IMG/VR virus record: IMGVR_UViG_3300033463_000022
Span: 22,542 to 86,541 of that record
Source: a virus
Lineage: Duplodnaviria; Heunggongvirae; Uroviricota; Caudoviricetes
Strand: one strand, 5' to 3'
Length of the DNA stretch: 64,000 nucleotides
Part shown: positions 1-64,000 of the stretch, one piece after another
Position numbering within the stretch: position 1 is the first letter of the stretch
Layout: each line of letters starts with the position of its first letter
Made by a program: the position numbers and the translations under genes
Notes under the pieces: model-generated
Told to the model about the DNA's origin: nothing
What the model saw: only the letters and a program-made list of their open reading frames with translations
The model's database searches: none

Positions 1-66
1 AATAGGCTAGGTGACGAGACCTTCAATCTCGGGATGCTGGGTTCGAATCCCGCCGGGAGTACCATT
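1..66 (+). tRNA. tRNA-Glu(TTC), 3' portion; window starts inside the gene
   Basis: Anticodon stem CGAGA/TCTCG with loop CCTTCAA, T-loop TTCGAAT, 3' end GGGAGT-A-CCA encoded. Confidence 0.45.
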
Positions 67-400
67 TGCTAAGTCATTTTCTCATCCTTATGGAGAGCTG
101 AGCATCTCTTAAAACTGCTCTTGACTCCCTATGGCCCGTTCCTCTAATCGGACTAGGAGGCCGGTCTCTCACATCGGCAATAAGCGTTCAAGCCGCTTAC
201 GGGTCACCATCGGGCGCGCTTCCGCCCGTTTAAAGGAAGCATTATAGTGAGCGGAAAGGACGGATTTCTTCCACTTAAACTACCACCGGCGGCCGGATCG
301 ACCGATATGTGGTTCCGCGATTTAGCAGCTCACTCAAATAAAAAGACAACCGAAGTAAAGTGGAAACTATAAAACTTGATTTAGAAGGAAGGAATTCTAG

Positions 401-688
401 ATGAAGTATTTCTCTGAGAAGTTGAACAAGGTGTTCGACACTGAGAAAGCGTGCGTCGAAGCAGAGGATGCGCACGACAAGGAAGTGGCTGAAAAGGAAG
501 CCAAGCAGAAGGCGCTCACAGAGGAGCGCGCTACTCGTGCCAAGAACGTGGAAGATCTGTATAAGCAGGCTGTTGAAGCCAAGGCGGCTTACGACAAGGA
601 GCTCCGTGCGTTCCTGGATGACTATGGCAGCTTCCACTGCACTCTGAAGAACGTCGATCCATTCTTCGGGTTCTTCGACTGGTTTTAA
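401..688 (+). CDS. hypothetical protein (95 aa, charged, coiled-coil-like)
   Basis: ORF with GGAAGGAA RBS-like sequence upstream; no TAG. Confidence 0.45.
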   Translation: MKYFSEKLNKVFDTEKACVEAEDAHDKEVAEKEAKQKALTEERATRAKNVEDLYKQAVEAKAAYDKELRAFLDDYGSFHCTLKNVDPFFGFFDWF

Positions 689-883
689 TTAACTGGTCTT
701 AGCGTAGACGGTCTACGCCCAAGATGGTGAAAACGAGTTCGAGTCTCGCTACTAACAAGTTCGACTCTTGCTAGTGCAGGTGCAACAAACCATCTTCTTT
801 ATATTGCGGAGGAGTGAAACGGTTTCCACGCCGCCCTCATAAGGCGGAAACAGCGGGGTCAGCACCCGCCTCCGCAACCATAT

Positions 884-959
884 ACCTCGGTAGCTCAGTC
901 GGTAGAGCACCATCTTCATACGGTGAGGGTCGTTGGTTCGATCCCAACCCGAGGTACCA
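884..959 (+). tRNA. tRNA-Met(CAT)
   Basis: Full cloverleaf: acceptor ACCTCGG/CCGAGGT, D-arm GCTC-AGTCGGTA-GAGC, loop TTCATAC, T-arm GTTGG-TTCGATC-CCAAC, CCA encoded. Confidence 0.7.
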
Positions 960-1026
960 ACAGAGGATTTTTGCTTTGCTCCTCTTCATTTCCCTAGCCA
1001 GCTTGGGTTAAAGCTGGCATTCCTAT

Positions 1027-1117
1027 ATAGAGGTGTCTGAGAGGTCGAAAGAGGCGCCCTGCTAAGGCGTTAATCCTATTCTAGGGTTCGAGGGTTCGAA
1101 TCCCTCCCTCTATGCCA
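1027..1117 (+). tRNA. tRNA-Ser(GCT), type II with long variable arm
   Basis: Acceptor ATAGAGG/CCTCTAT, anticodon stem GCGCC/GGCGT with loop CTGCTAA, T-arm AGGG-TTCGAAT-CCCT, discriminator G, CCA encoded. Confidence 0.55.
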
Positions 1118-1212
1118 ATCTGCGCAGGACGGATGCTTTAAGACCGTAGTGAGGGGCGATACGGCACTATCCTGTACCCCTCCCATACTATAAACGAAGG
1201 AGCGGATATAAT

Positions 1213-2139
1213 ATGGCAAATATCAATTCATTAACCAGAACAAATGCAACATCTTCCATTTATGGCACAAGGAATGTGCTTACGGGTCTTAGTTCGGGAC
1301 TTGACACCGAAGCTATGATTGAAAATAGTGTTTCGGGATATAAAATGAAAATTGAGTCCTTGAAACAAGAGCAAGACCTAATTGGATGGAAACAGGACGC
1401 TTATGGTAATATTATTGATAAAGCCACTAAGCTAAGCAGCAATTTTTTCTCTTATGGATCAAGCACAAACTTACTAAGTAATGGAATCTATGAAGCGGAA
1501 TCTTCTGAAAAGCTGACCCGCGCACTAAAAGACTTTGTTACTCAGTACAACGATTTAGCAACTACTCTAAGAACCGAATTCAAAACCCCCCCTAGCGACA
1601 GCGGCAACAAACCTCTTACAGAGAGCGATAAAGCCGATATGTCAGAAAACGCTATTAAGAACTATGAGGATAAGGCAAAGCAGGGCATCCTTTATAACGA
1701 TTCTGACATTACAAATTTTTATATGAAGTTAACTCAAGCAGTTTCCGCAAACTCTGCTGAGTTATCTAAACTTGGAATTAAGACTCGTTATGAAAGCGGT
1801 CTAACCACCCTTTCTTTTGATGAAGATACATTTAAGTCTGCGGCCGGAGGTATGGAGGAGCTACATGGCTTGATGAATAGGGTCAAAGGGGTAACCGAAA
1901 CCTATACTTCAACCTCGTTCTCTAACCCCGGCATCTTGAATAAGAAGGCGAGTAAGACTGACACACGTTCCGCCTGGAACCAAGAAGCCGCACGCATTGC
2001 CGAGCGAATTAAAATTCAAGAATCTCGCATGAGCCAGAAAATAGATTACTATACTCGTCAGTTTACGGCTTTGGAAAAGCTGATGAATATTATGAATAAT
2101 CAAAGCGAGATGCTTAACGGTTTAATGCTCGGTTACTAA
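1213..2139 (+). CDS. fliD: FliD-like flagellar filament cap protein homologue (308 aa)
   Basis: N-terminal LTGLSSGLDTEAMIENS and C-terminal IDYYTRQFTALEKLMNIMNN resemble FliD terminal helices; strong RBS GAAGGAGCGGATATAAT-ATG. Confidence 0.55.
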   Translation: MANINSLTRTNATSSIYGTRNVLTGLSSGLDTEAMIENSVSGYKMKIESLKQEQDLIGWKQDAYGNIIDKATKLSSNFFSYGSSTNLLSNGIYEAESSEKLTRALKDFVTQYNDLATTLRTEFKTPPSDSGNKPLTESDKADMSENAIKNYEDKAKQGILYNDSDITNFYMKLTQAVSANSAELSKLGIKTRYESGLTTLSFDEDTFKSAAGGMEELHGLMNRVKGVTETYTSTSFSNPGILNKKASKTDTRSAWNQEAARIAERIKIQESRMSQKIDYYTRQFTALEKLMNIMNNQSEMLNGLMLGY

Positions 2140-2143
2140 GGGT

Positions 2144-2184
2144 TTGCAAATAATTAAAAAATAATATATAATATATATAGAAAG
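2144..2184 (+). promoter_or_regulatory. sigma70-type promoter TTGCAA-N17-TATAAT plus ATATATAGAAAG start region
   Basis: -35/-10 with 17-nt spacer; member of a conserved promoter family repeated through the window. Confidence 0.55.
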
Positions 2185-2309
2185 TGAAAGTTAAATCCTG
2201 CTATATCAACGGGTAAACAACCGTGCCTCGATAGCCGCGCTTGCGCGGTGAGGAGAGTGTAGAGAAGGTCTTGATGCCGAAGTACAAGGTGCAGGAGCCT
2301 TAATTATAT

Positions 2310-2384
2310 GGTGTAATTGGTGTAACGGCAGCACGCGTGCCTGTGGAGCACGAGGAATCGGATCGTCCCCGATATTTCACCCCA
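2310..2384 (+). tRNA. tRNA-His(GTG) with G-1
   Basis: Extra 5' G opposite discriminator C (His hallmark), anticodon stem CGTGC/GCACG with loop CTGTGGA, CCA encoded; T-loop ATCGTCC is atypical. Confidence 0.5.
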
Positions 2385-2544
2385 CTTAATAAAATGAAAG
2401 GAGCCGTTAGTAATGGCTGATAAATCTTATAAGAAGCTTCCGGCTTCTGAGGTTCAAGGACTTCTCCAGTTAAGGCGAAGAGGCAGCGTAATAAAAGCAA
2501 AGAAAGGCAAGGGTTCTTACGTCCGTCATCCTAAGCATAGATAC

Positions 2545-2625
2545 GCCGCTGTCGCCAAAGTGGATAAGGCACCGGTCTTCTAAACCGGCATTTTCTTCGG
2601 GGTTCGAGTCCCCGCAGCGGTACCA
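2545..2625 (+). tRNA. candidate tRNA-Arg(TCT) with unusually long (9-nt) variable loop
   Basis: Acceptor GCCGCTG/CAGCGGT, anticodon stem CCGGT/ACCGG with loop CTTCTAA, T-arm CGGGG-TTCGAGT-CCCCG, A-CCA encoded; overlaps the 3' end of a 57-codon ORF (2413..2583). Confidence 0.35.
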
Positions 2626-2632
2626 TATTTGA

Positions 2633-2724
2633 AAGGCACATACAGCAAATATTTATATAGCATAATGGTAATGCAATCGTCTTCAAAACGATCTATGCGG
2701 TTCGAATCCGTCTTTTTGTGCCTT
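2633..2724 (+). ncRNA. tRNA-like structured RNA: framing stem AAGGCAC/GTGCCTT enclosing a D/anticodon/T-arm core whose anticodon loop reads UCA
   Basis: D-arm GCAT-AATGGTA-ATGC, hairpin ATCGT-CTTCAAA-ACGAT, T-arm GCGG-TTCGAAT-CCGT; 20-nt insert ATACAGCAAATATTTATATA between outer stem and D-arm. Confidence 0.4.
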
Positions 2725-2732
2725 GAATCTAT

Positions 2733-2808
2733 ACACAGGTAGCTCAGCTGGTAGAGTACGCGACTGATAATCGCGAGGTCGAGGGATCGTACCCCTCCCT
2801 GTGTACCA
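2733..2808 (+). tRNA. tRNA-Ile(GAT)
   Basis: Acceptor ACACAGG/CCTGTGT, anticodon stem CGCGA/TCGCG with loop CTGATAA, CCA encoded. Confidence 0.7.
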
Positions 2809-2930
2809 GAAACTGCTCGGATGGCCGTAGTCCCAGTCTGATCAACCGTGCAAGCGAGGAGCAGTATAATATAATATGGGCCTCCGCAGCCGAGGTAGGA
2901 CTCTCTCGTTTGCTGCATTTATAACTCTTT

Positions 2931-3004
2931 CGAGGACGGGGTGTGATGGTAGCACGCTGCGCTTGGGACGCAGAGGAGCAGTCCGATTCTGACGTCTTCG
3001 ACCA
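2931..3004 (+). tRNA. possible degenerate tRNA-Pro(TGG)
   Basis: Perfect anticodon arm CTGCG-CTTGGGA-CGCAG and acceptor CGAGGAC/GTCTTCG with A-CCA, but T-arm only 3 bp and D-arm spacing irregular. Confidence 0.25.
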
Positions 3005-3138
3005 GGCTAGTTATGGAACTGGCTAGTATGATTTTTACAGTTCTAGGCTAAAGGAGCAAATGAGCCTCCCGCTGATAGACGTATCAATGGGTGACAAAAT
3101 GGGCAGCGGACCCACGCGACTTAAACTGTGGGACGTAT

Positions 3139-3212
3139 GCGGGTATAGTATAGTGGTAGTACATTAGCTTGCCATGCTAAGGGCGCGGGTTCAATCCCCG
3201 CTACTCGCTCCA
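3139..3212 (+). tRNA. tRNA-Gly(GCC)
   Basis: Acceptor GCGGGTA/TACTCGC, D-arm GTAT-AGTGGTA-GTAC, stem TTAGC/GCTAA with loop TTGCCAT, T-arm GCGGG-TTCAATC-CCCGC, CCA encoded. Confidence 0.7.
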
Positions 3213-3246
3213 TCGACCTTCATGGTCAATCCCTCTCTCTCTTGAT

Positions 3247-3385
3247 TAGACTCATACAGCAAATTATACATATAGAAAATAAAAATTATAGTAAAAAGCT
3301 ATTTGGCTGCTTTTTATGACCCGATCCATGCGTCGAAGCAAGCGCGGTAGGGTGGGAGACAAAGCGCTACAGTTTCGTGAGTCTA
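3247..3385 (+). ncRNA. structured element closed by 8-bp stem TAGACTCA/TGAGTCTA, carrying the shared ATACAGCAAAT motif
   Basis: Inverted 8-mers enclose about 125 nt; 5' motif shared with elements at 2633, 4015 and 17566. Confidence 0.3.
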
Positions 3386-3399
3386 GCATTTATCCTTTA

Positions 3400-3445
3400 T
3401 TGACCTTTCTTAAAAAATATAATATAATATTTATAGAAAGATTGA
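3400..3445 (+). promoter_or_regulatory. sigma70-type promoter TTGACC-N17-TATAAT plus ATTTATAGAAAG
   Basis: Near-consensus -35/-10 with 17-nt spacer upstream of the 3465 ORF. Confidence 0.6.
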
Positions 3446-3464
3446 GAAAGGGAGTGTTCAAGAA

Positions 3465-3650
3465 ATGAAAGTTTATATGGGAGAATATTACAACCTCCCG
3501 AATCTTGGTCTTGTGCGCACCGTCGGCAAGGCTAGGAACTGCGAAACGTGCAAGACAATGATTATGTTCGTTACCGTCAAGGACGGCGGCATCGTGGGTG
3601 ACACGCTGCTGATCAACGAGGAAGATTTTATCAAAAGGATAGAGAAATGA
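3465..3650 (+). CDS. small hypothetical protein (61 aa, CxxC)
   Basis: ORF with AGGGAG RBS immediately downstream of a consensus promoter. Confidence 0.45.
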   Translation: MKVYMGEYYNLPNLGLVRTVGKARNCETCKTMIMFVTVKDGGIVGDTLLINEEDFIKRIEK

Positions 3651-3799
3651 ATCCCGACGGACAAGGCTTTGGCGTATGACAATTTACTAAAAGCGAGAGA
3701 CACTCGTATGACACGTGTCGTTTGAATCGCTGATGTTTATTGAACAGGACGGTGGGACGCGAAAAAAAACGCCGTAAGGCGCGGTGGTCGGGATTTTAT

Positions 3800-3876
3800 G
3801 CTCGCTTAGCTCAGCTGGTTAGAGCGCTTGGTTTACACCCATGAGGTCGCTGGTTCGAGTCCAGCAGCGAGTACCA
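3800..3876 (+). tRNA. tRNA-Val(TAC)
   Basis: Acceptor GCTCGCT/AGCGAGT, D-arm GCTC-AGCTGGTTA-GAGC, anticodon loop TTTACAC, T-arm GCTGG-TTCGAGT-CCAGC, CCA encoded. Confidence 0.6.
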
Positions 3877-4014
3877 GACGCGCGTATCTTGGCTTTGTAT
3901 AGAGTGTGACGTACTTAGCCTCGTAGAAAGCACACCTTACCAGCCTGAGGTAGAAAAGTGGCGGGTTTGGGACGCCCGCTAAAGAAAGGCAAAGTCCCAA
4001 TTATTGATTAGAAT

Positions 4015-4128
4015 AGGCGCACACAGCAAATTTTTACTGATAAAGTAATTTTTAGTGCATTGGTAGCACATTAGAATGTTTAATCTAAAAGAGTGGGTCC
4101 GAATCCCACAAAAATACTTTTTGCGTCT
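4015..4128 (+). ncRNA. tRNA-like RNA with an 8-nt anticodon loop (ATGTTTAA) and AT-rich acceptor-like stem, framed by outer stem AGGCGCA/TGCGTCT
   Basis: Core 4046..4117: TAATTTT-TA-GTGC-ATTGGTA-GCAC-A-TTAGA-ATGTTTAA-TCTAA-AAGA-GTGGG-TCCGAAT-CCCAC-AAAAATA-C; CACAGCAAAT motif in the 5' insert. Confidence 0.35.
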
Positions 4129-4282
4129 AGAATTGATTAAAAGCTGGAAGCAAGTCCTAGAGGGCGACGTCCTGCAGGCGGTTCGTACTGGGCAACCAGC
4201 TTTTACACAAAATTTGGTATGCCCTAGAAAATTGTAGGGCAAAATCTTATAAAGATGCCACAAGTTTTTTTATATATAATAG

Positions 4283-4368
4283 ACGGAGATGACCGAGTGG
4301 TTGAAGGTATCAGACTTTGAATCTGACAGGGAAACCTCGCGTGGGTTCGAATCCCGCTCTCCGCGCCA
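4283..4368 (+). tRNA. type II (Ser-like body, long variable arm) tRNA with anticodon UUG
   Basis: 3-bp D-stem with 11-nt loop GAGTGGTTGAA (Ser-like), stem TCAGA/TCTGA with loop CTTTGAA, T-arm GTGGG-TTCGAAT-CCCGC, A1.C72 mismatch, discriminator G, CCA encoded. Confidence 0.5.
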
Positions 4369-4396
4369 ATTATTTCGAATAAAGGAGAATATAAAA

Positions 4397-5321
4397 TGAC
4401 TTGTGGCATCTATAAAATTGAAAACAACATAAATCATAAGATTTATGTTGGACAATCTCGAAATATAGAGCGTCGTTGGCAAAAACATAAAGCTGCAAAT
4501 GAAGATTACGCGCTCCATAAAGCATTCTAGAAGTACGGAGTTGAAAATTTCACATTTTCTATCCTAGAAGAATGTGATGTTGATATGCTTGATGAACGAG
4601 AAATCTATTGGATAGGATATTTTGACTCTTATCATCAAGGATATAATGAAACTAAAGGCGGTCAAGGTACTTCTGGGCTAACGATGAAGCTTACTGAAGA
4701 TTAGGTTTCTATAATAAGAGAACTTTTAAGAACAACCAACAGAACGAATGCTGATATTGCTGATGAATTTGGTGTTTCAGAGAATGCTATTAGCGGCATA
4801 AATACTGGATATTATTGGAAAAATAATTAGATAGATTACCCCATCAGAAAACAAGTTACTCGTCCTAAAAGCACTAAAAGCACTTATTGCTTACGATGTG
4901 GGCATGAATTAAAATCTCATAGCTCAACTTACTGCCCTGAATGTGCAGCAATCATGAGACGAAAGGTTGAACGCCCTTCCAAAGAAGAGCTTCTAAAAGA
5001 ACTTCAAGAATCTCAAGGTGCCTTTACAGCGATAGGAAAGAAATATGGAGTGACAGATAACACTATCAGAAAATGGTGTTCTGCATACGAACTACCAACA
5101 CACACATCAGATTATAAAATAGTAGTAAAAGAGAAGAAAGGTAAAAACTTTCCACCTGTTCGGGTTTAGCAGATAGATAAGAAAACCGGTGAAGTAATTC
5201 GAGAATTTGAATCTTTATCTCAGGCTCAAAGAGAAACTGGAATTGATCACATTATTCCCGCTAGCGATCCCAATAATACCACTCGAAAGACCGCAGGCGG
5301 ATATATATGGCGAAGAATTTA
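4397..5321 (+). CDS. GIY-YIG homing endonuclease (308 codons, 4 in-frame TAG read as Gln)
   Basis: N-terminal GIYKIEN...YVGQS, KAF-Q-KYGVENF across a TAG, C-terminal NUMOD-like ...QQIDKKTGEVIREFESLSQA; RBS AAAGGAGAAT. Confidence 0.8.
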
Positions 5322-5671
5322 ATTCTTCTCTATAGGGAATTAGTATAACAGCAGTGCGCTAGGCTCTGAACCTAGAGGAGGAGGAGCGTCACCTTCATTC
5401 CCTGCCATTAAGGAGAATATCTCGCCTCCGTATGCTAAAATACGCTACCAAGAGAAATAGAGCGGTAAGGATAAGCACGCTCAGCGAGTTTAACAATAGT
5501 AAGGAAAGCAGGACGGTCGGAAATCGTCTATAAGTCTTTTCTATATAGTGACCAGCGGGATGTAGATCTAGAAAATCATCATTTAAAGAGTCGCTCTAAG
5601 GGCGCAATGAGCGTTTGGGTGAAAACCACACCTCTGGCGTTTGGCGGTAACGTAGAACCGCCACTTCCCTC

Positions 5672-5748
5672 GCTCCAGTAGCCCAACTGGCAGAGGCATC
5701 GCACTTAAGATGCGAAAAGTGTGGGTTCGAATCCCACTTGGAGTACCA
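5672..5748 (+). tRNA. type I tRNA with anticodon UAA (Leu-decoding anticodon on a short-variable-arm body)
   Basis: Stem TCGCA/TGCGA with loop CTTAAGA, T-arm GTGGG-TTCGAAT-CCCAC, acceptor with terminal G.U pairs, A-CCA encoded. Confidence 0.5.
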
Positions 5749-5932
5749 TTAAGACGGTCACAGCAACAACTTTTCTGACAAGTATAAATCAGAGCCATTT
5801 TAACTTACCGTCTAGCTTTTATATAATGCCGCGAGCGGTAATGGTTTAGAAATTCTCCCTACAAATTCACAGTAGTCCTCGGGCGTGCCTGAAATGCCGA
5901 GCAATACGAGGGCCGCGGCTAAAATTTTATAT

Positions 5933-6019
5933 CGGGGAGCTGCTGAGTTGGTGATCAGCGGCGGGCCGTAACCCCGTTGCCCAACGGCTAAGTAGGTTCG
6001 AATCCTACCTCCCTGACCA
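5933..6019 (+). tRNA. tRNA-Tyr(GTA), type II
   Basis: Acceptor CGGGGAG/CTCCCTG, 5-bp D-stem GCTGA/TCAGC, anticodon loop CCGTAAC, variable-arm stem GCC/GGC, T-arm GTAGG-TTCGAAT-CCTAC, A-CCA encoded. Confidence 0.55.
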
Positions 6020-6200
6020 AAACGAAATACGACTATGCAGCTTCATATATTCATCATGATAACCTCCTTTCTTGAAACAATAGCAAGACAGACCTTGGTC
6101 GCTGCATACAAGGTAACTTGCGGCGGTCGCCCTAAAGGTCGGCGAGGCAGCTTTTTCTTCACTCCCCTGCCTCCGACCGGCGCCCGCACTTTCCCTCCCC

Positions 6201-6238
6201 AGACCCAGAGATTAACAGTCTCTGGGTCTTTTCTTTTA
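6201..6238 (+). terminator. intrinsic terminator (AGACCCAGAG-ATTAAC-AGTCTCTGGGTCT plus T-run)
   Basis: Perfect 11-bp hairpin followed by TTTTCTTTT. Confidence 0.6.
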
Positions 6239-6246
6239 TCTGCGCT

Positions 6247-6292
6247 ACCGCGAACGGCCGAATTCCCGTGACTAGGCCCCACCAATTTTTTC
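6247..6292 (+). promoter_or_regulatory. conserved GC-rich element ACCGCGAACGGCCGAATTCCC...CCACCAATTTTTT (copy 1 of 2)
   Basis: 20/21 identical to 32541..32561 and shares the CCACCAA(A)TTTTTT tail; both copies follow a terminator and precede TAG-containing genes. Confidence 0.45.
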
Positions 6293-6380
6293 CTTTCGTT
6301 TACTGGACGAAATTCTTATATTATATTTTCCCAATTTTCATATATCATAGGACAATGAAAATGAAAGGAGATAAAACTCT

Positions 6381-6701
6381 ATGTATACACCGACCTTTCT
6401 TAACGGGCAAGCAGCAAATATGGTTCGCGAGTTTGTTGTTGATACCGTTGAGGATATTACTTCTATAGATGTCTCCTAGTTACTACCTGGCTCAAGGGTA
6501 TTTGTTATTAATACAAGCTAGTGGTATATGCTAAATCACAGAAAATTATGGCAGACTATTAATTGGGGCTCTGGCGGAGGCGGTTCTGGCGGAAGTGTAG
6601 TATATGATGGCGGCAATATAGACGATAATTCAGCGAGCGACAGCGGTTCTGGAAGTGGAACCTCTACAAATAACACTTCATATGACGGTGGACAGCCTTG
6701 A
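6381..6701 (+). CDS. hypothetical structural-region protein (106 aa, Gly/Ser-rich C-terminus; 2 in-frame TAG)
   Basis: RBS AAAGGAG; frame open across TAGs at 6477 and 6519, ends at TGA. Confidence 0.5.
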
Positions 6702-6749
6702 CGGGCTAACCTACGAGTGAAGAATTTGTAAAGGAGGAATAAGGGTACT

Positions 6750-7256
6750 ATGGCAGATACAGTAATTAAAACTACTTTCTAGTTTCGCCGTGGGCAAGCT
6801 GCCACTTGGGCAAGCAAAGACCCAGTATTAGAATATGGCGAACCGGGTTTTGAAAGTGATACTGGAAGATTAAAAATTGGCACCTCAGACAAAAAGCATT
6901 GGAGCCAACTTCCCTACTTTGGTGGCGGAGGTGTATGCCAAGGCTATTATTATAATGGTGCCTTTTATAGCGATGTAAGTCATACGCATGAAATGCCGGC
7001 TTCTGTTGAATATATATATATTGATATTTCAAATTCCAATATATATTTCTATAACGGAAGCGCATATGTCCAAATCATCAATGGCGGTGGTACAATCGTC
7101 CCCGCGACAGATACCACTCCTGGTGTGATGAAGCTCTATAACGCCGCCGGTGCTAATACCGACGGTACTATAACTCAAAAATTTATCACAGAAGAATTAA
7201 ACAAGAAAGTTGAGGCTTCTGTTGATAGTGCACATGAAACTTTAATCCTCGACTAA
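6750..7256 (+). CDS. tail-fibre protein with the conserved phage fibre N-terminal motif (168 aa, 1 TAG)
   Basis: MADTVIKTTF-Q-FRRGQAATWASKDPVLEYGEPGFESDTGRLKIG matches the widespread FQFRRG...NP.L..GEPG.E.DT fibre motif, with Q supplied by the TAG; RBS AAAGGAGGAAT. Confidence 0.75.
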
Positions 7257-7279
7257 TTTTGTTAAGGAGGAATTACATT

Positions 7280-8143
7280 ATGTCTATTAACCCTACTTTT
7301 TCTAATACGCCAGTCCTTGCTAAAGTAAAAATTGGTAATTCCACCTATTTTCTTAAAGATGCAGAACTGCGTAATATTGTAAGCGCATTTGGTAACGCTG
7401 TCGAGCAAGACATTGCAGTTTCTATTGGCTCTGAAGCAACCGGTATTCCTCTCGCTAGTGACGTCTTCGCTTTTGTTGTCAGCGAGATTGGTACTCTTGG
7501 TCAGGCTATTACTCTTCTAAGCGAATCGGATCATACAGAAGTTTTAGTCCCTAGGAATGGTAACTTCGTAGTTGAATCCAACGGTGAAGAATGGCTATAT
7601 GTTGTTGATTCTACTACTGGTGTTGGAGCTTGGCGTGAGGTTGGCAGCGAAAATGCTTATGTTTTAAAGACATTTGAAGTTGCTGGCATTGCTATGAGTG
7701 GTTCTGAGATTACTGCTTCTCAGCTTTCTAGCGCGATGGATCTCAAGGCTTTTGCCCATGCAGATTCTGTTAGTTACACTCCAGAAGGCGGCGTTTCGGT
7801 TTCCCTTTCTACTTCCGATGTGAACGTTGTCACTTCTGTCGGCAAGCTTGGTTCTTTTAATGCGGGTTCTTATGTTGCACCTAGCATTTCTGAATCTTCT
7901 GGTTCTTTTGCAACAGCTGGTCTTGTTGCTTCTGTTGGCAGCGGCGATGATGCAGAAACTTTAATTTTGACTGCTGCAACTCTCGGTAACGCGCTTACCG
8001 CAACCAACTTTAATGCTGGCAGCTATACCGCACCTACTTATACCGGTGCAGAGCTTCCTAGTGTGGCTTCTTTTAGCGCTGCTTATGGTGTCGCTAATGC
8101 AGCTTTTAGTGGCACTAGTGCTACTATTGCTCCTGGCACTTAA
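7280..8143 (+). CDS. Ala/Ser/Gly-rich tail-fibre or structural protein (287 aa)
   Basis: RBS TAAGGAGGAATTACATT-ATG identical in context to the flagellin RBS; low-complexity A/S/G/T composition typical of fibre shafts. Confidence 0.55.
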   Translation: MSINPTFSNTPVLAKVKIGNSTYFLKDAELRNIVSAFGNAVEQDIAVSIGSEATGIPLASDVFAFVVSEIGTLGQAITLLSESDHTEVLVPRNGNFVVESNGEEWLYVVDSTTGVGAWREVGSENAYVLKTFEVAGIAMSGSEITASQLSSAMDLKAFAHADSVSYTPEGGVSVSLSTSDVNVVTSVGKLGSFNAGSYVAPSISESSGSFATAGLVASVGSGDDAETLILTAATLGNALTATNFNAGSYTAPTYTGAELPSVASFSAAYGVANAAFSGTSATIAPGT

Positions 8144-8147
8144 TATT

Positions 8148-8187
8148 AAGGACGGAGTAGATTTATTACTCCGTCCTTAATTTTTAC
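8148..8187 (+). terminator. intrinsic terminator (AAGGACGGAGTAG...CTACTCCGTCCTT plus T-run)
   Basis: 13-bp inverted repeat followed by AATTTTTA. Confidence 0.65.
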
Positions 8188-8214
8188 TGAGAAAAAGGAG
8201 TTAAAAGAATTCAT

Positions 8215-9189
8215 ATGAAGTTATAGATACTAGTCCCTCAATATAAAGAGACGGATGAAATTATTAAGTCTTTGCTGGATTCGCTTTTGATCTAGCAAAA
8301 TGTTGACTTTAATGAATTTAGCGTTATAATTGTGAATGATGGAACGGATGTTTGTTTAAGTGATAAATTACTTACTTCTTATCCGTTTAAAATAGATTAC
8401 TATAAAGCTCCACATCGAGGAGTTTCTGCTACGCGTAATACCTGTCTTGACTATGCAACGGCTGATTATGTCATGTTTTGCGATGCCGATGATATGTTTT
8501 ATAATGCGTGCGGACTGTATTTAATTTTTAGAGAGATTAATTTAGGATTTGACACGCTTTCTTCTAAGTTTATAGAGGAAGGACATACTGATAGCGGTGA
8601 AGTCGTGTATATAAATCGAGAGAACGATAGCACTTTTGTTCATGGTAAGGTTCATCGGAGGTAGTATCTAATAGATAATAACATCAGATGGAATCCAGAA
8701 CTTACAATTCATGAAGATAGCTTCTTTAACTCTCAATGCCAACTGTATACTGATAAGCCAAAGTATTTGAATGAGTCCTTTTATCTTTGGAAGTGGAGAC
8801 CCGACTCCGTCTGTAGGCGCGATCCTGAGTATATATTAAAGACTTATCCCTGTTTAATAGATAGTATAGACTCTTTAGTTGATAAACTTGAGCGAGATGG
8901 GAAGCATGAGAGAGCTGTTTATTATACGGCTTATTTATTGTTCACCAGCTACTATACTATTAATAAACCCTAGTGGAGAGATAAAAAGAACCTTGACTAC
9001 TTAATGAAAATGGAGTTAAGGTGCTATTAGTTTTTTACCAAGCATGAGAGTAAATGGAAAGAATTTCCATTAAAATCGGCTATGGAATTGAGTTCTAAAT
9101 TGCGAGTTTAGGCTATTAATGAAGGTATGCTATTGGAATAGCTTACCTTAGATTAGTGGCTAAATAAACTTATTATGAACTATAAATAA
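8215..9189 (+). CDS. family-2 (GT-A) glycosyltransferase, 324 codons with 8 in-frame TAG
   Basis: ILVPQYKETDEI...VIIVNDGTDV and YVMFCDADDMFYN (DxD) motifs; single frame open from 8215 to TAA at 9189 only if TAG is sense. Confidence 0.7.
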
Positions 9190-9203
9190 AGGAGGATCTG
9201 AAA

Positions 9204-10010
9204 ATGGCAGATATTTCTTTAATAAAGATTAATAAGACAAATATGACCTACGGTGTAAAAGATCTAGAAGCCAGATAGAGCATTGCTAATATAAAAGACG
9301 GAGTTGCCATTGATAGTTTTAGTGACGTTGAGAGTGCTTTAGCTGACAAAGTCGATGCAGAGTCTCTCGGCACGGCTGCCACTATGGAAGCAGGAGCGGC
9401 TAATGGAGTTGCCACCCTTGATAATGGTGGAAAAGTTCCTGCTAATCAGCTTCCATCTTATGTCGATGATGTTCTTGAATATGCGGACGAAGCAAGCTTC
9501 CCTGTAACAGGTGAGGTAGGAAAAATTTATGTAGATATAGCAACTGGAAAGACTTATCGTTGGAGCGGTTCTCAATATATCGAACTAAACACATATGCCG
9601 AAGCTACACAGAGCGCGTCTGGATTAATGAGTAGGAACGATAAGACAAAACTAGATGGTGTAGATGTAGGCGCGGAAGTCAATGTATAGAGCGACTGGAA
9701 TGTAACTGATAATGCATCTGACGCATATATTAAAAATAAGCCATCTATTGCTTAGATAAAGCAATATTCAGTGGTACTTGATAAAGACACTTGGGTAGCA
9801 GGACAGGATAGTTTTTCTTATACTCTATCTATCCCAACTTTAAAGTGCGGCAATGATGGAACCGTAGCTCCTATTATTACTCCAATAAGTAATATAGAAG
9901 AATATTCTACAATAGCTAGCGCAACTGCAACAGTTGGCACAGGAATTGTTTTTGTCGCGCCTGTAAAGCCAACAAAAGGCATTAGTATTATCGTTTAGGA
10001 CGTTGGCTAA
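9204..10010 (+). CDS. tail-fibre protein (268 codons, 4 TAG) with conserved fibre core domain
   Basis: GVATLDNGGKVPANQLPSYVDDVLEYADEASFPVTGEVGKIYVDIATGKTYRWSGSQYIEL and SASGLMSRNDKTKLDGV are canonical tail-fibre motifs. Confidence 0.8.
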
Positions 10011-10032
10011 TTATTATAAGGAGGAATAAATA

Positions 10033-12039
10033 ATGAGCGTAAATGCTATTTTAATGGATCAAGAAACTCTTATAGCGCCGGAATTTAGCACCAGTAACAG
10101 CTATGGGGTTGGAGATTATGTGAAATATGGAAACAGAATCTATAGATTCTTTGAAAGTAAGCCTGCTGGAGCTTGGAACGGAGGCTATGTAGAGGAAATC
10201 AGTGCTGTTGGATAGTATGTAACCGCTGGGCAGAAGAGCGGGACTACATTAGGAAGATACGCAACGGCAGAAGGATACGACACAACCGCTTCTGGCGATT
10301 ATTCTCATGCAGAAGGTGGTTCTACACACGCTTCTGGCGATTATTCTCATGCAGAAGGTGGTTCTACACACGCTACACGTATTTATTCTCACGCAGAAGG
10401 CGAATATACATATGCTAATGGTGAAGCTTCTCACGCAGAAGGCGAATCGACAAATGCTATGGAGGAAGCTTCTCATGCAGAAGGTAATCTAACAACAGCT
10501 TCTGGCGAAGCTTCTCATGCAGAGGGTTATATAACAACAGCATCTGGCGAAGCTTCTCATGCAGAAGGGAAAAATACAATAGCTGTAGGCGATAGCTCTC
10601 ACGTAGAAGGATTTATGGACTACGAAGGGGAAGGTTATTTATTTTTAACCTCAACTTCCTATAACAACAAAATTTATAAATTTAACCTTTCTCCAGAAAA
10701 CTATATCCATATTGGAACAGTGGTAAGTGTTAAGCCCAATGGTGATTGGGATAGCGCAGTTATTAAAGAAATAAATGAAGGTCAATTGACTATCACTTTA
10801 GATAAGACGTTAGGAACTTTATAGAACTAGCATGCTTTTATTGGTGCAGCTTATGGAGCATACTCTCATTCAGAAGGATATGAGACTTCGGCTGCTGGTG
10901 AAGCTTCTCATGCTGAGGGTAACGGTACAGCTGCTTTTAAGTACAATTCTCATGCAGAGGGCAACAATACAGAAGCTTCTGGCGAAGCCTCCCATGCAGA
11001 AGGCCGTTACACAACGGCTCGTGGTATTGGTTCTCATGCAGAAGGAGAGATGACAATAGCTTCTAGTTACGCTTCCCATGTAGAAGGCCGTAGTACAACT
11101 GCTTCTGGCGATTATTCTCATGCAGAAGGAGAGTATACAAAAGCATATGGAAGAGGTTCCCATGCCGAAGGAGGAGCTAGTCTCACAAATGGAAGTTTAA
11201 CTTCAACAGAGAATGATGAAGTATATTCTATCACATCAACTTCGGGTCTTAAGACTGGGGCGGCATTATCTTATAATGGTATCGCAACTGAGATTGTCTC
11301 AATAGATTCTACATCTTCTCCTAAGACAATTACATTAAGTAAAACGTTAGGAACATTATCAAACCAACAGGTTTATGTAGGTGCAGCTTCTGGCGATTGT
11401 TCCCATGCAGAAGGCGATGGGACAACTGCTTCTGGTTATTATTCTCACGCAGAAGGTCGTTACACAACTGCTTCTGGTTATGCTTCCCATGCGGAAGGTG
11501 ATAGTTCAGAAGCTGTCGGTCAAGCTTCTCACGCTGAAGGTGATAGTACAACCGCTTCCAAACCAGGCTCCCATGCGGAAGGTCATGGTACAACCGCTTC
11601 TGGCAACGCTTCCCATGCGGAAGGCTATATTACAACTGCTAAAGGCAATTATTCCCACGCAGAGGGTATTCATACAACCGCTTTCGGTGACTATTCCCAC
11701 GCAGAAGGTTTCAACACGGAGGCTGAAGGTAGTAACTCCCACGCAGAAGGAAATCGTACAACTGCTAATCATAAATCTCAACATGTATTTGGTGAGTGGA
11801 ACGTATTAGACACCAACGCCGCTGCCGCTACGGCCCGCGGAGACTACGTTGAAATTGTTGGTAACGGTTCTGGTTCTTCGGCTCGTTCTAATGCTCGAAC
11901 TCTTGACTGGTCTGGTAATGAGACCCTTGCTGGTACTTTAACCATCGGTGGCACTAACGGTATCACCCTTTCCATTGATTCTAGTGGTAATCTTAAAGTA
12001 ACAAAAGGTAATAAATCCGCCACCATTACTTTAAGTTAA
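10033..12039 (+). CDS. large tail-fibre or tail-spike protein with about 14-residue SHAEG (Hep/Hag-like) beta-repeats, 668 codons, 3 TAG
   Basis: Dozens of ...TTASG(D/E)YSHAEG... repeats; frame continuous across TAGs at 10213, 10822 and 10828. Confidence 0.75.
10289..10372 (+). repeat. perfect 42-bp tandem duplication inside the SHAEG-repeat fibre gene
   Basis: CTTCTGGCGATTATTCTCATGCAGAAGGTGGTTCTACACACG occurs twice back to back. Confidence 0.8.
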
Positions 12040-12108
12040 TAATATAAAAAAGGAGGGGAAAAGATTTTTCTTTTTCCTCCCAACTTCTTCAAGAAAGGAG
12101 TTAAATAA

Positions 12109-13704
12109 ATGGCAGATATTTCTAAAATTAAAATACCAGGCACAAATGATGCTTATAATATAAAAGATGCTGCCGCAAGAGAAGTTCTTTATCCTGTATA
12201 GCTCCCCGTCATCACCAAGCAGCCAGTCGATACTGCTAATTCTTCTGGGTATACAGTAACATTTTCAGTTAGTGCGACCGGGATTGGTCCGCTATCTTAT
12301 CAATGGGAGGTGAAAGCTCCGACAAATGACTGGCATAATTCAACTGCAAGCGGAGCAACAACCAACACTGTTTCTCCCACGCTTACTGCTAGCTCAGTAC
12401 GTGGGTATAAATGGCGATGCAAAATCTCGAATCAAAATGGATATGTGTACACAAACGAAGTAACCAATGCTCCAAAATATGATATTGCTAAACCATTTAA
12501 TAACGCTACAAATTTTCCGGTTGGGGCGTATTGTACGTATGCCGGCATTCTTTACCGCTGCACTACGGCGCATACTGGCGAGTGGGACGCCAGCCATTTT
12601 ACGGCAGTTGAAGTTGGAAACGACCTTACTGTCCTCAATTCCGCACAGCTTCCTGTTATCACTAAGCAGCCCGAAGATGTATATGGCTCGATTGGCGATA
12701 CCATATCATTTACCGTTGAAGCAACCGGGGTTGGAACGCTCACCTATTTGTGGCAGTACAAGTTGCGTGGCTCGTCTACTTGGTATAATGCCTCAGATCA
12801 AACATCAAGCACGGTTAGTTTTTCTATCGCTAATGCCAATATCGGCGAAAAAGTACGCTGCAAAATAACAAACGCCAACGGCACGATTTATTCTAACGAA
12901 GCAGCCGTTAACCCAGAATCTCGTTTTGCACTTCCCGTCATCACCAAGCAGCCCGAAGATGTGTACGTCGCGGTTGGCTCTCCGTATTCATTTAGTGTTG
13001 AAGCGACTGGGTTTGGTACACTCACCTATCAGTGGGAGTACCGATGGAGGAATCATGCGACATGGACGAACATTTCAGGAGCTACGAGCGCAACATATTC
13101 CGATTCGGGGTTGACTGATGCCGAGATTGGCGCGCAAGCTCGATGCAAAATAACCAATACAAATGGAACGGTTTATTCTAATGTAGCAACAATCAATCCA
13201 GAATTTAACTTTGCACCACAATTTGACCCCAATACCCCTGTTCCGTATGGTAGTTATGTCGTTTACAACACCGGCTTGTACCGCTGCACCAATCCGTCCG
13301 GGCATCCCGTGTCTGCGTGGGTAAATGCTGACTTCACGGCGGTCAGCGTGGGCGGGGATATCGTGAACTATCTTCCGACGCTGTTTGCGCCTGCGGGGTT
13401 CGGATTGGGCGGCAGAGGTTTTGTTTTAAATTCAAGCTTCAATTTTGATGCATCGGTGCCAGAGGAAGGAGCTATCACAAAGTCGGGGTTCTACAGTTGG
13501 AGCAGTTCGTCCGTTCCCTCTGGGTTACCGTCTTATTTTTCTAGTAAGAATGGTGTTGCGCTATTTATTGGAGCTTCTTCTGTTGGTTCTTTAATCATAG
13601 CAGCCGCTCTTGGAGGCAGCGGGGACAGCTATGTTCCCAGAATTGCTGTTCGTCAAAAATGGGCTCAAACTGCTTCAAGTTGGCACGAAATCACATTAAC
13701 TTAA
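12109..13704 (+). CDS. tail-fibre protein with three Ig-like repeats (531 codons, 1 TAG)
   Basis: N-terminus MADISKIKIPGTNDAYNIKDAAAR parallels MADISLIKINKT of the 9204 fibre; three LPVITKQPEDVY...ATG.GTLTYQW repeats. Confidence 0.7.
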
Positions 13705-13717
13705 AGGAGGAATCATT

Positions 13718-14032
13718 ATGCAGAGAGTAATCTACGAAGTCTATGCCAAAGTCGTAGACTCTAACGGCACTTACAACACTTTAAACGGATACCCCAAAGT
13801 TTTTGACAGTAAGAACTACGGCGGTGACCAACTCAAGACACGCCAGCGCGCCGAGGGAGAGTTTCATGAATGCATCGGCGCTATGTGTAAAAATGATACC
13901 CGCCAGCTTTAGAGCGTTATTCTTATGAGTGCGGACGGATTTGTACTGGACAGCAAGTCCATTGGCAGGATTGCCGACCTGCCAGATCCAGAAACTGAAG
14001 AGGACGTAGAACCAACTGAGGATGGTGTTTAA
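13718..14032 (+). CDS. hypothetical protein (104 codons, 1 TAG)
   Basis: RBS AAAGGAGGAATCATT-ATG; frame continues through TAG at 13910 to TAA at 14030. Confidence 0.45.
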
Positions 14033-14271
14033 TGTATATTATTAATGAAATTCAGACTACGGCTGATGGCACAGTTGCTATTCTTACTACTCAGAAAGCT
14101 AACCGTAACGAGGCGGAATCTGAGTACCACCGCGTTCTTCAGTATGCCGCTATCAGTACTCTCCCCTGTCATGCTGCATCAATGATGACAGAGGAAGGCT
14201 TTCCTGTCATGCACCAAGCATATAGACACGAAGTCGCTCCTATCGCGCCAGAATCTGAAAAGGAAGCGTAA
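14032..14271 (+). CDS. hypothetical protein (79 aa)
   Basis: ATG overlaps the upstream stop (TAATG). Confidence 0.4.
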   Translation: MYIINEIQTTADGTVAILTTQKANRNEAESEYHRVLQYAAISTLPCHAASMMTEEGFPVMHQAYRHEVAPIAPESEKEA

Positions 14272-14381
14272 TGACGTTGAAAAGGTGACCGCCTTTAAAT
14301 TAAAAGCGGCCGCCTTTTCAATCTTTGCAATTATTAAAAAATTAATTTATAATATATTTAGAAAGTTAAAAGGAATGACTC

Positions 14382-14609
14382 GTGTATATGAAGTTTGATA
14401 TTAAGTACAAAGATCTAAAGCCAATGCAAGTACGAGATAACTATCTTCGTGGAAAAACTTGGGGCAAATGTTGGCATTGCGGCGCCCCTACTCAATTTAT
14501 AGAGATTAACTATGAAGCTCATCTTTGCTCTGAAGAGTGCGAACAGGCGAAAGATGAAGAAATTAATGAAGCTTGTAAAAGGTTTTCGCGAGACAAAAGG
14601 TTTGATTAA
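14382..14609 (+). CDS. small Zn-ribbon hypothetical protein (75 aa)
   Basis: CWHCG...C..EC motif; preceded by promoter TTGCAA-N17-TATAAT. Confidence 0.45.
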   Translation: MYMKFDIKYKDLKPMQVRDNYLRGKTWGKCWHCGAPTQFIEINYEAHLCSEECEQAKDEEINEACKRFSRDKRFD

Positions 14610-14693
14610 AAATCTGGTCGATTAGTTTAACTAGCAAAATAAGGGATTTGTAACCCCTAGTCCTCGGAGCATCACCGAGATCGACCTCCAAAT

Positions 14694-14770
14694 GCGGATG
14701 TAGCTCAATTGGCTAGAGTGTCTGGCTTCCACCCAGAAGGTTGCGGGATCGTGCCCCGTCATCCGCTCCA
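14694..14770 (+). tRNA. tRNA-Gly(TCC)
   Basis: Acceptor GCGGATG/CATCCGC, D-arm GCTC-AATTGGCTA-GAGT, stem TCTGG/CCAGA with loop CTTCCAC, T-CCA encoded. Confidence 0.65.
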
Positions 14771-14802
14771 TTATTCACAAACAAGAGAGAAAGGAAGTAA
14801 CT

Positions 14803-15024
14803 ATGAACAACCATGTTATTGACGAAGTAATTGAGATTCTCATTAACTGGTATCAGGACGGCAAGATTAAAGTTATCGACACTCCCGCAATCGAAGATGC
14901 TTATCGCGAGCGTCTTTGCGGCGCTGACGACAGTGATGTAGATAATATTGTTGCTCTTGTTCTTCACGAACTTCAAAAAGACGAAGATAAGGAGGTTCTC
15001 CTCAAGGAGGGCACGATAGTATGA
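14803..15024 (+). CDS. hypothetical protein (73 aa)
   Basis: ORF with GAAAGGAAG RBS after the tRNA. Confidence 0.4.
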   Translation: MNNHVIDEVIEILINWYQDGKIKVIDTPAIEDAYRERLCGADDSDVDNIVALVLHELQKDEDKEVLLKEGTIV

Positions 15025-15212
15025 ACTTAGTTCAAAATCTTGTCGATGAAGTGAAGTGGCGTTATAAGATAGGCTCCATTGATAAGATTAATGCGGAAGC
15101 TGTTACAGAAGTCGCAGAGGAAATATATCCCAATTTGGGAATTCACAACAGTGATTTTACTTCCAATCTTGACCTTGGAGGTTTAGTCTTCGAAGCTCTA
15201 ATGAAGATATGA
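15021..15212 (+). CDS. hypothetical protein (63 aa)
   Basis: Overlapping start (ATGA), GGAGG RBS. Confidence 0.35.
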   Translation: MNLVQNLVDEVKWRYKIGSIDKINAEAVTEVAEEIYPNLGIHNSDFTSNLDLGGLVFEALMKI

Positions 15213-15661
15213 AAGTTAAAATTTCTTACTTTTATAAAGTTAGATTCTTCAAACCTACCGATATCCCCCTTAGTACCGCTTGGTTAGATCCAAAATGGTA
15301 CTACAACAAGAGACAAGGAGAAGCGTACCGAGATAAACGTGGTGTAATAAATGGCTTGCGGGCGTCGGCTTTCGCACCGGGGCGCCTATGTGAAGGATTA
15401 TGCCACGGAAAAGAAGGTTGCGGTAAGTCTCCCGAGACGTGCGATTTTCTCCAGATGTATCACGTTCAGCTCAAGCATTTAGATTTTGAAGGCATTATGC
15501 GAGAGATGGAATGTCTTTGTAATGAATATGGTGGGGATGCTATCGTTCTCTTAGTACACGAATCTCCAGATAATCCCTGTAGCGAACGCTCAATGATAAT
15601 TAAATGGTTTAAAGAAAATAATTATGAATTAAAGGAGTATAATGAAAATGTATCCGATTGA
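15209..15661 (+). CDS. hypothetical Cys-rich protein (150 aa)
   Basis: Translationally coupled ORF; no recognisable family. Confidence 0.4.
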   Translation: MKVKISYFYKVRFFKPTDIPLSTAWLDPKWYYNKRQGEAYRDKRGVINGLRASAFAPGRLCEGLCHGKEGCGKSPETCDFLQMYHVQLKHLDFEGIMREMECLCNEYGGDAIVLLVHESPDNPCSERSMIIKWFKENNYELKEYNENVSD

Positions 15662-15992
15662 CAAGTACAAGTTCTACACTGATGATCCGAAGAACCCGAC
15701 CAAGATCTACGCTGTTTCTACCTACGCCGGCAGAACTGTGCGTGGTGTTGCAAAGTGCGATCCTCGCGATAAGTTCTCTATGCAGCAGGGTAAGGAGCTT
15801 GCGGCCGCTCGTTGTGAGCTAAAGGTTGCTCAGAAGCGCAAGGCTCGTGCTATACGCTTGTTCGCCGAAGCTACTGCTCGTAAGGCGCAGGCTCTCAAGT
15901 ACGCCGACAAGATGGCTCAGTACGCAGCTGACGCTGATAATGCAGCTATTAACGCCGAAGATCGTATCAACACTCTTCTCGAAAAGATGTAA
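15642..15992 (+). CDS. hypothetical protein (116 aa, basic/Ala-rich C-terminus)
   Basis: GC-rich ORF with AAGGAG RBS. Confidence 0.4.
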   Translation: MKMYPIDKYKFYTDDPKNPTKIYAVSTYAGRTVRGVAKCDPRDKFSMQQGKELAAARCELKVAQKRKARAIRLFAEATARKAQALKYADKMAQYAADADNAAINAEDRINTLLEKM

Positions 15993-16029
15993 TTGCGGCC
16001 GCCGCCTAAAGCGGCGCCTATGCAGGATG

Positions 16030-16245
16030 AACCGGACAAGCGCGCCGGAACCGCCTTGAAAGCGGATTGTAGGGAAACCTATGGAGAGCATGCCTTCCGT
16101 CCTGCGCCATATATACAGCATTAACCAGACAAGCGTGCTGGGCTCGCCTCGAAAGCGAAGCGGAGGGAAACCTCTAGGGTGCAAGTCCTTAGTGCTGTGC
16201 CAGCCCGCGAGGGCAAATCGCGCGGACGAAGGATTGTCCGTAATA
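16030..16245 (+). promoter_or_regulatory. structured GC-rich 5' leader of the flagellin gene with two about 57-nt direct repeats carrying GGA motifs
   Basis: AACCGGACAAGCGCGCCGG...GTAGGGAAACCTATGGAG and AACCAGACAAGCGTGCTGG...GGAGGGAAACCTCTAGGG; SD AAGGAGGA also contains GGA. Confidence 0.4.
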
Positions 16246-16266
16246 TTTTTTAAGGAGGAATACATT

Positions 16267-17466
16267 ATGCGTATTCAACACAATGTCACCGCGATGAACA
16301 GCTATCGCAACTTCAACACCAACAACTCCAATCTCAGCAAGAACCTTGAGAAGCTCTCTTCTGGCTACAAGATCAACCGCGCTGGAGACGACGCCGCAGG
16401 TCTGGCAATCTCCGAGAAAATGCGTGCATAGATCACTGGCCTCGAGGGCGCAACCAAAAACGCCAAGGACGGCATTTCCCTTATCCAGACCGCAGAAGGC
16501 GCACTTACCGAGGTACATTCGATGCTCAACCGTATGACTACTCTTGCCGAGCAGTCTGCAAACGGCACTTATGATAACGACGTCGACCGTACCCAGCTCC
16601 AGAAGGAAGTAGATGCGCTCAAGACCGAAATCAACCGCATTGCCGATTCCACCAACTTCAACGGCATCAAGCTTCTTGATGGCAGCCTTGGTGGATGGAA
16701 CAACACCACCGATATCACCGATTCCATGACTTACACTAGCTTCGATGTTTCTGGCGGCAAGCTCAAGAACGGCGACGCAGTCACCGTTACTCAGAGCGCT
16801 AGCGGCATGGATATTAAGTCGGTCACCGTAGGCGGTGTGACTATCGCAAAGGCCGATCTGGCTGGTAAGGGTCTTACTTGGGAAGCAGATGCCGACAATC
16901 CCGCAGGGAAGACTGGCGCATATAAGTTTACTCTCAAGGTCTCTGACCGCTCCAAGGCAACTGCCGAAGTCGCCGACGCCATTGGCGAAGGTCTCTCGGT
17001 CGCTGTCAACGTAAAGGAGAAGGTTACCTCCAATACTGATCTCGCGTTCACCACTGATGGCACTGGCGGCGGTCTGACTCTTCAGATTGGCGATACCAGC
17101 GACGACTTCAACAAGATGAATGTTCTTGTTGGAGATATGCACACCCAGGCTCTGGGCATTGCTGATATTGATATCAGCACCCAGGAAGGTGCATCCAGCG
17201 CTATGGATCTTATCAAGAACGCTATCAACCAGGTCTCTGACACTCGTGGCGGTCTTGGTGCCCTCCAGAATCGTCTTGACCACACCATCAACAACCTCGG
17301 AACCATGCGCGAGAACATTCAGAACGCTGAGTCCAACATCCGCGATACTGACGTCGCAGAGGAAATGATGGCGTACACCAAGAACAACATTCTGAACCAG
17401 GCTGCTCAGGCTATGCTTGCGCAGGCGAATCAGATGCCTCAGGGCGTACTCCAGCTCCTTCAGTAA
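16267..17466 (+). CDS. fliC: flagellin (FliC/Hag family), 399 codons, 1 in-frame TAG read as Gln
   Basis: [16 protein letters not shown]...[51 protein letters not shown] and C-terminal [15 protein letters not shown]...[16 protein letters not shown]; the universal MRAQI Gln is encoded by TAG. Confidence 0.9.
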
Positions 17467-17565
17467 TACGCAAACTGCGGAGGGGCTTCAATGCCCCTCC
17501 AAAGTAAAAAATTTGCAATAATTAAAAAAATATTTTATAATATATTTGTAAGAATTAAGAAAGGC

Positions 17566-17674
17566 ACTTACAGCAATTATTTACATAATGTAAATGTCGT
17601 AGGTTCAACTCCTACTTCCGCCACGCGGCAGAATAGCTCAATGGATAGAGCGTTACAACTATATTTTGTGCCTT
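17566..17674 (+). ncRNA. circularly permuted tRNA-like (Y-RNA/YrlA-like) element framed by AAGGCAC/GTGCCTT
   Basis: Order is anticodon 3'-strand TGTAA, variable ATGTC, T-arm GTAGG-TTCAACT-CCTAC, acceptor 3' TTCCGCC, tight loop ACGC, acceptor 5' GGCAGAA, D-arm GCTC-AATGGATA-GAGC, anticodon 5'-strand TTACA; RNA ends sit in the anticodon-stem position and carry TTACAGCAAT. Confidence 0.4.
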
Positions 17675-17684
17675 GTTTGTATAA

Positions 17685-17758
17685 TCCGGCTTAGCATAAT
17701 AGTAGTGCAGGGGTCTCTAAAACCTCGGGACTCGGAGCGTAACCGAGAGCCGGTGCCA
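17685..17758 (+). tRNA. candidate amber-suppressor tRNA, anticodon CUA (reads UAG), with Gln-like identity elements
   Basis: Acceptor TCCGGCT/AGCCGGT (1:72 unpaired), D-arm GCAT-AATAGTA-GTGC, stem GGGGT/ACCTC with loop CTCTAAA, T-arm CTCGG-AGCGTAA-CCGAG, discriminator G73, CCA encoded; D and T loops noncanonical. Confidence 0.5.
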
Positions 17759-17813
17759 TCGCAAGCAAGGTTACTATCTCTATCAGTAGCCTTGCTTTTT
17801 TCTTTTTATATCT

Positions 17814-17889
17814 CCGTCGGTAGCCAAGTTGGTAAGGCACCGCACTTTTAATGCGGGTATCGCGGGTTCAAGTCCCGCCCGACGGACCA
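17814..17889 (+). tRNA. tRNA-Lys(TTT)
   Basis: Acceptor CCGTCGG/CCGACGG, stem CCGCA/TGCGG with loop CTTTTAA, T-arm GCGGG-TTCAAGT-CCCGC, A-CCA encoded. Confidence 0.7.
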
Positions 17890-17893
17890 ATAT

Positions 17894-17969
17894 GCGGGTG
17901 TAACTTAATTGGCAGAGTAGCGGTCTCTTAAACCGAAGGTTGCAGGTTCAACTCCTGTCACCCGCACCA
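17894..17969 (+). tRNA. tRNA-Lys(CTT)
   Basis: Acceptor GCGGGTG/CACCCGC, anticodon loop CTCTTAA, T-arm GCAGG-TTCAACT-CCTGT, A-CCA encoded. Confidence 0.65.
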
Positions 17970-17976
17970 AATAAAT

Positions 17977-18055
17977 GTCAGCGTACCCGAAGAGGCGAAC
18001 GGGCCGGTCTGCAAAACCGTGATTTCCACCGCGGGTTCGATTCCCGCCGCTGACT
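17977..18055 (+). tRNA. tRNA-Cys(GCA) candidate with long variable region
   Basis: Acceptor GTCAGCG/CGCTGAC, anticodon loop CTGCAAA, T-arm GCGGG-TTCGATT-CCCGC; no encoded CCA. Confidence 0.45.
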
Positions 18056-18132
18056 CGGTCACAAGAGTATGCCTTCTCGTGGCGTGACTGTTTTTACCAA
18101 ATACTCAATATTAGATAAGGAGCTGTTTAATT

Positions 18133-18795
18133 ATGGCATACATCTATTAGATTACTAATGATGTAAACGGAAAAATTTATATAGGTAAGACAACGCTTCC
18201 TACTATAGAAGAACGATTTAAATAGCACTGTAGAGATAGTAAAAGGACACGGTGCGAAAAGCGTCCGCTTTATGATGCAATGAATAAATATGGCATTGAA
18301 CATTTTCATATTGAGGAGCTTGAAAAAGTTGACGATATAACAAAATTAGAAGATCGTGAAACCTATTGGATAGAACAAAAATGTTCTTTTAAAGAGGGGT
18401 ATAACGCCACAATGGGTGGAGATGGAACGCCGTATATAGATAGGCAAATGGTAGCAAAACTGTGGTCAGAAGGTTTAACTTGTAAGGCAATTGCCGTTTT
18501 AACAAAACATGATGCCGGTAGTATTAGTAAAATACTAAAAACTGAAAATATAGCCACAGCTAAAGAAATCCAAGAAAACGGAATAAAAAGTTTAAAGAAA
18601 CCTGTTTGTCAAATCGATCCATCAACAGGAGATATTGTGGCAGTTTTTAATTGCTTACGAGATGCTAGCAAAGCGATGCTTGAATAGGGGTTTACTCATT
18701 GTCAGGTTAGTACTGGAGCCACCCATATTAGTCAAGTTTGCGCTGGCAAACGTAAAACATTTGCCAGCTTCGCTTGGAAGCTATTAAATATTTAA
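18133..18795 (+). CDS. GIY-YIG homing endonuclease (220 codons, 3 TAG)
   Basis: MAYIY-Q-ITNDVNGKIYIGKTT...YWIEQK; C-terminal helix-turn-helix-like repeats. Confidence 0.75.
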
Positions 18796-18822
18796 ACCAA
18801 GAGAGAAAAAGGAGAATGAAAG

Positions 18823-20343
18823 ATGAACACTTTGCTTAAGTCCATGAAAGAGTCTCAGAACTATAAGTTGACCGAGAACGGTGGCGTTTCCTACAAGTCC
18901 ACCCTGTCCGGTCTGCTCGACCTGTTCGCGATGGGCGGCTCCTATCGTTCTCGCTCTGACGACGACTGTATCCTCTTGTTCAAGAAGGCTTTCGCAGAGG
19001 ACGAAGTGCACGCATTGCGTTGCCTCTTCTACCTTCGTGACTGCCGCGGCGGCCAGGGTGAGCGTCGCTTCTTCCGCGTTGTCATGAAGTGGCTGGCTAA
19101 CGAGAACACCGAGGCTGCTCGTCGTAACCTTGAACACGTTCCTGAGTTCGGCCGCTGGGATGACCTCTACGCTTTCCTCGGCACTCCGCTCGAGCGTGAG
19201 GCTATGGGAATGATCCGGCACCAGCTCGCTCTGGACGTTCAGTGCAAGACCCCGTCTCTGCTCGCCAAGTGGCTGCCGTCCGAAAACGCTTCGTCTCTCA
19301 AGACTCGCGCTCTTGCTACGAAGACTCGTCGCTTCCTGATGATGACCTCGAAGCAGTACCGTAAGGTTCTGTCTACGCTTCGTAAGCGCATCAACGTCCT
19401 TGAGCGTCTTATGAGTGAGGGCCGTTGGGACGAGATCGAGTTCGATAAGATTCCGTCTAAGGCGGGCCTTATCTACCGCAACGCCTTTGCTCGTCACGAC
19501 GTAGAGCGTGCCAAGAACGAGAACGTCCAGACCTATGCTGACTTCGCTAAGGATAAGACCACTAAGGTCAACGCAGAGACTCTCTATCCTTGCGATGTTG
19601 TGCATAAGGCTCTTGGCACTCGTAGCTACTGGGGCGGACATCAATCCGCGATGGATGCGACTGAGCGCGCTATGTTGAATAAGTACTGGGATAATCTTCA
19701 CGATTACTTCCAGAACGCTGTGTTCAACGGTGTTGCTGTTGTTGATACGTCCAGTTCCATGTGGAGCTGTCGCGGCAACGTGAAGGTTGCTCCTATGGAC
19801 GTGGCATGCGCCCTGGGTATGTACTGCGCTGAGAAGTGCAATCCGAACAGTCCGTGGCACGGTCACTACATCAGCTTCTCTCACCAGGCTCGTCTTGTTG
19901 AGATTGAGGGTGTAGACTTCGTGGATAAGGTTCGCCGCATCCGCGACCACGACCTCTGCGAGAACACCAACATCGAGAGCGTGTTCGAGCTTATCCTCAG
20001 CCTCGCGGTGAAGAACCGCGTTCCGCAGAAGGATATGCCTAAGAACATCGTCATTATCTCCGATCTCGAATTCGATGAGGCTCAGGGGTACGATCGTCGT
20101 TCCAATGAGACCGTTATGGAAAAATGGGTTCGGAAATATGAGGAGTGCGGATATACTTGCCCTAAGATTGTCTTCTGGAATGTTGATTGTCGAAATGACA
20201 ATATTCCCATGAAAGACAACGGCAATGTCACTTTTGTGTCGGGGTATAGTCCCTCCCTTTTCGAGCAGCTCCTTACCGGCAAAACCGGTTTGGATTTCGT
20301 GCTCGATAAGCTCGACAGCGAAAGATACTCCTGTATCCGCTAA
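18823..20343 (+). CDS. TROVE-like plus vWA (MIDAS) domain protein, Ro60/Rsr-like; GC-rich and TAG-free
   Basis: N-terminal pattern NGGVSYKSTLSGLLDLF..GGSY and RDCRGGQGER resembles the Ro60 TROVE N-terminus; MIDAS VAVVDTSSSM...IVIISDLEFD; strong RBS AAGGAGAATGAAAG-ATG; GC content far above flanks. Confidence 0.55.
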   Translation: MNTLLKSMKESQNYKLTENGGVSYKSTLSGLLDLFAMGGSYRSRSDDDCILLFKKAFAEDEVHALRCLFYLRDCRGGQGERRFFRVVMKWLANENTEAARRNLEHVPEFGRWDDLYAFLGTPLEREAMGMIRHQLALDVQCKTPSLLAKWLPSENASSLKTRALATKTRRFLMMTSKQYRKVLSTLRKRINVLERLMSEGRWDEIEFDKIPSKAGLIYRNAFARHDVERAKNENVQTYADFAKDKTTKVNAETLYPCDVVHKALGTRSYWGGHQSAMDATERAMLNKYWDNLHDYFQNAVFNGVAVVDTSSSMWSCRGNVKVAPMDVACALGMYCAEKCNPNSPWHGHYISFSHQARLVEIEGVDFVDKVRRIRDHDLCENTNIESVFELILSLAVKNRVPQKDMPKNIVIISDLEFDEAQGYDRRSNETVMEKWVRKYEECGYTCPKIVFWNVDCRNDNIPMKDNGNVTFVSGYSPSLFEQLLTGKTGLDFVLDKLDSERYSCIR

Positions 20344-20420
20344 CAATATGGAAATTGACTGGGCAAAAGAAGTTTGACTAGCCCAGTCAATTTCCATATA
20401 ATATGAAAGGAGCGGATAAT

Positions 20421-21212
20421 ATGGAACTTGAAGAATTAATCCCTTATCATCCTAAGAAAGTGCCTCATAATTTTATTGACTTGACAGGAACCGAAACTCC
20501 AGCCTATAAAATTATATGTCGAGTAGCTCAACCGGAAGGAAAAACTGCTGGAGTTTATTGGGGATGCCAATGTAAGATTTGCGGCAGCTATTGTATAAAA
20601 CTGGGAACAAATGTAAAACGAGATAAAAGTTGCGGCTGCGCGAGAAAAAAGAATATTGGAGCCGCTTTACGAAAAAATTTAGCCGGACAAAAATTTGGTA
20701 TGCTTACGGCTATTGAATATACCGGTCGAAGTAATTCCAGTGGTAATGCAATATGGCGCTGCCAATGCGAATGTGGCAATGAATGCGAAGTTGATAGTAA
20801 TAATCTTACCTCTTTGCATACTGTTTCTTGTGGATGCGTAAAACGTGAAAAATCTGTGGGTGCTAAAAATATAGAAACACTATTAAAACAGTCAAATATT
20901 TCTTTTAAAACAGAGATAGGGTTTAAAGACCTTTATGATAAGAACCCCATTCATTTGCTCCGTTATGATTTTGGTATATATGATAATGCGGGTACTTTAA
21001 TTCGATTAATTGAATTTGATGGAATACAGCACTTTTCAGAAACATGGGGAAAGTGGAATAATCAAGATTCGTTAAAAGACAGACAATATCGAGATAAGCA
21101 AAAGAATGAATACGCTTTATCTCATAATATCCCCCTTGCCCGCATCCCTTATACTGAACGCGATAACATCACTTTAGATATGATACTAGGAGACGAGTAT
21201 CTTATCAAGTAA
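20421..21212 (+). CDS. putative endonuclease (Zn-ribbon N-terminus plus PD-(D/E)xK/DUF559-like C-terminus)
   Basis: CQCKICG...CGC and RYDFGIYDNAGTLIRLIEFDGIQHF motifs; RBS GAAAGGAGCGGATAAT-ATG identical in context to the fliD-like gene. Confidence 0.5.
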   Translation: MELEELIPYHPKKVPHNFIDLTGTETPAYKIICRVAQPEGKTAGVYWGCQCKICGSYCIKLGTNVKRDKSCGCARKKNIGAALRKNLAGQKFGMLTAIEYTGRSNSSGNAIWRCQCECGNECEVDSNNLTSLHTVSCGCVKREKSVGAKNIETLLKQSNISFKTEIGFKDLYDKNPIHLLRYDFGIYDNAGTLIRLIEFDGIQHFSETWGKWNNQDSLKDRQYRDKQKNEYALSHNIPLARIPYTERDNITLDMILGDEYLIK

Positions 21213-21320
21213 CCTAGCGACCTTTTAGAGGAGAGTAGCAAGCCTACTCTCCTCTTTTACTTTTATTAAAATTTATTATATAATATTATTAGAGAATGAG
21301 AAAGGAAGTGTAAGAGTTCT

Positions 21321-21884
21321 ATGAAGATTATTCTGCCCAAACCAATTATTTTCATTGAAAGATGGAAATACAGTAAAGTCTATGGTATTTATGTTTCCAA
21401 TAGAGGCAATTTCCGCGACAAGAATAAACAGGTTATAAAGCCTATGGTTGGCAGTAATGGTTACCTGTCCGTTCAGCTCAAATATGGTACTGAGCTCGCT
21501 CACAGAATTGTCGCTGCGGTGTGGCTGCCATGCGAAGATATGTATCATTTAACAGTTGACCACCTTGACCATAACAAGCGCAACAACTCTGTTTCCAATC
21601 TGGAATGGGTGACGGAGAAAGAGAATCTTCAAAGGGCGCAAGCCGATCTAGAAAGCACTCAACAGACAGTTAAAATTCAAACCAACGCCTCTATTGGTAT
21701 ATTCACTGATGCTGAATATAAAAACGTCATTATTTCATTTGACGGCGCTGCCGAAGCTGCGAAATGGTTGCGAAAAAAGCATCCTGAACTGTGCCGGTTC
21801 AGCGAAGATAGCACGATTGAGAGAATTGCCAAAGCGTGCAACAAAACCGCCGCATGGTGTTCCTACTACTGGAAAGCACTCTAA
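21321..21884 (+). CDS. HNH homing endonuclease
   Basis: NGYLSVQL..G...LAHRIVAAVWLP...HLTVDHLDHNKRNNSVSNLEWVTEKEN. Confidence 0.7.
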   Translation: MKIILPKPIIFIERWKYSKVYGIYVSNRGNFRDKNKQVIKPMVGSNGYLSVQLKYGTELAHRIVAAVWLPCEDMYHLTVDHLDHNKRNNSVSNLEWVTEKENLQRAQADLESTQQTVKIQTNASIGIFTDAEYKNVIISFDGAAEAAKWLRKKHPELCRFSEDSTIERIAKACNKTAAWCSYYWKAL

Positions 21885-21907
21885 TTAAGAAAGGAGAGTT
21901 ATGAGAA

Positions 21908-22213
21908 ATGTTAAAGATTTGGGTTGATGATATAAGATCCGCTCCGGACGGATATATTTGGTGTAAGAGCACCAACGAAGCAAAGAAAACTATCTGGGAT
22001 AGTGATGATATGTCTGTCCTGCTTGACCTCGATCACGACGCCGGTGATTTCTTCTATGACGGCGGCGATTACGTCAAAATTCTCGATTGGTTAGAGTATT
22101 ATGCCATGGGTAAATTCGATATCTCGGTACATATTCATAGCATGAACCCTGTCGGTCGTCAGAATATGGTTCGCATCTGCCAAAGAAATGGCTGGAAGGT
22201 GGAGGTAGACTGA
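21908..22213 (+). CDS. hypothetical protein (101 aa)
   Basis: ORF with AAAGGAGAG RBS. Confidence 0.45.
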   Translation: MLKIWVDDIRSAPDGYIWCKSTNEAKKTIWDSDDMSVLLDLDHDAGDFFYDGGDYVKILDWLEYYAMGKFDISVHIHSMNPVGRQNMVRICQRNGWKVEVD

Positions 22214-22437
22214 TGGAAAAGTTTTATAAGGTTAGCGAAAGTAAATTGAGAGAACTTATTTATGATTCTCTCAGATGGATTGCTCTCGAAAATGGGGGTG
22301 TAGATAATTGGGATTGGTATGGTGCATCGCTTACGGACTATCTACATGGATATAACGAAACAGAGTCATCATTATATGATAGCATCTATGATATTGCTAC
22401 TGATCTTGTCCATCAAGAGTATGAGGAGGTGGAGTAA
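22213..22437 (+). CDS. hypothetical protein (74 aa)
   Basis: Overlapping start ATGG; acidic protein. Confidence 0.4.
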   Translation: MEKFYKVSESKLRELIYDSLRWIALENGGVDNWDWYGASLTDYLHGYNETESSLYDSIYDIATDLVHQEYEEVE

Positions 22438-22742
22438 TGCCTCGAATGAGTGGACATAGCAAGGAGCGCTCCGTCGAGCGAGTAGATGGCGTTGATAATT
22501 TCTCCGACGCCCGCAAGTATGCTAAGCAAGCTTGGCAGAGCGGGAACACAATTAATCACTATATTAAATATCCCAAGTTTTTTAGTTATCTGCAAAACAA
22601 AAAGAATCAAACATGTACTTGCTCATTAAGAATTTATAAGGATAATATTTATATATGGAGAGGACGATTGAGGACACTTGTAACTGTCCATCCAATACCC
22701 GATAGATATATTAAAGAAATGGAAGTGATAGATAATGGCTAA
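22437..22742 (+). CDS. hypothetical protein (101 aa)
   Basis: Translationally coupled (TAATG). Confidence 0.4.
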   Translation: MPRMSGHSKERSVERVDGVDNFSDARKYAKQAWQSGNTINHYIKYPKFFSYLQNKKNQTCTCSLRIYKDNIYIWRGRLRTLVTVHPIPDRYIKEMEVIDNG

Positions 22743-23538
22743 TTATCATAGTGATAAATGGATTATGGATAGAATGATGGAGCATTACAAAGAAGGGTGC
22801 TCCATCATTCCAGAAAAACAGGTGGTTGGTCTCTTTTATCAAGGGTCTGGCAACTATGGATTAGATGTTGAAACCTCTGATGTTGACACGCGCATGGCTA
22901 TCGTACCTACTTTTCACGATATTGCGATGAATAAAAAAGCGATTAGTACCACACACATTCGGGCCAACGAAGAGCACATTGACCTAAAAGATATTAGAAA
23001 TCTTTGTGCAACCTTCAAAAAGCAGAATATGAATTTCGTCGAGCTCCTTTTTACACCCTATAAAGAAGTGAACCCCCTCTATCAAGAGCAATGGGATAGG
23101 CTCGTGCGGGAACGCGAGGTCATCGCGCGTTACTCTCCCTATCAGGCGGTCAAGACCATGAAAGGTATCGCTATGGAGAAGTACCATGCGATGGAACACG
23201 AATATCCGTCAAAGTTGGAAGTCTTGGCTAAGTACGGCTACGACCCGAAACAACTCCACCATCTTTTGAGGGTACTCGACTTCTTGGACAGATATATCAG
23301 AGGCGAGGCTTATGAAGATTGTTTGCGGCCGCGCCCTGCCGACCTTGAGTACCTTAAAAAGGTGAAAATGGGATGCCATGACCTTGAAACCGCGCGCGCT
23401 ATCGCGAACGCCGCAATTAAAACCGTCACCGATATCGCTGATGGTTATACTTCCGCCCACGAATGCACTTGCGATCCCTACGCTGAGGAACTAATCGACG
23501 ATGTGCAATATGAAATTATGAAGATTGCCGTAGAATAG
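22735..23538 (+). CDS. putative nucleotidyltransferase (pol-beta superfamily)
   Basis: GSGNYGLDVETSDVDT matches the G[SG]x9-13D.D NTase motif. Confidence 0.5.
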   Translation: MANYHSDKWIMDRMMEHYKEGCSIIPEKQVVGLFYQGSGNYGLDVETSDVDTRMAIVPTFHDIAMNKKAISTTHIRANEEHIDLKDIRNLCATFKKQNMNFVELLFTPYKEVNPLYQEQWDRLVREREVIARYSPYQAVKTMKGIAMEKYHAMEHEYPSKLEVLAKYGYDPKQLHHLLRVLDFLDRYIRGEAYEDCLRPRPADLEYLKKVKMGCHDLETARAIANAAIKTVTDIADGYTSAHECTCDPYAEELIDDVQYEIMKIAVE

Positions 23539-23549
23539 GAGTTAAAATA

Positions 23550-23774
23550 ATGTATCTATATTTTGAACACTCTAATGGCGATCTCTCTTTCATCTGCGAA
23601 TGTAGCAAGGAAGAGGTCGACAAAAAGATTACGGAGTTTGTCCACTCCATCAACCCTAATTACAAAATTCCCTATATGCGTTCTTGGGGTAGCGAAGACA
23701 ATTTCATCACTTACGACATTGGAAGCCACACTGAATTCTTTCATCTGGTGAAAGATCGTCGTTTCGAGAACTAA
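23550..23774 (+). CDS. hypothetical protein (74 aa)
   Basis: ORF with GGAG RBS. Confidence 0.4.
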   Translation: MYLYFEHSNGDLSFICECSKEEVDKKITEFVHSINPNYKIPYMRSWGSEDNFITYDIGSHTEFFHLVKDRRFEN

Positions 23775-24012
23775 TGCTCTTTTGACCTAAGCATTTTTAT
23801 TTGTTATAATAATTATAGACACTTGAGAAAGGAGTAACTCAAATGAATATCTCTATTGGCGCGACCGTTTATGACAAACGATTCCCCGACACAGTAATTG
23901 GTAAGGCGGTATCCATCAATAGCAAGACTCAGGTAGCAATCATCGAAACCATGCGAGGTTGGAGTGTACTCCCTACTTATATGATTGAAATGAATGGAGG
24001 TCGAAAGAACTA

Positions 24013-24291
24013 ATGCCAGGTAGAAAAAGTCAATACTCAGCGGAGTTTAACGCTCAGATTAAAACAAATTTGCTTATGACCTTGGACGAAGCAACCGAGG
24101 CAGACATCCCCACGACAGATTGGATACAGAGAAATAATATTATCTTGTCTAATGTCACGCCTCAAAAGCTGTCGAGGAGCTTGAATGAGCTTGCAGATAT
24201 GGGGCTTGTAGTTAAAGGGAAGAACAGGGCCGGCAGGATGGTTTATAGACTGAAAGCCAATATGGAGAAAGAGGGGTACACGTTCGAATGA
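24013..24291 (+). CDS. hypothetical protein (92 aa)
   Basis: ORF. Confidence 0.4.
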   Translation: MPGRKSQYSAEFNAQIKTNLLMTLDEATEADIPTTDWIQRNNIILSNVTPQKLSRSLNELADMGLVVKGKNRAGRMVYRLKANMEKEGYTFE

Positions 24292-25055
24292 TAAAGGCGT
24301 TGACAGCTTTAGGAATTATTGGCGCGACAATTTATATTATTATCTTTTGCTTCTGTCTATTTTCAGAAAGACATTTCATTTTCCCCTTTAGATTTCTCAA
24401 TTCTCTTAAAGATTACTATGAATGGCGAAATTCTAGCTACGACTTCTCTATTCTTAAAAGAGAGGGTGGTATTTCTCATATAATGCCTAAGAATCTCCCC
24501 ATTCTCGAATTTGATAAGTTCCTTGATTTATATTCCATTAACCCTAAGAAGTATGATATTGATGGAACTTATGCAGTAAAGTATAATGAAAGTAGTAAAT
24601 ACTATAACTGCTATCAAGCTGTCTTTACTTTCTCTTATCCCGACTGGCTGCGTTATGATGCTTGGAAAAAGAATAATAAACAGCAGAAAGCGGCTTTTGA
24701 AAGCGATAAACGCAGTGCTGTAGCTCAGGTCGCCATGTACGATATGCTGAAAGACGCAGAACAAGATATTGAAAAGCTGAAAGCTAAAAGCCAGCAAGAG
24801 ATGGAAGCAGCCGCAAAGAAGGCGGCAGAGATTGGTCAAAGAGTAGCCGTTAATAACGAAGAGTTTGTTGATTTTCTTCAAACTCTTGGAGCGTGCGGGG
24901 ACGCGATGTTGTCGGGCGACACATCTAGCTCTGAGGCGCCTCAGCCCTCCCCGCCGCTCCCAGATATGACCTTAATTGCTAACTGGCCCGATTATATTGA
25001 ATGGGAAGATCGGGCAGGCCGCCGTTGGTATCAACAAAGAAAGAAAGGAAGATGA
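24288..25055 (+). CDS. hypothetical membrane-anchored protein (255 aa)
   Basis: N-terminal TM helix, coiled-coil centre, Pro-rich tail. Confidence 0.45.
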   Translation: MIKALTALGIIGATIYIIIFCFCLFSERHFIFPFRFLNSLKDYYEWRNSSYDFSILKREGGISHIMPKNLPILEFDKFLDLYSINPKKYDIDGTYAVKYNESSKYYNCYQAVFTFSYPDWLRYDAWKKNNKQQKAAFESDKRSAVAQVAMYDMLKDAEQDIEKLKAKSQQEMEAAAKKAAEIGQRVAVNNEEFVDFLQTLGACGDAMLSGDTSSSEAPQPSPPLPDMTLIANWPDYIEWEDRAGRRWYQQRKKGR

Positions 25056-25061
25056 TAAGTA

Positions 25062-26444
25062 ATGTCTGAACACGTCGGTTATATCGTGAAGGTTGAATTC
25101 CTTCGTCCGCACTCTAACGCTGATCGCCTCAATATTCTCACCGTTTTCGGCGAAGATACCTGTGTTTCTAAGGAAGTTCAGGTTGGCGATATCGGCATCT
25201 ATTTCCCTTGCGATCTCCAGCTGAGCGAGGAGTACTGCGACCAGAACCACCTTTGCCGCAAGAAGGCAGATGGTACTCCCGATACTGGTTATCTTGAGCG
25301 CAACACTCGTCATGTGACCGCCATCAAGCTCCGCGGTGAGAAGTCTAGCGGTCTCTATATGCCTCTCTCTTCTCTTGCTTACTGCGGCAACGCTTCCTTT
25401 GAGGTCGGTCAGAAGATCGACATGGTGAACGGTCATGAAATCTGCCGCAAGTATATCCCCCGTTCTAACACCCGCCAGGGGCAGGTTAGCGAGGGCAACC
25501 GCACTCGCAAAAAGCGCGTGCCTTTGGCGCCTCTCTTCGCTGAGCACGCTGACACTGAGCAGCTTGCTTACAACCTGGCAGCCTTTAAGCCTGGTGACCT
25601 CGTTGAGATCACCTTGAAGATGCACGGCACTTCTCAGCGTACTGGCTACCTGCCTAAGTACTCTGGCGAAAAGCGCACCTTCTGGCAGAAGCTGTTCAAT
25701 AAGCCTGGCACTCCTATCTACGACTGGGGTTATGTAACCGGCACTCGCCGCACCGTACTTAACGACTTCGACGAGGGCGGCTTCTATGGCAACAACGAGT
25801 TCCGTTCGGGCCCCGCCAAGTTCTTCGAGGGTAAGTTGGAGAAGGGTGAAACTGTCTACTACGAAGTCGTAGGTTTCACCACTTCTGGTGCGCCTATCAT
25901 GGCTTCTCAGTCCAACAAGCAGGTTGATAAGCTTCTTGGCGACAAGAGCTTCTCTCAGAAGTACGGCGAGACTACAGTCTTCTCCTATGGTTGCACTCCG
26001 GACGGTGATCTCCAGCAGGACTTCTATGTCTACCGCATGACCTTCACCAACGAGGATGGCTTCGTCGTAGAGTATACTCCCGACTTCATGCGCTATCGTT
26101 GCGAGCAGATGGGAGCTAAGTGCGTACCGCTGCTTTGGAAGGGATTTATTCCAAAGACGCCAAAGCGTTATCCATCCAATGAAGATGGCCTCACCTTCCG
26201 CGAGGAAGAGTGTAGCGCTGGCGAGTATGTTAAGGCAATCGCCGAGGAATACTTCGACGGTCCCGACCCTGTCGGTAAGACCCACGTTCGCGAGGGCGTT
26301 GTCTGCCGTATCGTAAATCGTCCGAAGTTCTGCGCCTACAAGCACAAGAACTTCTCCTTCAAGGTGCTCGAAGGCCTCATTAAGGAGAACGCGCAGGCTC
26401 CTGACATGGAAGAAGCCGAAGATATCAAGAGCGATGAAATCTAG
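25062..26444 (+). CDS. Rnl2-family ATP-dependent RNA ligase fused to an N-terminal tRNA-binding OB domain; GC-rich, TAG-free
   Basis: Nucleotidyltransferase motif I EITLKMHGTSQRTG matches T4 Rnl2 KIHGTN; N-terminal VKVEFLRPHSNADRLNIL resembles the Myf/CsaA tRNA-binding fold. Confidence 0.65.
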   Translation: MSEHVGYIVKVEFLRPHSNADRLNILTVFGEDTCVSKEVQVGDIGIYFPCDLQLSEEYCDQNHLCRKKADGTPDTGYLERNTRHVTAIKLRGEKSSGLYMPLSSLAYCGNASFEVGQKIDMVNGHEICRKYIPRSNTRQGQVSEGNRTRKKRVPLAPLFAEHADTEQLAYNLAAFKPGDLVEITLKMHGTSQRTGYLPKYSGEKRTFWQKLFNKPGTPIYDWGYVTGTRRTVLNDFDEGGFYGNNEFRSGPAKFFEGKLEKGETVYYEVVGFTTSGAPIMASQSNKQVDKLLGDKSFSQKYGETTVFSYGCTPDGDLQQDFYVYRMTFTNEDGFVVEYTPDFMRYRCEQMGAKCVPLLWKGFIPKTPKRYPSNEDGLTFREEECSAGEYVKAIAEEYFDGPDPVGKTHVREGVVCRIVNRPKFCAYKHKNFSFKVLEGLIKENAQAPDMEEAEDIKSDEI

Positions 26445-27048
26445 CTATAAACAAATAGCTTGCGGCGGCATGGTTGCTGGCTTCCTCATAGGGTGCGCAG
26501 CTGCTGCTAGTACCCTCGCCGCCGCAAGCCTTCCCTTTCTAAAACCCCTCATTTTTCCCTTCGCTCTTCTCTTGATTTGTTATGGCAGATTCCATTTATT
26601 TACAGGAAACCTCTATAAAATTGGAAGAGATGAGTCTCTGTCCGCAATAACTAAATATAACTTACTTGCACTTAACTACATTTCCAATTTGCTAGGAACT
26701 TTTTTGACGAGCCTTCTCATAAAAGTTCCAACAGAAGCAATGATGTTTGATAAAGCAGCGCTCGGCGCAAGGAAGATTTTTTTCTTAGGCATCGGTTGTA
26801 ATATCCTCGTATGTTTAGGTGTTAAGCTCTTTAAAGTCTCTCCTTTCGCTACCTATTGTTGCACTGCTTTGTTTGTAGCTTGCGGATTCGAGCACTCTAT
26901 AGCGGATATGTATTATGCGCTATGTCTTCCATTCTCTTGGTCGTATCTCCTAGGTTTTGGTTCTGTAGTAGTGGTTGTGACTGCTGGTAATATAATAGGT
27001 GCTTTTATTGTGATTTTAATAGAAAGGATAATGGAACATGACTCTTGA
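26434..27048 (+). CDS. polytopic membrane protein (204 aa)
   Basis: Five or six hydrophobic helices. Confidence 0.45.
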   Translation: MKSSYKQIACGGMVAGFLIGCAAAASTLAAASLPFLKPLIFPFALLLICYGRFHLFTGNLYKIGRDESLSAITKYNLLALNYISNLLGTFLTSLLIKVPTEAMMFDKAALGARKIFFLGIGCNILVCLGVKLFKVSPFATYCCTALFVACGFEHSIADMYYALCLPFSWSYLLGFGSVVVVVTAGNIIGAFIVILIERIMEHDS

Positions 27049-27292
27049 GCTATTCAAAAAGTCTATCTACAAAATCCGCGAGTTTGTTAATAAGGCATCA
27101 GAAGTCGAGAAGCTAACTGGCTTCAACTGGACAGAGTCTTTCATCGGTGACTTGTTCGACGTTTTCTATGATGTAATGATGCCTAATGCAACAGATGAAG
27201 ATTTCGAAGCCTTTGGCGATTTGCTATTTGCTAATGAAATCAAAGACGATGATATTGAAAATGTTTGGGAACTTTATAAAGAGAGCCTTTGA
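27038..27292 (+). CDS. hypothetical acidic protein (84 aa)
   Basis: ORF followed by a terminator hairpin overlapping the stop. Confidence 0.4.
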   Translation: MTLELFKKSIYKIREFVNKASEVEKLTGFNWTESFIGDLFDVFYDVMMPNATDEDFEAFGDLLFANEIKDDDIENVWELYKESL

Positions 27293-27366
27293 ACAAAGGC
27301 TCTCTTTACTTTTTTAATTATTTATATTATAATATTTATAGAAACTGAAAGAAGGTGTGAGTTCAA

Positions 27367-27582
27367 ATGAGAGATTTCTATGGAGAGATTGATAAGGCAC
27401 TGCAAAGCTATGAACAGTTTAAGCCCTGTCATATTCATAATACAGAATGGATTTGTAATCGCATCGACTGGTGTTATAAGTGGCGGAAAATCACCAAAGA
27501 GCAGATGGAAGAGCTCGTCAACCGTGTAATAGCAGTACTCGACAACGAGCTTGTGAAAGTTTGTAGAAAGAAGGGGTACTGA
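27367..27582 (+). CDS. hypothetical protein (71 aa)
   Basis: Promoter TTTACT-N17-TATAAT and GAAGG RBS upstream. Confidence 0.4.
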   Translation: MRDFYGEIDKALQSYEQFKPCHIHNTEWICNRIDWCYKWRKITKEQMEELVNRVIAVLDNELVKVCRKKGY

Positions 27583-28277
27583 TGGCACGATATGTGGTTT
27601 CCGATCTCCACGGCAGGTTTGACCTCTATCAAGAGATAGAGAAGTTTAGAAAGTCTGGAGATAAAATTATTTGTCTGGGTGACTGCGGCGACCGCGGTCC
27701 GCAGAGCATTGAAGTATGCCAAGCCATTGCAGATAATCCCGATTGGATGTGTCTGATGGGCAATCACGAGCATATGACGCTTGAAGCCCTTAAAGAAGAT
27801 ATATATTGCAGAAGTAGTAGTTACTATAATCCAGATGCCTACTCTGTTTCTTTTGATAATGGCGGAGAAGATACCTACAATGGCATGATGGAAGATCCCC
27901 GATGGTGGATTGACTATCTGAGCAAACTCCCTTATAGAATTAATATTGAGAACGAGCTTGGGCTCAATCTGATCCTCACTCATGCGGGCTTTGATCCGAA
28001 CTACGAACCGAAAAAGTGGGATTATATCTGGAATCGCTCTCATATCAATATGCCGTGGCCCGTAGACCACAAATTTGATAGAACTCTCCTAATCCATGGT
28101 CACACTCCGATCCCCGCTATTAACGAGGATTGGAAGCCGCAGGATGGCTCCTACTCCTATGCCGATGGGCATAAAATCAACATTGACGCCGGCAGTGTAT
28201 GGACGGGAGCGACAATCCTGCTCGACATTGACTCGTTCGACGAGCACATCTTCGATATAGAGGGGGAAAACAAGTGA
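27582..28277 (+). CDS. calcineurin-like metallophosphoesterase (Ser/Thr phosphatase or ApaH-like)
   Basis: DLHG, GDCGDRGP and GNHE motifs. Confidence 0.7.
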   Translation: MARYVVSDLHGRFDLYQEIEKFRKSGDKIICLGDCGDRGPQSIEVCQAIADNPDWMCLMGNHEHMTLEALKEDIYCRSSSYYNPDAYSVSFDNGGEDTYNGMMEDPRWWIDYLSKLPYRINIENELGLNLILTHAGFDPNYEPKKWDYIWNRSHINMPWPVDHKFDRTLLIHGHTPIPAINEDWKPQDGSYSYADGHKINIDAGSVWTGATILLDIDSFDEHIFDIEGENK

Positions 28278-28451
28278 GGGTATTGAGTGGATATTTCTTC
28301 ACAAAGCGCAATGGAATAGTTCCTGTCCCTCCCGACCATCTTGCCGTAATCAACCTCGCTCCGAAAACTTATTTTAATAATTTTGACCGTTCAATTGAAG
28401 AGAATGCTGACCTGCGTGGTTATATGTTTTTGATAGAAGGTGAGGATAAAG

Positions 28452-28964
28452 ATGACTCGTGAATTAAGAATTCTGGTAGGCGTGCCTGGAGTAGGAAAGT
28501 CTACTTGGGCGAAGCGTGAAGCGGCATGTCTCGATGCCGATGGATGGTCTACTGCTATCATCAGTCGCGACAAGATCCGTTTCCGCTTGCTCGACGAAAA
28601 TCCGACCGACGATTACTTTGCCTACGAGAATCAGGTATTCAAGGAGTTTGTTGACGAAATCAATGAATGCCTGTATCTTGGTGTTGATTACATATTTGCT
28701 GATGCCACTCACATCTCCTACAATTCGCGTGCTAAGCTGCTGCGTCAGTTGAAGATTGACCCCGACGTCGCGATTCGCTTCGATGTGTTCGACCTCCCTC
28801 TTGAAGTGGTACTTTATCGCAATAGTCTCCGTGAAGGGCGTGAATGCGTACCCGTCAAGGCTGTGAAGAACATGGTAGCTGCTTTTAAGACGCCCACTTT
28901 CCTCGAAACTGAAGATTGCGGCTTGAAGAATGACGTTTGTATTGTGAAGCACAGTAAGGAGTGA
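28452..28964 (+). CDS. polynucleotide 5'-kinase (T4 Pnk kinase-domain-like)
   Basis: P-loop ILVGVPGVGKSTWAK and CVPVKAVKNM parallel T4 Pnk GCPGSGKSTWA and VPIDVLRSM; RBS GGTGAGGATAAAG. Confidence 0.65.
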   Translation: MTRELRILVGVPGVGKSTWAKREAACLDADGWSTAIISRDKIRFRLLDENPTDDYFAYENQVFKEFVDEINECLYLGVDYIFADATHISYNSRAKLLRQLKIDPDVAIRFDVFDLPLEVVLYRNSLREGRECVPVKAVKNMVAAFKTPTFLETEDCGLKNDVCIVKHSKE

Positions 28965-28968
28965 AGCT

Positions 28969-29532
28969 ATGAATAAAATTTTTCTTACCTCAGATCTCCA
29001 TTTTATGCACGATCGGGAGTTCATCTGGGGTCCTCGCGGTTTCAAGAACGTTCAAGAAATGAACGAAGCGATCGTCAAGCGGGCCTGGGAAGTTATGGAA
29101 GCCAATGATGACCTCTATATTCTTGGCGACCTAATGCTCAAGGACGATGAAATGGGCTTAAAACTCATTAACCAGATGCCTGGCCGCAAGTTCATTGTCG
29201 CAGGGAACCACGATACCGATAGTCGAATTAATAAGTATATTGAACAGGTGTCTGGCCTCGAAGCGATTCAATACGCAATGAGACTTAAATACAACGGTTA
29301 TCACTTTTTTCTCACTCACTTTCCTTGTCTGACTGGCAATCTTGAACATGAATCCTTAAAGCAGACCACTTGTAACCTCTTCGGTCATACGCACTCGAAA
29401 GATAAGTTCTATCAAGATATCCCTTATATGTATAACGTAGCGGTTGACGCTCATGACTGCTATCCCGTCTCGATCGACGAGATTATTGAAGATATGGAAG
29501 CAAAAGTAAAAGAATGTAAGGAGATGCTTTGA
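28969..29532 (+). CDS. metallophosphoesterase (candidate 2',3'-phosphatase partner of the kinase)
   Basis: DLHFMHD, ILGDLM and GNHD motifs; directly downstream of the kinase. Confidence 0.6.
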   Translation: MNKIFLTSDLHFMHDREFIWGPRGFKNVQEMNEAIVKRAWEVMEANDDLYILGDLMLKDDEMGLKLINQMPGRKFIVAGNHDTDSRINKYIEQVSGLEAIQYAMRLKYNGYHFFLTHFPCLTGNLEHESLKQTTCNLFGHTHSKDKFYQDIPYMYNVAVDAHDCYPVSIDEIIEDMEAKVKECKEML

Positions 29533-29535
29533 ACA

Positions 29536-29892
29536 ATGAAGTGCATTAATTGCGGAGGCGCTCCCTGTGAGTTACATCATGTTGTTCCTCTCGCGCTTGG
29601 TGGAAATGACATACCATCTAATAAAGTTCCTCTGTGTAGTAAATGTCACGCCCTTATTCACAATCTTAATGCAGACAGAAGAGGAACCAACTGGCGTAAT
29701 CTACAAGCTGCTGGCATTCACAAAGCAAAAGAGCGTGGTGTTAAGTTTGGTAAGCCATGTAGTAAGAAGCCCGATAATTGGAATGACGTTATTTCTAAAT
29801 GGCAAGCAGGGGAGATCACAGCAGTAAAGGCTATGGAGCTTACCGGCATGACCAAAACAACCTTTTACAAGTATGTGAAGGTATGGAGGTAG
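29536..29892 (+). CDS. HNH endonuclease with C-terminal resolvase-type HTH
   Basis: CELHHVVPLALGG...CSKCH and ...TGMTKTTFYKY. Confidence 0.6.
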   Translation: MKCINCGGAPCELHHVVPLALGGNDIPSNKVPLCSKCHALIHNLNADRRGTNWRNLQAAGIHKAKERGVKFGKPCSKKPDNWNDVISKWQAGEITAVKAMELTGMTKTTFYKYVKVWR

Positions 29893-30006
29893 AATAATGC
29901 AGAAACAAATCAGAACAATCCAAGTCGCAGCCCTTGTTGCTTCAATTGCTATTGCGGTAATCTCACGAACGTGTTCAGAAATTCTTAAGGAGGATGAAGA
30001 GTAATA

Positions 30007-30228
30007 ATGAAGAAGTTTTTAGCAGTAATTATTGCTATTCTTTTAGCACTCTCTCTATCGGCATGCGGACCTGCTGAAAACACCGCTTTGAATGGAAGTG
30101 AAGATCTTTCATTCAATACAGGAGCTCCTTGTGTGGCGTATGTTCTCCATGATTCAAAATATAATAAAGACTACATTGTAGTCCGTTTATATGACAATAG
30201 CGTTGCTATTACACCAAGATTAAAGTGA
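30007..30228 (+). CDS. lipoprotein (73 aa)
   Basis: Signal peptide plus lipobox LSLSAC. Confidence 0.5.
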   Translation: MKKFLAVIIAILLALSLSACGPAENTALNGSEDLSFNTGAPCVAYVLHDSKYNKDYIVVRLYDNSVAITPRLK

Positions 30229-30242
30229 AAGGAAAATGATGA

Positions 30243-31526
30243 ATGACACCTATTTACAATGCACGCAAAGAACTTGGCTGGAAGAAGACAGTACTTACGA
30301 GTCTCAACCACCTACTCGCCATGTTCGGCGCTACGATTCTAGTTCCAATCCTTGTACAATCATACGGCTTGCCCCTTTCAATATCTACTGCCCTCTTTAT
30401 GTCAGGAATTGGGACTCTACTCTTTCACCTGTTTACCAAGTTTAAAGTCCCCGCCTATCTCGGCTCTAGCTTCGCCTATCTCGGCGGTTTCGCAACAATA
30501 GCAGGAATGTATGAGGGTGTAGATCCTCAGACCAAGTTAGCCTATGCTTGCGGCGGCATCGTAATGGCTGGTCTAATCTACCTTGTCCTTGCAGGTATTG
30601 TGTATAAAGTGGGCGCAGATAAGGTAATGAAATACCTGCCTCCTGTGGTTACAGGTCCGGTAATTATTCTAATTGGCTTGACTTTAGCGCCGAGTGCTGT
30701 AACGAATGCGGCAATGTGTTGGCCCCTGGCTCTTACTGCCCTTGCCATTATCGTAATCTGTAATATTTATGGGCGAGGTATGGTAAAGATTATGCCTATC
30801 CTTTTAGGTGTAGCTGGTGCGTATATCGCTGCAATGATAGCGCAATACTTCGGAGTAACCAATGTTGATGGAAGTCCTCTGATTACACTTGCGGCAGCCG
30901 CCTCTCCGGTCGGTTTGCCAGACTTCGTGCTCGCCAAGTTCGACATTTCCGCAATTCTCGTAATGGCGCCCATCGCTCTAGCTAGCATGATGGAACACAT
31001 TGGAGATATTAGCTCTATCTCTGCGACAATTGACCGCCCCTTGCTCAGCGATCCCGGCCTACATCGTACACTCATGGGTGACGGATTGGCAACTTCCCTC
31101 GCCGGTCTTTTTGGCGGACCCGCAAACACCACCTATGGCGAAAATACTGGCGTTCTCGTTCTCAGTAAGGTTTATGACCCCTTCGTAGTGGAGCTTGCGG
31201 CGATATTTGCCATGCTCATAGGATTCCTGCCACCGGTCGCCGCAATTATAGGTTCTATTCCTACCGCAGTCATTGGTGGTATCTCCTTCATCCTTTATGG
31301 TATGATCTCTGCTATTGGTGTCCGTAACCTAGTAGAAAGCAAGACGGATCTAAAGGATTCTCGCAACCTTATTATAATTGCCGCTATCTTTGTGTGCGGA
31401 CTCGGGTTTACTAATGGCCTCACATTTAGCATCGGTTCTACTCCGATCACGCTTACTGGGCTCGCTATAGCGGCGGCCGCAGGCACTATTCTAAATGCGG
31501 TTTTACCTAACGAACATAATAATTAA
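30243..31526 (+). CDS. NCS2-family nucleobase (xanthine/uracil) permease
   Basis: Twelve or more TM segments, typical NCS2 layout; GC-rich. Confidence 0.7.
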   Translation: MTPIYNARKELGWKKTVLTSLNHLLAMFGATILVPILVQSYGLPLSISTALFMSGIGTLLFHLFTKFKVPAYLGSSFAYLGGFATIAGMYEGVDPQTKLAYACGGIVMAGLIYLVLAGIVYKVGADKVMKYLPPVVTGPVIILIGLTLAPSAVTNAAMCWPLALTALAIIVICNIYGRGMVKIMPILLGVAGAYIAAMIAQYFGVTNVDGSPLITLAAAASPVGLPDFVLAKFDISAILVMAPIALASMMEHIGDISSISATIDRPLLSDPGLHRTLMGDGLATSLAGLFGGPANTTYGENTGVLVLSKVYDPFVVELAAIFAMLIGFLPPVAAIIGSIPTAVIGGISFILYGMISAIGVRNLVESKTDLKDSRNLIIIAAIFVCGLGFTNGLTFSIGSTPITLTGLAIAAAAGTILNAVLPNEHNN

Positions 31527-31537
31527 GGAGAAAACAA

Positions 31538-32482
31538 ATGATTGGTGTTATTATCTTCTTCGCGGTTCTCGCTATTGCACTCAATATCACCTTTGGTATT
31601 CTGAGTAAGGAAAAGCCGTCTATGGACGACTATGATAAGCGGCTGTGCCACAAGTTCAAGCGCATTCGTTGGATTGCCACTATTGTTCCTACGGTCTTAA
31701 TGGTTTTAATTATCGCTTTTGCCGGTATCAAGATCATCGACTCCACCACCGTTGGCGTCGTAAAGACTTTCGGCAAGATTGACCACAGTATTTCTGGCGG
31801 TCTGAATTTTGTCAATCCGATTACCGACACAGTTACGACATATGACTTGAAGGTCCAGGCTCATGAAGCTTCCTTCTCGTCTTACACTAAAGATGCCCAG
31901 CCCGTCACCGGCGCCATTGAAGTTCAGTATTCTCTGAACCCCGCGTACATCCTTGATATCGCGCAGGAATACGGTACAATCGAGCAGCTTCAGGCGAAGC
32001 TCGGCAATACCATCGAAGAGCGTACGAAAATCGTCTTTGCTCGATATGGTGCGATGACGCTGCTGGAAAACCGCTCTAGCCTGTCCGCAGAAGTCACGGC
32101 AGAGGTTAAGCAGCTTGAAGAGCAGTTTAACGTAAAGTTCAACCAGGTTATCGTCCGCGATATCGACTTCTCTGATGCGTTCGAAGCTTCTGTTGAAGCT
32201 AAGATGGAAGCGGAGCAGGCTGCTCTGAAGGCCGAGCAGGAAAAGAAGACCGCAGTTATTAAGGCTGAGCAGGAGCAGGAAGTCGCTCGTATTGCTGCTC
32301 AGGCAAAAATTGCCGCCGCTGAAGGCGAAGCCCAAGCTTTGAAGATTACGCAGGAAGCTTTGGAGCAGATGCCCGAGAAGTGGATTCAGCAGATGTACCT
32401 CGAAAAGTGGGATGGCAAACTGCCCACCTACATGGTTGGCGATGGCACTAGCATTATGCTTACGCCTTCTCTTGGAGAGTAA
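31538..32482 (+). CDS. SPFH/band-7 (prohibitin/HflK-like) membrane protein
   Basis: N-terminal TM helix, SPFH core and C-terminal AEQ-rich coiled coil. Confidence 0.7.
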   Translation: MIGVIIFFAVLAIALNITFGILSKEKPSMDDYDKRLCHKFKRIRWIATIVPTVLMVLIIAFAGIKIIDSTTVGVVKTFGKIDHSISGGLNFVNPITDTVTTYDLKVQAHEASFSSYTKDAQPVTGAIEVQYSLNPAYILDIAQEYGTIEQLQAKLGNTIEERTKIVFARYGAMTLLENRSSLSAEVTAEVKQLEEQFNVKFNQVIVRDIDFSDAFEASVEAKMEAEQAALKAEQEKKTAVIKAEQEQEVARIAAQAKIAAAEGEAQALKITQEALEQMPEKWIQQMYLEKWDGKLPTYMVGDGTSIMLTPSLGE

Positions 32483-32497
32483 TATAATATAAATATT

Positions 32498-32531
32498 AAC
32501 CCCTCGGGATTAATCCCGAGGGGTTTTCTTA
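32498..32531 (+). terminator. intrinsic terminator (AACCCCTCGGG-ATTAA-TCCCGAGGGGTT plus T-run)
   Basis: 11-bp perfect hairpin followed by TTTTCTT. Confidence 0.65.
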
Positions 32532-32540
32532 TACCCAGAA

Positions 32541-32588
32541 ACCGCGAACGGCCGAGTTCCCAGTTTTCACACGCCACCAAATTTTTTC
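32541..32588 (+). promoter_or_regulatory. conserved GC-rich element ACCGCGAACGGCCGAGTTCCC...CCACCAAATTTTTTC (copy 2 of 2)
   Basis: See 6247..6292. Confidence 0.45.
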
Positions 32589-32672
32589 ATCAAATCCCTA
32601 ATAAAGTTGCTTTTTCTAAAAACTTATGTTATACTCAAATAAAAGAAATAATAAAGGAGACTTGAAACAAAA

Positions 32673-33151
32673 TGAGTGTCATTGCAGCTATCTACAATGC
32701 CCCCATTGTAGGTAAGGCAGTTCTACCCGAGGCTGGCGAAGTAAGCATCATTATTCAGTATCGTGGCCGCATATACTAGGGTGTTGCGCTCCTCCACCCC
32801 GAAGACAAAGACTTCTTTTCCGAAAAAGTGGGAAGCAATATCGCATTAGCCCGCGCTCGTATTGAAGCTCTATAGGATGCACTATATGATACATAGGCAG
32901 AAGCACAAATAAAACAACAAATGCTCTATGAAGTTATGCGTTTTGGGAAATATCAAAATCAAAATGATACATATGACCCTACTCAAATGTTTCGTCAAAA
33001 CGCCAATCGTGCTTTGCAACGAGTAAAAGCCCTTCAATCTGCTCTTGCTCAAGAGCGTGCGCACCTTAAAAATTATCTTTTTAACCACGGAAAAGCGATA
33101 CAATCATTCAAAATACATAGGGCAGAGCCAAAGGACGAAACTGAACAATAA
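32673..33151 (+). CDS. hypothetical protein (159 codons, 3 TAG)
   Basis: RBS AAAGGAGACTTG; frame open through TAGs at 32775, 32868 and 32895. Confidence 0.5.
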
Positions 33152-33191
33152 AATACCTCTAATTTTCAAATAAGGTTAGAGGTGGTAAATT

Positions 33192-33443
33192 ATGGACAAC
33201 TTACTTACCGGCTATCTATTTACTATCATAGCACTTTCTCTAGCTGATGGAGTTAGTGGTATAGTTAGTGCTGCGGCAGAAAATCTTAAAGCCACAATAA
33301 ATCTTAGCACTGCAAAGAAACAAATCGAAATACAAAAACTTGCAGATGCTCAAGAGCAGAATGGCGGCATGAGCCGCGCCGTAGGATTTGCAATTCCAGA
33401 AGAAGAGGATGATGAAGAAGATGAATTTGAAGACTAGCCCTGA
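33192..33443 (+). CDS. small membrane protein with acidic C-terminus (possible holin-like), 83 codons, 1 TAG
   Basis: One TM helix then EEEDDEEDEFED-Q-P. Confidence 0.4.
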
Positions 33444-34683
33444 CATAAGATTCTACGATACTTGTTCACTATTGTTGGCAGGAGAATAGTTATTTGAGCG
33501 GGGAGAAAAATTCTTAGTATCTTCCATTACATTCTCTGAGCTTGAAAGAATAAAGACAGCCAATAATAAAGATGCTGATGTAAAATACTCAGCACGCTTA
33601 TTACAACGTCTCTTTGAGAAATATCCAGACAACTATACTTTAGTTATTCACACCATTGATAACGAAAATTGGATACGAGAAAACGAGCTAGAAATTACTG
33701 ATGACACAAAGATACTATCTGATGCTATTGCTTATGATGCAGCATTGCGCCCAGACGAAGTAATATTTGTTACCAATGACCTAGCTCTCAAGCATATTGC
33801 GAATCTCTACTTTGGAGATGGTATGATTGAGAGTATTCCAGAAGAGAAGGATGATTATACTGGATATCTGGAAGTCGTCGCTAATGATGAAATGCTTACC
33901 AATTTCTATCAAGATATTAAAAAGAATTGGTGGGATTTAAAAGTAGGGCAGTATCTTATCATAAAGAACCCCGAAGGCGAAGTTATTGATACTCGATGCT
34001 GGACAGGCGAAGAATATCGGTATTTGAAATACGAGAACTTTAACTCTAAAGATTTTGGTAAAGTCAAACCATATGACATTTATCAGAAACTTTTATTTGA
34101 TAGCCTTTCTAATAATATTATAACTATGGTAAAGGGACCGGCCGGCTCCGGAAAAACAATCGCAAGTCTCGGCTACTTAATGAGCAAGCTGGAAAGACAT
34201 GAAATTGATAGAATTATTGTCTTCTGCAATACTGTTGCAACAGCAGACGCCGCAAGACTCGGATTTCTACCTGGAACAAGAGACGAAAAGCTTTTGGATT
34301 CACAAATTGGAAATCTTCTTATTAGTAAGTTTGGAGATCGCATCGCGGTTGAAGAACTAATGAATGAAGGAAAGCTAGTATTACTGCCCTTCTCAGACCT
34401 TCGTGGCTACGACACAACTGGTATGCGCGCAGGTATTTATATTTCAGAGGCTCAAAATTTAAGCCGTAGCCTAATGAAACTAGCTCTACAACGTGTTGGA
34501 AATGACTGCATATGCATTATAGATGGCGACGTCAAGAGCCAAGTAGACTCTATAGCGTTTGCAGGAGAAAATAATGGTATGCGACGTGCTTCCAAGGTTT
34601 ATAGAGGACATAACGTATATGGTGAAGTTACATTAAAGAATATCTATAGAAGCGAGATAGCTAAGATAGCAGAAGAGATATAA
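33421..34683 (+). CDS. PhoH-like ATPase with N-terminal PIN domain (YlaK-type), 420 codons, 1 TAG
   Basis: PIN N-terminus IRFYDTCSLLLAGEQ...; Walker A MVKGPAGSGKT. Confidence 0.75.
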
Positions 34684-34688
34684 TATTT

Positions 34689-34727
34689 TAAAGCCCGCTC
34701 TTAAGAGCGGGCTTTATTTTTTTATTT
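34689..34727 (+). terminator. intrinsic terminator (AAGCCCGCTC-TTAA-GAGCGGGCTT plus T-run)
   Basis: 10-bp hairpin plus TATTTTTTTATTTTT. Confidence 0.75.
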
Positions 34728-34803
34728 TTATATGTTATAATAAATAATAAAAAAGAATAGGAAAATTAAAAAGTAATTATTATAGCTTAAAGCGGGGGAT
34801 AGC

Positions 34804-35004
34804 ATGGAACTTACAAAGTATTTTGTTGCCGTTGGTTTTACCGGAAACGGATCGCTAGGATTCAACGTAGAAACTGGAAGTGAAGAAATGGCAAAACTTA
34901 TAGTCTTACAAGACTATTTGCCTAAAGAGCTTCTCGATATGATTGAGAATATTATAGTTGTTCCTCAGTATCGAATTGATATTTTAGAGAAAAAGGAGAG
35001 ATAG
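34804..35004 (+). CDS. hypothetical protein (66 aa)
   Basis: ORF with GGGGGA RBS. Confidence 0.4.
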   Translation: MELTKYFVAVGFTGNGSLGFNVETGSEEMAKLIVLQDYLPKELLDMIENIIVVPQYRIDILEKKER

Positions 35005-35005
35005 C

Positions 35006-35314
35006 ATGAGCGTACTGATAAAAGGCATGGATATGCCGAAAAGCTGTGAGGAATGCCCCTTTGAAAATCGTAAGTATAACCTCAGTTTTTGCGTGGCAGG
35101 CGCTTATAAAATTCCCACCTGGGATAATCGCCGTCTTAAGGGTAGAAATCCTGATTGCCCGTTAGTAGAAGTCGAAGCGCCGCACAGCGATTTGGTTGAC
35201 CGTGACGCGCTATTAGAAGAATGGCCAAGCGGCGGTTGTGGTAGCAGGGAATGGGTTGAAACTATTAGAGAATCTATAAAACTTGCTACAACAGTGATTA
35301 CAGCGGAGGAATGA
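35006..35314 (+). CDS. Cys-rich hypothetical protein (paralogue A)
   Basis: MP(K/R)SC..C...C...D.CPLVE..PH..L.D.DA pattern shared with the next ORF. Confidence 0.45.
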   Translation: MSVLIKGMDMPKSCEECPFENRKYNLSFCVAGAYKIPTWDNRRLKGRNPDCPLVEVEAPHSDLVDRDALLEEWPSGGCGSREWVETIRESIKLATTVITAEE

Positions 35315-35598
35315 GCATGGGCGTGTATAATCCGTGGGCTGAAATGCCGCGAAGCTGTGTTGTATGCGATTACCGAGATAAATGCCCGCTATTCAGCCAA
35401 AACTTTTATGGGCTTTCATCGTACAAGCATGACAGTTGCCCGTTGGTCGAAACCCCCGTACCGCATGGGCGGCTGATTGATGCGGACGCGATATTGAACG
35501 AATCAGGCAATTATATTGAGTTGTATGGTCACGACAAACTTTACCACGAAACGATATTGCAGAACGCGTCCACGGTAATTGGAGCGGAGGATGAATGA
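35311..35598 (+). CDS. Cys-rich hypothetical protein (paralogue B)
   Basis: Tandem paralogue of 35006..35314. Confidence 0.45.
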   Translation: MSMGVYNPWAEMPRSCVVCDYRDKCPLFSQNFYGLSSYKHDSCPLVETPVPHGRLIDADAILNESGNYIELYGHDKLYHETILQNASTVIGAEDE

Positions 35599-36306
35599 AT
35601 GAAATGGACAGATATACTACCTCAAGAAGCTATAGTTAAAATGAAAGAGTTGGCAAATCGCGCAGAAGAAGAGCGAAAGAAGGGCAAAATTATATGCCCT
35701 TCTCAAGAAAATATTTTTCGTGCTTTACAATTAACACCACCAGACAGAATTAAAGTCTGCATCATCGGACAAGATCCTTATCATTCTGGAATAGATGTCG
35801 CTAATGGTCTCGCATTCTCTGTCGCGCCTAAAAACCCCCTCCAGCCGAGCCTTCGCAATATCTTCAAAGAACTTAGAAGCGATATTGGGTGCGGCGTCCC
35901 GGCCTGTGGTGACCTCACACCATGGGCTGAACGTGGTGTACTCTTACTTAATACTGTTCTTACAGTCGAGGCTCATAAAGCCAATAGCCACGCAGACTGG
36001 GGGTGGCAAGAGTTTACTAGCGAGGTTTTTAGAGTATGTTCATTCTTGCCTCAGCCTATCGTATTTATTGCGTGGGGCAAGAGTGCTCAAGACATTGTAT
36101 GGAGATTTTTCCCACCTGGAACGGGATGGGAGGCGCTTATGAGCAACCGCCGCAAGGCTTGTATTTTTAGCACCCATCCATCTCCTTTTAGCGCCACAAG
36201 AGCTTCCTCAACTGCACCTGCTTTTGTTGGTAGTAAGCCGTTTTCGACAGCTAATAGATGTTTGGAGAAGATGGGCGCAGAACCTATAGATTGGAGTTTA
36301 CCGTAA
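35599..36306 (+). CDS. ung: uracil-DNA glycosylase (family 1, Ung)
   Basis: CIIGQDPYHSG...ANGLAFSV water-activating and Pro-rich loops; HPSP motif near the C-terminus. Confidence 0.8.
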   Translation: MKWTDILPQEAIVKMKELANRAEEERKKGKIICPSQENIFRALQLTPPDRIKVCIIGQDPYHSGIDVANGLAFSVAPKNPLQPSLRNIFKELRSDIGCGVPACGDLTPWAERGVLLLNTVLTVEAHKANSHADWGWQEFTSEVFRVCSFLPQPIVFIAWGKSAQDIVWRFFPPGTGWEALMSNRRKACIFSTHPSPFSATRASSTAPAFVGSKPFSTANRCLEKMGAEPIDWSLP

Positions 36307-36635
36307 TGGAAGAACAATTTATTTCTAAAACACGATTGCTGAAAGCTATTGAGAAGAGTCGATTCGACAATCCACATAATGATCCAAAAGTTCGAGCTAA
36401 TCATGATTATGAACATGACCACTTTTCTTATATGGTTCTTAACACACCAAATGCCGATGTGCGGCCTGTGGTTCATGCGCGGTGGATTGAAAACGAAGAC
36501 AGCTACGCAGAACCGCCGAAAGAGCAGAACATGACTTGCTCAAATTGCGGTCAACGCAGTAACCGCCCTGTTGGAAACTTTTGCAGATGGTGCGGCGCGG
36601 ATATGCGGGAGGTGACCCCTGATGACCAGAGATAA
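36306..36635 (+). CDS. hypothetical Zn-ribbon protein (109 aa)
   Basis: CSNCG...CRWCG. Confidence 0.45.
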   Translation: MEEQFISKTRLLKAIEKSRFDNPHNDPKVRANHDYEHDHFSYMVLNTPNADVRPVVHARWIENEDSYAEPPKEQNMTCSNCGQRSNRPVGNFCRWCGADMREVTPDDQR

Positions 36636-36775
36636 ACTCGTCAGAGCTGTCGATGCTATTGAAGATTTAATGATCGACACTGGCAAAGGCACGACTCGCA
36701 TTGATAGAATTATCTGGTGGGCTTGTAAATCTATCTGGCCGACATTACAGAAGGAATTGAGGAGAAAGGAAGAAA

Positions 36776-37216
36776 ATGAAGTTTCTACATGAATATTCAC
36801 ATTACCCAAACGGTCAAGTTATAGAAAATGGTTATTGGGCGATAGAAGGGGATCGCCTGGTAAATTCCTGCGGTGGTTGGCACCCTTATACCCCTAGCCC
36901 AGATGACGAAATTATTGATAGCGATTGGGACACAATCGAGAAATTATATGCCAAATCAAAGATTAATAATGACGCTACGACAGGGTGGATTGCTCCAGAC
37001 GGAACATTCTATGGCTGTGATTATAGGAGCCATGGATGGATAGCACGATATCTTGACATGACGGAACGAGAAATGGAAATACATGGTTATGTAAAGATAT
37101 TTGATGTTTTCCCAAACTCCTATGATGGCGTAAAATATGGATATTGGTGTGAGAAGCACCTTACCGAAGCTCAAAAGAAAGTTCTTGAGCAGAAAGGAAT
37201 TGTGATATTTGAATGA
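36776..37216 (+). CDS. hypothetical protein (146 aa)
   Basis: ORF with GAAAGGAAG RBS. Confidence 0.45.
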   Translation: MKFLHEYSHYPNGQVIENGYWAIEGDRLVNSCGGWHPYTPSPDDEIIDSDWDTIEKLYAKSKINNDATTGWIAPDGTFYGCDYRSHGWIARYLDMTEREMEIHGYVKIFDVFPNSYDGVKYGYWCEKHLTEAQKKVLEQKGIVIFE

Positions 37217-37635
37217 GACTATGGCACGAAGCATTACTTCCGTATCTTCCTCGGCAACAATTATTGGGCCAGCATAGGGAAGTATGCGCACTCAGGGGCA
37301 GAGGCTGGGGTCGCAATCACTCGGTTGTAAATTATGTCTTTGAGCATCCTAAAGAGTGGCTCTGGGCCTACCATATGAGAGTAATGAGCGAGATGCTTAA
37401 TCGAGGTTATCATCCTGATATGAAGTGGGCAGATATGAGATATCAAGGAGAATCATTGCCACTAAGAGATATCGTTGATGGTGCTGAAGAGGTTGATATG
37501 GCTGGAATGACAGAAAAGCTCGAATCTGGCGATTATATTTACCCCGAGCATGATGATGCGTACCTTGAAGAGTGCTTAAAGAATCTTGAAGGTAAAGGAA
37601 TTTATTTAAGAGAACAGGTCGATAAAAATGACTGA
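37213..37635 (+). CDS. hypothetical protein (140 aa)
   Basis: Translationally coupled ORF. Confidence 0.4.
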   Translation: MRLWHEALLPYLPRQQLLGQHREVCALRGRGWGRNHSVVNYVFEHPKEWLWAYHMRVMSEMLNRGYHPDMKWADMRYQGESLPLRDIVDGAEEVDMAGMTEKLESGDYIYPEHDDAYLEECLKNLEGKGIYLREQVDKND

Positions 37636-37893
37636 TGTTGAAGTTCTACAACGAGAACTTGAATGTGTCAAGCGCCAACAATGCGACAGAGACTGTTTTC
37701 ACTGCGACCTTGTTATGGAGGAGCAAGATATCATTCGAGCACTTACACACGCTATCAATGTTTTAACGCTAGATGTTTGAACATCTAGCGTTTTTATTAG
37801 CTGTAGCTTGATTTTATTATAAAAATAAGGTATAATATATATATATAATAGAAAAAAGTGAATGAAAACTTTAACAAAAGGAGGTTATAACTC

Positions 37894-39786
37894 TTGGCTG
37901 ACAAAACCCTATACACAGAAAAAAGTATCGAGTCACTTAGCCCACTAGAGTTTACAAGGCTCCGGCCGCAGGTATACGCCGGTGATTGTACCTACTCAAC
38001 TCAGCTCCTAGTCGAAATTCTCGCTAATGCGATCGACGAGTTCCGTCTTGGTCACGGCTCGGATATCGACGTCAACATCAATAAGGACATAGTGCTTGTC
38101 CGTGACTATGGACAAGGCTTCCTAGTTAATTCTACCCGCGAAGACGGCAAGACCGTTCTCGAAGCCGCGTTCTCTGTTCTTAACACTTCCGGTAAATACC
38201 ACGATGATGGTGTTTATGAAGGTACGTCACTCGGCTCCTTCGGTATCGGTAGTAAAATCACTACCTTCCTCTCTCATTGGCTCCGTGTAACTACTTACCG
38301 CGATGGGCAATATGAGCAGCTTGATTTCAAGGAAGGTGTTTTTGATAAGCGGCAGGTCGGGAAAACAATCAATCCTCATATCACTGGCACAGAAGTATCT
38401 TGGCAGCCTAGCGAGCAATTCTTCACCCATACCGAGGTAGACGTTCCTATTATTACTAAGCTAATCCAAACGCTTGTGTGTCTGTGTCCCGGGCTCACAA
38501 TTAACCTTCAAGTAAATGGGAATACCTCTCATTATCATTCTGAGCATGGAATTGACGACCTTGTAGACCAAGGTACTAACGGTAAGGAAATCATCAAGAA
38601 CCGTTTCTCTACCCATTTCGAAGAAGGTAAGAATAAACTCGACCTCGTCCTCACCTATACCTCTAACCATTCTCTAACTATTGTTCCTTATGTCAATACA
38701 GGACTTACAGAGAGCGGTCCGCATATCGTCCAGATTAAGACCCTTCTCACTCGCGAGTTCAATAAGTTCTTCCGAGAGAAAGGCTACCTCAAAGAGAAGG
38801 ACGAAAATCTATCGGGCGACGATATCCAAGAAGGTATGTACCTTGTCTTTAATGTCACCGCACCTAATGTGGCTTACGATGCACAGGTCAAGTCCCGTGT
38901 CACTAGGCTGGAAATGAAGCCATTTACTTCTGCTCTTGCTGAAAACTTGCAATTCTGGTTGCAAGCTAATGAGAAGGAAGTTAAAGCAATTGCGGAAAAG
39001 GCATTGACTGCGCGCAAAGCCCGTGAAGCAGCTCGCAAGGCTCGCGATGCAGTCAGGGATATCAAGCCAAAAGAGAAAAACACCCTTAAGGCTAAGATGG
39101 CTTTGAGCGATAAATTTATTGACTGTACTAACAAAGACCCCGATAAGCGTACTTTAATTATCGTCGAAGGCGTGTCCGCGGCAGGAGCAGTTATCGAGGC
39201 TCGTAATCCTCAGACAGATGCCATCTATCTTCTCCGCGGTAAAATTATCAGCCCTCTTAAAACAGATGTTTCTAAGATCCTCGCCAATCAAGAGATGAGC
39301 GATTTAGTGAAGGTTATTGGCGCTGGTTTTGATAAGACTTTTGACCTTAGTAAGATGAACTTCAGTAAGATTCTTATCGCCACCGACCAAGATTCAGATG
39401 GTGAAGATATCGAACTTATGCTCACCACTTTCTTCTTTACGTACATGCGGCCGCTCGTGCTTGCTGGCAAACTCTACCGTGCTGTAACGCCTCTATATAT
39501 CGTCCGCCGCAACGGAAAAGAGCAATACTTCTATAGTGAAGAAGAATACCAAAATTGGCGAAAAGTAGATGGCAAAGGTGATGTTACTCGCGCGAAGGGC
39601 CTTGGTGAATTGAACGCTCCTGACCTGCACGCAGTTTGCTTTGAACACGAACGCTATAAGAGGCTTACGGTTAATGACGAAAAGGCTGTAACCGCTCTGC
39701 TAGAGACCTTGATGGGTAGCGCTATCGAACCCCGCAAACAATATATCTATAATAACGCAGAAAGGCTAGGGTTTAACTTCGTATGA
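37894..39786 (+). CDS. type II DNA topoisomerase large subunit (GyrB/T4 gp39-like: GHKL ATPase plus Toprim)
   Basis: ILANAIDE and GLHH-like ATPase motifs; Toprim EGVSAAG...DQDSDG; TAG-free. Confidence 0.85.
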   Translation: MADKTLYTEKSIESLSPLEFTRLRPQVYAGDCTYSTQLLVEILANAIDEFRLGHGSDIDVNINKDIVLVRDYGQGFLVNSTREDGKTVLEAAFSVLNTSGKYHDDGVYEGTSLGSFGIGSKITTFLSHWLRVTTYRDGQYEQLDFKEGVFDKRQVGKTINPHITGTEVSWQPSEQFFTHTEVDVPIITKLIQTLVCLCPGLTINLQVNGNTSHYHSEHGIDDLVDQGTNGKEIIKNRFSTHFEEGKNKLDLVLTYTSNHSLTIVPYVNTGLTESGPHIVQIKTLLTREFNKFFREKGYLKEKDENLSGDDIQEGMYLVFNVTAPNVAYDAQVKSRVTRLEMKPFTSALAENLQFWLQANEKEVKAIAEKALTARKAREAARKARDAVRDIKPKEKNTLKAKMALSDKFIDCTNKDPDKRTLIIVEGVSAAGAVIEARNPQTDAIYLLRGKIISPLKTDVSKILANQEMSDLVKVIGAGFDKTFDLSKMNFSKILIATDQDSDGEDIELMLTTFFFTYMRPLVLAGKLYRAVTPLYIVRRNGKEQYFYSEEEYQNWRKVDGKGDVTRAKGLGELNAPDLHAVCFEHERYKRLTVNDEKAVTALLETLMGSAIEPRKQYIYNNAERLGFNFV

Positions 39787-39798
39787 GGAGGGTGTAAT

Positions 39799-40485
39799 AT
39801 GGGGTTTATTTATAAAATAAGTTGTCCATATTCTTCAAAAGTCTATATTGGACAAACTATCAATTCAATATAGACGCGATTTCAATAGCATATTAGACGA
39901 GACAGCGGAACAAAACTCGCTTAGGCGTTTCAAAAATATGGAATCGAATCATTTAGCGTTGATTTAGTAGAAGAAGTCGACAACGAACGATTAAATGAGC
40001 GTGAAATTTTTTGGATCAGTCATTATGATTCATATAACCATGGCTATAATATGACTCCTGGCGGACAAACAACGGTTTATGCAGTAGAGCAAACAAAAAA
40101 AGCCGTAGAAAAACGAGACAAAGATACCTTTGAATTATTAGCGGTATATCCTTCTTTAGCCGAAGCAGCTAGAAGTTTAGGACTAGAGGGCGCAGAAAAT
40201 AAACGAAAAAATTTAACAAAATGCTGTCATCGAGAAATCCATGAAATCTATGGTTTCAGATGGAACTTTGTTGGAGAACCGCCTGATACAATAAAAATGG
40301 GCATGGTTAGAAGAATTCCTGTTTATATGTGCGATAAAAACACAAAAGAAATCTTGCAAAAATTTGATAGCGCAAAAGCGGCTAGTATTTATTTGGGTAA
40401 AATAAATGGAAGCCAAATTACTGCCTGTTGCAAGAAGCGTATTCCCAGTGCTTATGGGTATTTTTGGAGATATGTAAATGAATAA
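39799..40485 (+). CDS. GIY-YIG homing endonuclease inserted between the two topoisomerase II subunit genes (228 codons, 3 TAG)
   Basis: MGFIYKISCPYSSKVYIGQT...YWISHYDSYNHGYN plus two repeated IYGFRW/AYGYFWRY helix motifs. Confidence 0.75.
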
Positions 40486-42862
40486 TGAAAAAATTTCTCA
40501 GATAACCGAGATAGACATTCTCGAAGAAGCTAAAGAAAATTTCTTAGTTTATAGTGAGGAGGTCTTGACAGACCGAGCAATTCCGAGCGTTGAAGACGGT
40601 CTTCTATCCTCCCAGCGCAAAATTCTCTGGACGATGGAAGATCCTTTGAAGATGACTTCAAAGGGCAAGACAAAGAAAAGTCAGAGTGTTGTAGGTTCAA
40701 CGCTTTCTACTTCTTACTTCCACGGCGATGCAGCCTGCTATGGCGTTCTCAGTAAGATGGCGCAAACCTATCTAATGCGCTATCCTCTGATCGATGGTCA
40801 AGGTAACCTCGGTACACAGGCAGATAACTCTATGGTATCTGCTCCTCGTTATACAGAAGCCAAGCCTTCCGTCTATACAGACCTCATGATGACTGATTTT
40901 AAGAAGGACGTTGTCCCTCTTAAAGAAACCTATAACAACGAGTACATGGAGCCAGTGGTTCTCCCAGGTCTTTTCCCCAACGCCATCTGCAATGGCCGCC
41001 AAGCCATCGGTATCTCCATGGCGCACAATTCAATGTGCCATAATCTTACCGAAACGTGCAATGCGATTATTAAATATCTTGAGCAGGGCAGCCTTACGAT
41101 TGACGAGCTACTCGAAATCATGCCTGGTCCTGACTTCCCGCTAAGCCAGACAGTAATCAATAAAGATGCAGTGCGTGAAGCGTTCGCTACAGGTAAGTCT
41201 AAAACCTCTCTAAAGCTACGCGGCGACTTTCATGTTGATGGTAACAAAATTATCTTTACTACTATCCCATATCGCACTTATCGTAATAAGATAACTGAAC
41301 AATTCAATAAAAACATTGATGTATTCAGCGAAGTCTTTACAGACTTTAATGACGAGAGCAAACTCGGTCAAAATAAGTTGATCTTCACTCTAAAGCCCGG
41401 CATTGCCCCAGACAGAGCAGTTGCCCTTCTATTTGATCTCACCGACCTGCAAACTTCCGTATCTTACAACATGAACTTCATTGTTAATGGTACACCGAAG
41501 CTTTGCTCAATGATTGACCTTATCAGATATTACTGTGAACATCAAGAGGAAGTCCTCATTAAAGCTACGGAGTTTGATAAGGATAAGGCTGTAAAACGCG
41601 CTCATATCCTCGAAGGGTTGATAGCGGCAGTCGATAAAATTGATGAAGTCATCGCTCTTATTAAGCAGTCTGAATCTCGTGCCGAAGCAGCAGCTGGTCT
41701 TATTAAGCTTCTCTCTATCGACGATATCCAAGCGAAAGCAATTCTTGATATGAAGCTTGGAAACCTTACTCGTATCGACAAGCAAGAGTTAGTGAATGAG
41801 CTAAAGGAAAAGAGAGAGTTTATTGCAAAATGCGACGAGATTTTGAATGATAAGAGCGTGCGGGCCCGCGTGCTCATCGGGCGAGTAACCAAGCTTCGTG
41901 ACGTCTATGGAGACGCTCGCCGCACGAAGCTCGAACAATACAAGGTCGAACCTAAAGCCAAGAAGGAAGTTCCTATTAAGGAGCCTGAGGACGTAGTGGT
42001 TTTGATCTCGAATAATGGCGCCGCTAAGCGGGTGGCCCGCAAGTCCTTCAGAGTTCAAAAGCGTAATACCGCAGGCGTAAAAACCAATGGTGATATCACT
42101 GCTTTCTCTGTCTCAACCAACACTATAGATTCTCTACTTATCTTTACAACAAAAGGTAAGATGTATAGGCTCCTGGTGGAGAAGATCCCCGAAGGTTCTA
42201 ATACTTCAAATGGCACTTTCCTCTCTAACTTAATTGAATTTGACAAAGATGAGTCTCCCATTGCATATGCTACTGTAAATACAGATACAGCTAACAAATA
42301 CTTATTCTTTGCTACGAAAAATGGAGTTATCAAGAAAGTTCCTTTGGAAGAATATCTTAATACCAAGCGTTCCGGGGTACTAGCAATCTCCTTTAAAGAT
42401 GGTGATGAACTAGCGTCAGTAACCTTCATTAATCAAGAGGAAATGATGTTGGTTACAAAGGACGGTATGGTCATTCGATTCCCAACCGCGACAATGCCAA
42501 TCTCTAGTAGAATTGCTCAAGGCGTTAAGGGTATTGGATTGAATGATGGAGACGAGGTATTGGTTGCCCTACCTATTACTAACCCCGAAAATTCTTTGGC
42601 TGTTGTTTCAACAACAGGAAAAGGTAAGAAGACCAAACTCTCTGAATTCACGAGTCAGAACCGTGGAGGTAAGGGTATTGCTTGCTACAAGGAAGAAGTA
42701 GCTGGCGCTGCACTTATCTCAGAAGAGGATAATATTCTAATAAGTGGTAATAAATCTTCTATAGTGATTGCGGCCGGCGATATCCCGCTACTAGGACGCA
42801 CGACTGCTGGTAACATCTTGTTAAAAAACAATGATGCAGTAGTCTCCATTGCTAAGTTCTAA
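40478..42862 (+). CDS. type II DNA topoisomerase subunit A (GyrA/ParC/T4 gp52-like)
   Basis: IPSVEDGLLSSQRKILWTM and AxRYTE active-site Tyr region; C-terminal beta-pinwheel; TAG-free. Confidence 0.85.
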   Translation: MNNEKISQITEIDILEEAKENFLVYSEEVLTDRAIPSVEDGLLSSQRKILWTMEDPLKMTSKGKTKKSQSVVGSTLSTSYFHGDAACYGVLSKMAQTYLMRYPLIDGQGNLGTQADNSMVSAPRYTEAKPSVYTDLMMTDFKKDVVPLKETYNNEYMEPVVLPGLFPNAICNGRQAIGISMAHNSMCHNLTETCNAIIKYLEQGSLTIDELLEIMPGPDFPLSQTVINKDAVREAFATGKSKTSLKLRGDFHVDGNKIIFTTIPYRTYRNKITEQFNKNIDVFSEVFTDFNDESKLGQNKLIFTLKPGIAPDRAVALLFDLTDLQTSVSYNMNFIVNGTPKLCSMIDLIRYYCEHQEEVLIKATEFDKDKAVKRAHILEGLIAAVDKIDEVIALIKQSESRAEAAAGLIKLLSIDDIQAKAILDMKLGNLTRIDKQELVNELKEKREFIAKCDEILNDKSVRARVLIGRVTKLRDVYGDARRTKLEQYKVEPKAKKEVPIKEPEDVVVLISNNGAAKRVARKSFRVQKRNTAGVKTNGDITAFSVSTNTIDSLLIFTTKGKMYRLLVEKIPEGSNTSNGTFLSNLIEFDKDESPIAYATVNTDTANKYLFFATKNGVIKKVPLEEYLNTKRSGVLAISFKDGDELASVTFINQEEMMLVTKDGMVIRFPTATMPISSRIAQGVKGIGLNDGDEVLVALPITNPENSLAVVSTTGKGKKTKLSEFTSQNRGGKGIACYKEEVAGAALISEEDNILISGNKSSIVIAAGDIPLLGRTTAGNILLKNNDAVVSIAKF

Positions 42863-42888
42863 GGAGGGAGAGTAATCTCTCCCTCCAC

Positions 42889-42925
42889 TTGACAGAAATT
42901 TCAATATATTATATTATACTTATAA
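42889..42925 (+). promoter_or_regulatory. sigma70 consensus promoter TTGACA-N17-TATTAT
   Basis: Perfect -35 with 17-nt spacer, upstream of the ligase gene. Confidence 0.6.
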
Positions 42926-42992
42926 AGTAAATATATTATAATATATATTATTATTATTATTAAATCTATATTATTGTGAGGAGTCTCTGTAT

Positions 42993-44159
42993 ATGGGTTT
43001 CGATATAGCTAAAGTAGAGAAACTTTATCCCGGCGCAGGTCCTTTCATGCAGGAAGCGATGCTCATATGGAAGCTTCCCGCAGGAAAAGAAAATAAAATG
43101 AGCGAAGTTTGCTCTAATGGCGAATATTTTGCCGAAGAGAAGATTGACGGTGCGTGGTATCAATTCACCAAAGGAACCGGAGGTCAAGAATATCTCTTCG
43201 GTCGCACTACCTCACGCGTAACAGGTCTTATGACAGAAAAGGGACAGAATGTTCCCCACATTCTTTCTGCTCTTAATTGTTTGCCTAACGGGACAGCTTT
43301 GATCGGTGAGGTATATTTCGATGGAGGCACAGCGAGAGATACTGTTACTATTACGGGATGTCTTCCGCAAGAAGCAGTTCGTCGTCAGAATAATCCAAAA
43401 GGAAAAGGTTTAATTAAATATTACGTTCATGATATTATATTCTATGATGGCGAAAATTTAATGGGAACTGGTGCTTTTGATAGATACGCTATCCTCCAAG
43501 CCATCTGGCAGAAGTATGAGTTATCTAAATTTCCTTTCCTACGTCTTGCTACTATTGTTGAAACAGGTATTGAAGAAGAGGTCTCTCGAATCCTCGCTGC
43601 GGGAGGAGAAGGCATGGTATTAAAGAAGAGAGATGCCGTCTATAGCCCAGGAAAGCGCCCTGCATGGAGTGCTATAAAGTTCAAGCAGATGGATTCAGAG
43701 GATCTCGTTTGTACTCGTACAATCGCACCTACAAAAGAATACACTGGTAAGGAACTTGATACATGGCAGTATTGGGGAAGAATGACATATATCTTCAATG
43801 AAACGACTAAAGAAGGGGTTCCTTGTGAAGTTATTTCCTGCTGTGGACCGACCGACGACAGTGATGAATGGTATCCAATAACTAAACCCTATGCTCTTAA
43901 ATGGCCCTCTGCTATTGGTATCGGCGCATATGACGACAATGGCGAGCTAAAAGAAATTGGTACTATTTCGTCTGGTCTTACTGACGCTGATAAACAAGCA
44001 ATGGCTGATAATCCAGATGCTTTTATTGGCAAAGTTATGCATTGTTACGGCATGTCAAGAGATCGAAAAGAGCAAACATTTAGACACTTCTCCTTTGGTG
44101 GTTGGAGAGATGACAAAGATGCTAAAGATTGCAAACTAAGCGAGATCTTTGGCAGCTAA
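42993..44159 (+). CDS. ATP-dependent DNA ligase
   Basis: Adenylation motif EEKIDGAWYQF (KxDG) and OB domain. Confidence 0.8.
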   Translation: MGFDIAKVEKLYPGAGPFMQEAMLIWKLPAGKENKMSEVCSNGEYFAEEKIDGAWYQFTKGTGGQEYLFGRTTSRVTGLMTEKGQNVPHILSALNCLPNGTALIGEVYFDGGTARDTVTITGCLPQEAVRRQNNPKGKGLIKYYVHDIIFYDGENLMGTGAFDRYAILQAIWQKYELSKFPFLRLATIVETGIEEEVSRILAAGGEGMVLKKRDAVYSPGKRPAWSAIKFKQMDSEDLVCTRTIAPTKEYTGKELDTWQYWGRMTYIFNETTKEGVPCEVISCCGPTDDSDEWYPITKPYALKWPSAIGIGAYDDNGELKEIGTISSGLTDADKQAMADNPDAFIGKVMHCYGMSRDRKEQTFRHFSFGGWRDDKDAKDCKLSEIFGS

Positions 44160-44213
44160 TAGTTGAAAAAACAAAAAAAATATTTTATTATATATTCACA
44201 ATAGTAAAGGAGG

Positions 44214-44432
44214 TTGCCAATGACCCGTACTCAGATAAATAAGCTTGCAAATACCATAGTCTCTTATGAGCAAGCCTTAAAAGATCCTAATAACTCGTAT
44301 GAAAAAAAGAAAGAGGCCGAGTCACAAATCAACCAAATTGCTATGATGCTTTCTAGGTTGCCAAACGGTCTACGAGTAATGCAACAAGTGGATGAAGTAG
44401 TACAATTAAAACTAGAGAGCATAAATATTTAG
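44214..44432 (+). CDS. hypothetical protein (72 aa)
   Basis: RBS AAAGGAGG. Confidence 0.45.
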   Translation: MPMTRTQINKLANTIVSYEQALKDPNNSYEKKKEAESQINQIAMMLSRLPNGLRVMQQVDEVVQLKLESINI

Positions 44433-44449
44433 AAAGAAGGATAATTATT

Positions 44450-44722
44450 ATGGCAGCAATGAAAGAGAATTCCCGCAAGGTACTTACCTATCTACAGGAT
44501 CACAATGGCGAAGATCTTATCGCAGCAGACGTCGCCGAGGCTCTTGGGCTCGAGAAGCGTTCTGTCGACGGTATCTTTACTGCATTCCAGAAGAAGGAAC
44601 TTGGCTATCGCCAGGAGACCGAACGCGAGAATGAAGATGGAACCCATTCTAAGGTTAAGCTCCTAAAGCTCACAGATGCCGGGCTTGCATTCAATCCCGA
44701 CGCGGAAGAGAACAAGGACTAA
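44450..44722 (+). CDS. winged-helix DNA-binding protein (putative transcription regulator)
   Basis: LTYLQDHNGEDLIAADVAEALGLEKRSVDGIFTAFQKKELGYR is a MarR/wHTH-like pattern. Confidence 0.5.
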   Translation: MAAMKENSRKVLTYLQDHNGEDLIAADVAEALGLEKRSVDGIFTAFQKKELGYRQETERENEDGTHSKVKLLKLTDAGLAFNPDAEENKD

Positions 44723-44773
44723 GAAACAATAGCGAGAAGTTGATACTTTTAACTTCTCGCTAATTTTCTACCC

Positions 44774-45733
44774 ATGTTTTACGGTTTAATTATCGAAGGC
44801 ATCTGTCTACTTGCTCTTTTTATTCTGTACTTGCGGGCGCGAGGTCAAGCGCGGCATACAGTCTAGCGTAACGACGCCATAGAGCAAGAAAACTAGCAAT
44901 TGGCTAATACAAATGACTAGCTACGTATTGAGTAGATGGCTCTTAATGAGTAGCGCAATGCTTCAGAGAAGCACTTAGAGTCATTAAAAACTTAGGTGTA
45001 GGCATAGGGCAACATTTTATAGAGCTACACTTTAACCACCCAATAGCTTGAAAAAGACGCCAAAGAGCGGGCTGAGCAGAGCTATTAGGCGGCGGCCGCA
45101 AGCCTAGCACAAAAGTATGGTTAGCAAGAAGCTGAATTAGAAACAACTTATTAGCAACACTCATAGTAGTTATTATCCCGTATTAAAGAAGAAGAAAATA
45201 AGCTAAAAGATTTAGAAGATAAATAGCTTGCTTATATTAAAGCAAAACAACGAGAAGAAGAAATTGCTGCTTAGCGAGATTATTATCGACTAGTTCTTGA
45301 AGATATAGATTGTGAAGAGATAAAGCTTCTTCGTAATTTATAGGTACAATTCTCAAGGAAAGAAGCCATCGATAAGCTTATATGGGAGAGTTACTACAAA
45401 GCAGCTTACGACCTCTTGATGACGCATTTGTTCTAGAGTTCTGATAAATTATGCGGCATCTATAAAATCACTAATCTTGAAAACGGTTAGGCGTATATTG
45501 GGCAGTCTGTTGATATAAAAGAGCGGTTTAGATAGCATATCAAATCTGCTCTAACAAGCGGCCCTACAACCAATAAGCTATATCAATAGATGAAGAAATA
45601 CTAGCCCGAAAATTTCACTTTTGAAATACTGGAATCGGTTTCGCGAGATAAATTGAATGAACGAGAATAGTACTGGATAGACTTTTATAAAACAAAAGAC
45701 TATGGAATGAATGGGACAAAAGGTGGGTCATGA
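44774..45733 (+). CDS. TAG-saturated ORF: TM helix plus Gln-rich coiled coil fused to a C-terminal GIY-YIG nuclease domain (319 codons, about 25 in-frame TAG)
   Basis: Frame free of TAA/TGA for 319 codons in AT-rich DNA while carrying about 25 TAG; C-terminal LCGIYKITNLENG-Q-AYIGQSVDIKERFR-Q-HIK...NEREQYWIDFYKT is a GIY-YIG core. Confidence 0.55.
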
Positions 45734-46110
45734 ATACTGATTGGTTAAAAACTAAATATACATGCAGCCTCTGTGGTCGACAAACAGACGTGACAGGAAG
45801 TGTCATCCCCACAGAGTATCAAGGCTATATACTATGTATAGCTTGCGGGCAGATGCTCTATACTTGCGGCACTTGCAAACATAATGCCTGCGGGGTCGAC
45901 AATGCTCTTCATGGCGGCCAATGCCCAGTTAGTCCAGTCGTACAGGTTGTAACGCAAGACGGTTTCATGACAATGGAGCGGCCTGAAATCAATCCGCGAT
46001 TAGTAGATATTTACTGCGAGGATTGCATATGCCGTGACGATAAACGATGCGTACATTTTACAGTACATTCATGTGATAAATATGAGATAATGGAGAAGAA
46101 ATATAAATGA
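45730..46110 (+). CDS. Cys-rich hypothetical protein (126 aa)
   Basis: Multiple CxxC pairs; overlapping start ATGA. Confidence 0.45.
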   Translation: MNTDWLKTKYTCSLCGRQTDVTGSVIPTEYQGYILCIACGQMLYTCGTCKHNACGVDNALHGGQCPVSPVVQVVTQDGFMTMERPEINPRLVDIYCEDCICRDDKRCVHFTVHSCDKYEIMEKKYK

Positions 46111-46772
46111 GTGAACGTATAATTGGAACAGCGAGTTATCGCTGTGTAAATAACGCTGTTGTCTATGACTTGGAAGAAAGTTTGATCGCTAGTGGGTATC
46201 CAATGAGGACGACAGCTCCGGACGGCACAATGACAGATAGGGATATAGCAAGAGGTAGTACGTTGTCTGCCGCAGCGAATGGTATTAACCACGCGCATGA
46301 CCAGTTTCTTTCTGGTATCCGAGTGAACTTCGATCTTACTTTTAGTAATAAGGCTTGGATTGAAGCGGAACGTTATAGGTTCCTAACTTTTGTAAGTTCT
46401 CAGTCTACGATGCATCGCATTACCAAGTTTGATATTAAGAACCAGTGTAATAAGTACGTGCGGCCGGAGGTTATCTCGCTACTAGAGAACTTGGTTCACG
46501 AGTATCATATCATGACCAGTGAACGCGATGAAGCTCCTGGTCTTGAAAAAGCAGAATGGGACAAGAAGCTTGCTGAGAAATACCTCGAAATTCTCTATAA
46601 TACCCCCTCTGGCTTTGAACTCACGGCTCGTATGTCTACCAATTATCGCTGTCTCAAGAATATCTATAACCAGCGTAAAGATCATCGCCTCCCCGAATGG
46701 AGAGAATTTTGCAGCTGGATAGAGACTTTGCCATATGCGCATGAATTAATTCTATGTGATAGCAAGACCTAA
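46107..46772 (+). CDS. ThyX-like flavin-dependent thymidylate synthase homologue with variant RYR motif
   Basis: ERYRFLTFVSSQS parallels ThyX RHRxxSxxxxS; TNYRCLKNIYNQRKDHRLPEWREF parallels the NARSLMNFLNLRAD region. Confidence 0.5.
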   Translation: MSERIIGTASYRCVNNAVVYDLEESLIASGYPMRTTAPDGTMTDRDIARGSTLSAAANGINHAHDQFLSGIRVNFDLTFSNKAWIEAERYRFLTFVSSQSTMHRITKFDIKNQCNKYVRPEVISLLENLVHEYHIMTSERDEAPGLEKAEWDKKLAEKYLEILYNTPSGFELTARMSTNYRCLKNIYNQRKDHRLPEWREFCSWIETLPYAHELILCDSKT

Positions 46773-46781
46773 TGCGCTTTA

Positions 46782-46822
46782 TTGACTTATTATTCATTTT
46801 ATTGTATAATAGATATATAGAA
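46782..46822 (+). promoter_or_regulatory. sigma70-type promoter TTGACT-N17-TATAAT plus AGATATATAGAATG
   Basis: Near-consensus -35/-10 with 17-nt spacer. Confidence 0.6.
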
Positions 46823-46852
46823 TGAAAGAAAAGGATAAAAGGATAAAAAGTT

Positions 46853-47218
46853 ATGAACAAAGCTTATGTATTGTTTGAAGGAATCGTAACTAACTATGGT
46901 ATTTCCCGCGATGATGAAATGGTTAAAGAGCTCTATGAGCTTCTTAACGCGCAGTCTGACCCCAGTAAGCCAGAAGTAACTGAAGCTGGTCTCGCAATTC
47001 TTGAATATATGCAGAATTGCGAAACTTCCAATCTCAAAGCCAAGGATATCGCTGAAGGCATGGGAGTTGCTTCTCGTAAGGTGTCTGGTTCTATTCGTAA
47101 GCTCGTAACAGACCAGTTTGTGGAAAAGGTAGGGCAAAATCCCGTTATCTACTCTCTTACAAGCAAAGGAAAAGAATTTGATACCAAGACTTATAAAGAA
47201 CAACTGCAAGACAAATAA
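46853..47218 (+). CDS. hypothetical wHTH-like protein (121 aa)
   Basis: ORF after a consensus promoter. Confidence 0.45.
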   Translation: MNKAYVLFEGIVTNYGISRDDEMVKELYELLNAQSDPSKPEVTEAGLAILEYMQNCETSNLKAKDIAEGMGVASRKVSGSIRKLVTDQFVEKVGQNPVIYSLTSKGKEFDTKTYKEQLQDK

Positions 47219-47242
47219 GAACAATTAAAGGAGAATTAAGTA

Positions 47243-48199
47243 ATGAAGAAGAATATGTATAACTCTTGCCACATTGAAGGCTATCTCTATGAGCACAACC
47301 TTGAGCTCAAGACTACCGGCGAGAAGTCTAAGAACCCTGGCACTGAATTTATCACTGGGTCGATTGGCATCGCTACCGATGATGATATGATGAATGTCGT
47401 GCAGGTACATTTTACCTATGTAACTGCCGTTACCTCTAAGGGTAAGCCTAATAACACCTTTAATACTCTTCAGGCGATTATTGACGAGAAGCTTCCAAGC
47501 GTCATGGGCTCCGGCAAGGAGAATGCCGCTCGTCTCCGCGTTGACTCTGCTATTGCTTTGAACGAGTGGTATGACAGTCGTACCGAGGGCAATCCTCTTA
47601 TCTCCGTTAAGCGTAACGAGGGCGGTTTTGTCCATCAGATGACCATGGCAGAGCAGCTTAATGAAGATCCTCATGCTCGTGCCACCTTTGATTGCGATAT
47701 CCTTCTCACAAAGGCAACTCGTGTTGAAGCTAACCCCGAGCGCAATATCCCCGAGAAGGTCGTTCTTAAGGGTTACATCTTCGATTTCCGTAAGAGCATT
47801 ATGCCTGTTGAGTTCTCTGTGACCAAGCCTGGCGCTATGAATTACTTTGAGGGTCTTGACCTCTCTAGTAAGAATCCTCTCTTTACCCGTATCAAAGGCG
47901 AGCAGATCTCTCAGACCATTGAGCGCAAGATTGAGGAAGAGTCTGCGTTTGGTGACGTCAACGTTCGCACTGTAAAGAGTTCTCAGCGTGACTTTGTGGT
48001 TACCTGGGCCGCTAAGGAGCCTTATGAGTGGGATACTGAAGATACCCTTCTTGGTTCCGAAGTTGAGAAAGCTCTTGCTGATCGTGAGGTTTACCTTGCT
48101 GATGTGAAGAAGCGCCAGGATGAATATCTTGCCTCTAAGGGTAATGCTATTGCAGATGCCCCTGCTACCACTCCTAAAAAGGGAACTTATGACTTCTAA
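47243..48199 (+). CDS. putative ssDNA-binding or recombination-associated protein (318 aa)
   Basis: Position between regulator and RecA-like ATPase; no firm motif. Confidence 0.35.
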   Translation: MKKNMYNSCHIEGYLYEHNLELKTTGEKSKNPGTEFITGSIGIATDDDMMNVVQVHFTYVTAVTSKGKPNNTFNTLQAIIDEKLPSVMGSGKENAARLRVDSAIALNEWYDSRTEGNPLISVKRNEGGFVHQMTMAEQLNEDPHARATFDCDILLTKATRVEANPERNIPEKVVLKGYIFDFRKSIMPVEFSVTKPGAMNYFEGLDLSSKNPLFTRIKGEQISQTIERKIEEESAFGDVNVRTVKSSQRDFVVTWAAKEPYEWDTEDTLLGSEVEKALADREVYLADVKKRQDEYLASKGNAIADAPATTPKKGTYDF

Positions 48200-48233
48200 G
48201 GGGAAACCCTTAGAAGTCTATAGGAGGTAACAT

Positions 48234-49217
48234 ATGGCTATTGATCTTTTAGCAATAGAACCTCATAAGGTTAGTACTGATCTCTCGGGGTATATTACCT
48301 ACCTCTATGGAGCTGCTAAGGTCGGTAAAACAACTCTTTGTAGTAAATTTCCTGGCACATTGATCCTGGCTTTTGAGCGTGGTTATAACGCCCTGCCTGG
48401 CGTTATGGTTCAAGACATTACTCGTTGGAGCGAATTCCGAGAAGTTATTCGTGAACTCAAGAAGCCAGAGGTTAAAGAGAAGTTTTCAACTATCGTAGTT
48501 GACACTGTTGATGTTGCTGGTTCTCTCTGCGATAAGTATATCTGTAATCAGCTTGGCATTGATACCCTTGGTGAGGGTGGATGGTCGGTGAACGGTTGGG
48601 CAGCATATAAGAAAGAGCTTGAAGACTGCTTCCGCACTATTACTCAGATGGGCTATGCCTTGGTGTGCATTAGCCATGACCAAGATAAGACATTCAAGCG
48701 CAAAGACGGCACCGAATATAACCAAGTTGTTCCTACTGCACAGAAGAGCTTGAACAATATCATTCGTGATATGGCTGACCTTTATCTTTACGCAGCAATA
48801 GACGAGAGCACCAAAGAGCGTAAACTCATTGTTCGTTCTCTTGATAATACTGTTGACTGCGGCAGCCGCTTTAAGTATATGGCTAACGAGATTCCTCTCG
48901 ACTACAACGCTCTTGTAAAGGCGCTGAATGACGCCATTGATGAAGAAGCTAAGGAACACGACAATCAGTTTGTTACTAACGAGAAGATAAAGCCTCTTGA
49001 GGCTACTCCAAAGCAGGACTTCAACTCTATGAAGGATGAATTTGGCGAGCTAGTTGGCAAGGTCATGCAATCCAATCCAGCTAACGCCGCAAGCATCACG
49101 GCCATCGTTGACAAGTATCTCGGTAAAGGCAAGAAGGTTGGAGATTGCAATCCTGCTCAAAGTGAACAGCTCGAGCTGATACTAGTCGAGCTTCGCGACC
49201 TCGCAAACAATAACTAA
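48234..49217 (+). CDS. RecA-family ATPase (Sak4/RadA-like)
   Basis: Walker A GYITYLYGAAKVGKTTL and Walker B IVVDTVD. Confidence 0.65.
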   Translation: MAIDLLAIEPHKVSTDLSGYITYLYGAAKVGKTTLCSKFPGTLILAFERGYNALPGVMVQDITRWSEFREVIRELKKPEVKEKFSTIVVDTVDVAGSLCDKYICNQLGIDTLGEGGWSVNGWAAYKKELEDCFRTITQMGYALVCISHDQDKTFKRKDGTEYNQVVPTAQKSLNNIIRDMADLYLYAAIDESTKERKLIVRSLDNTVDCGSRFKYMANEIPLDYNALVKALNDAIDEEAKEHDNQFVTNEKIKPLEATPKQDFNSMKDEFGELVGKVMQSNPANAASITAIVDKYLGKGKKVGDCNPAQSEQLELILVELRDLANNN

Positions 49218-49299
49218 ATACTCTACAAAGGGAGGGCTTGCCAGCACGAGCCTTCCCTTGACTTTTTTTTTATTATACGTTATAATATAAAAGGAAGGA

Positions 49300-49833
49300 G
49301 TGAACAGCTTGGCAAAACAACCGAAAGTTAAATGTCCCATATGCGGGGAACAATTCTATAGGGAAGATACTCCTTTTATCAAAATAAAGACACGTTATTA
49401 CCATACTTCTTGCTACGAAGCAGTAGAGGCTGCGAAGACAGAGGAAGAAAAAGAGCATGAGCGTTTGATTGAATATATCAAACAATTATTTAATGTAAAT
49501 ATATTAACTGTAAAGATAAATAAACAAATAAAAGACTATATAGAAAAAGGTTACTCTTACAAAGGAATTAGAAAAACTTTACAATATTGGTTTGAAATTA
49601 AGGGTAATTCTATTGAGAAAGCGAATGGTGGCATTGGAATAGTACCGTACACCTATGAGCAGGCGCTTACATATTGGAGAGGAATTTGGGAAGCTCAGCA
49701 GCGCAATCAACAGACAGGTGTAGCCGAGATTACTATCCCAGTTAGAGAAATCCGTATCGCTCCTCCAGAAAGGAAGCCCATGAAAATCACGCGCAAATTA
49801 TTTACCTTTTTAGAAGAGGATGGTGAGGATTAG
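49300..49833 (+). CDS. Zn-finger protein, possible helicase loader (177 aa)
   Basis: CPICG...YHTSCYE; immediately upstream of dnaB-like gene. Confidence 0.4.
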   Translation: MNSLAKQPKVKCPICGEQFYREDTPFIKIKTRYYHTSCYEAVEAAKTEEEKEHERLIEYIKQLFNVNILTVKINKQIKDYIEKGYSYKGIRKTLQYWFEIKGNSIEKANGGIGIVPYTYEQALTYWRGIWEAQQRNQQTGVAEITIPVREIRIAPPERKPMKITRKLFTFLEEDGED

Positions 49834-51374
49834 TGAATAGTTATAATGATCCTGCCGCAATCACTCAGGTTATAGGCTGTGTATTCAACAACCCCAGCTT
49901 ATTGGATGAAACAGATAAATACACTATTTCTGATGATGACTTCCCCGAAGAGTTTCATAGAATTGTCTTTGGATCTATATATAATATTCATGCTACCCAA
50001 AGCGAAGTTACAATAGATGCCATAATTGATTATCTTGCCAATAGGCCAAAGTATGAAGCAGTATTCAATGTAAATAAAGGTATTGAATATCTTGCAGAAG
50101 CAAGTAGGTATGCTAAAGAAAATACCTTTAATTATTACTACGGTCGTATGAAGAAGTTTACTCTACTTCGTATGTATAATAAGTACGGTGTTGACGTTTC
50201 TTGGTTGTACTCTCCCTTGACTCTTGATACTCAACTTCGTCAGCAACAGGAAGATTGGTTAGATGCTACAAGCCTTGTAGATATAGCTAATAAAGTAGAT
50301 AGCAAAATTGAAGAGATAAAGTCAAAATATGTTGACGATGAAATAGATGAAGGTATGCAGGCAGGCGAAGGTATTGATAATTTGCTTGAAGAACTGCAAA
50401 AACATCCCGAAGTTGGTATTCCTCTTTATGGTCCGCTTATAAACACTGTAACAAGAGGAGCAAGATTAAGAAAGTTTTACTTGCGGTCCGCGGCCACTGG
50501 CGTCGGTAAGACAAGGTCTATGGTCGCTGATGCCTGGAACTTTGCTGCTACAGAGATATATAGCGAGCAGTTCGGAATGTGGATTAAAAACGGGCCGTCA
50601 CAGCCTACTCTCTTCATCGTAACAGAGCAGGATATGGGAGAGTTCCAGACCATGTCTCTTGCTTTTCTATCTGGAGTTGATGAAGGTCATATCCTTGATA
50701 ATAGATATGAAGAAGGCGAATGGGATAGAATCCTTAAAGCCAAAGAAATTATCAAGAACAGTTGCTTGTGGGTTGAGCAGTTGCCAGATTTCTCTATTCA
50801 AGACGTCGAAGGAAAGATAAAGAAACATATAAGAGATCATGATGTAAAGTATGTATTCTTTGATTATCTGCACACTTCGATGAAAATTCTTGAAGAAGTT
50901 AGCCGACGTTCCGGTGGGGTTAAGTTGAGAGAAGATAATGTCCTGTTTATGCTTTCAACCCACTTGAAAGACTTGGCTAACCAATATGGAGTTTTTATTA
51001 TGTCAGCAACACAATTGAATGCCGACTATCAAGATAGTGAAACGCCAGACCAAAACCTGCTGCGCGGAGCGAAGAGTATCGCAGATAGAATTGACGTTGG
51101 TATGATTCTATTGAGCGTGACAGATTCTGACTTGAAGAAGATAGAACCTATCATGGAGCTTCATCCAGAGTTCTCTTCTCCAATACTTAAAATTTCTGTT
51201 TATAAAAACAGAAGAGGCGCATATAGAGGATGCTATTTATTCTGTAGAGGTAATCTTGGAACTTGCAGAATAGAACCGATGTTTATGACCGATTGGCGAC
51301 ATCAGCTTATGTCGATTGAAGATATTAAAATATTTGTAGAAGATGACCTTCCTCCATGGGAAGATCAAAAATAA
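49833..51374 (+). CDS. dnaB: DnaB-family replicative helicase
   Basis: Walker A AATGVGKTRSMVADAW plus N-terminal DnaB domain; TAG-free. Confidence 0.8.
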   Translation: MNSYNDPAAITQVIGCVFNNPSLLDETDKYTISDDDFPEEFHRIVFGSIYNIHATQSEVTIDAIIDYLANRPKYEAVFNVNKGIEYLAEASRYAKENTFNYYYGRMKKFTLLRMYNKYGVDVSWLYSPLTLDTQLRQQQEDWLDATSLVDIANKVDSKIEEIKSKYVDDEIDEGMQAGEGIDNLLEELQKHPEVGIPLYGPLINTVTRGARLRKFYLRSAATGVGKTRSMVADAWNFAATEIYSEQFGMWIKNGPSQPTLFIVTEQDMGEFQTMSLAFLSGVDEGHILDNRYEEGEWDRILKAKEIIKNSCLWVEQLPDFSIQDVEGKIKKHIRDHDVKYVFFDYLHTSMKILEEVSRRSGGVKLREDNVLFMLSTHLKDLANQYGVFIMSATQLNADYQDSETPDQNLLRGAKSIADRIDVGMILLSVTDSDLKKIEPIMELHPEFSSPILKISVYKNRRGAYRGCYLFCRGNLGTCRIEPMFMTDWRHQLMSIEDIKIFVEDDLPPWEDQK

Positions 51375-51607
51375 AAAGGAGATTTTTTATTATGAAGCAC
51401 GCAGGAATTGAATATCAGATGACTAAGAAAATGTTTGATAGTCTTCTAAAAACGCGTTCAGAATCTGAAAAGAGTATGAACCCCTACGCCTTTGTTATGA
51501 AGGTTATTAATGAACAATTCGGTATCAAGGGGCAAGTAACCCACGTAACATTTTACGAATAATACCGCTAAGTAGCGGTCATTATTGTATTAAGAAAGGT
51601 AGATATA

Positions 51608-52708
51608 ATGAGTCGCTACTTTGATAAAGATAAGCTAAAAGAAGCTCTTGAGCTTGGGCAGATCTACGATCTGCTTGAGCTCTGGGGCGGTGAGCCAGAA
51701 GAATTCGAAGGCGGACTAGTTTCTAGAACCATTTGCCACAACGTTCCAGGCGAGGGATCACGAAAACTGTATTATTATGAAAATACTCGCCTATTTCATT
51801 GCTTTACTGGTTGTATTGAACCTTCATTTGATATTTTTGAATTAGCTGCAAAAGTTGCAAAGATACAAAAAGGGGCAACTTGGGAACTTTATGACGCGAT
51901 GTGCTTTATCGCTGACTACTTTGGCTTCGAAGGAGAAGAGCAAGAGGAAAAGAAGATAGAGCTTGCGGATTGGAAGGTTTTTAGTCGCCATAGGTATGGT
52001 GAAGTAAAGCTACCAAGTAAGGTAACTCTTCCAGAGTATAATCCAGTGATTCTTACTCGTTTTTCTTATCCTAGAATATCAAGCTGGGAAAAAGAAGGTA
52101 TAGCGCCAGAAGTTGTGAAACGAAACGTAATAGGCTATTATGCAGGAGGCGAGCAGATCACTATTCCTCATTTTGACGAAGATGGTAGGCTTATAGGAAT
52201 TAGAGGGAGATTTTTGTCAGAGGAAAGCGCTGATAGATACGGAAAATATCGTCCTCTATATGTCAATAAAACACTCTATAATCATCCACTAAGCATGAAT
52301 TTATACAATCTCAACCACTCGCGTCCGCAGATAGCCAAGAGCGGAATAGCTTTAGTTTTTGAAAGTGAAAAGGCATGTCTACAATATCAGAGTTATTATG
52401 GCGGAGATAATGATATCTCCGTAGCTGTGTGCGGAAGCTCGGTTAGTAGCTACCAAATGCATCTTTTAAAGGAAAGTGGAGCGAGAGAAATAGTGTATTG
52501 CTTTGACCGTGACTTTGAAGAGATAGGCGATGACAAATTCAATAGATTAAAAACAAAGATAACTCACTTATATAATAAGTATAGCAATTCTTTAAAGATT
52601 TCTATTGTATTTGATAAGAATATGATTACTGGACTTCATTCTTCTCCTATTGATGAAGGCAAAGAAAAATTTGAGCAACTATTAAATGAAAGGATTATGT
52701 CACTATGA
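51608..52708 (+). CDS. dnaG: DnaG-type DNA primase
   Basis: Zn-ribbon CHNVPGEGS...FHCFTGC and Toprim LVFESEKACLQYQ...VYCFDRD. Confidence 0.75.
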   Translation: MSRYFDKDKLKEALELGQIYDLLELWGGEPEEFEGGLVSRTICHNVPGEGSRKLYYYENTRLFHCFTGCIEPSFDIFELAAKVAKIQKGATWELYDAMCFIADYFGFEGEEQEEKKIELADWKVFSRHRYGEVKLPSKVTLPEYNPVILTRFSYPRISSWEKEGIAPEVVKRNVIGYYAGGEQITIPHFDEDGRLIGIRGRFLSEESADRYGKYRPLYVNKTLYNHPLSMNLYNLNHSRPQIAKSGIALVFESEKACLQYQSYYGGDNDISVAVCGSSVSSYQMHLLKESGAREIVYCFDRDFEEIGDDKFNRLKTKITHLYNKYSNSLKISIVFDKNMITGLHSSPIDEGKEKFEQLLNERIMSL

Positions 52709-52971
52709 ATCTTGTACCTGCAATTAAAGAGCTTGAATCAGAAATTAGAAAAATGCGTTATGAGTTCGAGCGGAAGGTTAAACCCTATGAAGAGTCTATT
52801 GCTCAACTTAGAAAGTTAAATGATGCTTGTGAATACTGTAATGGTGCGGGTAAAGTATTGCGTTCTAGAGCCTGCGCCGAAGATGATCCCCCAGATGCCA
52901 ATGACCCTAGAGACTGGCTTGTATGTGATCATTGCCGTGGTACGGGAAAATGCAAGAAAAAGGAGAGCTGA
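52705..52971 (+). CDS. hypothetical CxxC protein (88 aa)
   Basis: Overlapping start; CEYCNG...CDHCRGTGKC. Confidence 0.4.
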   Translation: MNLVPAIKELESEIRKMRYEFERKVKPYEESIAQLRKLNDACEYCNGAGKVLRSRACAEDDPPDANDPRDWLVCDHCRGTGKCKKKES

Positions 52972-53010
52972 TATAATGTAGTTTAATAATAAGTAAAGGA
53001 TTTGATTTAA

Positions 53011-54282
53011 TTGGACTATACACTTATAAACCCCATAAACCCCAAAATATCCCCTATTGAATAGGTGCTTGTTAATCGAGGGTTTAAACTAGAAGATATC
53101 CCTCATTATCTTCATGTAACGAAAGAGGACAATTTATCTCCGCGACTTTTGAATAATATTGATAGAGCTGTCTCTCTTTTAGGTAAACATATAATGGATG
53201 ATAATTCTCATATCCATATATAGGTAGATAGTGACTGCGATGGTTATACCAGTGCAGCTTGTTTGCTAGATTATATTTACCTAGCTTTTCCAACCGCTAT
53301 ATCAAAGTTCTCCTATTCCTTCCATGATGATAAAACTCACGGCATTGATACAAAAAACATACCAAGTGACACCACATTAGTAATAGCACCTGATGCTTCT
53401 AGTAATGAATATGATACTCATAAAGCTCTTTCAGAAAAAGGCATTGATGTATTGGTAATAGACCACCACCAAGCCGATAGGATCTCTGAGTACGCCTGTG
53501 TTGTGAATAATCAGCTATGTGACTACCCCAATAAGGCATTAAGTGGCGTAGGTGTGGTATATAAAGTTTGTCAGCGCTTCGACGAACTTATGAATACTGA
53601 CTATGCAAACCAACTAGTAGATTTAGTCATGCTGGGGCTCACGGGAGATATGATGGACTTGCGATCTCTTGAGACTAAATATCTCGTAAATCAAGGTATC
53701 GCGCATCTTAGAAACCCGTTTATTAAGGGCATGGCGGAGAAGAATGAACATTCGCTCGGTTCGCAAATTACACCCATTGGTGTTGCTTTCTATATTGTAC
53801 CATATGTTAATGCTGTAACAAGAGTAGGGACACAAGAAGAGAAGTAGCTGCTTTTTAAAAGTATGCTAAACTGGGAAGCTTTTAATATTGTACCCTCTAC
53901 TAAGAAAGGCTGTAAAGGGCAGACAGAAACTATCGTAACACAAGCTGTTCGTACTTGCCAAAATATCAAGAACCGTCAAACAAAAGTACAGGAAGCCGCG
54001 GTAGAAGATCTTGAAGAGCTGATTGCGGCCGCCGGGTTACTGGAGCATAAAGTCTTAATCTTCCAGCTCGATGACTCATTCTCTATTACGCCAGAACTTC
54101 GAGGTCTGATAGCGAATAAGTTCATGGCTAAATATTGTAGACCAGTACTTATGTTGTCACTCACAGAATACGAAGGTAAGCCCGCTTTAATGGGGTCTGC
54201 ACGAGGTTATGAGAAATCAAAACTCTTGGATTTCCGCAAATTCTGTAGGGAATCTGGTCTGGTGTTCTTGGCTGAGGGTTAG
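53011..54282 (+). CDS. RecJ-like DHH/DHHA1 single-strand exonuclease (423 codons, TTG start, 3 TAG)
   Basis: DHH motifs HIHI-Q-VDSDCDGYTSAA and VLVIDHHQ; frame joins three listed ORF fragments across TAGs at 53062, 53221 and 53848; RBS AAAGGA. Confidence 0.65.
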
Positions 54283-54477
54283 CTTTAGTGTGGCCCTAAA
54301 ACTTTTTTCCGTCTTATCAACGGGGTCGCTAATTAAATGGCCAATTCTGGACATTCTTGATTAGTTGGCTAACGAGAAAACCTAAATATAATAGAGGATA
54401 TTATACATGGTAATCTCGTGGGAAGAATTATTCTTTATATGACGTCCTCTTAATTTAGAATTAAGGAGACATAAAGT

Positions 54478-55326
54478 ATGTTAAAAAGCATCTATAAAAT
54501 TACCAATACCCTAAATAACAAATGCTACATCGGTCAAACAGATGACGTAAAACGTAGATTTACTGAGCATAAAGCTCTAGGGTATGGTCGAGAAAATTCC
54601 ATTTTATATCGCGCTATCAAAAAATACGGTCTTGAGAATTTTACATTTGAAGTAATTGAAGAGAATATTGAAAATTATAACGAAAGAGAAAAATATTGGA
54701 TTGCATATTATGATTCATATTAGAGTGGCTACAATATGACACCAGGTGGAGAAGAGCCTCCAGTGAAATATGGAGAAAATCATCCTCTTGCAACGCACTC
54801 AAAAGCCGAATCCGAGGAAGTAAAAAATCTGTTACTGGCAACTCAAATGACCGTAAAAGAAATCGCTCAAAAGATGGCATATAACGTTTCTTCTATCATA
54901 AGAATTAATAATGGAGCACTTTGGCATGATGATACACTCGATTATCCGCTTAGAAAAGAATTAAGTAAAAAATTCAACGAAGACCGTGCATTAAGAATAA
55001 TTGATGACTTGCTAAATACAAGTATGACCCAGAGAGAAATTGCCGTTAAATACGGAGTAGGACGCTCTACAGTAACAGCCATAAACAATGGTTAGAATAA
55101 TAGGCAAGATGATTTAGAGTATCCAATTCGAGATAAAGATAGAGATAAATAGTCAAAACATATTTTTATGATAGATAAAGACACTGACGAAATTCTTAAA
55201 GATTTTGTTAATGCCAAAGAAGCGGCTCGCTATCTTGGCGATGCCGGTATGGCAACTGCATTACAAACATGCGCAAGGGGGAATTCAAGAACTTCCCATG
55301 GATATAAATGGAGATATAAAGAATGA
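54478..55326 (+). CDS. GIY-YIG homing endonuclease (282 codons, 3 TAG)
   Basis: MLKSIYKITNTLNNKCYIGQTDD...KYWIAYYDSY-Q-SGYNMTPGG; C-terminal NUMOD-like repeats. Confidence 0.75.
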
Positions 55327-55613
55327 TTAACCTGTATCGACTATCTCGGGTGAGACCGAGAGTACTGGCACTATTGATACGTGCTGGGAAAAGGAGTTCC
55401 CTTCGGGGTAAGAAATAGTCAGCGCTGCTGGAAACAGTAGAATAATCGCACCCTAATGCTTTCGGTTTTGGAATCTACCTGGAAAACATAGAGAAGTTCA
55501 TCGCTTACTCTGATGAAAAACTCAAAGATATAGAGTTCTCTCCTAGCTACAGAGTAGACTTTATTTTTCAAGGTTCTCAAGTTGACCCGCAGACCGTTCT
55601 TGAAGTTGGCACT

Positions 55614-55925
55614 ATGAAAACTCTATGGGGACAGAATATCGACGAGGCATATGTCGCAGTTGAAAGGCTAAATGTTACTAAAGAAATGGTAACTCTTATG
55701 TCCCGTGATAAAAGCCCAACACTTAAAATTTCTCTACCTAATGGAGTAGCTTGTATCAAATTCAAGTCAAGCGAAGAAGAGTATGAATCTTTGCTGACTG
55801 AAACAGGTTGCGTAACACTTACAATTATTGGTAAGTGTGAAGTAAATAGATACTTTAACTCTGTCACACCACAGATTATTATTGAAGACTACGAAATTGT
55901 TGATCGAATGGATTATTACTTCTGA
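55614..55925 (+). CDS. OB-fold-like protein, possibly the RecJ C-terminal domain separated by the homing-endonuclease insertion
   Basis: Open frame extends upstream to 55446; beta-rich GCVTLTIIGKCEVNRYFNSVTPQIIIEDYEIV pattern. Confidence 0.35.
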   Translation: MKTLWGQNIDEAYVAVERLNVTKEMVTLMSRDKSPTLKISLPNGVACIKFKSSEEEYESLLTETGCVTLTIIGKCEVNRYFNSVTPQIIIEDYEIVDRMDYYF

Positions 55926-55956
55926 ACGCAACCTCCCATAAAAAGGAGGAAACAAA

Positions 55957-56712
55957 ATGAATAAACGTATTATTTCTATGTTATTGTGTTTGATTTTAAT
56001 TGTTAGCGGTTGCGGATATCATCCGCAGCTAGCAAGCGCCTACCATGTAGAATATGAACAACATCTATATGGTTATAGAGATATGCCAGCTATAAAGAAG
56101 ATGATTGCTGAGCTTGAAACTCGTATGGAGCTTGCGCACAATATGGCCGAAACTGCTCGTGCTTTGGGGTATGAGGATAGCCACCTGGTTATTCTAACCG
56201 CCAAACAAGAGTACGATGAAGCAGAAAAGCTCAAAGTACAATATGAAAATATTTACAATGACTTAGAAGAACATTGGCATAGCAAAGAAGCTGAATACCC
56301 AGAGGCGGCATATGTTTGGAAAACCTTGATGGATGAAGGATACAACGATGAAGTTATTGCGGGTATAATTGGCAATATGATGGTTGAGTGCGGCGGCCAC
56401 ACCCTGGCGCTCCAACCCACGGTTGCTACAGATTCTTATTATGGTATATGCCAATGGAGTCGCGGATATCCTGATGTTTGGGAAACATCATTAGAGGAAC
56501 AAGTCCAATTCTTGTTATCAACAATCAAATATGAATTAAATACATATGGTTATATGTATAAGAAAGGTGCTAACTATGAGACTTTCTTACTTATGACTGA
56601 TGTACGGCAAGCAGCATTAATGTTTGCTAAATCATATGAACGATGTGGAACTTCAACGCATAAGCTACGCCAAAAGTTAGCTGTTGAAGCATATAATTAC
56701 TTTGTTACTTGA
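55957..56712 (+). CDS. lipoprotein with phage tail-lysozyme-like peptidoglycan hydrolase domain
   Basis: Lipobox LIVSGC; GNMMVECGGH...YYGICQWSRGYP resembles the E-x-G-G...G-[LI]-x-Q-W tail-lysozyme motif. Confidence 0.5.
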   Translation: MNKRIISMLLCLILIVSGCGYHPQLASAYHVEYEQHLYGYRDMPAIKKMIAELETRMELAHNMAETARALGYEDSHLVILTAKQEYDEAEKLKVQYENIYNDLEEHWHSKEAEYPEAAYVWKTLMDEGYNDEVIAGIIGNMMVECGGHTLALQPTVATDSYYGICQWSRGYPDVWETSLEEQVQFLLSTIKYELNTYGYMYKKGANYETFLLMTDVRQAALMFAKSYERCGTSTHKLRQKLAVEAYNYFVT

Positions 56713-56717
56713 GAATA

Positions 56718-56752
56718 GGGTCGGTGCAATTCCGACCCAATTTTCTCTTTTA
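56718..56752 (+). terminator. intrinsic terminator (GGGTCGG-TGCAATT-CCGACCC plus T-run)
   Basis: 7-bp GC hairpin followed by AATTTTCTCTTTT. Confidence 0.65.
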
Positions 56753-57096
56753 TGGAGGAAAACATCATGGATGGAATAATATGGTACTGGAAAAACTATA
56801 ATCAAGCTAAAGATATTCTAAAGAGCATGCTTGATAAATATGAGAAGCAGGGAATTGGCCTGTCTACAAAATATACTCACCCTATTCAAGAAATGCAAAG
56901 AAAAATGTGTGTAGTACTAGATAATGGAGACAGATGGCAAGTTATTCAAGTAAATCCACAAGCTCGCGGAATAAAATGTAATATTTCTTACATATCTTAT
57001 TCAATTTCAGAAGAGCTAGTAAATAATATTATAAAACCTTGCACAATAGATTATTATTATCCATATAGAGGTTTTAATTACTGGGTGGAAGAGTAA
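56752..57096 (+). CDS. hypothetical protein (114 aa)
   Basis: ORF with GGAGG RBS. Confidence 0.4.
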   Translation: MEENIMDGIIWYWKNYNQAKDILKSMLDKYEKQGIGLSTKYTHPIQEMQRKMCVVLDNGDRWQVIQVNPQARGIKCNISYISYSISEELVNNIIKPCTIDYYYPYRGFNYWVEE

Positions 57097-57200
57097 AGTC
57101 CGATCGCCACTCCGAGCGCGAGTGTAAACACCGTTCGCCAGATTAAAAAGTGGTTTAACTAATTTTTAGAGCAAATGAACAAGAGGTGAAGAAATTATAA

Positions 57201-58385
57201 ATGGAGTTGACTAAACGACAAGAACAAGGGCTCGCTACGGCGCTATATAAGTACCGTCATGGCGACCCATTCACGGTTATAAGTGGCTACGCAGGTACAG
57301 GTAAGTCTACACTTATCATGTTTATAATCGCGGCGCTCGACCTTAGCCAGCAAAACGTGGCATATGTCGCTTATACCGGCAAAGCCGCTCAAGTGTTAAG
57401 ATCTAAAGGGTGCCCTAACGCGGTTACAGCCCATCGTTTACTATATAAATCAGTCCGACAAAGCGATGGAACTTTTAAACATTATCCGAAGATGGAGCTT
57501 GATGGAAACTATAAGTTGATAGTAGTAGATGAAGTATCTATGCTTCCAAAAAAAATGTGGGACTTGTTACTATCCCATCATATACACGTAATAGCTTGCG
57601 GCGACCCCGCGCAGCTACCCCCCATCGATAAGGATGCAGATAACCACGTTCTAGACCATCCAGACGTCTTCCTTGACGAGATTATGCGCCAGGCCGCAGA
57701 TAATGACATTATTAGACTATCTATGGATGTGAGAGAGGGTCGCGCTATCTCTACATTCAAGGGGAAAGACGCCAATATTGTTCGTTCCGCAGATTTCAAT
57801 GATGGAATGATGGAATGGGCAGACCAAATTATCTGTGGTAAAAACAATACAAGAAACGAGTTAAATCGCCACTATAGAGAGTTGCTGTGGGGCGAGGATG
57901 TAACTTCTATTCCTCTTGTTGGAGACAAATTGATATGTTTGAAGAATGATTGGGATCAAGTTACCGAGGTGGGAGATGCCTTAGTAAATGGAACAACAGG
58001 TCGATTAAAGAAGATAGATATCATAGGTAGCGATGATTTTTTGGGAAAGAAATGTTTTATCGACTTTGACCCAGAAGTAGACGATACTGACCAGCTTGAT
58101 ACAGTATTCCATAATCTCTTGATTGATTGGAAGTTAATAACTACTAATATACCCACTATTACTAAAGAGAACTGGAGAACACTTCCTTGGTTTGTAAAGA
58201 AACTTCCGCTCGAACAGTTTGACTATGGGTATGCCATTACTGCTTGGAAAGCGCAAGGCTCCGAATTTGGAAAAGTAACATTCCTCGCTGAAAACGTTGG
58301 GCATATGGACAGAGATACATACAAGAGGTATTTATACACCGGAATCACACGTGCGAGTGAAAAGCTCACGCTAGTATTGCCATAA
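57201..58385 (+). CDS. Dda/RecD-like SF1 DNA helicase
   Basis: GYAGTGKSTLI, VVDEVSM and GDPAQLPP motifs. Confidence 0.8.
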   Translation: MELTKRQEQGLATALYKYRHGDPFTVISGYAGTGKSTLIMFIIAALDLSQQNVAYVAYTGKAAQVLRSKGCPNAVTAHRLLYKSVRQSDGTFKHYPKMELDGNYKLIVVDEVSMLPKKMWDLLLSHHIHVIACGDPAQLPPIDKDADNHVLDHPDVFLDEIMRQAADNDIIRLSMDVREGRAISTFKGKDANIVRSADFNDGMMEWADQIICGKNNTRNELNRHYRELLWGEDVTSIPLVGDKLICLKNDWDQVTEVGDALVNGTTGRLKKIDIIGSDDFLGKKCFIDFDPEVDDTDQLDTVFHNLLIDWKLITTNIPTITKENWRTLPWFVKKLPLEQFDYGYAITAWKAQGSEFGKVTFLAENVGHMDRDTYKRYLYTGITRASEKLTLVLP

Positions 58386-58618
58386 GGAGAAAATAATATG
58401 ACTAATAAAGAAGAAGGCTGGATTTTTGTAGCCTATGAAATGTATTATAAAGGACTAACAAAAGAAGAGCTAGATAGTATGACTCCTTTTGAAATGGTTG
58501 TGGAGATGGATGACTTTGATAAATGGATTGCTAAAGGAATGCCAGAGCTGTAAGTGCGGGCGCCGGTCGGCGCTGCCCTGAAGATCCGTAAGGCGGCGGC
58601 CGCACTTAGCATCACAGG

Positions 58619-58660
58619 TCGACAAAATATAAAATCTATTGTATAATATAAATATAAACT
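58619..58660 (+). promoter_or_regulatory. sigma70-type promoter TCGACA-N17-TATAAT plus ATAAATATAAAC
   Basis: Upstream of dnaE-like gene. Confidence 0.55.
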
Positions 58661-58721
58661 AAAAGAGTGTTTCCTCGGTATCCGCTGTATTACCTTGTGA
58701 AATCACGGAAAGGATCGCAAT

Positions 58722-61700
58722 ATGTATTTTGATAACCACTCGCATACTTGTTTCTCGAACGTGCGTTTGCTCGACAGCATCAACAATTATGATTCTCTAA
58801 TTAACAAGGCTTTAGAATATGGTCTTAGTGGCATTGCCATTACCGACCATGAAATTCTCTCTAGCCATATGAAAGTAAATAAGCTTGCAAAGAAGCTCCA
58901 TGAGACTAATCCCGATTTTAAGGTCGTCTTGGGGAATGAGATCTATCTTACTGATACACGTGATATGGGTCAGAAATACTATCACTTCATTCTCCTTGCC
59001 AAGGATCTCGTCGGCTATCGTGCGCTCAAGGAGCTTTCTTCTATAGCATGGATGAATAGTTACTATGATCGTCGTCTGGAACGAGTTCCTACACTTAAGA
59101 GCGAACTTGCAGAAGTGATGAAGAAATATAAGGGACATATAGTAGGGACTACTGCCTGTATTGGCGGAGAACTGGGTAGTTCAATCCTTGCTCTTACAGC
59201 TTGCGAAGAAGTTGATGATAATGTAAATGCTCAACGCTATCACAATCAGATTGTTAGCTTTCTTGAATTCTGCATTGACACCTTCGGTAAGCAAGACTTC
59301 TATCTCGAAGTAGCGCCGGCCGCAAGCCCAGAGCAAATTACTGTCAACCAACGCATTCTTTCTATTGCTAAAGCATTTGACCTCAGTCTCTGTATTGGTA
59401 ACGATGCTCACTATCTTACTAAAGAGGATCGCTATATCCATAAAGCCTACCTTAATTCCAAAGGTGGCGAGCGAGAAGTTGATGACTTCTATGAATATTG
59501 CTATCTTAAAACCGAAGAAGAAGTTAAAGACCTTCTTCGTGAAAGTTTTGATGCAACTACAGTAAACTCCATTATTGATTCTTCTAATGAACTAGCTAGT
59601 AAATTTGAGTTTTATAGTCTAGAACACAATCAAAGCGTTCCAGAAGTAGAAGTTAAAGATTATCCTAAGTCTGCTTGGTGGGGAGTAAACAATCCTCTCG
59701 CTGACGATTTTAATCCCGGCGGTCGTTATGAAGAACTAGGTAGATTATTCACTTCTGACAATATCCAAGAGCGTTATTGGGTAAATGAATGCTGGAACGC
59801 CCTTAATGAAAAGATCGGTTATTGGGGCGAGCATGAAGATTATGTAGCAAGATTAAATGAAGAAGCGAGAGTAAAGAGAGTAGTTGGCGAGAAACTCAAT
59901 ACCTGTATGTTCGCCTATCCTAATACTCTAAAGCACTATATCGACCTCTTCTGGGAGTGCGGTTCTACTGTTGGAGCAGGTCGTGGTTCTTCGTGCGCAG
60001 CGCTCAACCACTATCTCCTTGGTATTACCCAACTCGATCCTATCAAATGGGAGCTTCCTTTCTGGCGTTATATGAATGATGACCGTGTTGAGCTAGGCGA
60101 TATTGACCTTGACCTTGCACCTTCTAAAATTCAAACAATTTTTTCTGCGATTAGAGAAGAAAGGGGAGAGCTTGGTCTTGTCCAGGTCTCGACATTTGGT
60201 ACCGAAGGAACTAAGTCTGCAATCCTTACAGCTTGCAGAGGATATAGATCGGAAAGTTTTCCAGAAGGCATTGATACTGATGAAGCCCAGTATCTTAGCT
60301 CACTTATACCGTCAGAACGCGGCTTCCTATGGCCTATCGAAGATGTGGTTAATGGAAATGCAGAGAAAGGCAGAAAGCCAGTCCAACCTTTCATCGCCGC
60401 AGTTAACCAGTATCCAGGACTCTTGGAGATCATTACTCGTATCCAAGGGTTGGTTAACAAAAGATCCAGCCATGCTTCCGGCGTCATCTTATTTAATGAA
60501 GACACTATCTTTGACTCTGCGGCGGTTATGCGAACCCCAAAAGGAGCATTGATTACCCAGTGGGATCTGCATGACCAAGAGGCAGCAGGAAGTGTCAAAT
60601 ATGACTTTCTTTTAACAAGCGTACAAGATATTATTATCAAGACTATCGAACTCTTGCAAGAAGATGGCGTAATTGAAAAAGATATGTCGCTTCGAGAGAT
60701 TTATAATAAATATCTGCATCCTGCTGTTCTTCCGCAAGACGATGAAAAGATGTGGGACGCATTAGCAAACGGCGATGTACTGGGTTGCTTCCAATTTGAT
60801 AGTGCTGTTGGCAGTCGAGCCGCAAAGATGATTAAACCTAAGAATCCAAGAGAAATGGCAGATGCCAATGGATTAATGAGACTAATGACTTCTGAAAAAG
60901 GGCAAGAAACTCCTATGGAGAAGTATGTCCGATTTAAGAATAATATATCTCTTTGGTATAAAGAAATGGACGCTTATGGATTAACAAAAGAAGAGCAAGA
61001 AGCGTTTAAGCCGCATTTTCTTTCTTCTTACGGTGTTCCGCCATCTCAAGAGCAGATGATGACGATGCTACAAGATAAAAAGCTTTGTGGTTTCAGCTTG
61101 AAAGAAGCCAACGACGCACGAAAGATTGTTGGTAAGAAGCAGATGAATCGTATTCCTGAGCTGAAACAAAAGGTGATGGATAGCGCAACGTCTGCGGCGG
61201 TTGGTAGATATATCTGGAATTGTGGCATCGGCCCGCAAATGGGATATTCATTTAGTATCATTCACGCGCTTGCTTATTCATTTATCGGAATGCAAACCCT
61301 TTATCTAGCTACCCATTTCAACCCTATCTATTGGAACACTGCATACTTAATCGTCAATTCTGGTTCTATTGATGAAGATGCGGCAGAGCAGACTGACTAT
61401 ACTAAAGTCGCCAGAGCATTGGGAGAAATTATGAACGCGGGAATTAAAATCTCATTGGCGGATATCAATAAATCAGTCTTTGGCTTCTCTCCCGATGCAG
61501 ATAATAACCAAATTCTATTTGGATTAAAAGGGCTTGTTAACGTTAATAACGATCTCGTTAAAACAATTATCGACAATCGCCCCTACACCTCTATGTATGA
61601 CTTCATGGCTCGCGTTAATCCTAACAAGCAAGCGATGATTGCCTTGATTAAAGGTGGTGCTTTTGACCAGTTCTACCCTACGCGCTATCAGGCTATGGTA

Positions 61701-62618
61701 GAATATATTTGGACGACCTGCGATAAGAAAAAGCGATTGACTTTGCAAAATATGCCAGGTCTAATTCGCGCAGGACTTTTGCCAAACAATACAGAAAAGC
61801 AAAAACTTGCAAGACGCTTCTATGAGTTTAATAGATACCTTAAGGCGGAATGCAAGACGGACGGTGGATATTGGGCAGATGAAAGAGCTATTGATTTCTT
61901 AAATGAATTAGATTATGGTGGTTTAATTCAAAATAAATTTGGTCGTCCCTTTATTGATGCAAAAAACTGGGATAAGGAGTATCAAGGGTGGATGGATGTA
62001 TTCCGCGATTGGATTAAAGCAGATCCACAAGGAATACTTGATAAATTGAATACCAAGATTTTTATGGCAGACTGGGAGAAGTATGGTAAAGGCAGCTTGT
62101 CCTCTTGGGAAATGGAAGCGTTATGCTTCTACTACCATGACCATGAGCTGAAGAATGTCAACAAAAGTAAGTACGGAATTGTAGATTATAGCAGCTTGCC
62201 AGAAGAGCCAGAAGTTGAAAAATTCTTCAAACGTGGCAACGCGCAAATTCCCATTTATAAGCTGCATGTTATCTGCGGCACGTGCTTAGCGAAAGACAAA
62301 ACCAAGCACGTAGTATATTTACTCACCCCAAATGGAGTCGCAACAGTTAAGTTCCGTGGAGAACATTTTGCGGCGTTCGATAAGCAGGTATCTCAAAGAA
62401 ACCCCGATGGTACGAAAACTATCATTGAGCGTAGTTGGTTTAACCGAGGCAATATGCTAATGGTCCAAGGCATCAGACGCGGCGATGAATTCGTAGCGAA
62501 GAAGTACAGTACGAGTAATCTCCATCAATTGTATCATATTGATGGTATTAAAGAGAATGGTGACCTTGTTTTGAGAAGTGAAAGATATGACGGTGAGCAA
62601 GAGGAGGAAGACTCTTGA
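58722..62618 (+). CDS. dnaE: DNA polymerase III alpha subunit (DnaE-type, N-terminal PHP domain), 1298 aa, TAG-free
   Basis: PHP motif FDNHSHTCFS...AITDHE, palm, fingers and C-terminal OB region. Confidence 0.9.
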   Translation: MYFDNHSHTCFSNVRLLDSINNYDSLINKALEYGLSGIAITDHEILSSHMKVNKLAKKLHETNPDFKVVLGNEIYLTDTRDMGQKYYHFILLAKDLVGYRALKELSSIAWMNSYYDRRLERVPTLKSELAEVMKKYKGHIVGTTACIGGELGSSILALTACEEVDDNVNAQRYHNQIVSFLEFCIDTFGKQDFYLEVAPAASPEQITVNQRILSIAKAFDLSLCIGNDAHYLTKEDRYIHKAYLNSKGGEREVDDFYEYCYLKTEEEVKDLLRESFDATTVNSIIDSSNELASKFEFYSLEHNQSVPEVEVKDYPKSAWWGVNNPLADDFNPGGRYEELGRLFTSDNIQERYWVNECWNALNEKIGYWGEHEDYVARLNEEARVKRVVGEKLNTCMFAYPNTLKHYIDLFWECGSTVGAGRGSSCAALNHYLLGITQLDPIKWELPFWRYMNDDRVELGDIDLDLAPSKIQTIFSAIREERGELGLVQVSTFGTEGTKSAILTACRGYRSESFPEGIDTDEAQYLSSLIPSERGFLWPIEDVVNGNAEKGRKPVQPFIAAVNQYPGLLEIITRIQGLVNKRSSHASGVILFNEDTIFDSAAVMRTPKGALITQWDLHDQEAAGSVKYDFLLTSVQDIIIKTIELLQEDGVIEKDMSLREIYNKYLHPAVLPQDDEKMWDALANGDVLGCFQFDSAVGSRAAKMIKPKNPREMADANGLMRLMTSEKGQETPMEKYVRFKNNISLWYKEMDAYGLTKEEQEAFKPHFLSSYGVPPSQEQMMTMLQDKKLCGFSLKEANDARKIVGKKQMNRIPELKQKVMDSATSAAVGRYIWNCGIGPQMGYSFSIIHALAYSFIGMQTLYLATHFNPIYWNTAYLIVNSGSIDEDAAEQTDYTKVARALGEIMNAGIKISLADINKSVFGFSPDADNNQILFGLKGLVNVNNDLVKTIIDNRPYTSMYDFMARVNPNKQAMIALIKGGAFDQFYPTRYQAMVEYIWTTCDKKKRLTLQNMPGLIRAGLLPNNTEKQKLARRFYEFNRYLKAECKTDGGYWADERAIDFLNELDYGGLIQNKFGRPFIDAKNWDKEYQGWMDVFRDWIKADPQGILDKLNTKIFMADWEKYGKGSLSSWEMEALCFYYHDHELKNVNKSKYGIVDYSSLPEEPEVEKFFKRGNAQIPIYKLHVICGTCLAKDKTKHVVYLLTPNGVATVKFRGEHFAAFDKQVSQRNPDGTKTIIERSWFNRGNMLMVQGIRRGDEFVAKKYSTSNLHQLYHIDGIKENGDLVLRSERYDGEQEEEDS

Positions 62619-63052
62619 GAATAGCTGAGCTCGTTAAACAATATAATTATAAGCCGTTGCCTGCGGAGTTATCCGCAGCGCAACGCGCTCAATATCTTAA
62701 AGAACTTCCTTCCAATTTACAGGTTGATGGTGATCAAAACTGTGAATTATATTCAAGAGGTCTAAAGATTAGTAATGGTTATCGTCGTATCGTGATAGGT
62801 GATTATGGAGCCTATATTGAAATTGCGCCTTCGCAAATGGAGATAGAAAATCTTGAAGTAACACCTGGAATGGAATATAGATTAAATAAAAATTATATCT
62901 CTGTTAAATATATTTGGTTATGTCCAAAAGGTCAACCAGATGTCAAGATTTATTTCCAACAGCACCCTGTCTCTTATGCCGACTACCAGCCGATGATGTT
63001 TTACATATCGCCCTTTGAAGTAGCAATAAAACAAAAGGAGAAAGAAGAATGA
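62615..63052 (+). CDS. hypothetical protein (145 aa)
   Basis: Translationally coupled to dnaE. Confidence 0.4.
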   Translation: MRIAELVKQYNYKPLPAELSAAQRAQYLKELPSNLQVDGDQNCELYSRGLKISNGYRRIVIGDYGAYIEIAPSQMEIENLEVTPGMEYRLNKNYISVKYIWLCPKGQPDVKIYFQQHPVSYADYQPMMFYISPFEVAIKQKEKEE

Positions 63053-63240
63053 TTAAAGAAGAACAAGTGCCAATTCAGTGGCGGAAAGAAAGCGTTCTTT
63101 ATTGTGATAACTGCGGTGAAGTTATGAGACTTGACCACGAACGTACTTCTCTTTATGATACAAGCTGGTACTATGAGTGCCCTAAATGTGATTTGCGTTT
63201 GATATCACCCAGAAGATTGGACGGTGTATTAAGTGTATAA
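63049..63240 (+). CDS. Zn-ribbon hypothetical protein (63 aa)
   Basis: CDNCG...CPKCD. Confidence 0.4.
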   Translation: MIKEEQVPIQWRKESVLYCDNCGEVMRLDHERTSLYDTSWYYECPKCDLRLISPRRLDGVLSV

Positions 63241-63805
63241 TATTATAGCAATAGCAGGAAAAGCAGGTAGCGGCAAAGATACTATTATGCAAAGGGTACT
63301 TGCGGCCGCCCCCGATCGGTTCCACGAGATTGTAAGTGCGACGACCCGCCCTCCTCGTGAGGGCGAGGTCGATGGTAAGAACTATCACTTCATGGATTAT
63401 GAAGATTTCAGAAAGATGGCCGACGAAGGTGACATGCTTGAGTTCACTTCATTTAATGGTTGGTATTATGGTACTCCAATTTCCTCTCTCGCCCCTCACA
63501 AAATCAATATCGGCGTTTTCAATCCCGCCGGTCTGCGCTCATTGTTACGATCGCCGCAAGTTTGTCTATTTATTATCTATGTTGATACTCTTGATAAGAT
63601 ACGATTAATAAGACAATTAAATCGAGAGGAAAAACCAAATGTACATGAAATCATCCGCCGTTTCTCCACCGATGAAAAAGATTTTCAAGATTTTATATCT
63701 GATTTCAAGCCCTATATTGTGTTGAATAACAATACCTCTGATCTTGATTTTGCGGTACGAAGCATTACCACCATGATGGCAGATGAAACCTTTGGGCAAA
63801 ATTGA
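63233..63805 (+). CDS. deoxynucleoside monophosphate kinase (T4 gp1-like)
   Basis: P-loop IAGKAGSGKDT as in T4 dNMP kinase SGKDT. Confidence 0.6.
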   Translation: MYNIIAIAGKAGSGKDTIMQRVLAAAPDRFHEIVSATTRPPREGEVDGKNYHFMDYEDFRKMADEGDMLEFTSFNGWYYGTPISSLAPHKINIGVFNPAGLRSLLRSPQVCLFIIYVDTLDKIRLIRQLNREEKPNVHEIIRRFSTDEKDFQDFISDFKPYIVLNNNTSDLDFAVRSITTMMADETFGQN

Positions 63806-63874
63806 TTACAAGATAATGGATAGATTTTAAATATAGTATATACAAAATACAATATCTTGTATAGGAGGGTAAAA

Positions 63875-64000
63875 ATGCTTTAGGTAACAAAGCGAAATGG
63901 TATTAAAGTACCTTTTGATAAACAACGTATTATCGCTGCTGTAAACTCTGCCTTTCTAAGTGTTGATGGCAAGCTCTACGAAACAGATACTGCAAGCGAT
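63875..64000 (+). CDS. ribonucleotide reductase N-terminus (ATP-cone), partial, TAG at codon 3
   Basis: ML-Q-VTKRNGIKVPFDKQRIIAAVNSAF matches the ATP-cone consensus V.KR.G..E.F...KI..A; runs off the window. Confidence 0.5.

Follow-up and report, generated by a model that had tools for sequence, protein, structure and literature searches.

The tRNA array of this phage raises the question of what the framed, tRNA-like sequences scattered through it are, and with which partner they might act. A preliminary description of the 64-kb stretch of DNA analysed here (hereafter the window) had drawn attention to four such loci and had offered three functions for them, namely Y-RNA-like partners of a Ro60-like protein, decoys for host anticodon nucleases, or noncanonical decoding tRNAs. 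The flagged sequences belong to a family of small structured phage RNAs that is large and, as it seems, undescribed. We did not find the family described in the searchable literature, although some YrlA-type members may stand in the supplement of Chen et al. 2014. In the following, we present the elements of the window and the comparative evidence for the family, turn to the Ro60-like DUF2828 protein encoded beside it, and weigh the functional readings. The one we favour, and consider fairly probable, is that the five elements of the window are modular Y-RNA-like non-coding RNAs, candidate partners of the DUF2828 protein that display tRNA parts.

Structured elements of the window

The window holds five elements, all on the + strand, at 2633-2725, 3247-3386, 4014-4130, 5751-5815 and 17561-17675. 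The four loci with a common 5' motif are present as first described, and the copy at 5751-5815 raises the count to five. All five follow one plan, in which a closing helix of 7–9 bp is followed on the 3' side by an unpaired G, while ACAGCAA(A/U)N stands unpaired just within the 5' arm. The motif therefore sits in an internal loop of the RNA and is not a leader, as it had been called. The exact ACAGCAAAT occurs three times in the 64-kb window (2642, 3256 and 4023, all + strand), and position 17570 carries ACAGCAATT. On its own the motif is weak evidence, because the 9-mer with one mismatch shows no window-wide enrichment (21 found versus 20.5 expected).

Three of the cores are tRNA-shaped. Element 1 (2633..2725, + strand) is closed by the helix AAGGCACA/UGUGCCUU (AAGGCACA/TGTGCCTT at the DNA level, 2633-2724), with a ACAGCAAAU loop and a trailing G. 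Its core, a member of the tRNA-order class alignment (A3), consists of a D arm, an anticodon arm and a T arm and lacks its own acceptor stem; 18 unpaired nucleotides separate the D arm from the closing helix. The UCA anticodon noted earlier lies in a 7-nt loop, CUUCAAA, which is canonical, as is the T loop UUCGAAU; the Rfam tRNA model scores 40.9 bits at 2651-2720. Element 3 (4014..4130, + strand) has the closing helix UAGGCGCA/UGCGUCUA with one G-U pair (TAGGCGCA/TGCGTCTA at the DNA level, 4014-4129), again ACAGCAAAU and a trailing G. Inside it, a small hairpin precedes a full tRNA-like domain (46.6 bits on Rfam tRNA at 4046-4117; z −2.8) with an A/U acceptor-like stem of 6–7 bp, the 3' side of which continues into the closing helix. 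The 8-nt anticodon loop (AUGUUUAA) reported for this locus is called by ARAGORN too, as part of a tRNA-??? with anticodon gttt; the T loop is aberrant (CCGAAUC) and departs from the U54-U55 consensus.

Element 4 (17561..17675, + strand) is framed by AAGGCAC/GUGCCUU (AAGGCAC/GTGCCTT at the DNA level, 17561-17674), and the inverted stems first described are thus confirmed at all four loci. It contains ACAGCAAUU and a hairpin, followed by a T arm, a closed acceptor-like stem and a D arm, and ends in a trailing G. This is the permuted core of the preliminary description and corresponds to a circularly permuted tRNA mimic of the YrlA type (z −2.95). When each window element was searched by blastn against all fetched loci, homologues were returned for element 4 (L206/L207) and element 1 (L062) only; in the L206/L207 orthologue the acceptor-like stem is fully compensated. 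A sigma-70-like promoter, TTGCAA-17-TATAAT by consensus match only, lies at 17513..17541 on the + strand with its predicted start about 10–15 nt 5' of element 4. A suppressor tRNA(CUA), two tRNA-Lys and a tRNA-Cys stand downstream of this promoter, and the arrangement of promoter, element 4 and tRNAs recurs in the relative L206. The elements are presumably transcribed and then processed.

In elements 2 and 5 no tRNA part is recognisable. Element 2 (3247..3386, + strand) shares the frame, with closing helix UAGACUCAU/GUGAGUCUA (TAGACTCAT/GTGAGTCTA at the DNA level, 3247-3385), ACAGCAAAU and a trailing G. Its 110-nt core runs from an AU-rich stretch into a GC-rich hairpin region; it has neither an Rfam match nor a core homologue among the fetched loci by blastn, so that the tRNA shape claimed for all the cores holds at 2633, 4014 and 17561 and fails here. 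Element 5 (5751..5815, + strand) has the closing helix AGACGGU/ACCGUCU, ACAGCAAC, a short core of one hairpin and a trailing AG (AAGACGGTC-ACAGCAAC...ACCGTCTAG at the DNA level); blastn found no homologue of it among the fetched loci.

A conserved and covarying RNA family

The ACAGCAA module was found hundreds of times in related viral contigs. Across 80 related loci and the window, 171 of the 307 + strand ACAGCAA sites (56%) have a closing stem 7 bp long or longer with a G after it, compared with 5.9% after shuffling of the downstream sequence. A looser scan, which asked for the 5' signature AGR[CT] and was content with a minimum of 6 bp in the closing stem, returned 146 elements on the + strand versus 2 on the − strand. 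These stricter definitions replaced an initial loose stem scan (7 bp with G-U allowed, span up to 220 nt) that was too permissive, giving 425 hits on the + strand versus 185 on the − strand. The conserved 5' sequence of the family reads (A)AGRC-N2-5-ACAGCAA(A/U)N.

Covariation establishes that the conserved unit is a structure. Position 4 of the closing helix covaries (AU 45/UA 32/GC 27/CG 16), as does its outer pair (AU 79/UA 20/GC 7), which was not demanded by the scan; the closing-helix statistics are partly circular, because some of the aligned sequences came from a scan demanding that stem; neither the shuffle test nor the remaining helices are affected by this selection. For the permuted class (17 sequences), RNAalifold on a MAFFT alignment recovered the closing, T, acceptor-like and D stems. 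Of its 21 pairs, 18 are compensatory, with a covariation of 0.70 versus at most 0.19 for slid partners, a level reached in 0 of 500 shuffles. The same procedure applied to the tRNA-order class recovered the closing, D, anticodon and T stems (16/22 pairs compensatory), and its consensus is devoid of an acceptor stem. A wobble count aimed at the RNA strand, 16 G-U versus 8 A-C, is suggestive but falls short of a proof. Comparative data thus show both motif and stems to be conserved across related phages, far above chance, and covariation together with conservation in very distant phages upholds the original proposal of a structured tRNA-like RNA family with framing stems and a common motif.

The interiors vary within this constant frame. 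They comprise the permuted mimic (17561), tRNA-order mimics that offer no usable acceptor end (2633, 4014), bare anticodon arms, T arms and other hairpins. Among 243 unique elements, 102 contain an anticodon-arm-like hairpin versus 28 ± 4 in shuffles, 98 contain a T arm, and the tRNA-Lys loop CUUUUAA is present in exact form 16 times versus 0.1 in shuffles, which places the tRNA mimicry of the family on firm ground. The family escapes blastn: a search with 2400-4400 against GenBank phages matched ordinary tRNAs only, since the members are too short and variable for BLAST. ARAGORN, applied to the long L001 variant, called no permuted tmRNA there.

This comparative record also bears on the idea that the elements are DNA-level repeats, either recombination sites or miniature mobile elements bounded by terminal inverted repeats, to which the several copies per genome and the inverted-repeat frames lend a first appearance; we regard it as extremely improbable, given that the arms differ among copies yet stay complementary, G-U pairs included, that the motif is strictly strand-biased (146 versus 2), that the interiors are unrelated among copies, and that the module is conserved among phages whose partner proteins share only 23–40% identity.

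The DUF2828 protein and its linkage to the elements

The gene at 18823..20343 (+ strand), 1.1 kb downstream of element 4, encodes a Ro60-like protein of 506 aa with TAG read as Gln, the candidate partner of the elements. A Pfam scan matched DUF2828 and DUF7788 and not TROVE, and phmmer against PDB sequences found no Ro60; the kinship is visible in the fold search only. With an AF2 model (pLDDT 77) as query, the top 11 PDB matches in Foldseek are all Ro60/TROVE structures over the full length, among them 9kop, 2nvo, 1yvr and 9l5y (E 2e-7 to 3e-4), with about 520–590 aligned columns and modest TM scores (0.28–0.45). The protein models as a Ro60/TROVE HEAT-repeat ring with a C-terminal vWA domain bearing a MIDAS motif, and the MIDAS-like DxSxS (D308-T-S-x-S312) is invariant in 36 homologues. 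A Ro60-type fold of the model is thereby established. DUF2828 proteins occur in at least 704 cultured phage records.

The association between elements and this gene extends far beyond the window. In a sample of 120 loci chosen by an 18-nt DNA motif alone, a DUF2828 homologue (23–65% identity) was present within the fetched piece in 26 of 71 loci with true elements and in 0 of 49 loci with chance hits (Fisher p = 1.4e-7). Six of the seven cultured phages examined carry unannotated elements within 3 kb of the DUF2828 gene and on the same strand: six elements in Bacillus phage MrDarsey, four in E. coli phage heid (L203 13713-14480), three each in Listeria LP-048, Mycobacterium phage Enceladus and Staphylococcus SEP9, and two in Campylobacter F357. 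In the seventh, Aeromonas phage Ah1, no element lies within 6 kb of the DUF2828 gene. The elements of Enceladus stand in tandem beside the DUF2828 gene, in a 17-kb stretch whose annotation contains no tRNA genes, and SEP9 has a tandem triplet beside the gene with the nearest annotated tRNA about 2 kb away. This genomic linkage is a firm result of the survey, and since the element genes adjoin the Ro60-like gene, the ACAGCAA elements are probably the missing "Y RNA" partners of the DUF2828 protein.

As regards the wider gene context, RNA-repair-like genes are found at 25062..29532 on the + strand, comprising an RNA ligase-like gene (25062-26450; its ligase matches are weak and under Pfam cut-offs), an AAA_33 kinase gene (28440-28964) and a metallophosphatase gene (28969-29532). 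In the relative L205, RNA_lig_T4_1, Metallophos and AAA_33 lie 3' of the DUF2828 gene.

Comparison with YrlA and other Y RNAs

In known Y RNAs, the 5' and 3' ends form a terminal stem that flanks a bulge with the protein-contact motif, and both orders of the T and D arms are on record; the defining Ro60-contact motif is GNCGAAN0-1G, seen on the 5' strand as GGUCCGA in vertebrates and CGAA in phage (PMC4201824; PMC12135203). The family described here resembles YrlA and the bacterial Y RNAs (RF02553; PMC4201824) in its paired RNA ends and in the conserved unpaired motif beside the terminal stem. Element 4 also repeats the YrlA order of T arm, closed acceptor-like stem and D arm, and the elements are encoded next to the gene of a Ro60-type protein, with RNA-repair genes not far away. 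The alignment of element 4 (17561-17677) to Rfam YrlA (RF02553) covers the full 114 positions of the model at 34.8 bits, and the Enceladus element scores 39.8 bits; both values are about half the gathering score of 69. A scan of the window at Rfam gathering thresholds called tRNAs only and not YrlA, and in permissive scans of 2400-4400, 17400-18100 and 15950-16290 the sub-threshold YrlA match was the sole addition.

The differences from YrlA are equally clear. The conserved motif is ACAGCAA(A/U)N in place of GNCGAAN0-1G, and neither the latter nor CGAA is present in the elements; the proposed partner is a DUF2828 protein that has no Pfam TROVE match; and there are many copies per genome, embedded in tRNA arrays, with interchangeable interiors that range from bare anticodon arms through whole tRNA bodies to non-tRNA cores. 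Two further Y RNA systems offer parallels in build. In Yrn1 of Deinococcus radiodurans the D arm precedes the T arm, the non-permuted order that elements 1 and 3 also show (PMC4201824; PMC12135203). In Thermus phage phiLo, a phage Ro60 binds the phage-encoded Yrl1 and Yrl2, which have a terminal stem and motif bulge, are encoded beside the Ro60 gene and enter a complex with host PNPase (PMC4201824; PMC12135203); the elements resemble these RNAs in terminal stem, motif-bearing bulge and adjoining protein gene. Unlike the present family, Yrn1 and Yrl1/Yrl2 carry CGAA and partner with a true TROVE Ro60 (PMC4201824; PMC12135203), their genomes have only one or two such RNAs, and the display of anticodon arms is undescribed there.

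Functional interpretation

Among the three functions originally offered, that of Y-RNA-like partners fits best, and we favour it because of the Ro60 fold of the 18823-20343 product, the genomic linkage and the end-to-end alignment of element 4 with YrlA. According to this model, the transcript ends would pair into the 7–9 bp closing helix, leaving the nearly invariant ACAGCAA(A/U)N unpaired inside the 5' arm and one unpaired G after the 3' arm. This constant module would be the candidate binding site of the DUF2828 protein, analogous to the Y RNA terminal stem and GNCGAA/GGUCCGA bulge recognised by Ro60, and we infer that the protein binds the elements directly. The variable interior would display a tRNA or a piece of one, be it a permuted YrlA-like mimic, a whole body that lacks a chargeable end, or a lone anticodon or T arm, so that the RNA–protein particle could offer tRNA look-alikes to tRNA-binding factors. 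The elements may thus tether the Ro-like protein to such factors, much as Ro60 is held to PNPase by Y RNAs, or they may soak up host anticodon nucleases and so shield phage translation. The second option recalls the decoys of the preliminary description, with which the many anticodon-arm mimics are compatible at the level of sequence.

A bolder version, which we advance tentatively and consider rather unlikely as it stands, is that a single protein scaffold in DUF2828 phages serves a "library" of decoy RNAs against tRNA-targeting host nucleases. Each element would show another tRNA part, mostly the tRNA-Lys UUU arm but also Ile, Tyr, Asn and Gln arms and whole bodies, and candidate targets would be PrrC/RloC-type anticodon nucleases, PARIS AriB and the collateral activity of Cas13. 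The Ro-like ring would capture or hold a cleaved decoy or a damaged tRNA, or hand it over to the phage ligase, kinase and phosphatase. If true, hundreds of cultured phages, among them relatives of Felix O1, P100/A511 and LeBron, would possess an anti-defence system that is RNA-based, general and programmable.

Several alternatives to the Y-RNA-like reading were weighed. The constant module might bind a conserved host factor, such as PNPase, an RNase or a tRNA-processing or -modifying enzyme, the protein and the RNAs being merely co-regulated in an anti-defence/RNA-repair locus. A universal host partner is conceivable because the module is kept in phages of Actinobacteria, Firmicutes, Proteobacteria and Campylobacterota; contact with PNPase is also made by Y RNAs of bacteria and phages (PMC12135203), and linkage to the DUF2828 gene does not prove binding. 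We nevertheless consider such a partner unlikely in view of the tight linkage to DUF2828 in very different genome contexts, the Enceladus stretch with no annotated tRNA genes included, and of the Ro60 fold of the protein, the known ligands of Ro60 being RNAs with a terminal stem plus bulge.

It is distinctly unlikely, in our judgement, that the elements are processing or stability "punctuation" cassettes of polycistronic tRNA-array transcripts, read by RNases and with no role in trans. Most copies are indeed interspersed with tRNA genes of the same strand, often no more than 10–20 nt from the next tRNA, but the tandem triplets of Enceladus and SEP9 stand beside the DUF2828 gene away from annotated tRNAs, the large tRNA array of T5 does without elements, and elaborate covarying tRNA-mimic interiors would not be needed for punctuation.

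The proposal of noncanonical decoding tRNAs finds no support. In this scenario, elements 1 and 3 would be freed by RNase P and RNase Z as functional tRNAs, a UCA opal suppressor and a four-base frameshift suppressor, respectively. On the Rfam tRNA model both score above the gathering cut-off of 29 (40.9 and 46.6 bits, respectively), a suppressor tRNA already serves this phage in recoding TAG, and element 3 has its acceptor-like A/U stem. We hold it very improbable all the same, because the class has no consensus acceptor stem, the closing helix ties up the 3' end, and TGA serves as a normal stop, ending 13 of 43 genes. Also against it are the 18 unpaired nucleotides of element 1, the aberrant T loop of element 3, and the L062 homologue of element 1, which has a covarying anticodon stem and keeps the frame while its anticodon becomes UGU. 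Even cleavage and CCA addition of such a mimic need not imply decoding, as the YrlA of M. smegmatis illustrates (PMC4201824).

With the Y-RNA-like reading, Ro60-like phage proteins would gain candidate RNA partners that are easily recognised by their closing helix, their ACAGCAA(A/U)N and their trailing G, and that lend themselves to mutation, pull-down and deletion in tractable phages. The Y RNA concept, with its one or two RNAs per genome, would widen to modular sets of many copies showing chosen tRNA parts. In phage tRNA arrays, the elements would account for some of the gaps that annotation leaves and for some of the odd "tRNA" or "pseudo-tRNA" calls. Ro60 biology would also become tied to the question of how phages survive tRNA-targeting immunity.

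Stable RNAs of T5 and the tRNA region of Bas63

The annotation of T5 (NC_005859) lists "stable RNAs with unknown functions" in its tRNA region. Like the elements, these RNAs are small, in part tRNA-like and interspersed in a phage tRNA array, and several are framed by terminal stems; unlike the elements, they do not contain the ACAGCAA module, by which they are ruled out as family members. The first 50 kb of T5, which hold the whole tRNA region (24 tRNAs), contain no element and no annotated DUF2828 gene. The T5 stable RNAs are probably unrelated or an analogous solution.

In phage Bas63, gp130 is a Ro60-like protein encoded directly upstream of the phage tRNA genes, and it is needed to overcome the Ppl defence; its authors suspected that some of the "tRNA genes" are Y RNAs, the RNA partner of gp130 being only guessed at and none identified (bioRxiv 10.1101/2024.10.10.617714). 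By its description as Ro60-like, gp130 may be a counterpart of the DUF2828 protein. Bas63 and heid belong to the same genus (Felixounavirus), and both have a Ro60-like gene upstream of tRNA genes, which in heid is a vWFA/DUF2828 gene directly upstream of them. The four heid elements are thus concrete candidate RNAs in a sister phage of Bas63.

The elements in the window

Elements 1 to 4 (2633-2725, 3247-3386, 4014-4130 and 17561-17675, all +) occupy the four loci for which the preliminary description claimed a common 5' motif, and the motif is present at each of them. Exact ACAGCAAAT occurs three times in the window (2642, 3256 and 4023, all +), and the variant in element 4, at 17570, reads ACAGCAATT. 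At one mismatch the motif alone is not significant, with 21 copies seen window-wide vs 20.5 expected. The bracketing stems were also found: every element is closed by a 7-9 bp helix, with its motif copy 0-2 nt further in; this helix, the unpaired ACAGCAA(A/U)N inside its 5' arm and an unpaired G after its 3' arm are here called the module. A fifth element, at 5751-5815 (+), had been overlooked.

The enclosed cores had been described as tRNA-shaped, which holds for 2651-2720 and 4046-4117 (Rfam tRNA matches of 40.9 and 46.6 bits) and for 17561-17677, but not for 3247-3385, whose core is not tRNA-like. ARAGORN assigns the tRNA-like domain at 4046-4117 the 8-nt anticodon loop reported for it. The core called permuted, 17561-17677, is arranged exactly as in YrlA, with a T arm, then a closed acceptor-like stem, then a D arm. 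It aligns across all 114 positions of the Rfam YrlA model and scores 34.8 bits, short of the gathering score (69).

Conservation of the module

For comparison, 80 viral contigs with homologues of the DUF2828 protein (54-68% identity) were oriented on that gene. ACAGCAA[AT]T was found 117 times on the gene strand vs 10 on the opposite strand, and the 5' signature combined with a closing stem of 6 bp or more gave 146 elements on + vs 2 on -; a near-identical scan of shuffled sequence returned 0-7 matches per replicate. Of the 307 + strand ACAGCAA sites, 171 had a stem of 7 bp or longer with a G after it, vs 5.9% when the downstream 206 nt were shuffled. The closing helix covaries (fifth pair AU 45, UA 32, GC 27, CG 16), as does its outermost pair, on which the scan placed no requirement (AU 79, UA 20, GC 7), and G directly follows the 3' arm in ~94% of elements.

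Scanning IMG/VR for AAGACNNNTACAGCAAAT at the DNA level alone gave 120 loci; about half of the matches were chance coding sequence, and 71 loci held genuine elements. A DUF2828 homologue (23-65% identity) lies in the fetched piece at 26 of these 71 loci vs 0 of the 49 chance loci (Fisher p = 1.4e-7). A longer variant, AAAGACCGUA-ACAGCAAUC leading to a T arm and 'ACUCCCCGCC', was seen in the related loci L001 (~810-970), L003-L006, L010, L050 and L076/L077; no closing stem follows within 200 nt, ARAGORN calls no tmRNA in the L001 copy, and the variant may be a larger family member.

Interiors and tRNA mimicry

Among 243 unique convincing elements, a T-arm hairpin is present in 98 and an anticodon-arm-like hairpin in 102, the latter vs 28 +/- 4 in shuffles. 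Exact copies of the tRNA-Lys loop, CUUUUAA, number 16 vs 0.1 in shuffles; the next most frequent loops are CUGAUAA (Ile, 7 copies) and CUGUAAA (Tyr, 6 copies). The interiors fall roughly into YrlA-type, tRNA-order (D, anticodon and T arms) without acceptor, T arm only, anticodon arm only, and other.

RNAalifold was applied to a MAFFT alignment of 17 YrlA-type sequences, among them element 4 and sequences from three cultured phages. It recovered helices for the closing stem, T arm, acceptor-like stem and D arm, with compensatory changes in 18 of 21 pairs. Paired cells amount to 93.6% vs 35-45% with slid partners, and the covariation score is 0.70 vs at most 0.19; none of 500 shuffles reached 0.70. 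The element 4 orthologue in relatives L206/L207 keeps the module while its entire acceptor-like stem is exchanged compensatorily. The consensus of 17 tRNA-order sequences, including elements 1 and 3, comprises closing, D, anticodon and T helices (compensatory in 16 of 22 pairs) and lacks an acceptor helix. In the homologue of element 1 in the related locus L062, the frame, D arm and T arm are kept, the anticodon stem is changed compensatorily, and anticodon UCA becomes UGU. Noncanonical decoding tRNAs, one reading offered earlier, are thus disfavoured, since a chargeable acceptor end is absent, TGA is a normal stop in the window, and the anticodon is not kept between homologues.

The DUF2828 protein and cultured phages

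The proposed partner is encoded at 18823-20343 (+; 506 aa with TAG as Gln) and matches Pfam DUF2828 and DUF7788. It has no Pfam TROVE match and no match among sequences of solved structures. The eleven best PDB fold matches of an AF2 model (36 homologues, pLDDT 77) are all Ro60/TROVE proteins, matched along the full length (E 2e-7 to 3e-4), with modest TM scores of 0.28-0.45; they include phage phiLo Ro60 (9kop, 9l5y), D. radiodurans Rsr (2nvo), and Xenopus and human Ro60. All 36 homologues keep the vWA DxSxS motif unchanged. Some 5-10 kb 3' of the gene are RNA-ligase-like, kinase and phosphatase genes, a set shared with one relative. At least 704 GenBank phage records contain a DUF2828 homologue.

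Unannotated module-bearing elements adjoin the DUF2828 gene on the same strand in six of seven cultured phages checked. Upstream of it are six in Bacillus phage MrDarsey (inside the tRNA array and beyond it, at most 2.7 kb away), three in tandem in Listeria phage LP-048 (within 340 nt) and two in Campylobacter phage F357 (directly); downstream are four in E. coli Felixounavirus heid (0.3-1.1 kb), three in Mycobacterium phage Enceladus (within 300 nt, in a 17-kb stretch with no annotated tRNA genes) and three in Staphylococcus phage SEP9 (directly). Aeromonas phage Ah1 has none within 6 kb of the gene. Helix sequences vary among these phages; CAGCAA, its helix-adjacent place and the trailing G are constant. 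The conservation of motif and stems is borne out by these six phages and by the helix covariation.

The first 50 kb of T5, with all 24 tRNAs, contain no element. Its tRNA array (L208, 30284-33949) carries annotated 'stable RNAs with unknown functions' (RNAIII, RNAI, RNA1, RNA2H, RNAIV, RNA2, RNA3), several framed by terminal stems and some tRNA-like, but without the ACAGCAA motif; they may represent an analogous, independent solution. DNA repeats and transcript punctuation are disfavoured by the helix covariation, strand specificity, the presence of copies where no tRNA genes are annotated, and the T5 tRNA region free of elements.

Relation to known Y RNAs

Bacterial and phage Y RNAs are built from a terminal stem, an unpaired conserved motif beside it and a second module that mimics tRNA, with Ro60-fold and RNA-repair genes nearby (PMC4201824, PMC12135203). 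The elements share the terminal 5'/3' stem, the adjacent unpaired motif, the tRNA-mimicking module, the adjoining Ro60-fold gene and nearby RNA-repair genes, which supports the Y-RNA-like reading proposed earlier. Both arm orders occur among the window and its relatives, as in YrlA vs Yrn1 (PMC4201824). The elements differ from YrlA in two defining respects, lacking the GNCGAA/CGAA motif and scoring under the Rfam threshold, and their partner comes from a family distinct at the sequence level. On these grounds we take them to be a separate Y-RNA-like family associated with DUF2828, and not members of YrlA.

By analogy, the particle could serve as a tether between the Ro-like protein and tRNA-binding factors. 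Judging from sequence, it could also be a decoy for anticodon nucleases, an attractive idea because Lys-UUU anticodon-arm mimics are abundant. PrrC and RloC target tRNA-Lys. The same tRNA has been reported as a target of PARIS AriB (PMC11464382).

In the searchable literature on DUF2828, phage Ro60/Ro-like proteins, YrlA/Y RNAs and Bas63, these RNAs are undescribed, with a partial earlier listing of YrlA-type members being possible. The PhageMaP preprint reports that Bas63 gp130 (Ro60-like) counters Ppl defence, and raises some tRNA genes as Y RNAs as speculation only (bioRxiv 10.1101/2024.10.10.617714). LeBron gp53 (Ro-like), gp85 (RNA ligase) and gp74 (PNK) have been noted, with no RNA partner named. 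The family is widespread, has gone unannotated, and can be tested straight away in model phages.

Genome setting

The window is a phage-like genome using TAG as a sense codon, with 65 in-frame TAG codons over 43 ORFs, of which 30 stop at TAA, 13 at TGA and none at TAG. ARAGORN finds 17 tRNAs, all +, clustered at 0.1-6 kb, ~14.7 kb and 17.7-18.1 kb. A CUA suppressor tRNA (17685-17758, +, labelled 'Pyl') lies directly 3' of element 4, with one common predicted promoter, and L206/L207 show the same order. Rfam tRNA matches without an ARAGORN call at 5334-5404 (43.9 bits), 14616-14687 (42) and 2932-3000 (36.8) lack the ACAGCAA module and may be additional aberrant or tRNA-like genes.

A block resembling a strong promoter, TTGCAA(T)AATTAAAAAA-N-TATAATATAT(T)TAGAAAG, recurs 5' of tRNA/Y-like RNA clusters and of some ORFs (2144-2172, 3400-3428, 14325-14360, 17513-17541), and by its sequence looks like a phage-specific extended promoter consensus. 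Genes for a flagellin-like protein (16269-17466) and a FliD-like filament cap (1213-2139; Pfam FliD_N/FliD_C) are uncommon phage cargo. In the window's flagellin gene, in-frame TAG coincides with a conserved Gln; flagellin also lies just 5' of the Y-like RNA in L206/L207. Two tandem GC-rich ~65-nt units (15995-16230; …CAAGCG..GG…GAAAGCG…GGGAAACC…) occupy the otherwise AT-rich intergenic surroundings that separate an ORF from the flagellin gene, with no match in a permissive Rfam scan. GIY-YIG-type homing-endonuclease-like ORFs, recognized by eye rather than Pfam from an N-terminal IYxIxN motif, are scattered among tRNA and replication genes (4396-5322, 18133-18795, 39799-40485, 54478-55326), the first containing in-frame TAG codons.

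Follow-up and report, generated by a model that had tools for sequence, protein, structure and literature searches.

In bacteria, the long variable arm of class II tRNAs is, by the textbook, restricted to the tRNAs for leucine, serine, tyrosine and selenocysteine, and it serves as the main handle for seryl-tRNA synthetase (SerRS). For TyrRS and LeuRS, the established identity rules call for A73 as the discriminator base. Class II-like tRNAs carrying the anticodons of other amino acids are known from nematodes, where these nev-tRNAs are charged with leucine. Bacterial allo-tRNAs are also class II-like, with an 8/4 or 9/3 geometry of acceptor and T stem and with serine identity. For su+3 tRNA-Tyr, a class II tRNA, mutants with G1 changed to A and with A73 changed to G are reportedly mischarged with glutamine.

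SerRS ignores the anticodon, and anticodon mutants of tRNA-Ser were found to mistranslate (PMC9976931). Most bacterial tRNA-Ser share the conserved base pairs G1-C72 and G2-C71 (PMC9976931). GlnRS, in turn, depends on the anticodon (U35 and G36, with U35 as a key contact), on the acceptor stem and on the discriminator (reviewed in PMC9976931). The same review cites work in which changing base pairs 1-72 and 3-70 switched an amber tRNA-Ser from Ser to Gln (PMC9976931).

SegB is a free-standing GIY-YIG endonuclease encoded in a phage tRNA cluster, which cuts the tRNA gene regions of rival phages and was reported to drag flanking tRNA genes along (PMC2330249). SegB homologues are significantly associated with tRNA genes (PMC13096335). 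TAG-to-Gln recoding has been described for gut phages (PMC9523058, PMC10607447), and the phage analysed here matches this description. This paper deals with a long-armed tRNA gene with a UUG anticodon, which is located next to a GIY-YIG endonuclease gene in such a phage.

The tRNA(UUG) gene and its phage

The window, that is, the whole stretch of DNA that was analysed, has a length of 64,000 nucleotides and is part of a phage-like genome of about 147 kb with 42.6% G+C. The DnaE-like polymerase of the phage shares 40% identity with YorL of Bacillus phage SPbeta and 60-82% with its counterparts in hundreds of uncultured relatives. A phage-borne flagellin is nearest to flagellins of Oscillospiraceae, Flavonifractor, Butyricicoccus and Mediterraneibacter (55-61%, full length), and because of this similarity the host is probably a gut or rumen member of the Clostridia. 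About 30 tRNA genes, all on the plus strand, were identified in the window and the 8.8 kb upstream of it, and two degenerate tRNA-like genes lie in the same array at 2651-2720 and 4045-4118. In the 73 kb covered in this way (the upstream part from contig L107), genes for tRNA-Gln(CUG) and a suppressor tRNA(CUA) are present, and neither another UUG tRNA nor a tRNA-Ser(UGA) was found.

ARAGORN identified an 86-nt tRNA with the anticodon ttg at exactly 4283-4368 on the plus strand, and the same stretch scores 55.3 bits against the Rfam model RF00005, for which the gathering score is 29. The minimum-free-energy fold is a five-arm cloverleaf. In the acceptor stem, positions 2-7 are paired with 66-71, A1 stands opposite C72 as a mismatch, and an encoded CCA follows directly after G73. 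The D stem consists of 3 bp (ACC/GGT) and closes an 11-nt D loop, GAGTGGTTGAA. The anticodon stem of 5 bp (TCAGA/TCTGA) carries the 7-nt loop CTTTGAA, with U33, the anticodon U34 U35 G36, and A37. The variable region of 14 nt, C-AGG-GAAA-CCT-CGC, forms a 3-bp hairpin with a GAAA loop, and the T arm is GTGGG-TTCGAAT-CCCGC. The conserved U8, A14, G18G19 and T loop are kept. The geometry is the normal 7/5, with a 7-position acceptor stem and a 5-bp T stem; a selenocysteine tRNA or an allo-tRNA was ruled out by this stem geometry. A class II body with a UUG anticodon, a 3-bp D stem with an 11-nt loop, a 14-nt variable arm and G73, as described in an earlier reading made from the sequence only, was thus confirmed.

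The same 86 nt are present in the JGI contig L107 and in the ENA MEGAHIT contig L005/L108, and over 6-17 kb around the tRNA the window shows zero differences to these contigs. The Logan contig L006, which corresponds to 5831-10316 downstream of the tRNA, is also identical. The three sources may represent the same or sister samples, perhaps one sample set. The tRNA(UUG) gene is real and intact, and a one-off assembly slip is unlikely, because the tRNA sequence does not differ in the other assemblies (JGI, ENA). In the searches of GenBank phages, IMG/VR, JGI and species genomes, this tRNA body did not turn up a second time, and hence the cloverleaf was deduced from the sequence reading and the minimum-free-energy fold, not from covariation or conservation. 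Megablast of the 4-kb neighbourhood against 50,697 GenBank phages gave no match, and exact or degenerate patterns of the tRNA body in IMG/VR gave none or one chance match within a coding region. A scan of JGI metagenomes for a Ser-type D loop, CTTTGAA and the T loop returned 6 unrelated contigs and no relative of the phage, and the same pattern had 0 matches in 185,579 bacterial and archaeal species genomes. A sigma-70 promoter scan revealed no plus-strand site near the gene.

Replacement at the tRNA-Gln(UUG) site

For the identification of sister phages, a 61-aa ORF at 3465-3650, about 630 nt upstream of tRNA(UUG), was used as an anchor. Its homologues, with 74-93% identity, are located on short contigs, two of which, L112 and L113, span the tRNA(UUG) site; the ENA assembly that yielded L112 also contains one copy of the window phage. 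In both contigs, the order is tRNA-Gly(GCC), the 61-aa ORF, tRNA-Val(UAC) and an odd tRNA, after which comes a highly conserved leader with GGCAACCAGCTTTTA at its end. The leader is followed by TTT, a 77-nt class I tRNA-Gln(UUG), 3 nt and tRNA-Gln(CUG). The class I tRNA-Gln(UUG) has A1-U72, C2-G71 and G73, and its anticodon loop CTTTGAA is identical to the one of the window tRNA.

In the window, the leader forms the left flank at 4124-4207 on the plus strand and can be aligned nearly base for base with both contigs; the common sequence extends to 4205/4207, and towards L113 homology stops at 4207. The leader is present as a single copy in the window and has a 10-bp closing stem, AAAAGCTGG/CCAGCTTTT. 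With a permissive threshold, a search of 4100-4300 against Rfam gave a chance snoRNA match only, and a scan of IMG/VR for the conserved leader gave 0 matches. A theta/HDV-like ribozyme is a conceivable, speculative identity for the leader. Homology restarts at 5331 in the right flank, which contains the class I tRNA-Gln(CUG) at 5334-5407 on the plus strand (A1-U72, G73; 43.9 bits in Rfam), identical to the tRNA-Gln(CUG) of L112 and L113. Between the junctions 4207/4208 and 5330/5331, 80 nt in the sisters (TTT and the class I tRNA) correspond to 1,123 nt in the window (4208-5330), which start with a 75-nt spacer and contain the long-armed tRNA(UUG) as well as the gene for a GIY-YIG homing endonuclease.

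This comparison shows that the resident allele has been replaced at the same site in the window. The sequence-only reading had considered a variant of tRNA-Ser(UGA) or an indel artefact, and a UGA loop in orthologous tRNAs would have spoken for it; the positional orthologues in L112 and L113 are class I tRNA-Gln(UUG), and the whole 1.1-kb segment differs from the sisters, not one base. That the replaced and the replacing tRNA share one anticodon is unlikely to be a coincidence. The UUG slot is variable between phages, since both the leader and a UUG tRNA are missing at the corresponding site of contig L118, which is more distant. With the neighbouring structural protein P0121 as an anchor, the arrays of L007, L009-L014 and L016-L018 were found to be located elsewhere or to be cut by contig ends, and the relative L019, found in the same way, is without the tRNA. 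FliD as an anchor gave no match in IMG/VR.

The 5' spacer of the window-specific segment (4208-4282, plus strand) has no counterpart in L112 and L113; it contains a small hairpin at 4220-4241 and, at 4247-4275, the left arm of a long inverted repeat. The endonuclease gene, also on the plus strand, extends from 4396 to 5322 with 308 codons and contains four in-frame TAG codons (4528, 4702, 4828 and 5167) and a TAA stop. Its product was assigned to Pfam PF01541 with 47.1 bits and to PHROG 7168 ('homing endonuclease') with E = 7e-33. Homologues are encoded directly downstream of tRNA genes in the arrays of other phages (L114, L115), and an exact look-up of the 44-aa N-terminal product returned only the same JGI contig. 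The right arm of the inverted repeat (4389-4417, plus strand) has 29 nt and is 86% complementary to the left arm, so that the repeat brackets tRNA(UUG) and covers the endonuclease ATG at 4396. For the region of the predicted long-range stem, a z-score of -4.84 was obtained, with 0 of 200 shuffles folding as well. For other phage endonucleases, translation coupled to the origin or processing of the transcript is known, and here the inverted repeat could tie translation of the endonuclease to the origin of its transcript or to tRNA processing.

Close relatives differ in whether they have the cassette, whose borders against the conserved flanks are sharp. The explanation favoured here, and considered probable, is that a tRNA-Gln(UUG) with a class II body was swapped in by a homing-endonuclease cassette; this tRNA would be the working tRNA-Gln(UUG) of the phage, with its charging deduced from its identity elements. 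The 1.1-kb cassette (4208-5330) would have brought tRNA(UUG) together with the free-standing GIY-YIG endonuclease gene and would have replaced the resident 77-nt class I tRNA-Gln(UUG), which is still kept by the sisters, upstream of tRNA-Gln(CUG). The glutaminyl-tRNA synthetase of the host would be expected to charge the tRNA with Gln, because U34-U35-G36, A37, G73 and an unpaired 1:72 are present on the long-armed core, and the tRNA would read CAA (and CAG), both Gln codons in this phage. A point against this would arise if the host used the indirect GluRS/GatCAB route, to which a class II body would be less suited. As the new tRNA gene is wholly different in sequence, the carrier would be immune to the endonuclease cutting the ordinary allele, and the odd body may also evade host nucleases aimed at the normal tRNA. 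Endonuclease activity, homing and any selective benefit are inferred.

A passenger or decaying gene, which travels with the endonuclease and is poorly charged or unused while the host tRNA-Gln(UUG) serves, is considered unlikely. Such a gene would agree with the restriction of tRNA(UUG) to one genome lineage, with the presence of degenerate tRNA-like genes (2651-2720 and 4045-4118) in the same array, and with L118, in which the UUG slot is empty. However, the cloverleaf is intact (U8, A14, G18G19, T loop), CCA is encoded, and the gene scores 55 bits against Rfam. Furthermore, the anticodon is the same as in the displaced tRNA, and the acceptor end, with A1.C72 and G73, looks tuned.

Codon meaning, acceptor end and charging

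The meaning of CAA was derived from alignments of phage proteins. In the DnaE-like protein, compared with 119 homologues, the 34 CAA columns contain Q with 57.5%, E with 8.5% and K with 6.8%, followed by D, A and R, and the 12 CAG columns show the same kind of residue spectrum. The columns of Ser codons differ, with S at 54.5%, followed by A, N and T. In comparison with YorL of SPbeta, a cultured phage with the standard code, CAA is aligned with Q at 8 and with S at 3 of 34 positions, and Ser codons are aligned with S at 27 and with Q at 2 of 77. For TAG-containing late genes and their orthologues, CAA of the window corresponds to CAA in 18/37, to TAG in 5/37 and to TCN in 2/37 cases, and TAG of the window corresponds to CAA in 20/36. 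CAA is the commonest Gln codon in the window (289), with 225 CAG and 77 TAG, the latter counted in frame in the plus-strand gene set, where some of the genes use TAG as a sense codon. In the flagellin, a TAG codon is located at x of the N-terminal motif EKMRA-x-I, where Gln is the usual residue in flagellins. At 17685-17758 on the plus strand, ARAGORN identified a tRNA(CUA), an amber suppressor, which has G73 and unpaired U1 and U72 and reads the reassigned TAG as Gln.

In these alignments, CAA, CAG and the reassigned TAG all behave as Gln codons. Reassignment of CAA to Ser was rejected, since CAA is aligned with Q and with substitutions of the E/K/R/D type, not with S/T/A. The suggestion of a CAA-recoding tRNA is contradicted in the same way by the DnaE-like, YorL and late-gene comparisons. 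Because CAA is the commonest Gln codon, a tRNA(UUG) inserting Ser would hit the proteins of the phage itself hard.

At the acceptor end, the Gln(UUG), Gln(CUG) and CUA tRNAs of the phage group have U-A, A-U, AxC, UxU or CxU at 1:72, all with G73, and none of them has G1-C72. The class I tRNA-Gln(UUG) of the relative L002 has A1xC72, C2-G71 and G73, the same as the window tRNA. Among the Ser tRNAs of the phage group, G1-C72 is present in 9/10 and a 1:72 mismatch in 0/10; C2-G71 is found in some phage Ser tRNAs too. Weak or mismatched pairs at 1:72 characterise every Gln/CUA tRNA of the group and no Ser tRNA. G73 is shared by tRNA-Ser and tRNA-Gln and does not discriminate between them. Compared on these features of the gene, the acceptor end A1.C72, C2-G71, G73 groups with the tRNAs with Gln anticodons of the phage group, not with its Ser tRNAs. 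The proposal that A1.C72 with G73 resembles a GlnRS determinant, in a chimeric tRNA, is borne out as far as can be read from the gene, given the same acceptor end in L002.

Of the determinants for GlnRS, the YUG anticodon with U35 and G36 and also A37 are present in tRNA(UUG), and the class I architecture usual for tRNA-Gln is replaced by a body with a long variable arm. From the E. coli GlnRS elements, G3-C70 is present, C2-G71 is found in place of G2-C71 and A10-U25 in place of G10, and U38 is absent. The E. coli rule may not hold for the host, as the bona fide tRNA-Gln(UUG) of the sisters also has C2-G71. Charging by TyrRS or LeuRS was rejected, since both need A73 and tRNA(UUG) has G73.

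An objection to Gln charging comes from SerRS. The 'SerRS identity set' noted in the sequence-only reading is incomplete: the main SerRS determinants, namely the long arm, G73 and C11-G24, were found, whereas G1-C72 and G2-C71 are absent, the variable stem has only 3 bp, and the anticodon is not one of Ser (NGA or GCU). It is conceivable that SerRS charges the tRNA fully or partly, and that Ser at CAA and CAG is a cost of a selfish cassette or a deliberate damage to host proteins; this is regarded as quite unlikely. SerRS is blind to the anticodon, and anticodon-mutant tRNA-Ser do mistranslate (PMC9976931). The E. coli GlnRS set is incomplete in tRNA(UUG), and in contig L021 a UUG anticodon occurs together with the canonical acceptor stem of a tRNA-Ser (GGAGAGG/CCTCTCC-G). 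However, CAA is used as Gln 289 times in the window, at conserved Q positions, so that Ser insertion would harm the phage itself. The two pairs conserved in most bacterial tRNA-Ser (G1-C72 and G2-C71; PMC9976931) are both absent, the variable arm, with 3 bp and 14 nt, does not reach the length found for Ser tRNAs in comparable phages (18-19 nt), and the 1:72 mismatch groups tRNA(UUG) with Gln tRNAs. The case for Ser insertion is thus weak, since the phage proteins have Gln at CAA and the acceptor end resembles that of Gln tRNAs.

It is extremely improbable that the gene is an ordinary tRNA-Ser(UGA) altered by a sequencing or assembly error, or that CAA is genuinely reassigned to Ser: the loop CTTTGAA resembles CTTGAAA, and the one-insertion intermediate, an 8-nt loop CTTTGAAA on a Ser body, exists in the human-gut contig L023 of low coverage, but the two loops are not one indel apart, as had been stated, and require an insertion and a deletion or two substitutions, the JGI and ENA assemblies from different pipelines are identical, the tRNAs at this site are Gln and not Ser, and CAA is Gln in every test.

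Gln charging of the long-armed tRNA remains the preferred reading. It carries the combination that would let GlnRS take a long-armed tRNA, and it lacks the usual acceptor features of tRNA-Ser.

Other long-armed tRNAs and known systems

The body of tRNA(UUG) had been taken as Ser-type, but it is not uniquely so. Its D loop is also present in phage tRNA-Tyr genes, and in comparable phage tRNAs the variable region has 12-15 nt for Tyr, 18-19 nt for Ser and 15-21 nt for others. Judged from these lengths, the body is at least as Tyr-like as Ser-like, since the 14-nt variable region is in the Tyr range and below the Ser range.

In a sensitive BLAST search against GenBank phages, two further long-arm tRNAs were detected, whose core is about 80-84% identical to that of tRNA(UUG). 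In the cultured Citrobacter phage Tr1, an unannotated long-arm tRNA with UUC and A73 adjoins a class I tRNA-Gln(UUG), and in a 636-kb megaphage, a long-arm tRNA with UUU and A73 is located between class I Lys genes. In IMG/VR, a scaffold pattern (D loop TGGTYGAA, AGACT-NNN-AATCT, long spacing and T loop) gave 54 matches, with 24 for Tyr GUA, 16 for Asn GUU, four for Lys UUU, one for Lys CUU, three for Cys GCA and six for Ser. In the non-redundant set, the discriminator is A73 in 5/5 Lys, U73 in 3/3 Cys and A73 in 15/15 Tyr tRNAs, and for Asn it is G73 in 10/14 and U73 in 4/14; a fourth long-arm Cys tRNA with U73 is present in L122. For the Asn, Lys, Cys, Glu and Gln anticodons, the discriminator base of the long-arm phage tRNAs thus largely follows the anticodon. 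By the established identity rules, the observed discriminators are those expected for LysRS, CysRS, TyrRS and AsnRS, while charging by SerRS predicts a uniform G73 and charging by LeuRS or TyrRS a uniform A73. As the discriminators are neither uniformly G73 nor uniformly A73, the gene set supports a charging of long-arm phage tRNAs according to the anticodon, and not of all of them by SerRS.

No description of such class-swapped phage long-arm tRNAs was found in literature searches. A wider idea, possible but rather doubtful, is that phages have rebuilt class I-type isoacceptors (Gln, Lys, Glu, Asn and Cys) on a long-armed Tyr/Ser-like scaffold, tRNA(UUG) being one case, and in this phage have also rebuilt Leu tRNAs without the long arm, with the genes moved by homing-endonuclease cassettes; such tRNAs would be correctly charged and would remain unseen by tRNA-cleaving defences of the host and by rival endonucleases. 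In a bolder variant, tRNA(UUG) would have a dual Ser/Gln identity and would deliberately blur the decoding of CAA and CAG.

If the favoured reading, a class II-bodied tRNA charged with Gln, is true, the class of a tRNA would be swappable in nature without a change of codon meaning, as a natural counterpart to the identity-switch experiments of the 1980s. Annotation based on the anticodon ('tRNA-Gln' by ARAGORN) could then be right where reasoning based on the body misleads. For the annotation of recoded phages, such tRNAs would be no evidence for the reassignment of a sense codon without a check at the codon level. The one locus with two alleles (class I, and class II with the endonuclease), apparently coexisting in one community, offers a test system, which is suited for tests of homing in tRNA arrays and of the protection by odd shapes from tRNA-targeting defences.

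Like the described gut phages with TAG-to-Gln recoding, the window phage is large, with Clostridia-like hosts, about 30 tRNA genes, a tRNA(CUA), and TAG as Gln in a subset of genes. These descriptions concern the CUA suppressor, and in the excerpts available of the reports a long-armed sense tRNA-Gln is not mentioned (PMC9523058, PMC10607447, PMC10879173). With the laboratory switches of amber tRNA-Ser and su+3 tRNA-Tyr, tRNA(UUG) shares the class II body, U35, a disrupted first base pair and G73. However, the former are CUA suppressors that were engineered or selected in E. coli, whereas the window contains a natural gene for a sense UUG tRNA from a phage of an uncultured host. The long arm together with an anticodon not belonging to Ser, Leu or Tyr is also found in Candida tRNA-Ser(CAG) and in anticodon variants of tRNA-Ser (PMC9976931). 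For these tRNAs the codon is read as Ser, in contrast to the window, where CAA behaves as Gln and the acceptor end is Gln-like. Unlike the nev-tRNAs and allo-tRNAs, the window tRNA has the 7/5 geometry and a discriminator that fits the anticodon.

The closest counterpart for the cassette is SegB of T4 and T6, where a GIY-YIG gene is likewise located within a phage tRNA array and adjoins a tRNA gene, and where close relatives also differ in the presence of the endonuclease together with their tRNA content. This likeness is based on the GIY-YIG family and the PHROG homing-endonuclease family, not on sequence similarity to SegB. In contrast to SegB, the incoming segment of the window replaces a tRNA by an isoacceptor of another structural class, and its endonuclease gene, with homing as its putative function, contains reassigned TAG codons. 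The locus is thus best described as a variant of tRNA-Gln combined with a SegB-like tRNA cassette, rather than as a new category.

Elements around the long-armed tRNA(UUG)

Upstream of the long-armed tRNA(UUG), a leader element of about 85 nt was identified at window 4124-4207, which is present in a single copy and is closed by a stem of 10 bp. When the leader was compared with Rfam, no match was obtained. Nearly identical leaders are present in the two sister phages which carry a class I tRNA-Gln(UUG) at this site (L112 and L113), while a more distant contig, L118, is devoid of the leader and likewise of the UUG tRNA. The tRNA itself is flanked by an imperfect inverted repeat of 29 nt (4247-4275 / 4389-4417), which overlaps the start codon of the downstream GIY-YIG homing endonuclease gene and may control translation of the endonuclease.

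Two further tRNA genes in this region have unusual features. The tRNA at window 4045-4118 contains an anticodon loop of 8 nt, ATGTTTAA, which was called as 'gttt' by ARAGORN. A tRNA with the same body is located at 1002-1075 in the sister phage L112; its loop reads ATTGTCAA, and it was called as Asp GUC. Between the two phages, the gene is conserved except for the diverged anticodon loop. The second, a tRNA-like gene at window 2651-2720, was detected by Rfam only, with 40.9 bits. Its loop CTTCAAA gives the anticodon UCA, which would read UGA, and its acceptor stem pairs poorly; this may be an opal-suppressor-like gene in decay.

TAG reassignment and other gene content

In a subset of the phage genes, TAG codes for Gln; genes with in-frame TAG are located, for example, at window 8215-9189, 9204-10010 and 53011-54336. 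The genes for the polymerase, the topoisomerase and the helicase are free of TAG. The reassigned codon is used to an extreme extent in the ORF at 44774-45733, with in-frame TAG at 24 of 319 codons (7.5%); its product has a coiled coil rich in Gln, after which comes a GIY-YIG motif at the C-terminal end. The phage tRNA(CUA), at window 17685-17758, has a U1.U72 mismatch and G73.

The genes of the phage also include one for a flagellar cap protein (FliD_N/FliD_C) and one for a complete flagellin, at window 1213-2139 and 16267-17466. Gln is encoded in the flagellin gene by 20 CAG codons and a single CAA codon, and since this departs from most phage genes, it suggests a recent capture of the flagellin gene from a host. 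A strong CAG bias of the Gln codons was also identified in some of the host-like membrane protein genes, which code for a member of the formate/nitrite transporter family, a permease-like protein and an SPFH/Band 7 protein (26434-27048, 30243-31526 and 31538-32482). Additionally, four genes which may represent an RNA (tRNA) repair set are clustered at 25062-26450, 27480-28277, 28440-28964 and 28969-29532; they code for an RNA-ligase-like protein (a weak match that falls short of the Pfam threshold), an AAA_33 kinase-like protein and two metallophosphatases.

Class swaps and long-arm tRNAs in other phages and metagenomes

The three Leu-anticodon tRNAs of the phage (UAA, UAG and CAA) are all class I tRNAs of 77 nt without a long arm, in which A73 and the Leu-type D loop (CCAAYTGGCAGAG) are retained. 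One is located at window 5672-5748, the others upstream of the window, on a contig of the same phage (L107 7777-7853 and 7857-7933). This is a class swap in the reverse direction to the long-armed tRNA(UUG). In relatives, class I Leu-anticodon tRNAs (L019 2113-2189; L001 6322-6396) coexist with normal class II Leu tRNAs.

Metagenome contigs also contain long-arm tRNAs which carry a Gln anticodon. L021 2894-2985 combines the anticodon UUG with a canonical Ser acceptor stem, L023 1-120 (minus strand), from the human gut, has a Ser body with an 8-nt loop, CTTTGAAA, and a further member is located at L025 1087-1170. L020, L022 and L024 contain UUG and CUG tRNAs of 84 nt with A1-U72 and G73, in arrays that pack 25 tRNA genes into 3 kb.

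With other anticodons, namely Asn, Lys, Cys and Glu, long-arm tRNAs of 85-90 nt on a Tyr/Ser-like scaffold are common in phages (24 of 54 pattern matches; IMG/VR loci L122-L175), and their discriminator base largely tracks the anticodon. Further long-arm tRNAs are present in the megaphage LR756504 (L120 1484-1572) and in Citrobacter phage Tr1 (L121 1485-1573 and 216-301), whose GenBank annotation omits the UUC tRNA.

Follow-up and report, generated by a model that had tools for sequence, protein, structure and literature searches.

The window analysed here, a 64,000-nt stretch of DNA with a GC content of 42.6%, very probably belongs to a large uncultured phage that uses genetic code 15 and reads UAG as Gln in a subset of its genes. 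As judged from gene structure and alignments, TAG occurs in frame within conserved genes, evolves in the way of a Gln codon, and is matched by a phage-encoded tRNA with CUA anticodon, paralogous to a tRNA-Gln(CUG) that the phage also encodes; from sequence features of this kind we infer translation at TAG, the residue inserted, and its timing. A sequence-only reading had proposed code 15, and coding density, family alignments, the flagellin gene, and the tRNA(CUA) all support it. The source genome exceeds ca. 147 kb. The flagellin gene in the window points to Clostridia, and a flagellated member of that group from gut or rumen, e.g., one of the Oscillospiraceae, is the probable host. We regard the recoding as real, but as one more instance of a phenomenon known from gut phages (Borges et al.; Peters et al.).

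In-frame TAG codons in intact genes

A crude, home-made gene caller (not Prodigal) based on codon bias and ribosome-binding sites returned 79 in-frame TAGs. Removal of four in a spurious ORF that overlaps tRNA genes (14449-15024), one on the minus strand, and two intronic ones (54280 and 54286) left ca. 72 in ca. 23 plus-strand ORFs (Table 1). The sequence-only reading had counted about 90 in about 20 genes; it was right that intact genes contain in-frame TAGs, but its TAG count was somewhat high, and two TAGs that it had assigned to RecJ lie inside an intervening sequence and are hence non-coding. The region that it had delimited, 4397-55326, fits the first TAG-bearing gene, which begins at 4396, and the last, which extends up to 55326, and all four motifs that it quoted are present (EKMRA-TAG-ITGL at 16429, TTF-TAG-FRRG at 6780, KAF-TAG-KYGVENF at 4528, and HIHI-TAG-VDSDCDG at 53221).

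Table 1. Features of the window that bear on TAG decoding
Position	Strand	Feature	TAG codons	Support
4396..5322	+	GIY-YIG homing-endonuclease-like	4 (4528, 4702, 4828, 5167)	Pfam GIY-YIG spans TAG
5334..5407	+	phage tRNA-Gln(CUG)		Rfam tRNA 43.9 bits; ARAGORN at lowered threshold
6750..7256	+	tail-fibre-like protein, Mtd_N motif	1 (6780)	
8215..9189	+	family-2 glycosyltransferase	8	Pfam
9204..10010	+	tail-fibre-like protein	4, one 3 codons ahead of TAA	
10033..12039	+	fibre protein, YadA-head-like SHAEG repeats	3	Pfam; HSPs through TAGs
12109..13704	+	Ig-domain fibre-like protein	1 (12199)	
13718..14032	+	small ORF	1 (13910)	aligned to Q in 2/2 relatives found
16267..17466	+	full-length flagellin	1 (16429)	Pfam Flagellin_N, Flagellin_C
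17513..17541	+	promoter-like site (TTGCAA, 17-nt spacer, TATAAT)		consensus scan, pattern match only
17685..17758	+	putative suppressor tRNA, anticodon CUA (reads UAG)		ARAGORN; Rfam tRNA 40.8 bits
18068-18086		terminator-like hairpin, tRNA cluster suppressor-Lys-Lys-Cys		pattern match only
18133..18795	+	GIY-YIG endonuclease-like	3	Pfam; HSPs
22735..26450	+	nucleotidyltransferase; RNA ligase	23536, 3 codons before TAA; 26442, 1 codon before TAA	
32672..33151	+	ORF, function unassigned	3	codon bias persists past TAGs
33412..34683	+	PhoH-like protein	33487	PHROG profile coverage; HSP through TAG
37894..44159	+	topoisomerase II subunit genes, DNA ligase gene	TAG-free	PHROG; codon counts
39799..40485	+	GIY-YIG endonuclease-like, between both topoisomerase II subunit genes	3	
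44774..45733	+	conserved gene, C-terminal GIY-YIG domain	24	Pfam
47243..52708	+	replication genes: Sak4-like, DnaB-like helicase, primase		
53011..54279	+	RecJ/DHH-like exonuclease, exon 1	53062, 53221, 53845	Pfam DHH
54280..55448	+	intervening sequence (1169 nt) splitting the RecJ-like gene		relatives' gene uninterrupted
54478..55326	+	GIY-YIG endonuclease within the intervening sequence	3	
55449..55925	+	RecJ-like exon 2 (HPNAFG...)	TAG-free	
57201..62618	+	Dda-like helicase, PolIII-alpha-like DNA polymerase	TAG-free	

Same-frame codon bias persists past TAGs, Pfam domains span them, and tblastn HSPs of relatives' proteins traverse 57 of them (52 genic); the same HSPs cross only nine TGA and 12 TAA codons, all of them where one gene meets the next or within a single off-frame HSP. 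Crude coding density rises from 0.797 under code 11 to 0.874 under code 15, which also makes genes fewer and longer, and is 0.790 under code 4 as a control; the raw ORF-length statistic by itself did not distinguish TAG from TGA or TAA. In the first GIY-YIG gene, codon bias continues past the TAGs, HSPs run through three of them, and a paralogue has Q at AF-Q-KYG, while the PhoH-like protein would lack the N-terminal part that holds its TAG under code 11. The most heavily recoded gene combines a predicted N-terminal membrane helix and a coiled coil with its C-terminal GIY-YIG domain, and its ORF (44753-45733) has 326 codons with 24 TAG and zero TAA or TGA, TAG accounting for 67% of its Gln-type codons. 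Its syntenic full-length orthologues carry one to 17 TAGs each, with alignment columns such as Q 23 / TAG 6.

That these TAGs are true stops in pseudogenes, decaying homing endonucleases, or sequences with sequencing or assembly artefacts is strongly disfavoured and in our view extremely unlikely. Homing endonuclease genes do decay frequently, the lone flagellin TAG is a single C-to-T step from CAG, and the C-terminal part of the glycosyltransferase gene combines weak codon bias with five TAGs. Decay, however, should leave TAA, TGA, and frameshifts as well, and only TAG breaks these frames; both length and sequence of TAG-rich orthologues are conserved in dozens of contigs that stem from various metagenomes, the residue that alternates with TAG in alignment columns is specifically Gln, and a cognate suppressor tRNA is encoded.

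TAG evolves like a glutamine codon

For 17 gene families drawn from related IMG/VR phage contigs, Gln makes up 31% of the residues that align to TAG (+3.15 bits relative to background), and the substitution profile of TAG nearly equals that of Gln (Jensen-Shannon divergence 0.012, with Glu as runner-up at 0.186); the RecJ family taken alone gives the same outcome. TAG also appears in near-invariant Q columns (Q 64 / TAG 7, Q 68 / TAG 3, Q 51 / TAG 14). Within the window, Gln is the modal residue at 28% of TAG positions compared to 33% of CAA/CAG positions, and it obtains the best BLOSUM62 score among candidate residues (1.33, with E next at 0.98). The flagellin TAG falls on the conserved Gln of SEKMRAQITGL, where PDB flagellins have Q and 80 of the 80 closest bacterial genes have CAG or CAA. 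These homologue alignments of the families and flagellin favour Gln, and they support its insertion at UAG as the most plausible decoding.

The claim that every TAG restores a conserved residue did not survive this comparison, as Gln is modal at only nine of 32 scorable window positions and some TAGs align to conserved R (74/75), G (28/29, in the gene with 24 TAGs), or E (66/75). Among 75 relatives of the glycosyltransferase, in which TAG makes up 67% of Gln-type codons, Gln is modal at three of the eight TAG positions (Q in 65/75, 73/75, and 36/75), and the others show E, R, or S or are variable, including the R 74/75 and E 66/75 columns. TAGs 53062 and 53221 of the RecJ-like gene face Q in 52/70 and 40/71 family sequences and mostly TAG in the rest; solved structures of RecJ have H or Y opposite some TAGs of this gene.

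A phage-encoded tRNA with CUA anticodon

The window encodes a tRNA(CUA), which the sequence-only reading did not report. It folds into an ordinary cloverleaf, the anticodon stem having 5 bp and the variable loop 4 nt, with 2 nt separating the acceptor from the D-stem; it has a U1/U72 mismatch, discriminator G73, and an encoded CCA. Its D-loop and T-loop (AGCGTAA) are non-canonical and its tRNA score is the lowest in the window, which counts against its being functional. The phage's tRNA-Gln(CUG) has an A1-U72 pair, G73, and the T-loop AGCGTCA, and their alignment reveals an unusual D-arm and T-loop common to both, so that tRNA-Gln(CUG) is likely the parent or a paralogue of the putative suppressor. 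Similar CUA tRNAs, also with U1/U72 and G73, are found in two relatives (L148 and L085). A promoter-like site lies upstream of the suppressor-Lys-Lys-Cys tRNA cluster; it is host-type and does not itself point to late expression.

Decoding of TAG as a sense codon other than Gln, be it Glu (via a non-discriminating GluRS without amidation), Lys, Tyr, Trp, Ser, Leu, or pyrrolysine, seems improbable to us. Glu is the second-best fit in both the Jensen-Shannon and the BLOSUM62 comparison, and many Firmicutes make Gln-tRNA through Glu-tRNA, which counts in its favour. Relatives' tRNA-Trp likewise have G73 and a weak 1:72 pair, and ARAGORN labels the tRNA(CUA) as "Pyl", solely from its anticodon. 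Against this, the substitution profile is around fifteen times closer to Gln than to Glu, TAG sits in invariant-Q columns, bacterial flagellin genes spell the residue in question as CAG or CAA, and the tRNA(CUA) is a paralogue of tRNA-Gln(CUG) with an ordinary cloverleaf that we take to differ from pyrrolysine tRNA architecture. None of the window ORFs that were scanned is a pyl gene.

Recoding is partitioned between genes

Among Gln-type codons, the share of TAG is 0% in the genes of the polymerase (zero TAG vs 46 CAA/CAG in the PolIII-alpha-like gene), helicases, primase, topoisomerase, and ligase, compared to 28-67% in those of the fibres, the glycosyltransferase, and RecJ and in all but one of the five that encode GIY-YIG nucleases; flagellin has one TAG codon only. 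The sole interruption of the topoisomerase and ligase block is a TAG-bearing GIY-YIG gene, and the single TAG in the replication block at 47243..52708 is the last codon of 49309-49836, immediately before TGA.

This pattern also bears on the possibility that UAG already means Gln in the host, with the phage merely conforming to it, which we consider very unlikely. In favour of it, no anti-RF1 function was seen in the window; likewise, the window ORFs scanned with Pfam or PHROGs, which include only part of the small ORFs, yielded neither a release-factor gene nor any other factor for switching the code, a point against recoding by the phage. However, the phage has its own suppressor tRNA, and its replication genes wholly avoid TAG, which is sensible only if UAG means stop at some stage. 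Related contigs vary from 0 to 31% TAG among Gln codons, and the closest bacterial flagellin genes (from Oscillospiraceae and other Clostridia) are matched end to end by tblastn under the standard code with CAG at the TAG position; the phage flagellin gene has a GC content of 0.53. We know of no bacterium in which UAG is reassigned to Gln.

If UAG is instead recoded by the phage, the host's GlnRS, or its GluRS together with an amidotransferase, would load the tRNA(CUA) with glutamine, and the charged tRNA would out-compete release factor 1 at UAG. Genes of replication, nucleotide metabolism, and RNA repair contain no internal TAG and would thus be translatable in the unmodified host. Tail fibres, the glycosyltransferase, the RecJ-like exonuclease, and the five GIY-YIG nucleases would depend on the suppressor, so that TAG would serve as a translational gate, holding back their synthesis until enough suppressor tRNA has built up. 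RecJ, a replication/recombination gene, nevertheless has TAGs, so the division between genes is more than one of early versus late.

The earlier statement that genes end only in TAA or TGA is true by construction, but six of 74 TAGs lie within the last four codons, compared to eight of 548 CAA/CAG (p = 0.003). These look as if they were present or past terminators; a few, at the very end of genes otherwise free of TAG and with TAA or TGA following zero to three codons later, probably still terminate translation early in infection or once did. The nucleotidyltransferase and RNA ligase genes each have a TAG of this kind close to their end, backed up by a TAA shortly after it.

An intervening sequence in the RecJ-like gene

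The RecJ-like gene, unbroken in relatives (583-590 aa), is split by an intervening sequence that starts with TAG and ends with G and includes the non-coding TAGs 54280 and 54286. It is probably a group I intron; an Rfam scan of the intervening sequence matched no intron model. A homologous insertion occupies the identical site in L035 and L036.

Relation to known suppressors and recoded phages

E. coli supE is a tRNA-Gln with CUA anticodon that competes with RF1 at UAG to insert Gln and arose as a weak chromosomal suppressor mutation. The tRNA(CUA) would likewise be a tRNA-Gln derivative inserting Gln at UAG, but it is built into the phage genome, and suppression must be efficient here because one gene has 24 TAGs. 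TAG recoding, suppressor tRNAs, and a large tRNA complement are common to this phage and the Lak megaphages (Devoto et al. 2019). The latter reportedly have genomes of ca. 550 kb, Prevotella hosts, and a GC content much lower than that of the window, the flagellin gene of which points to Clostridia instead.

TAG-recoded (code 15) phages of gut and rumen include clades with gemstone names such as Agate as well as Lak and crAss-like phages (Borges et al., bioRxiv 10.1101/2021.08.26.457843). With these clades our phage shares a TAG that aligns best to Gln, a phage-encoded TAG suppressor tRNA, replication genes largely without the recoded codon and structural genes that use it, a strongly recoded intron homing endonuclease inside an early gene, occasional use of the recoded codon as legitimate terminator with C-terminal extensions, and the coexistence of standard-code and recoded genomes within one clade. 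Their intron-endonuclease example, however, comes from TGA-recoded Agate phages, whereas TAG is recoded here, and some of their genomes encode RF2, which was not found in the window ORFs scanned.

For crAss-like phages, TAG-to-Gln decoding through a suppressor tRNA, as would apply here, has been demonstrated by proteomics (Peters et al., Nat Commun 2022, PMC9523058). These code 15 phages have metaproteomic validation, whereas ours is known from sequence, and they differ in their Bacteroidetes hosts, genomes of ca. 100 kb, and replication machinery, the window polymerase being PolIII-alpha-like. Suppressor tRNA genes and a TAG content in many of its characteristic ORFs are also described for phAss-1, an uncultured gut phage of ca. 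136 kb in the proposed genus Phassvirus (Babkin et al. 2023, PMC10607447), which is absent among the 15 protein matches listed.

The likening to gut megaphages and crAss-like phages was apt for code-15 gut phages in general but not for Lak or crAss-like phages specifically. Megablast of window positions 40000-60000 against GenBank phages gave no match. Among the matches listed, the closest cultured relatives are Firmicutes phages with only 40% protein identity, and the PolIII-alpha-like polymerase is nearest, at 40% identity, to those of Enterococcus and SPbeta-like Bacillus phages.

Evidence that TAG is read as a sense codon

With only TAA and TGA counted as stops, the window gains several long plus-strand ORFs in which TAG is the only one of the three codons to occur. 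The extreme case, at 44753-45733, has 24 TAGs in 326 codons and neither TAA nor TGA. In the main candidates, the coding signal stays in the same frame on either side of the TAGs according to a codon-bias model that was trained on genes without TAG, and TAGs are spanned by the Pfam domains GIY-YIG, glycosyltransferase 2, Flagellin_N and DHH. The four motifs that the sequence-only reading had quoted for TAG as a sense codon are all present. As an unbiased test, we compared 2608 proteins of related contigs with the window by tblastn. Their HSPs traverse 57 distinct TAGs but only 9 TGA and 12 TAA, every TGA and TAA so crossed being at a junction between genes or within a single off-frame match.

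Using a crude home-made gene caller, we obtained 82 genes under code 15 at a coding density of 0.874. Code 11 gave 93 genes (0.797), and code 4, as a control, gave 83 (0.790). The gain of code 15 over code 11 is clear at +7.7 points, but comes from this caller and from a window of 64 kb with many TAG-free replication genes. For comparison, Borges et al. ask for a gain of >5% for contigs of ≥100 kb and of >10% for those of 5-100 kb (bioRxiv 10.1101/2021.08.26.457843). A reassignment of TGA was rejected, given that code 4 brings no gain and that homologues cross TGA only at gene borders or off frame. Raw ORF statistics (long ORFs with ≥2 in-frame copies of each stop, with stop identities shuffled) failed to separate TAG from TGA or TAA, all three counts being inflated by read-through across neighbouring genes, and we therefore relied on homology and codon bias. 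Altogether 79 in-frame TAGs were called, from which we discarded four in an ORF overlapping tRNA genes, one on the minus strand and two that are intronic, leaving 72 in 23 ORFs. We did not accept the ORF with the four discarded TAGs (14449-15024) as a gene, owing to its overlap with tRNA-Thr and tRNA-Gly.

Glutamine as the probable meaning of TAG

Related loci were retrieved from IMG/VR via the RecJ-like protein (80 loci), the RNA ligase (7) and the glycosyltransferase (80), and TAG was translated as X in the family alignments. In the RecJ family, X occurs in 70 alignment columns, and near-invariant Gln columns alternate with it (Q 64 / X 7, Q 68 / X 3, Q 51 / X 14 and Q 40 / X 26). Across 17 gene families, 31% of the residues opposite X are Gln (+3.15 bits), and the substitution profile of X has a Jensen-Shannon divergence of 0.012 from Gln and of 0.186 from Glu as the next-best residue. 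Of 32 TAG positions in the window itself, nine have Gln as the commonest residue in homologues, compared with 33% of CAA/CAG positions in the same genes, and Gln scores best by BLOSUM62 (1.33; Glu, 0.98). The flagellin TAG lies opposite Gln in solved flagellins. The closest bacterial flagellin genes, from Oscillospiraceae and others that may not be the host's, are open under the standard code with CAG at this site: among the 80 closest, 81 motif matches have CAG (80) or CAA (1), mostly within an identical SEKMRAQITGL.

The identification of TAG as Gln, already proposed from the sequence alone, is therefore right in substance and well supported by these alignments, with an X profile close to that of Gln and with CAG or CAA in 80 of 80 bacterial flagellins. 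The agreement is statistical and does not hold site by site. The accompanying claim that every TAG restores a conserved residue could not be upheld: TAGs of the glycosyltransferase are found opposite R (74/75) and E (66/75), and one TAG of the GIY-YIG gene at 44774-45733 lies opposite G in 28 of 29 relatives. The RecJ motif HIHI-x-VDSDCDG has Q at x within the phage family only, and H or Y in solved RecJ structures.

A candidate suppressor tRNA and other unusual tRNAs

The window encodes a tRNA with anticodon CUA that is called by both ARAGORN and Rfam. It folds into an ordinary cloverleaf: the anticodon stem has 5 bp, the variable loop has 4 nt, and the acceptor and D stems are 2 nt apart. 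U1 and U72 are mismatched, position 73 is G, and the CCA end is encoded. Pyrrolysine, as another possible meaning of TAG, goes with a tRNA whose anticodon stem has 6 bp, whose variable loop has 3 nt and whose acceptor and D stems are separated by a single base, and with pylS and pylBCD genes. We rejected this reading on the tRNA architecture and the Gln signal in homologues; no pyl genes were found among the annotated ORFs of the window. For insertion of Gln, a plausible source of the suppressor is at hand in an Rfam tRNA match that proved to be tRNA-Gln(CUG) at a lower ARAGORN threshold. Because the two tRNAs have in common an unusual D-arm and a non-canonical T-loop, though their stems differ, we interpret the suppressor as a phage tRNA-Gln paralogue with its anticodon changed from CUG to CUA. 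CUA tRNAs of two related loci (L148 and L085) have the identical U1/U72 and G73, and exact and degenerate searches of IMG/VR for the anticodon arm of the suppressor found nothing. The suppressor-Lys-Lys-Cys cluster is flanked by a promoter-like site and a terminator-like hairpin, both of them pattern matches only, and no release-factor gene was detected among the window ORFs scanned.

Several further tRNAs are unusual (see the table). T-loops lacking TTC are found in tRNA-Gln(CUG), tRNA-Thr(UGU) and the suppressor, and the first two were missed at the default ARAGORN threshold. Directly 5' of the suppressor, an apparent tRNA 3' half (GTAGGTTCAACTCCTACTTCCGCCA) is followed by a tRNA 5' half (GCGGCAGAATAGCTCAATGGATAGAGCG), called by neither tRNA finder. 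The Gln anticodon UUG occurs in a tRNA that has a long variable arm, a D-arm of Ser type (GACCGAGTGGTTGAAGGT), G73 and A1 mismatched with C72; if charged by SerRS, this tRNA would insert Ser at CAA/CAG. It has no match in IMG/VR by exact and degenerate searches or by a pattern of D-arm plus anticodon. A tRNA-like sequence with anticodon UCA has a D-arm resembling that of the TAG suppressor and four non-standard acceptor-stem pairs, and the window shows no sign of TGA recoding to match it. The tRNA at 4045-4118 has the shape of a frameshift suppressor.

Features of the window discussed in the text (window positions)
Feature	Position	Remarks
Flagellar cap protein	1213-2139	FliD_N and FliD_C domains
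tRNA-like sequence	2651-2720	Rfam 40.9 bits; anticodon loop CUUCAAA; UCA would read UGA
tRNA	4045-4118	GC 33.8%; 8-nt anticodon loop; ARAGORN anticodon 'gttt', Asn or Lys
Long-arm tRNA(UUG)	4283-4368	86 nt
tRNA-Gln(CUG)	5334-5407 (+)	T-loop AGCGTCA
Glycosyltransferase	8215-9189	
tRNA-Thr(UGU)	14616-14690	T-loop AGCATCA
Flagellin	16267-17466	full-length; GC 0.53, higher
tRNA-half-like sequences	17595-17660	
Suppressor tRNA(CUA)	17685-17758 (+)	T-loop AGCGTAA
Near-terminal TAGs	9996, 23536, 26442, 33435, 44430, 49831	each 0-3 codons before TAA/TGA
Accessory block	25062-32482	RNA ligase, AAA_33 kinase, two metallophosphatases
Formate/nitrite-transporter-like protein	26434-27048	accessory block
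Xanthine/uracil permease	30243-31526	accessory block
Gene matching PHROG family annotated 'lipoprotein'	31538-32482	accessory block
Membrane-helix GIY-YIG gene	44774-45733	24 TAGs
RecJ-like gene, exon 1	53011-54279 (+)	
RecJ insert	54280-55448	1169 nt
GIY-YIG gene in insert	54478-55326	contains TAG
RecJ-like gene, exon 2	55449-55925 (+)	

TAG near gene ends

TAA and TGA had been described as the only codons at gene ends, a statement that needs qualification: six of 74 TAGs fall within the last four codons of their ORF, compared with 8 of 548 CAA/CAG codons (Fisher p = 0.003). Five of the six are the sole TAG of their gene, namely in the nucleotidyltransferase, the RNA ligase and the ORFs at 33192-33443, 44220-44444 and 49309-49836, the last of which has TAG directly followed by TGA. 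This suggests that the near-terminal TAGs act, or once acted, as terminators with back-up stops close by. C-terminal alignments of the 49309-49836 product, the nucleotidyltransferase and the RNA ligase were too variable to tell a last sense codon from a stop.

The split RecJ-like gene

While the uninterrupted RecJ-like protein of relatives has 583-590 aa, the gene in the window breaks after ...LAEG and resumes at HPNAFG, and joining the exons (...GAG GGT + CAC CCT...) yields AEG-HPNAFG exactly as in these relatives. Group I introns typically follow a 5' exon ending in U, end in G themselves and restore the reading frame upon removal; here, the boundaries are T at 54279 and G at 55448. A homologous insert occupies the same site in two distant relatives (L035 and L036), and its RNA is likely structured because the non-coding flanks are conserved and show compensatory changes in stems. 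The Rfam group I intron model had no match at E ≤1 within 54200-55700. The insert is probably a group I intron. The RecJ example of the sequence-only reading needs correcting in that the TAGs at 54280 and 54286 belong to the insert and not to the RecJ codons.

Gene-by-gene use of TAG

TAG makes up ca. 12% of all Gln-type codons with a sharply uneven distribution. It is absent from the polymerase (0/46), both helicases, the primase, both topoisomerase subunits and the ligase, and no gene of the accessory block has an internal TAG. Its share reaches 67% in the glycosyltransferase and the membrane-helix GIY-YIG gene, and is 28-44% in the RecJ-like gene, two of the fibre genes and four of the five GIY-YIG genes. 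The glycosyltransferase and the larger fibre genes together span 30-67%, and the flagellin has a single TAG codon. The recoded codon is therefore absent from replication genes and present in fibre and glycosyltransferase genes, with the TAG-bearing RecJ-like gene as the exception, and we infer from this an early timing of the TAG-free and a late timing of the TAG-bearing genes.

The membrane-helix GIY-YIG gene is conserved and syntenic in L001, L022 and other related loci. Its product has a predicted membrane helix at the N-terminus and a GIY-YIG domain at the C-terminus, along with a coiled coil. No other gene of the clade is as TAG-biased, and its syntenic orthologues carry 1-17 TAGs. Across the replication module of the 80 RecJ-linked loci, TAG accounts for 0% (9 loci) to 31% of Gln-type codons, and the families preferentially recoded are RecJ and the membrane GIY-YIG gene. 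Because of this span, the clade mixes apparently standard-code with recoded genomes and forms a useful series for the spread of a code change through a genome.

Recoding in the light of known systems

In recoded gut phages, recoding was proposed to delay late or dangerous products, an intron endonuclease in an early gene was found strongly recoded, and the recoded codon is occasionally a legitimate terminator (bioRxiv 10.1101/2021.08.26.457843). The gene-by-gene pattern of TAG in the window matches theirs. The recoding that we describe is real and adds to a known phenomenon rather than constituting a new one, and existing knowledge of the mechanism is unchanged by it: charging of the tRNA, its competition with RF1 and the timing of recoding would follow the published model. 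New to the code-15 phages is a lineage with probable Firmicutes hosts and a genome of more than ca. 147 kb in which DNA nucleases and mobile endonucleases are the most heavily recoded genes. Annotation under the standard code will go wrong for this genome and for dozens of IMG/VR contigs related to it, with fibres, glycosyltransferase, RecJ, flagellin and endonucleases split or truncated.

It is conceivable, though we consider it rather unlikely, that TAG has two meanings during each infection and acts as a graded safety lock that goes beyond a switch for late genes. Early on, TAG would terminate the few otherwise TAG-free genes that keep a TAA or TGA back-up 0-3 codons downstream, and later it would encode Gln. 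With up to 24 TAGs per gene, TAG density would then determine the amount of suppressor tRNA that must be present before the phage's potentially dangerous DNA nucleases can be produced, i.e., the conserved membrane-anchored GIY-YIG protein, the four other GIY-YIG endonucleases (one of them intronic) and the RecJ-like exonuclease. Still more speculatively, the odd Gln-related tRNA set of CUA suppressor, Ser-like long-arm UUG tRNA and degenerate UCA tRNA might further remodel the decoding of Gln codons.

Genome contents and possible host

The window has 42.6% GC with nearly all genes on the plus strand and, besides a tail-fibre-like gene block and ca. 20 tRNA genes, comprises a region of replication and nucleotide metabolism. 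Based on PHROG and Pfam, this region encodes topoisomerase II subunits, DNA ligase, a Sak4-like protein, a DnaB-like helicase, primase, a Dda-like helicase and a PolIII-alpha-like polymerase. A PhoH-like protein was assigned in the same way, as was an RNA ligase that has kinase and phosphatase genes as neighbours. The RNA ligase, AAA_33 kinase and two metallophosphatases likely form an RNA-repair set. Megablast of 20 kb of the window against GenBank phages gave no match, and the polymerase is only ca. 40% identical to those of Enterococcus phages and SPbeta-like Bacillus phages. A 91-kb ENA contig (ERZ27257207 k141_6438599) shares one protein with the window and begins near its position 56.5 kb, from which we estimate a genome of more than ca. 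147 kb. The flagellin, which is accompanied in the window by a gene for a flagellar cap protein, has an N-terminal domain up to ca. 90% identical to Oscillospiraceae flagellins, a similarity that may be a clue to the host and to gene capture.
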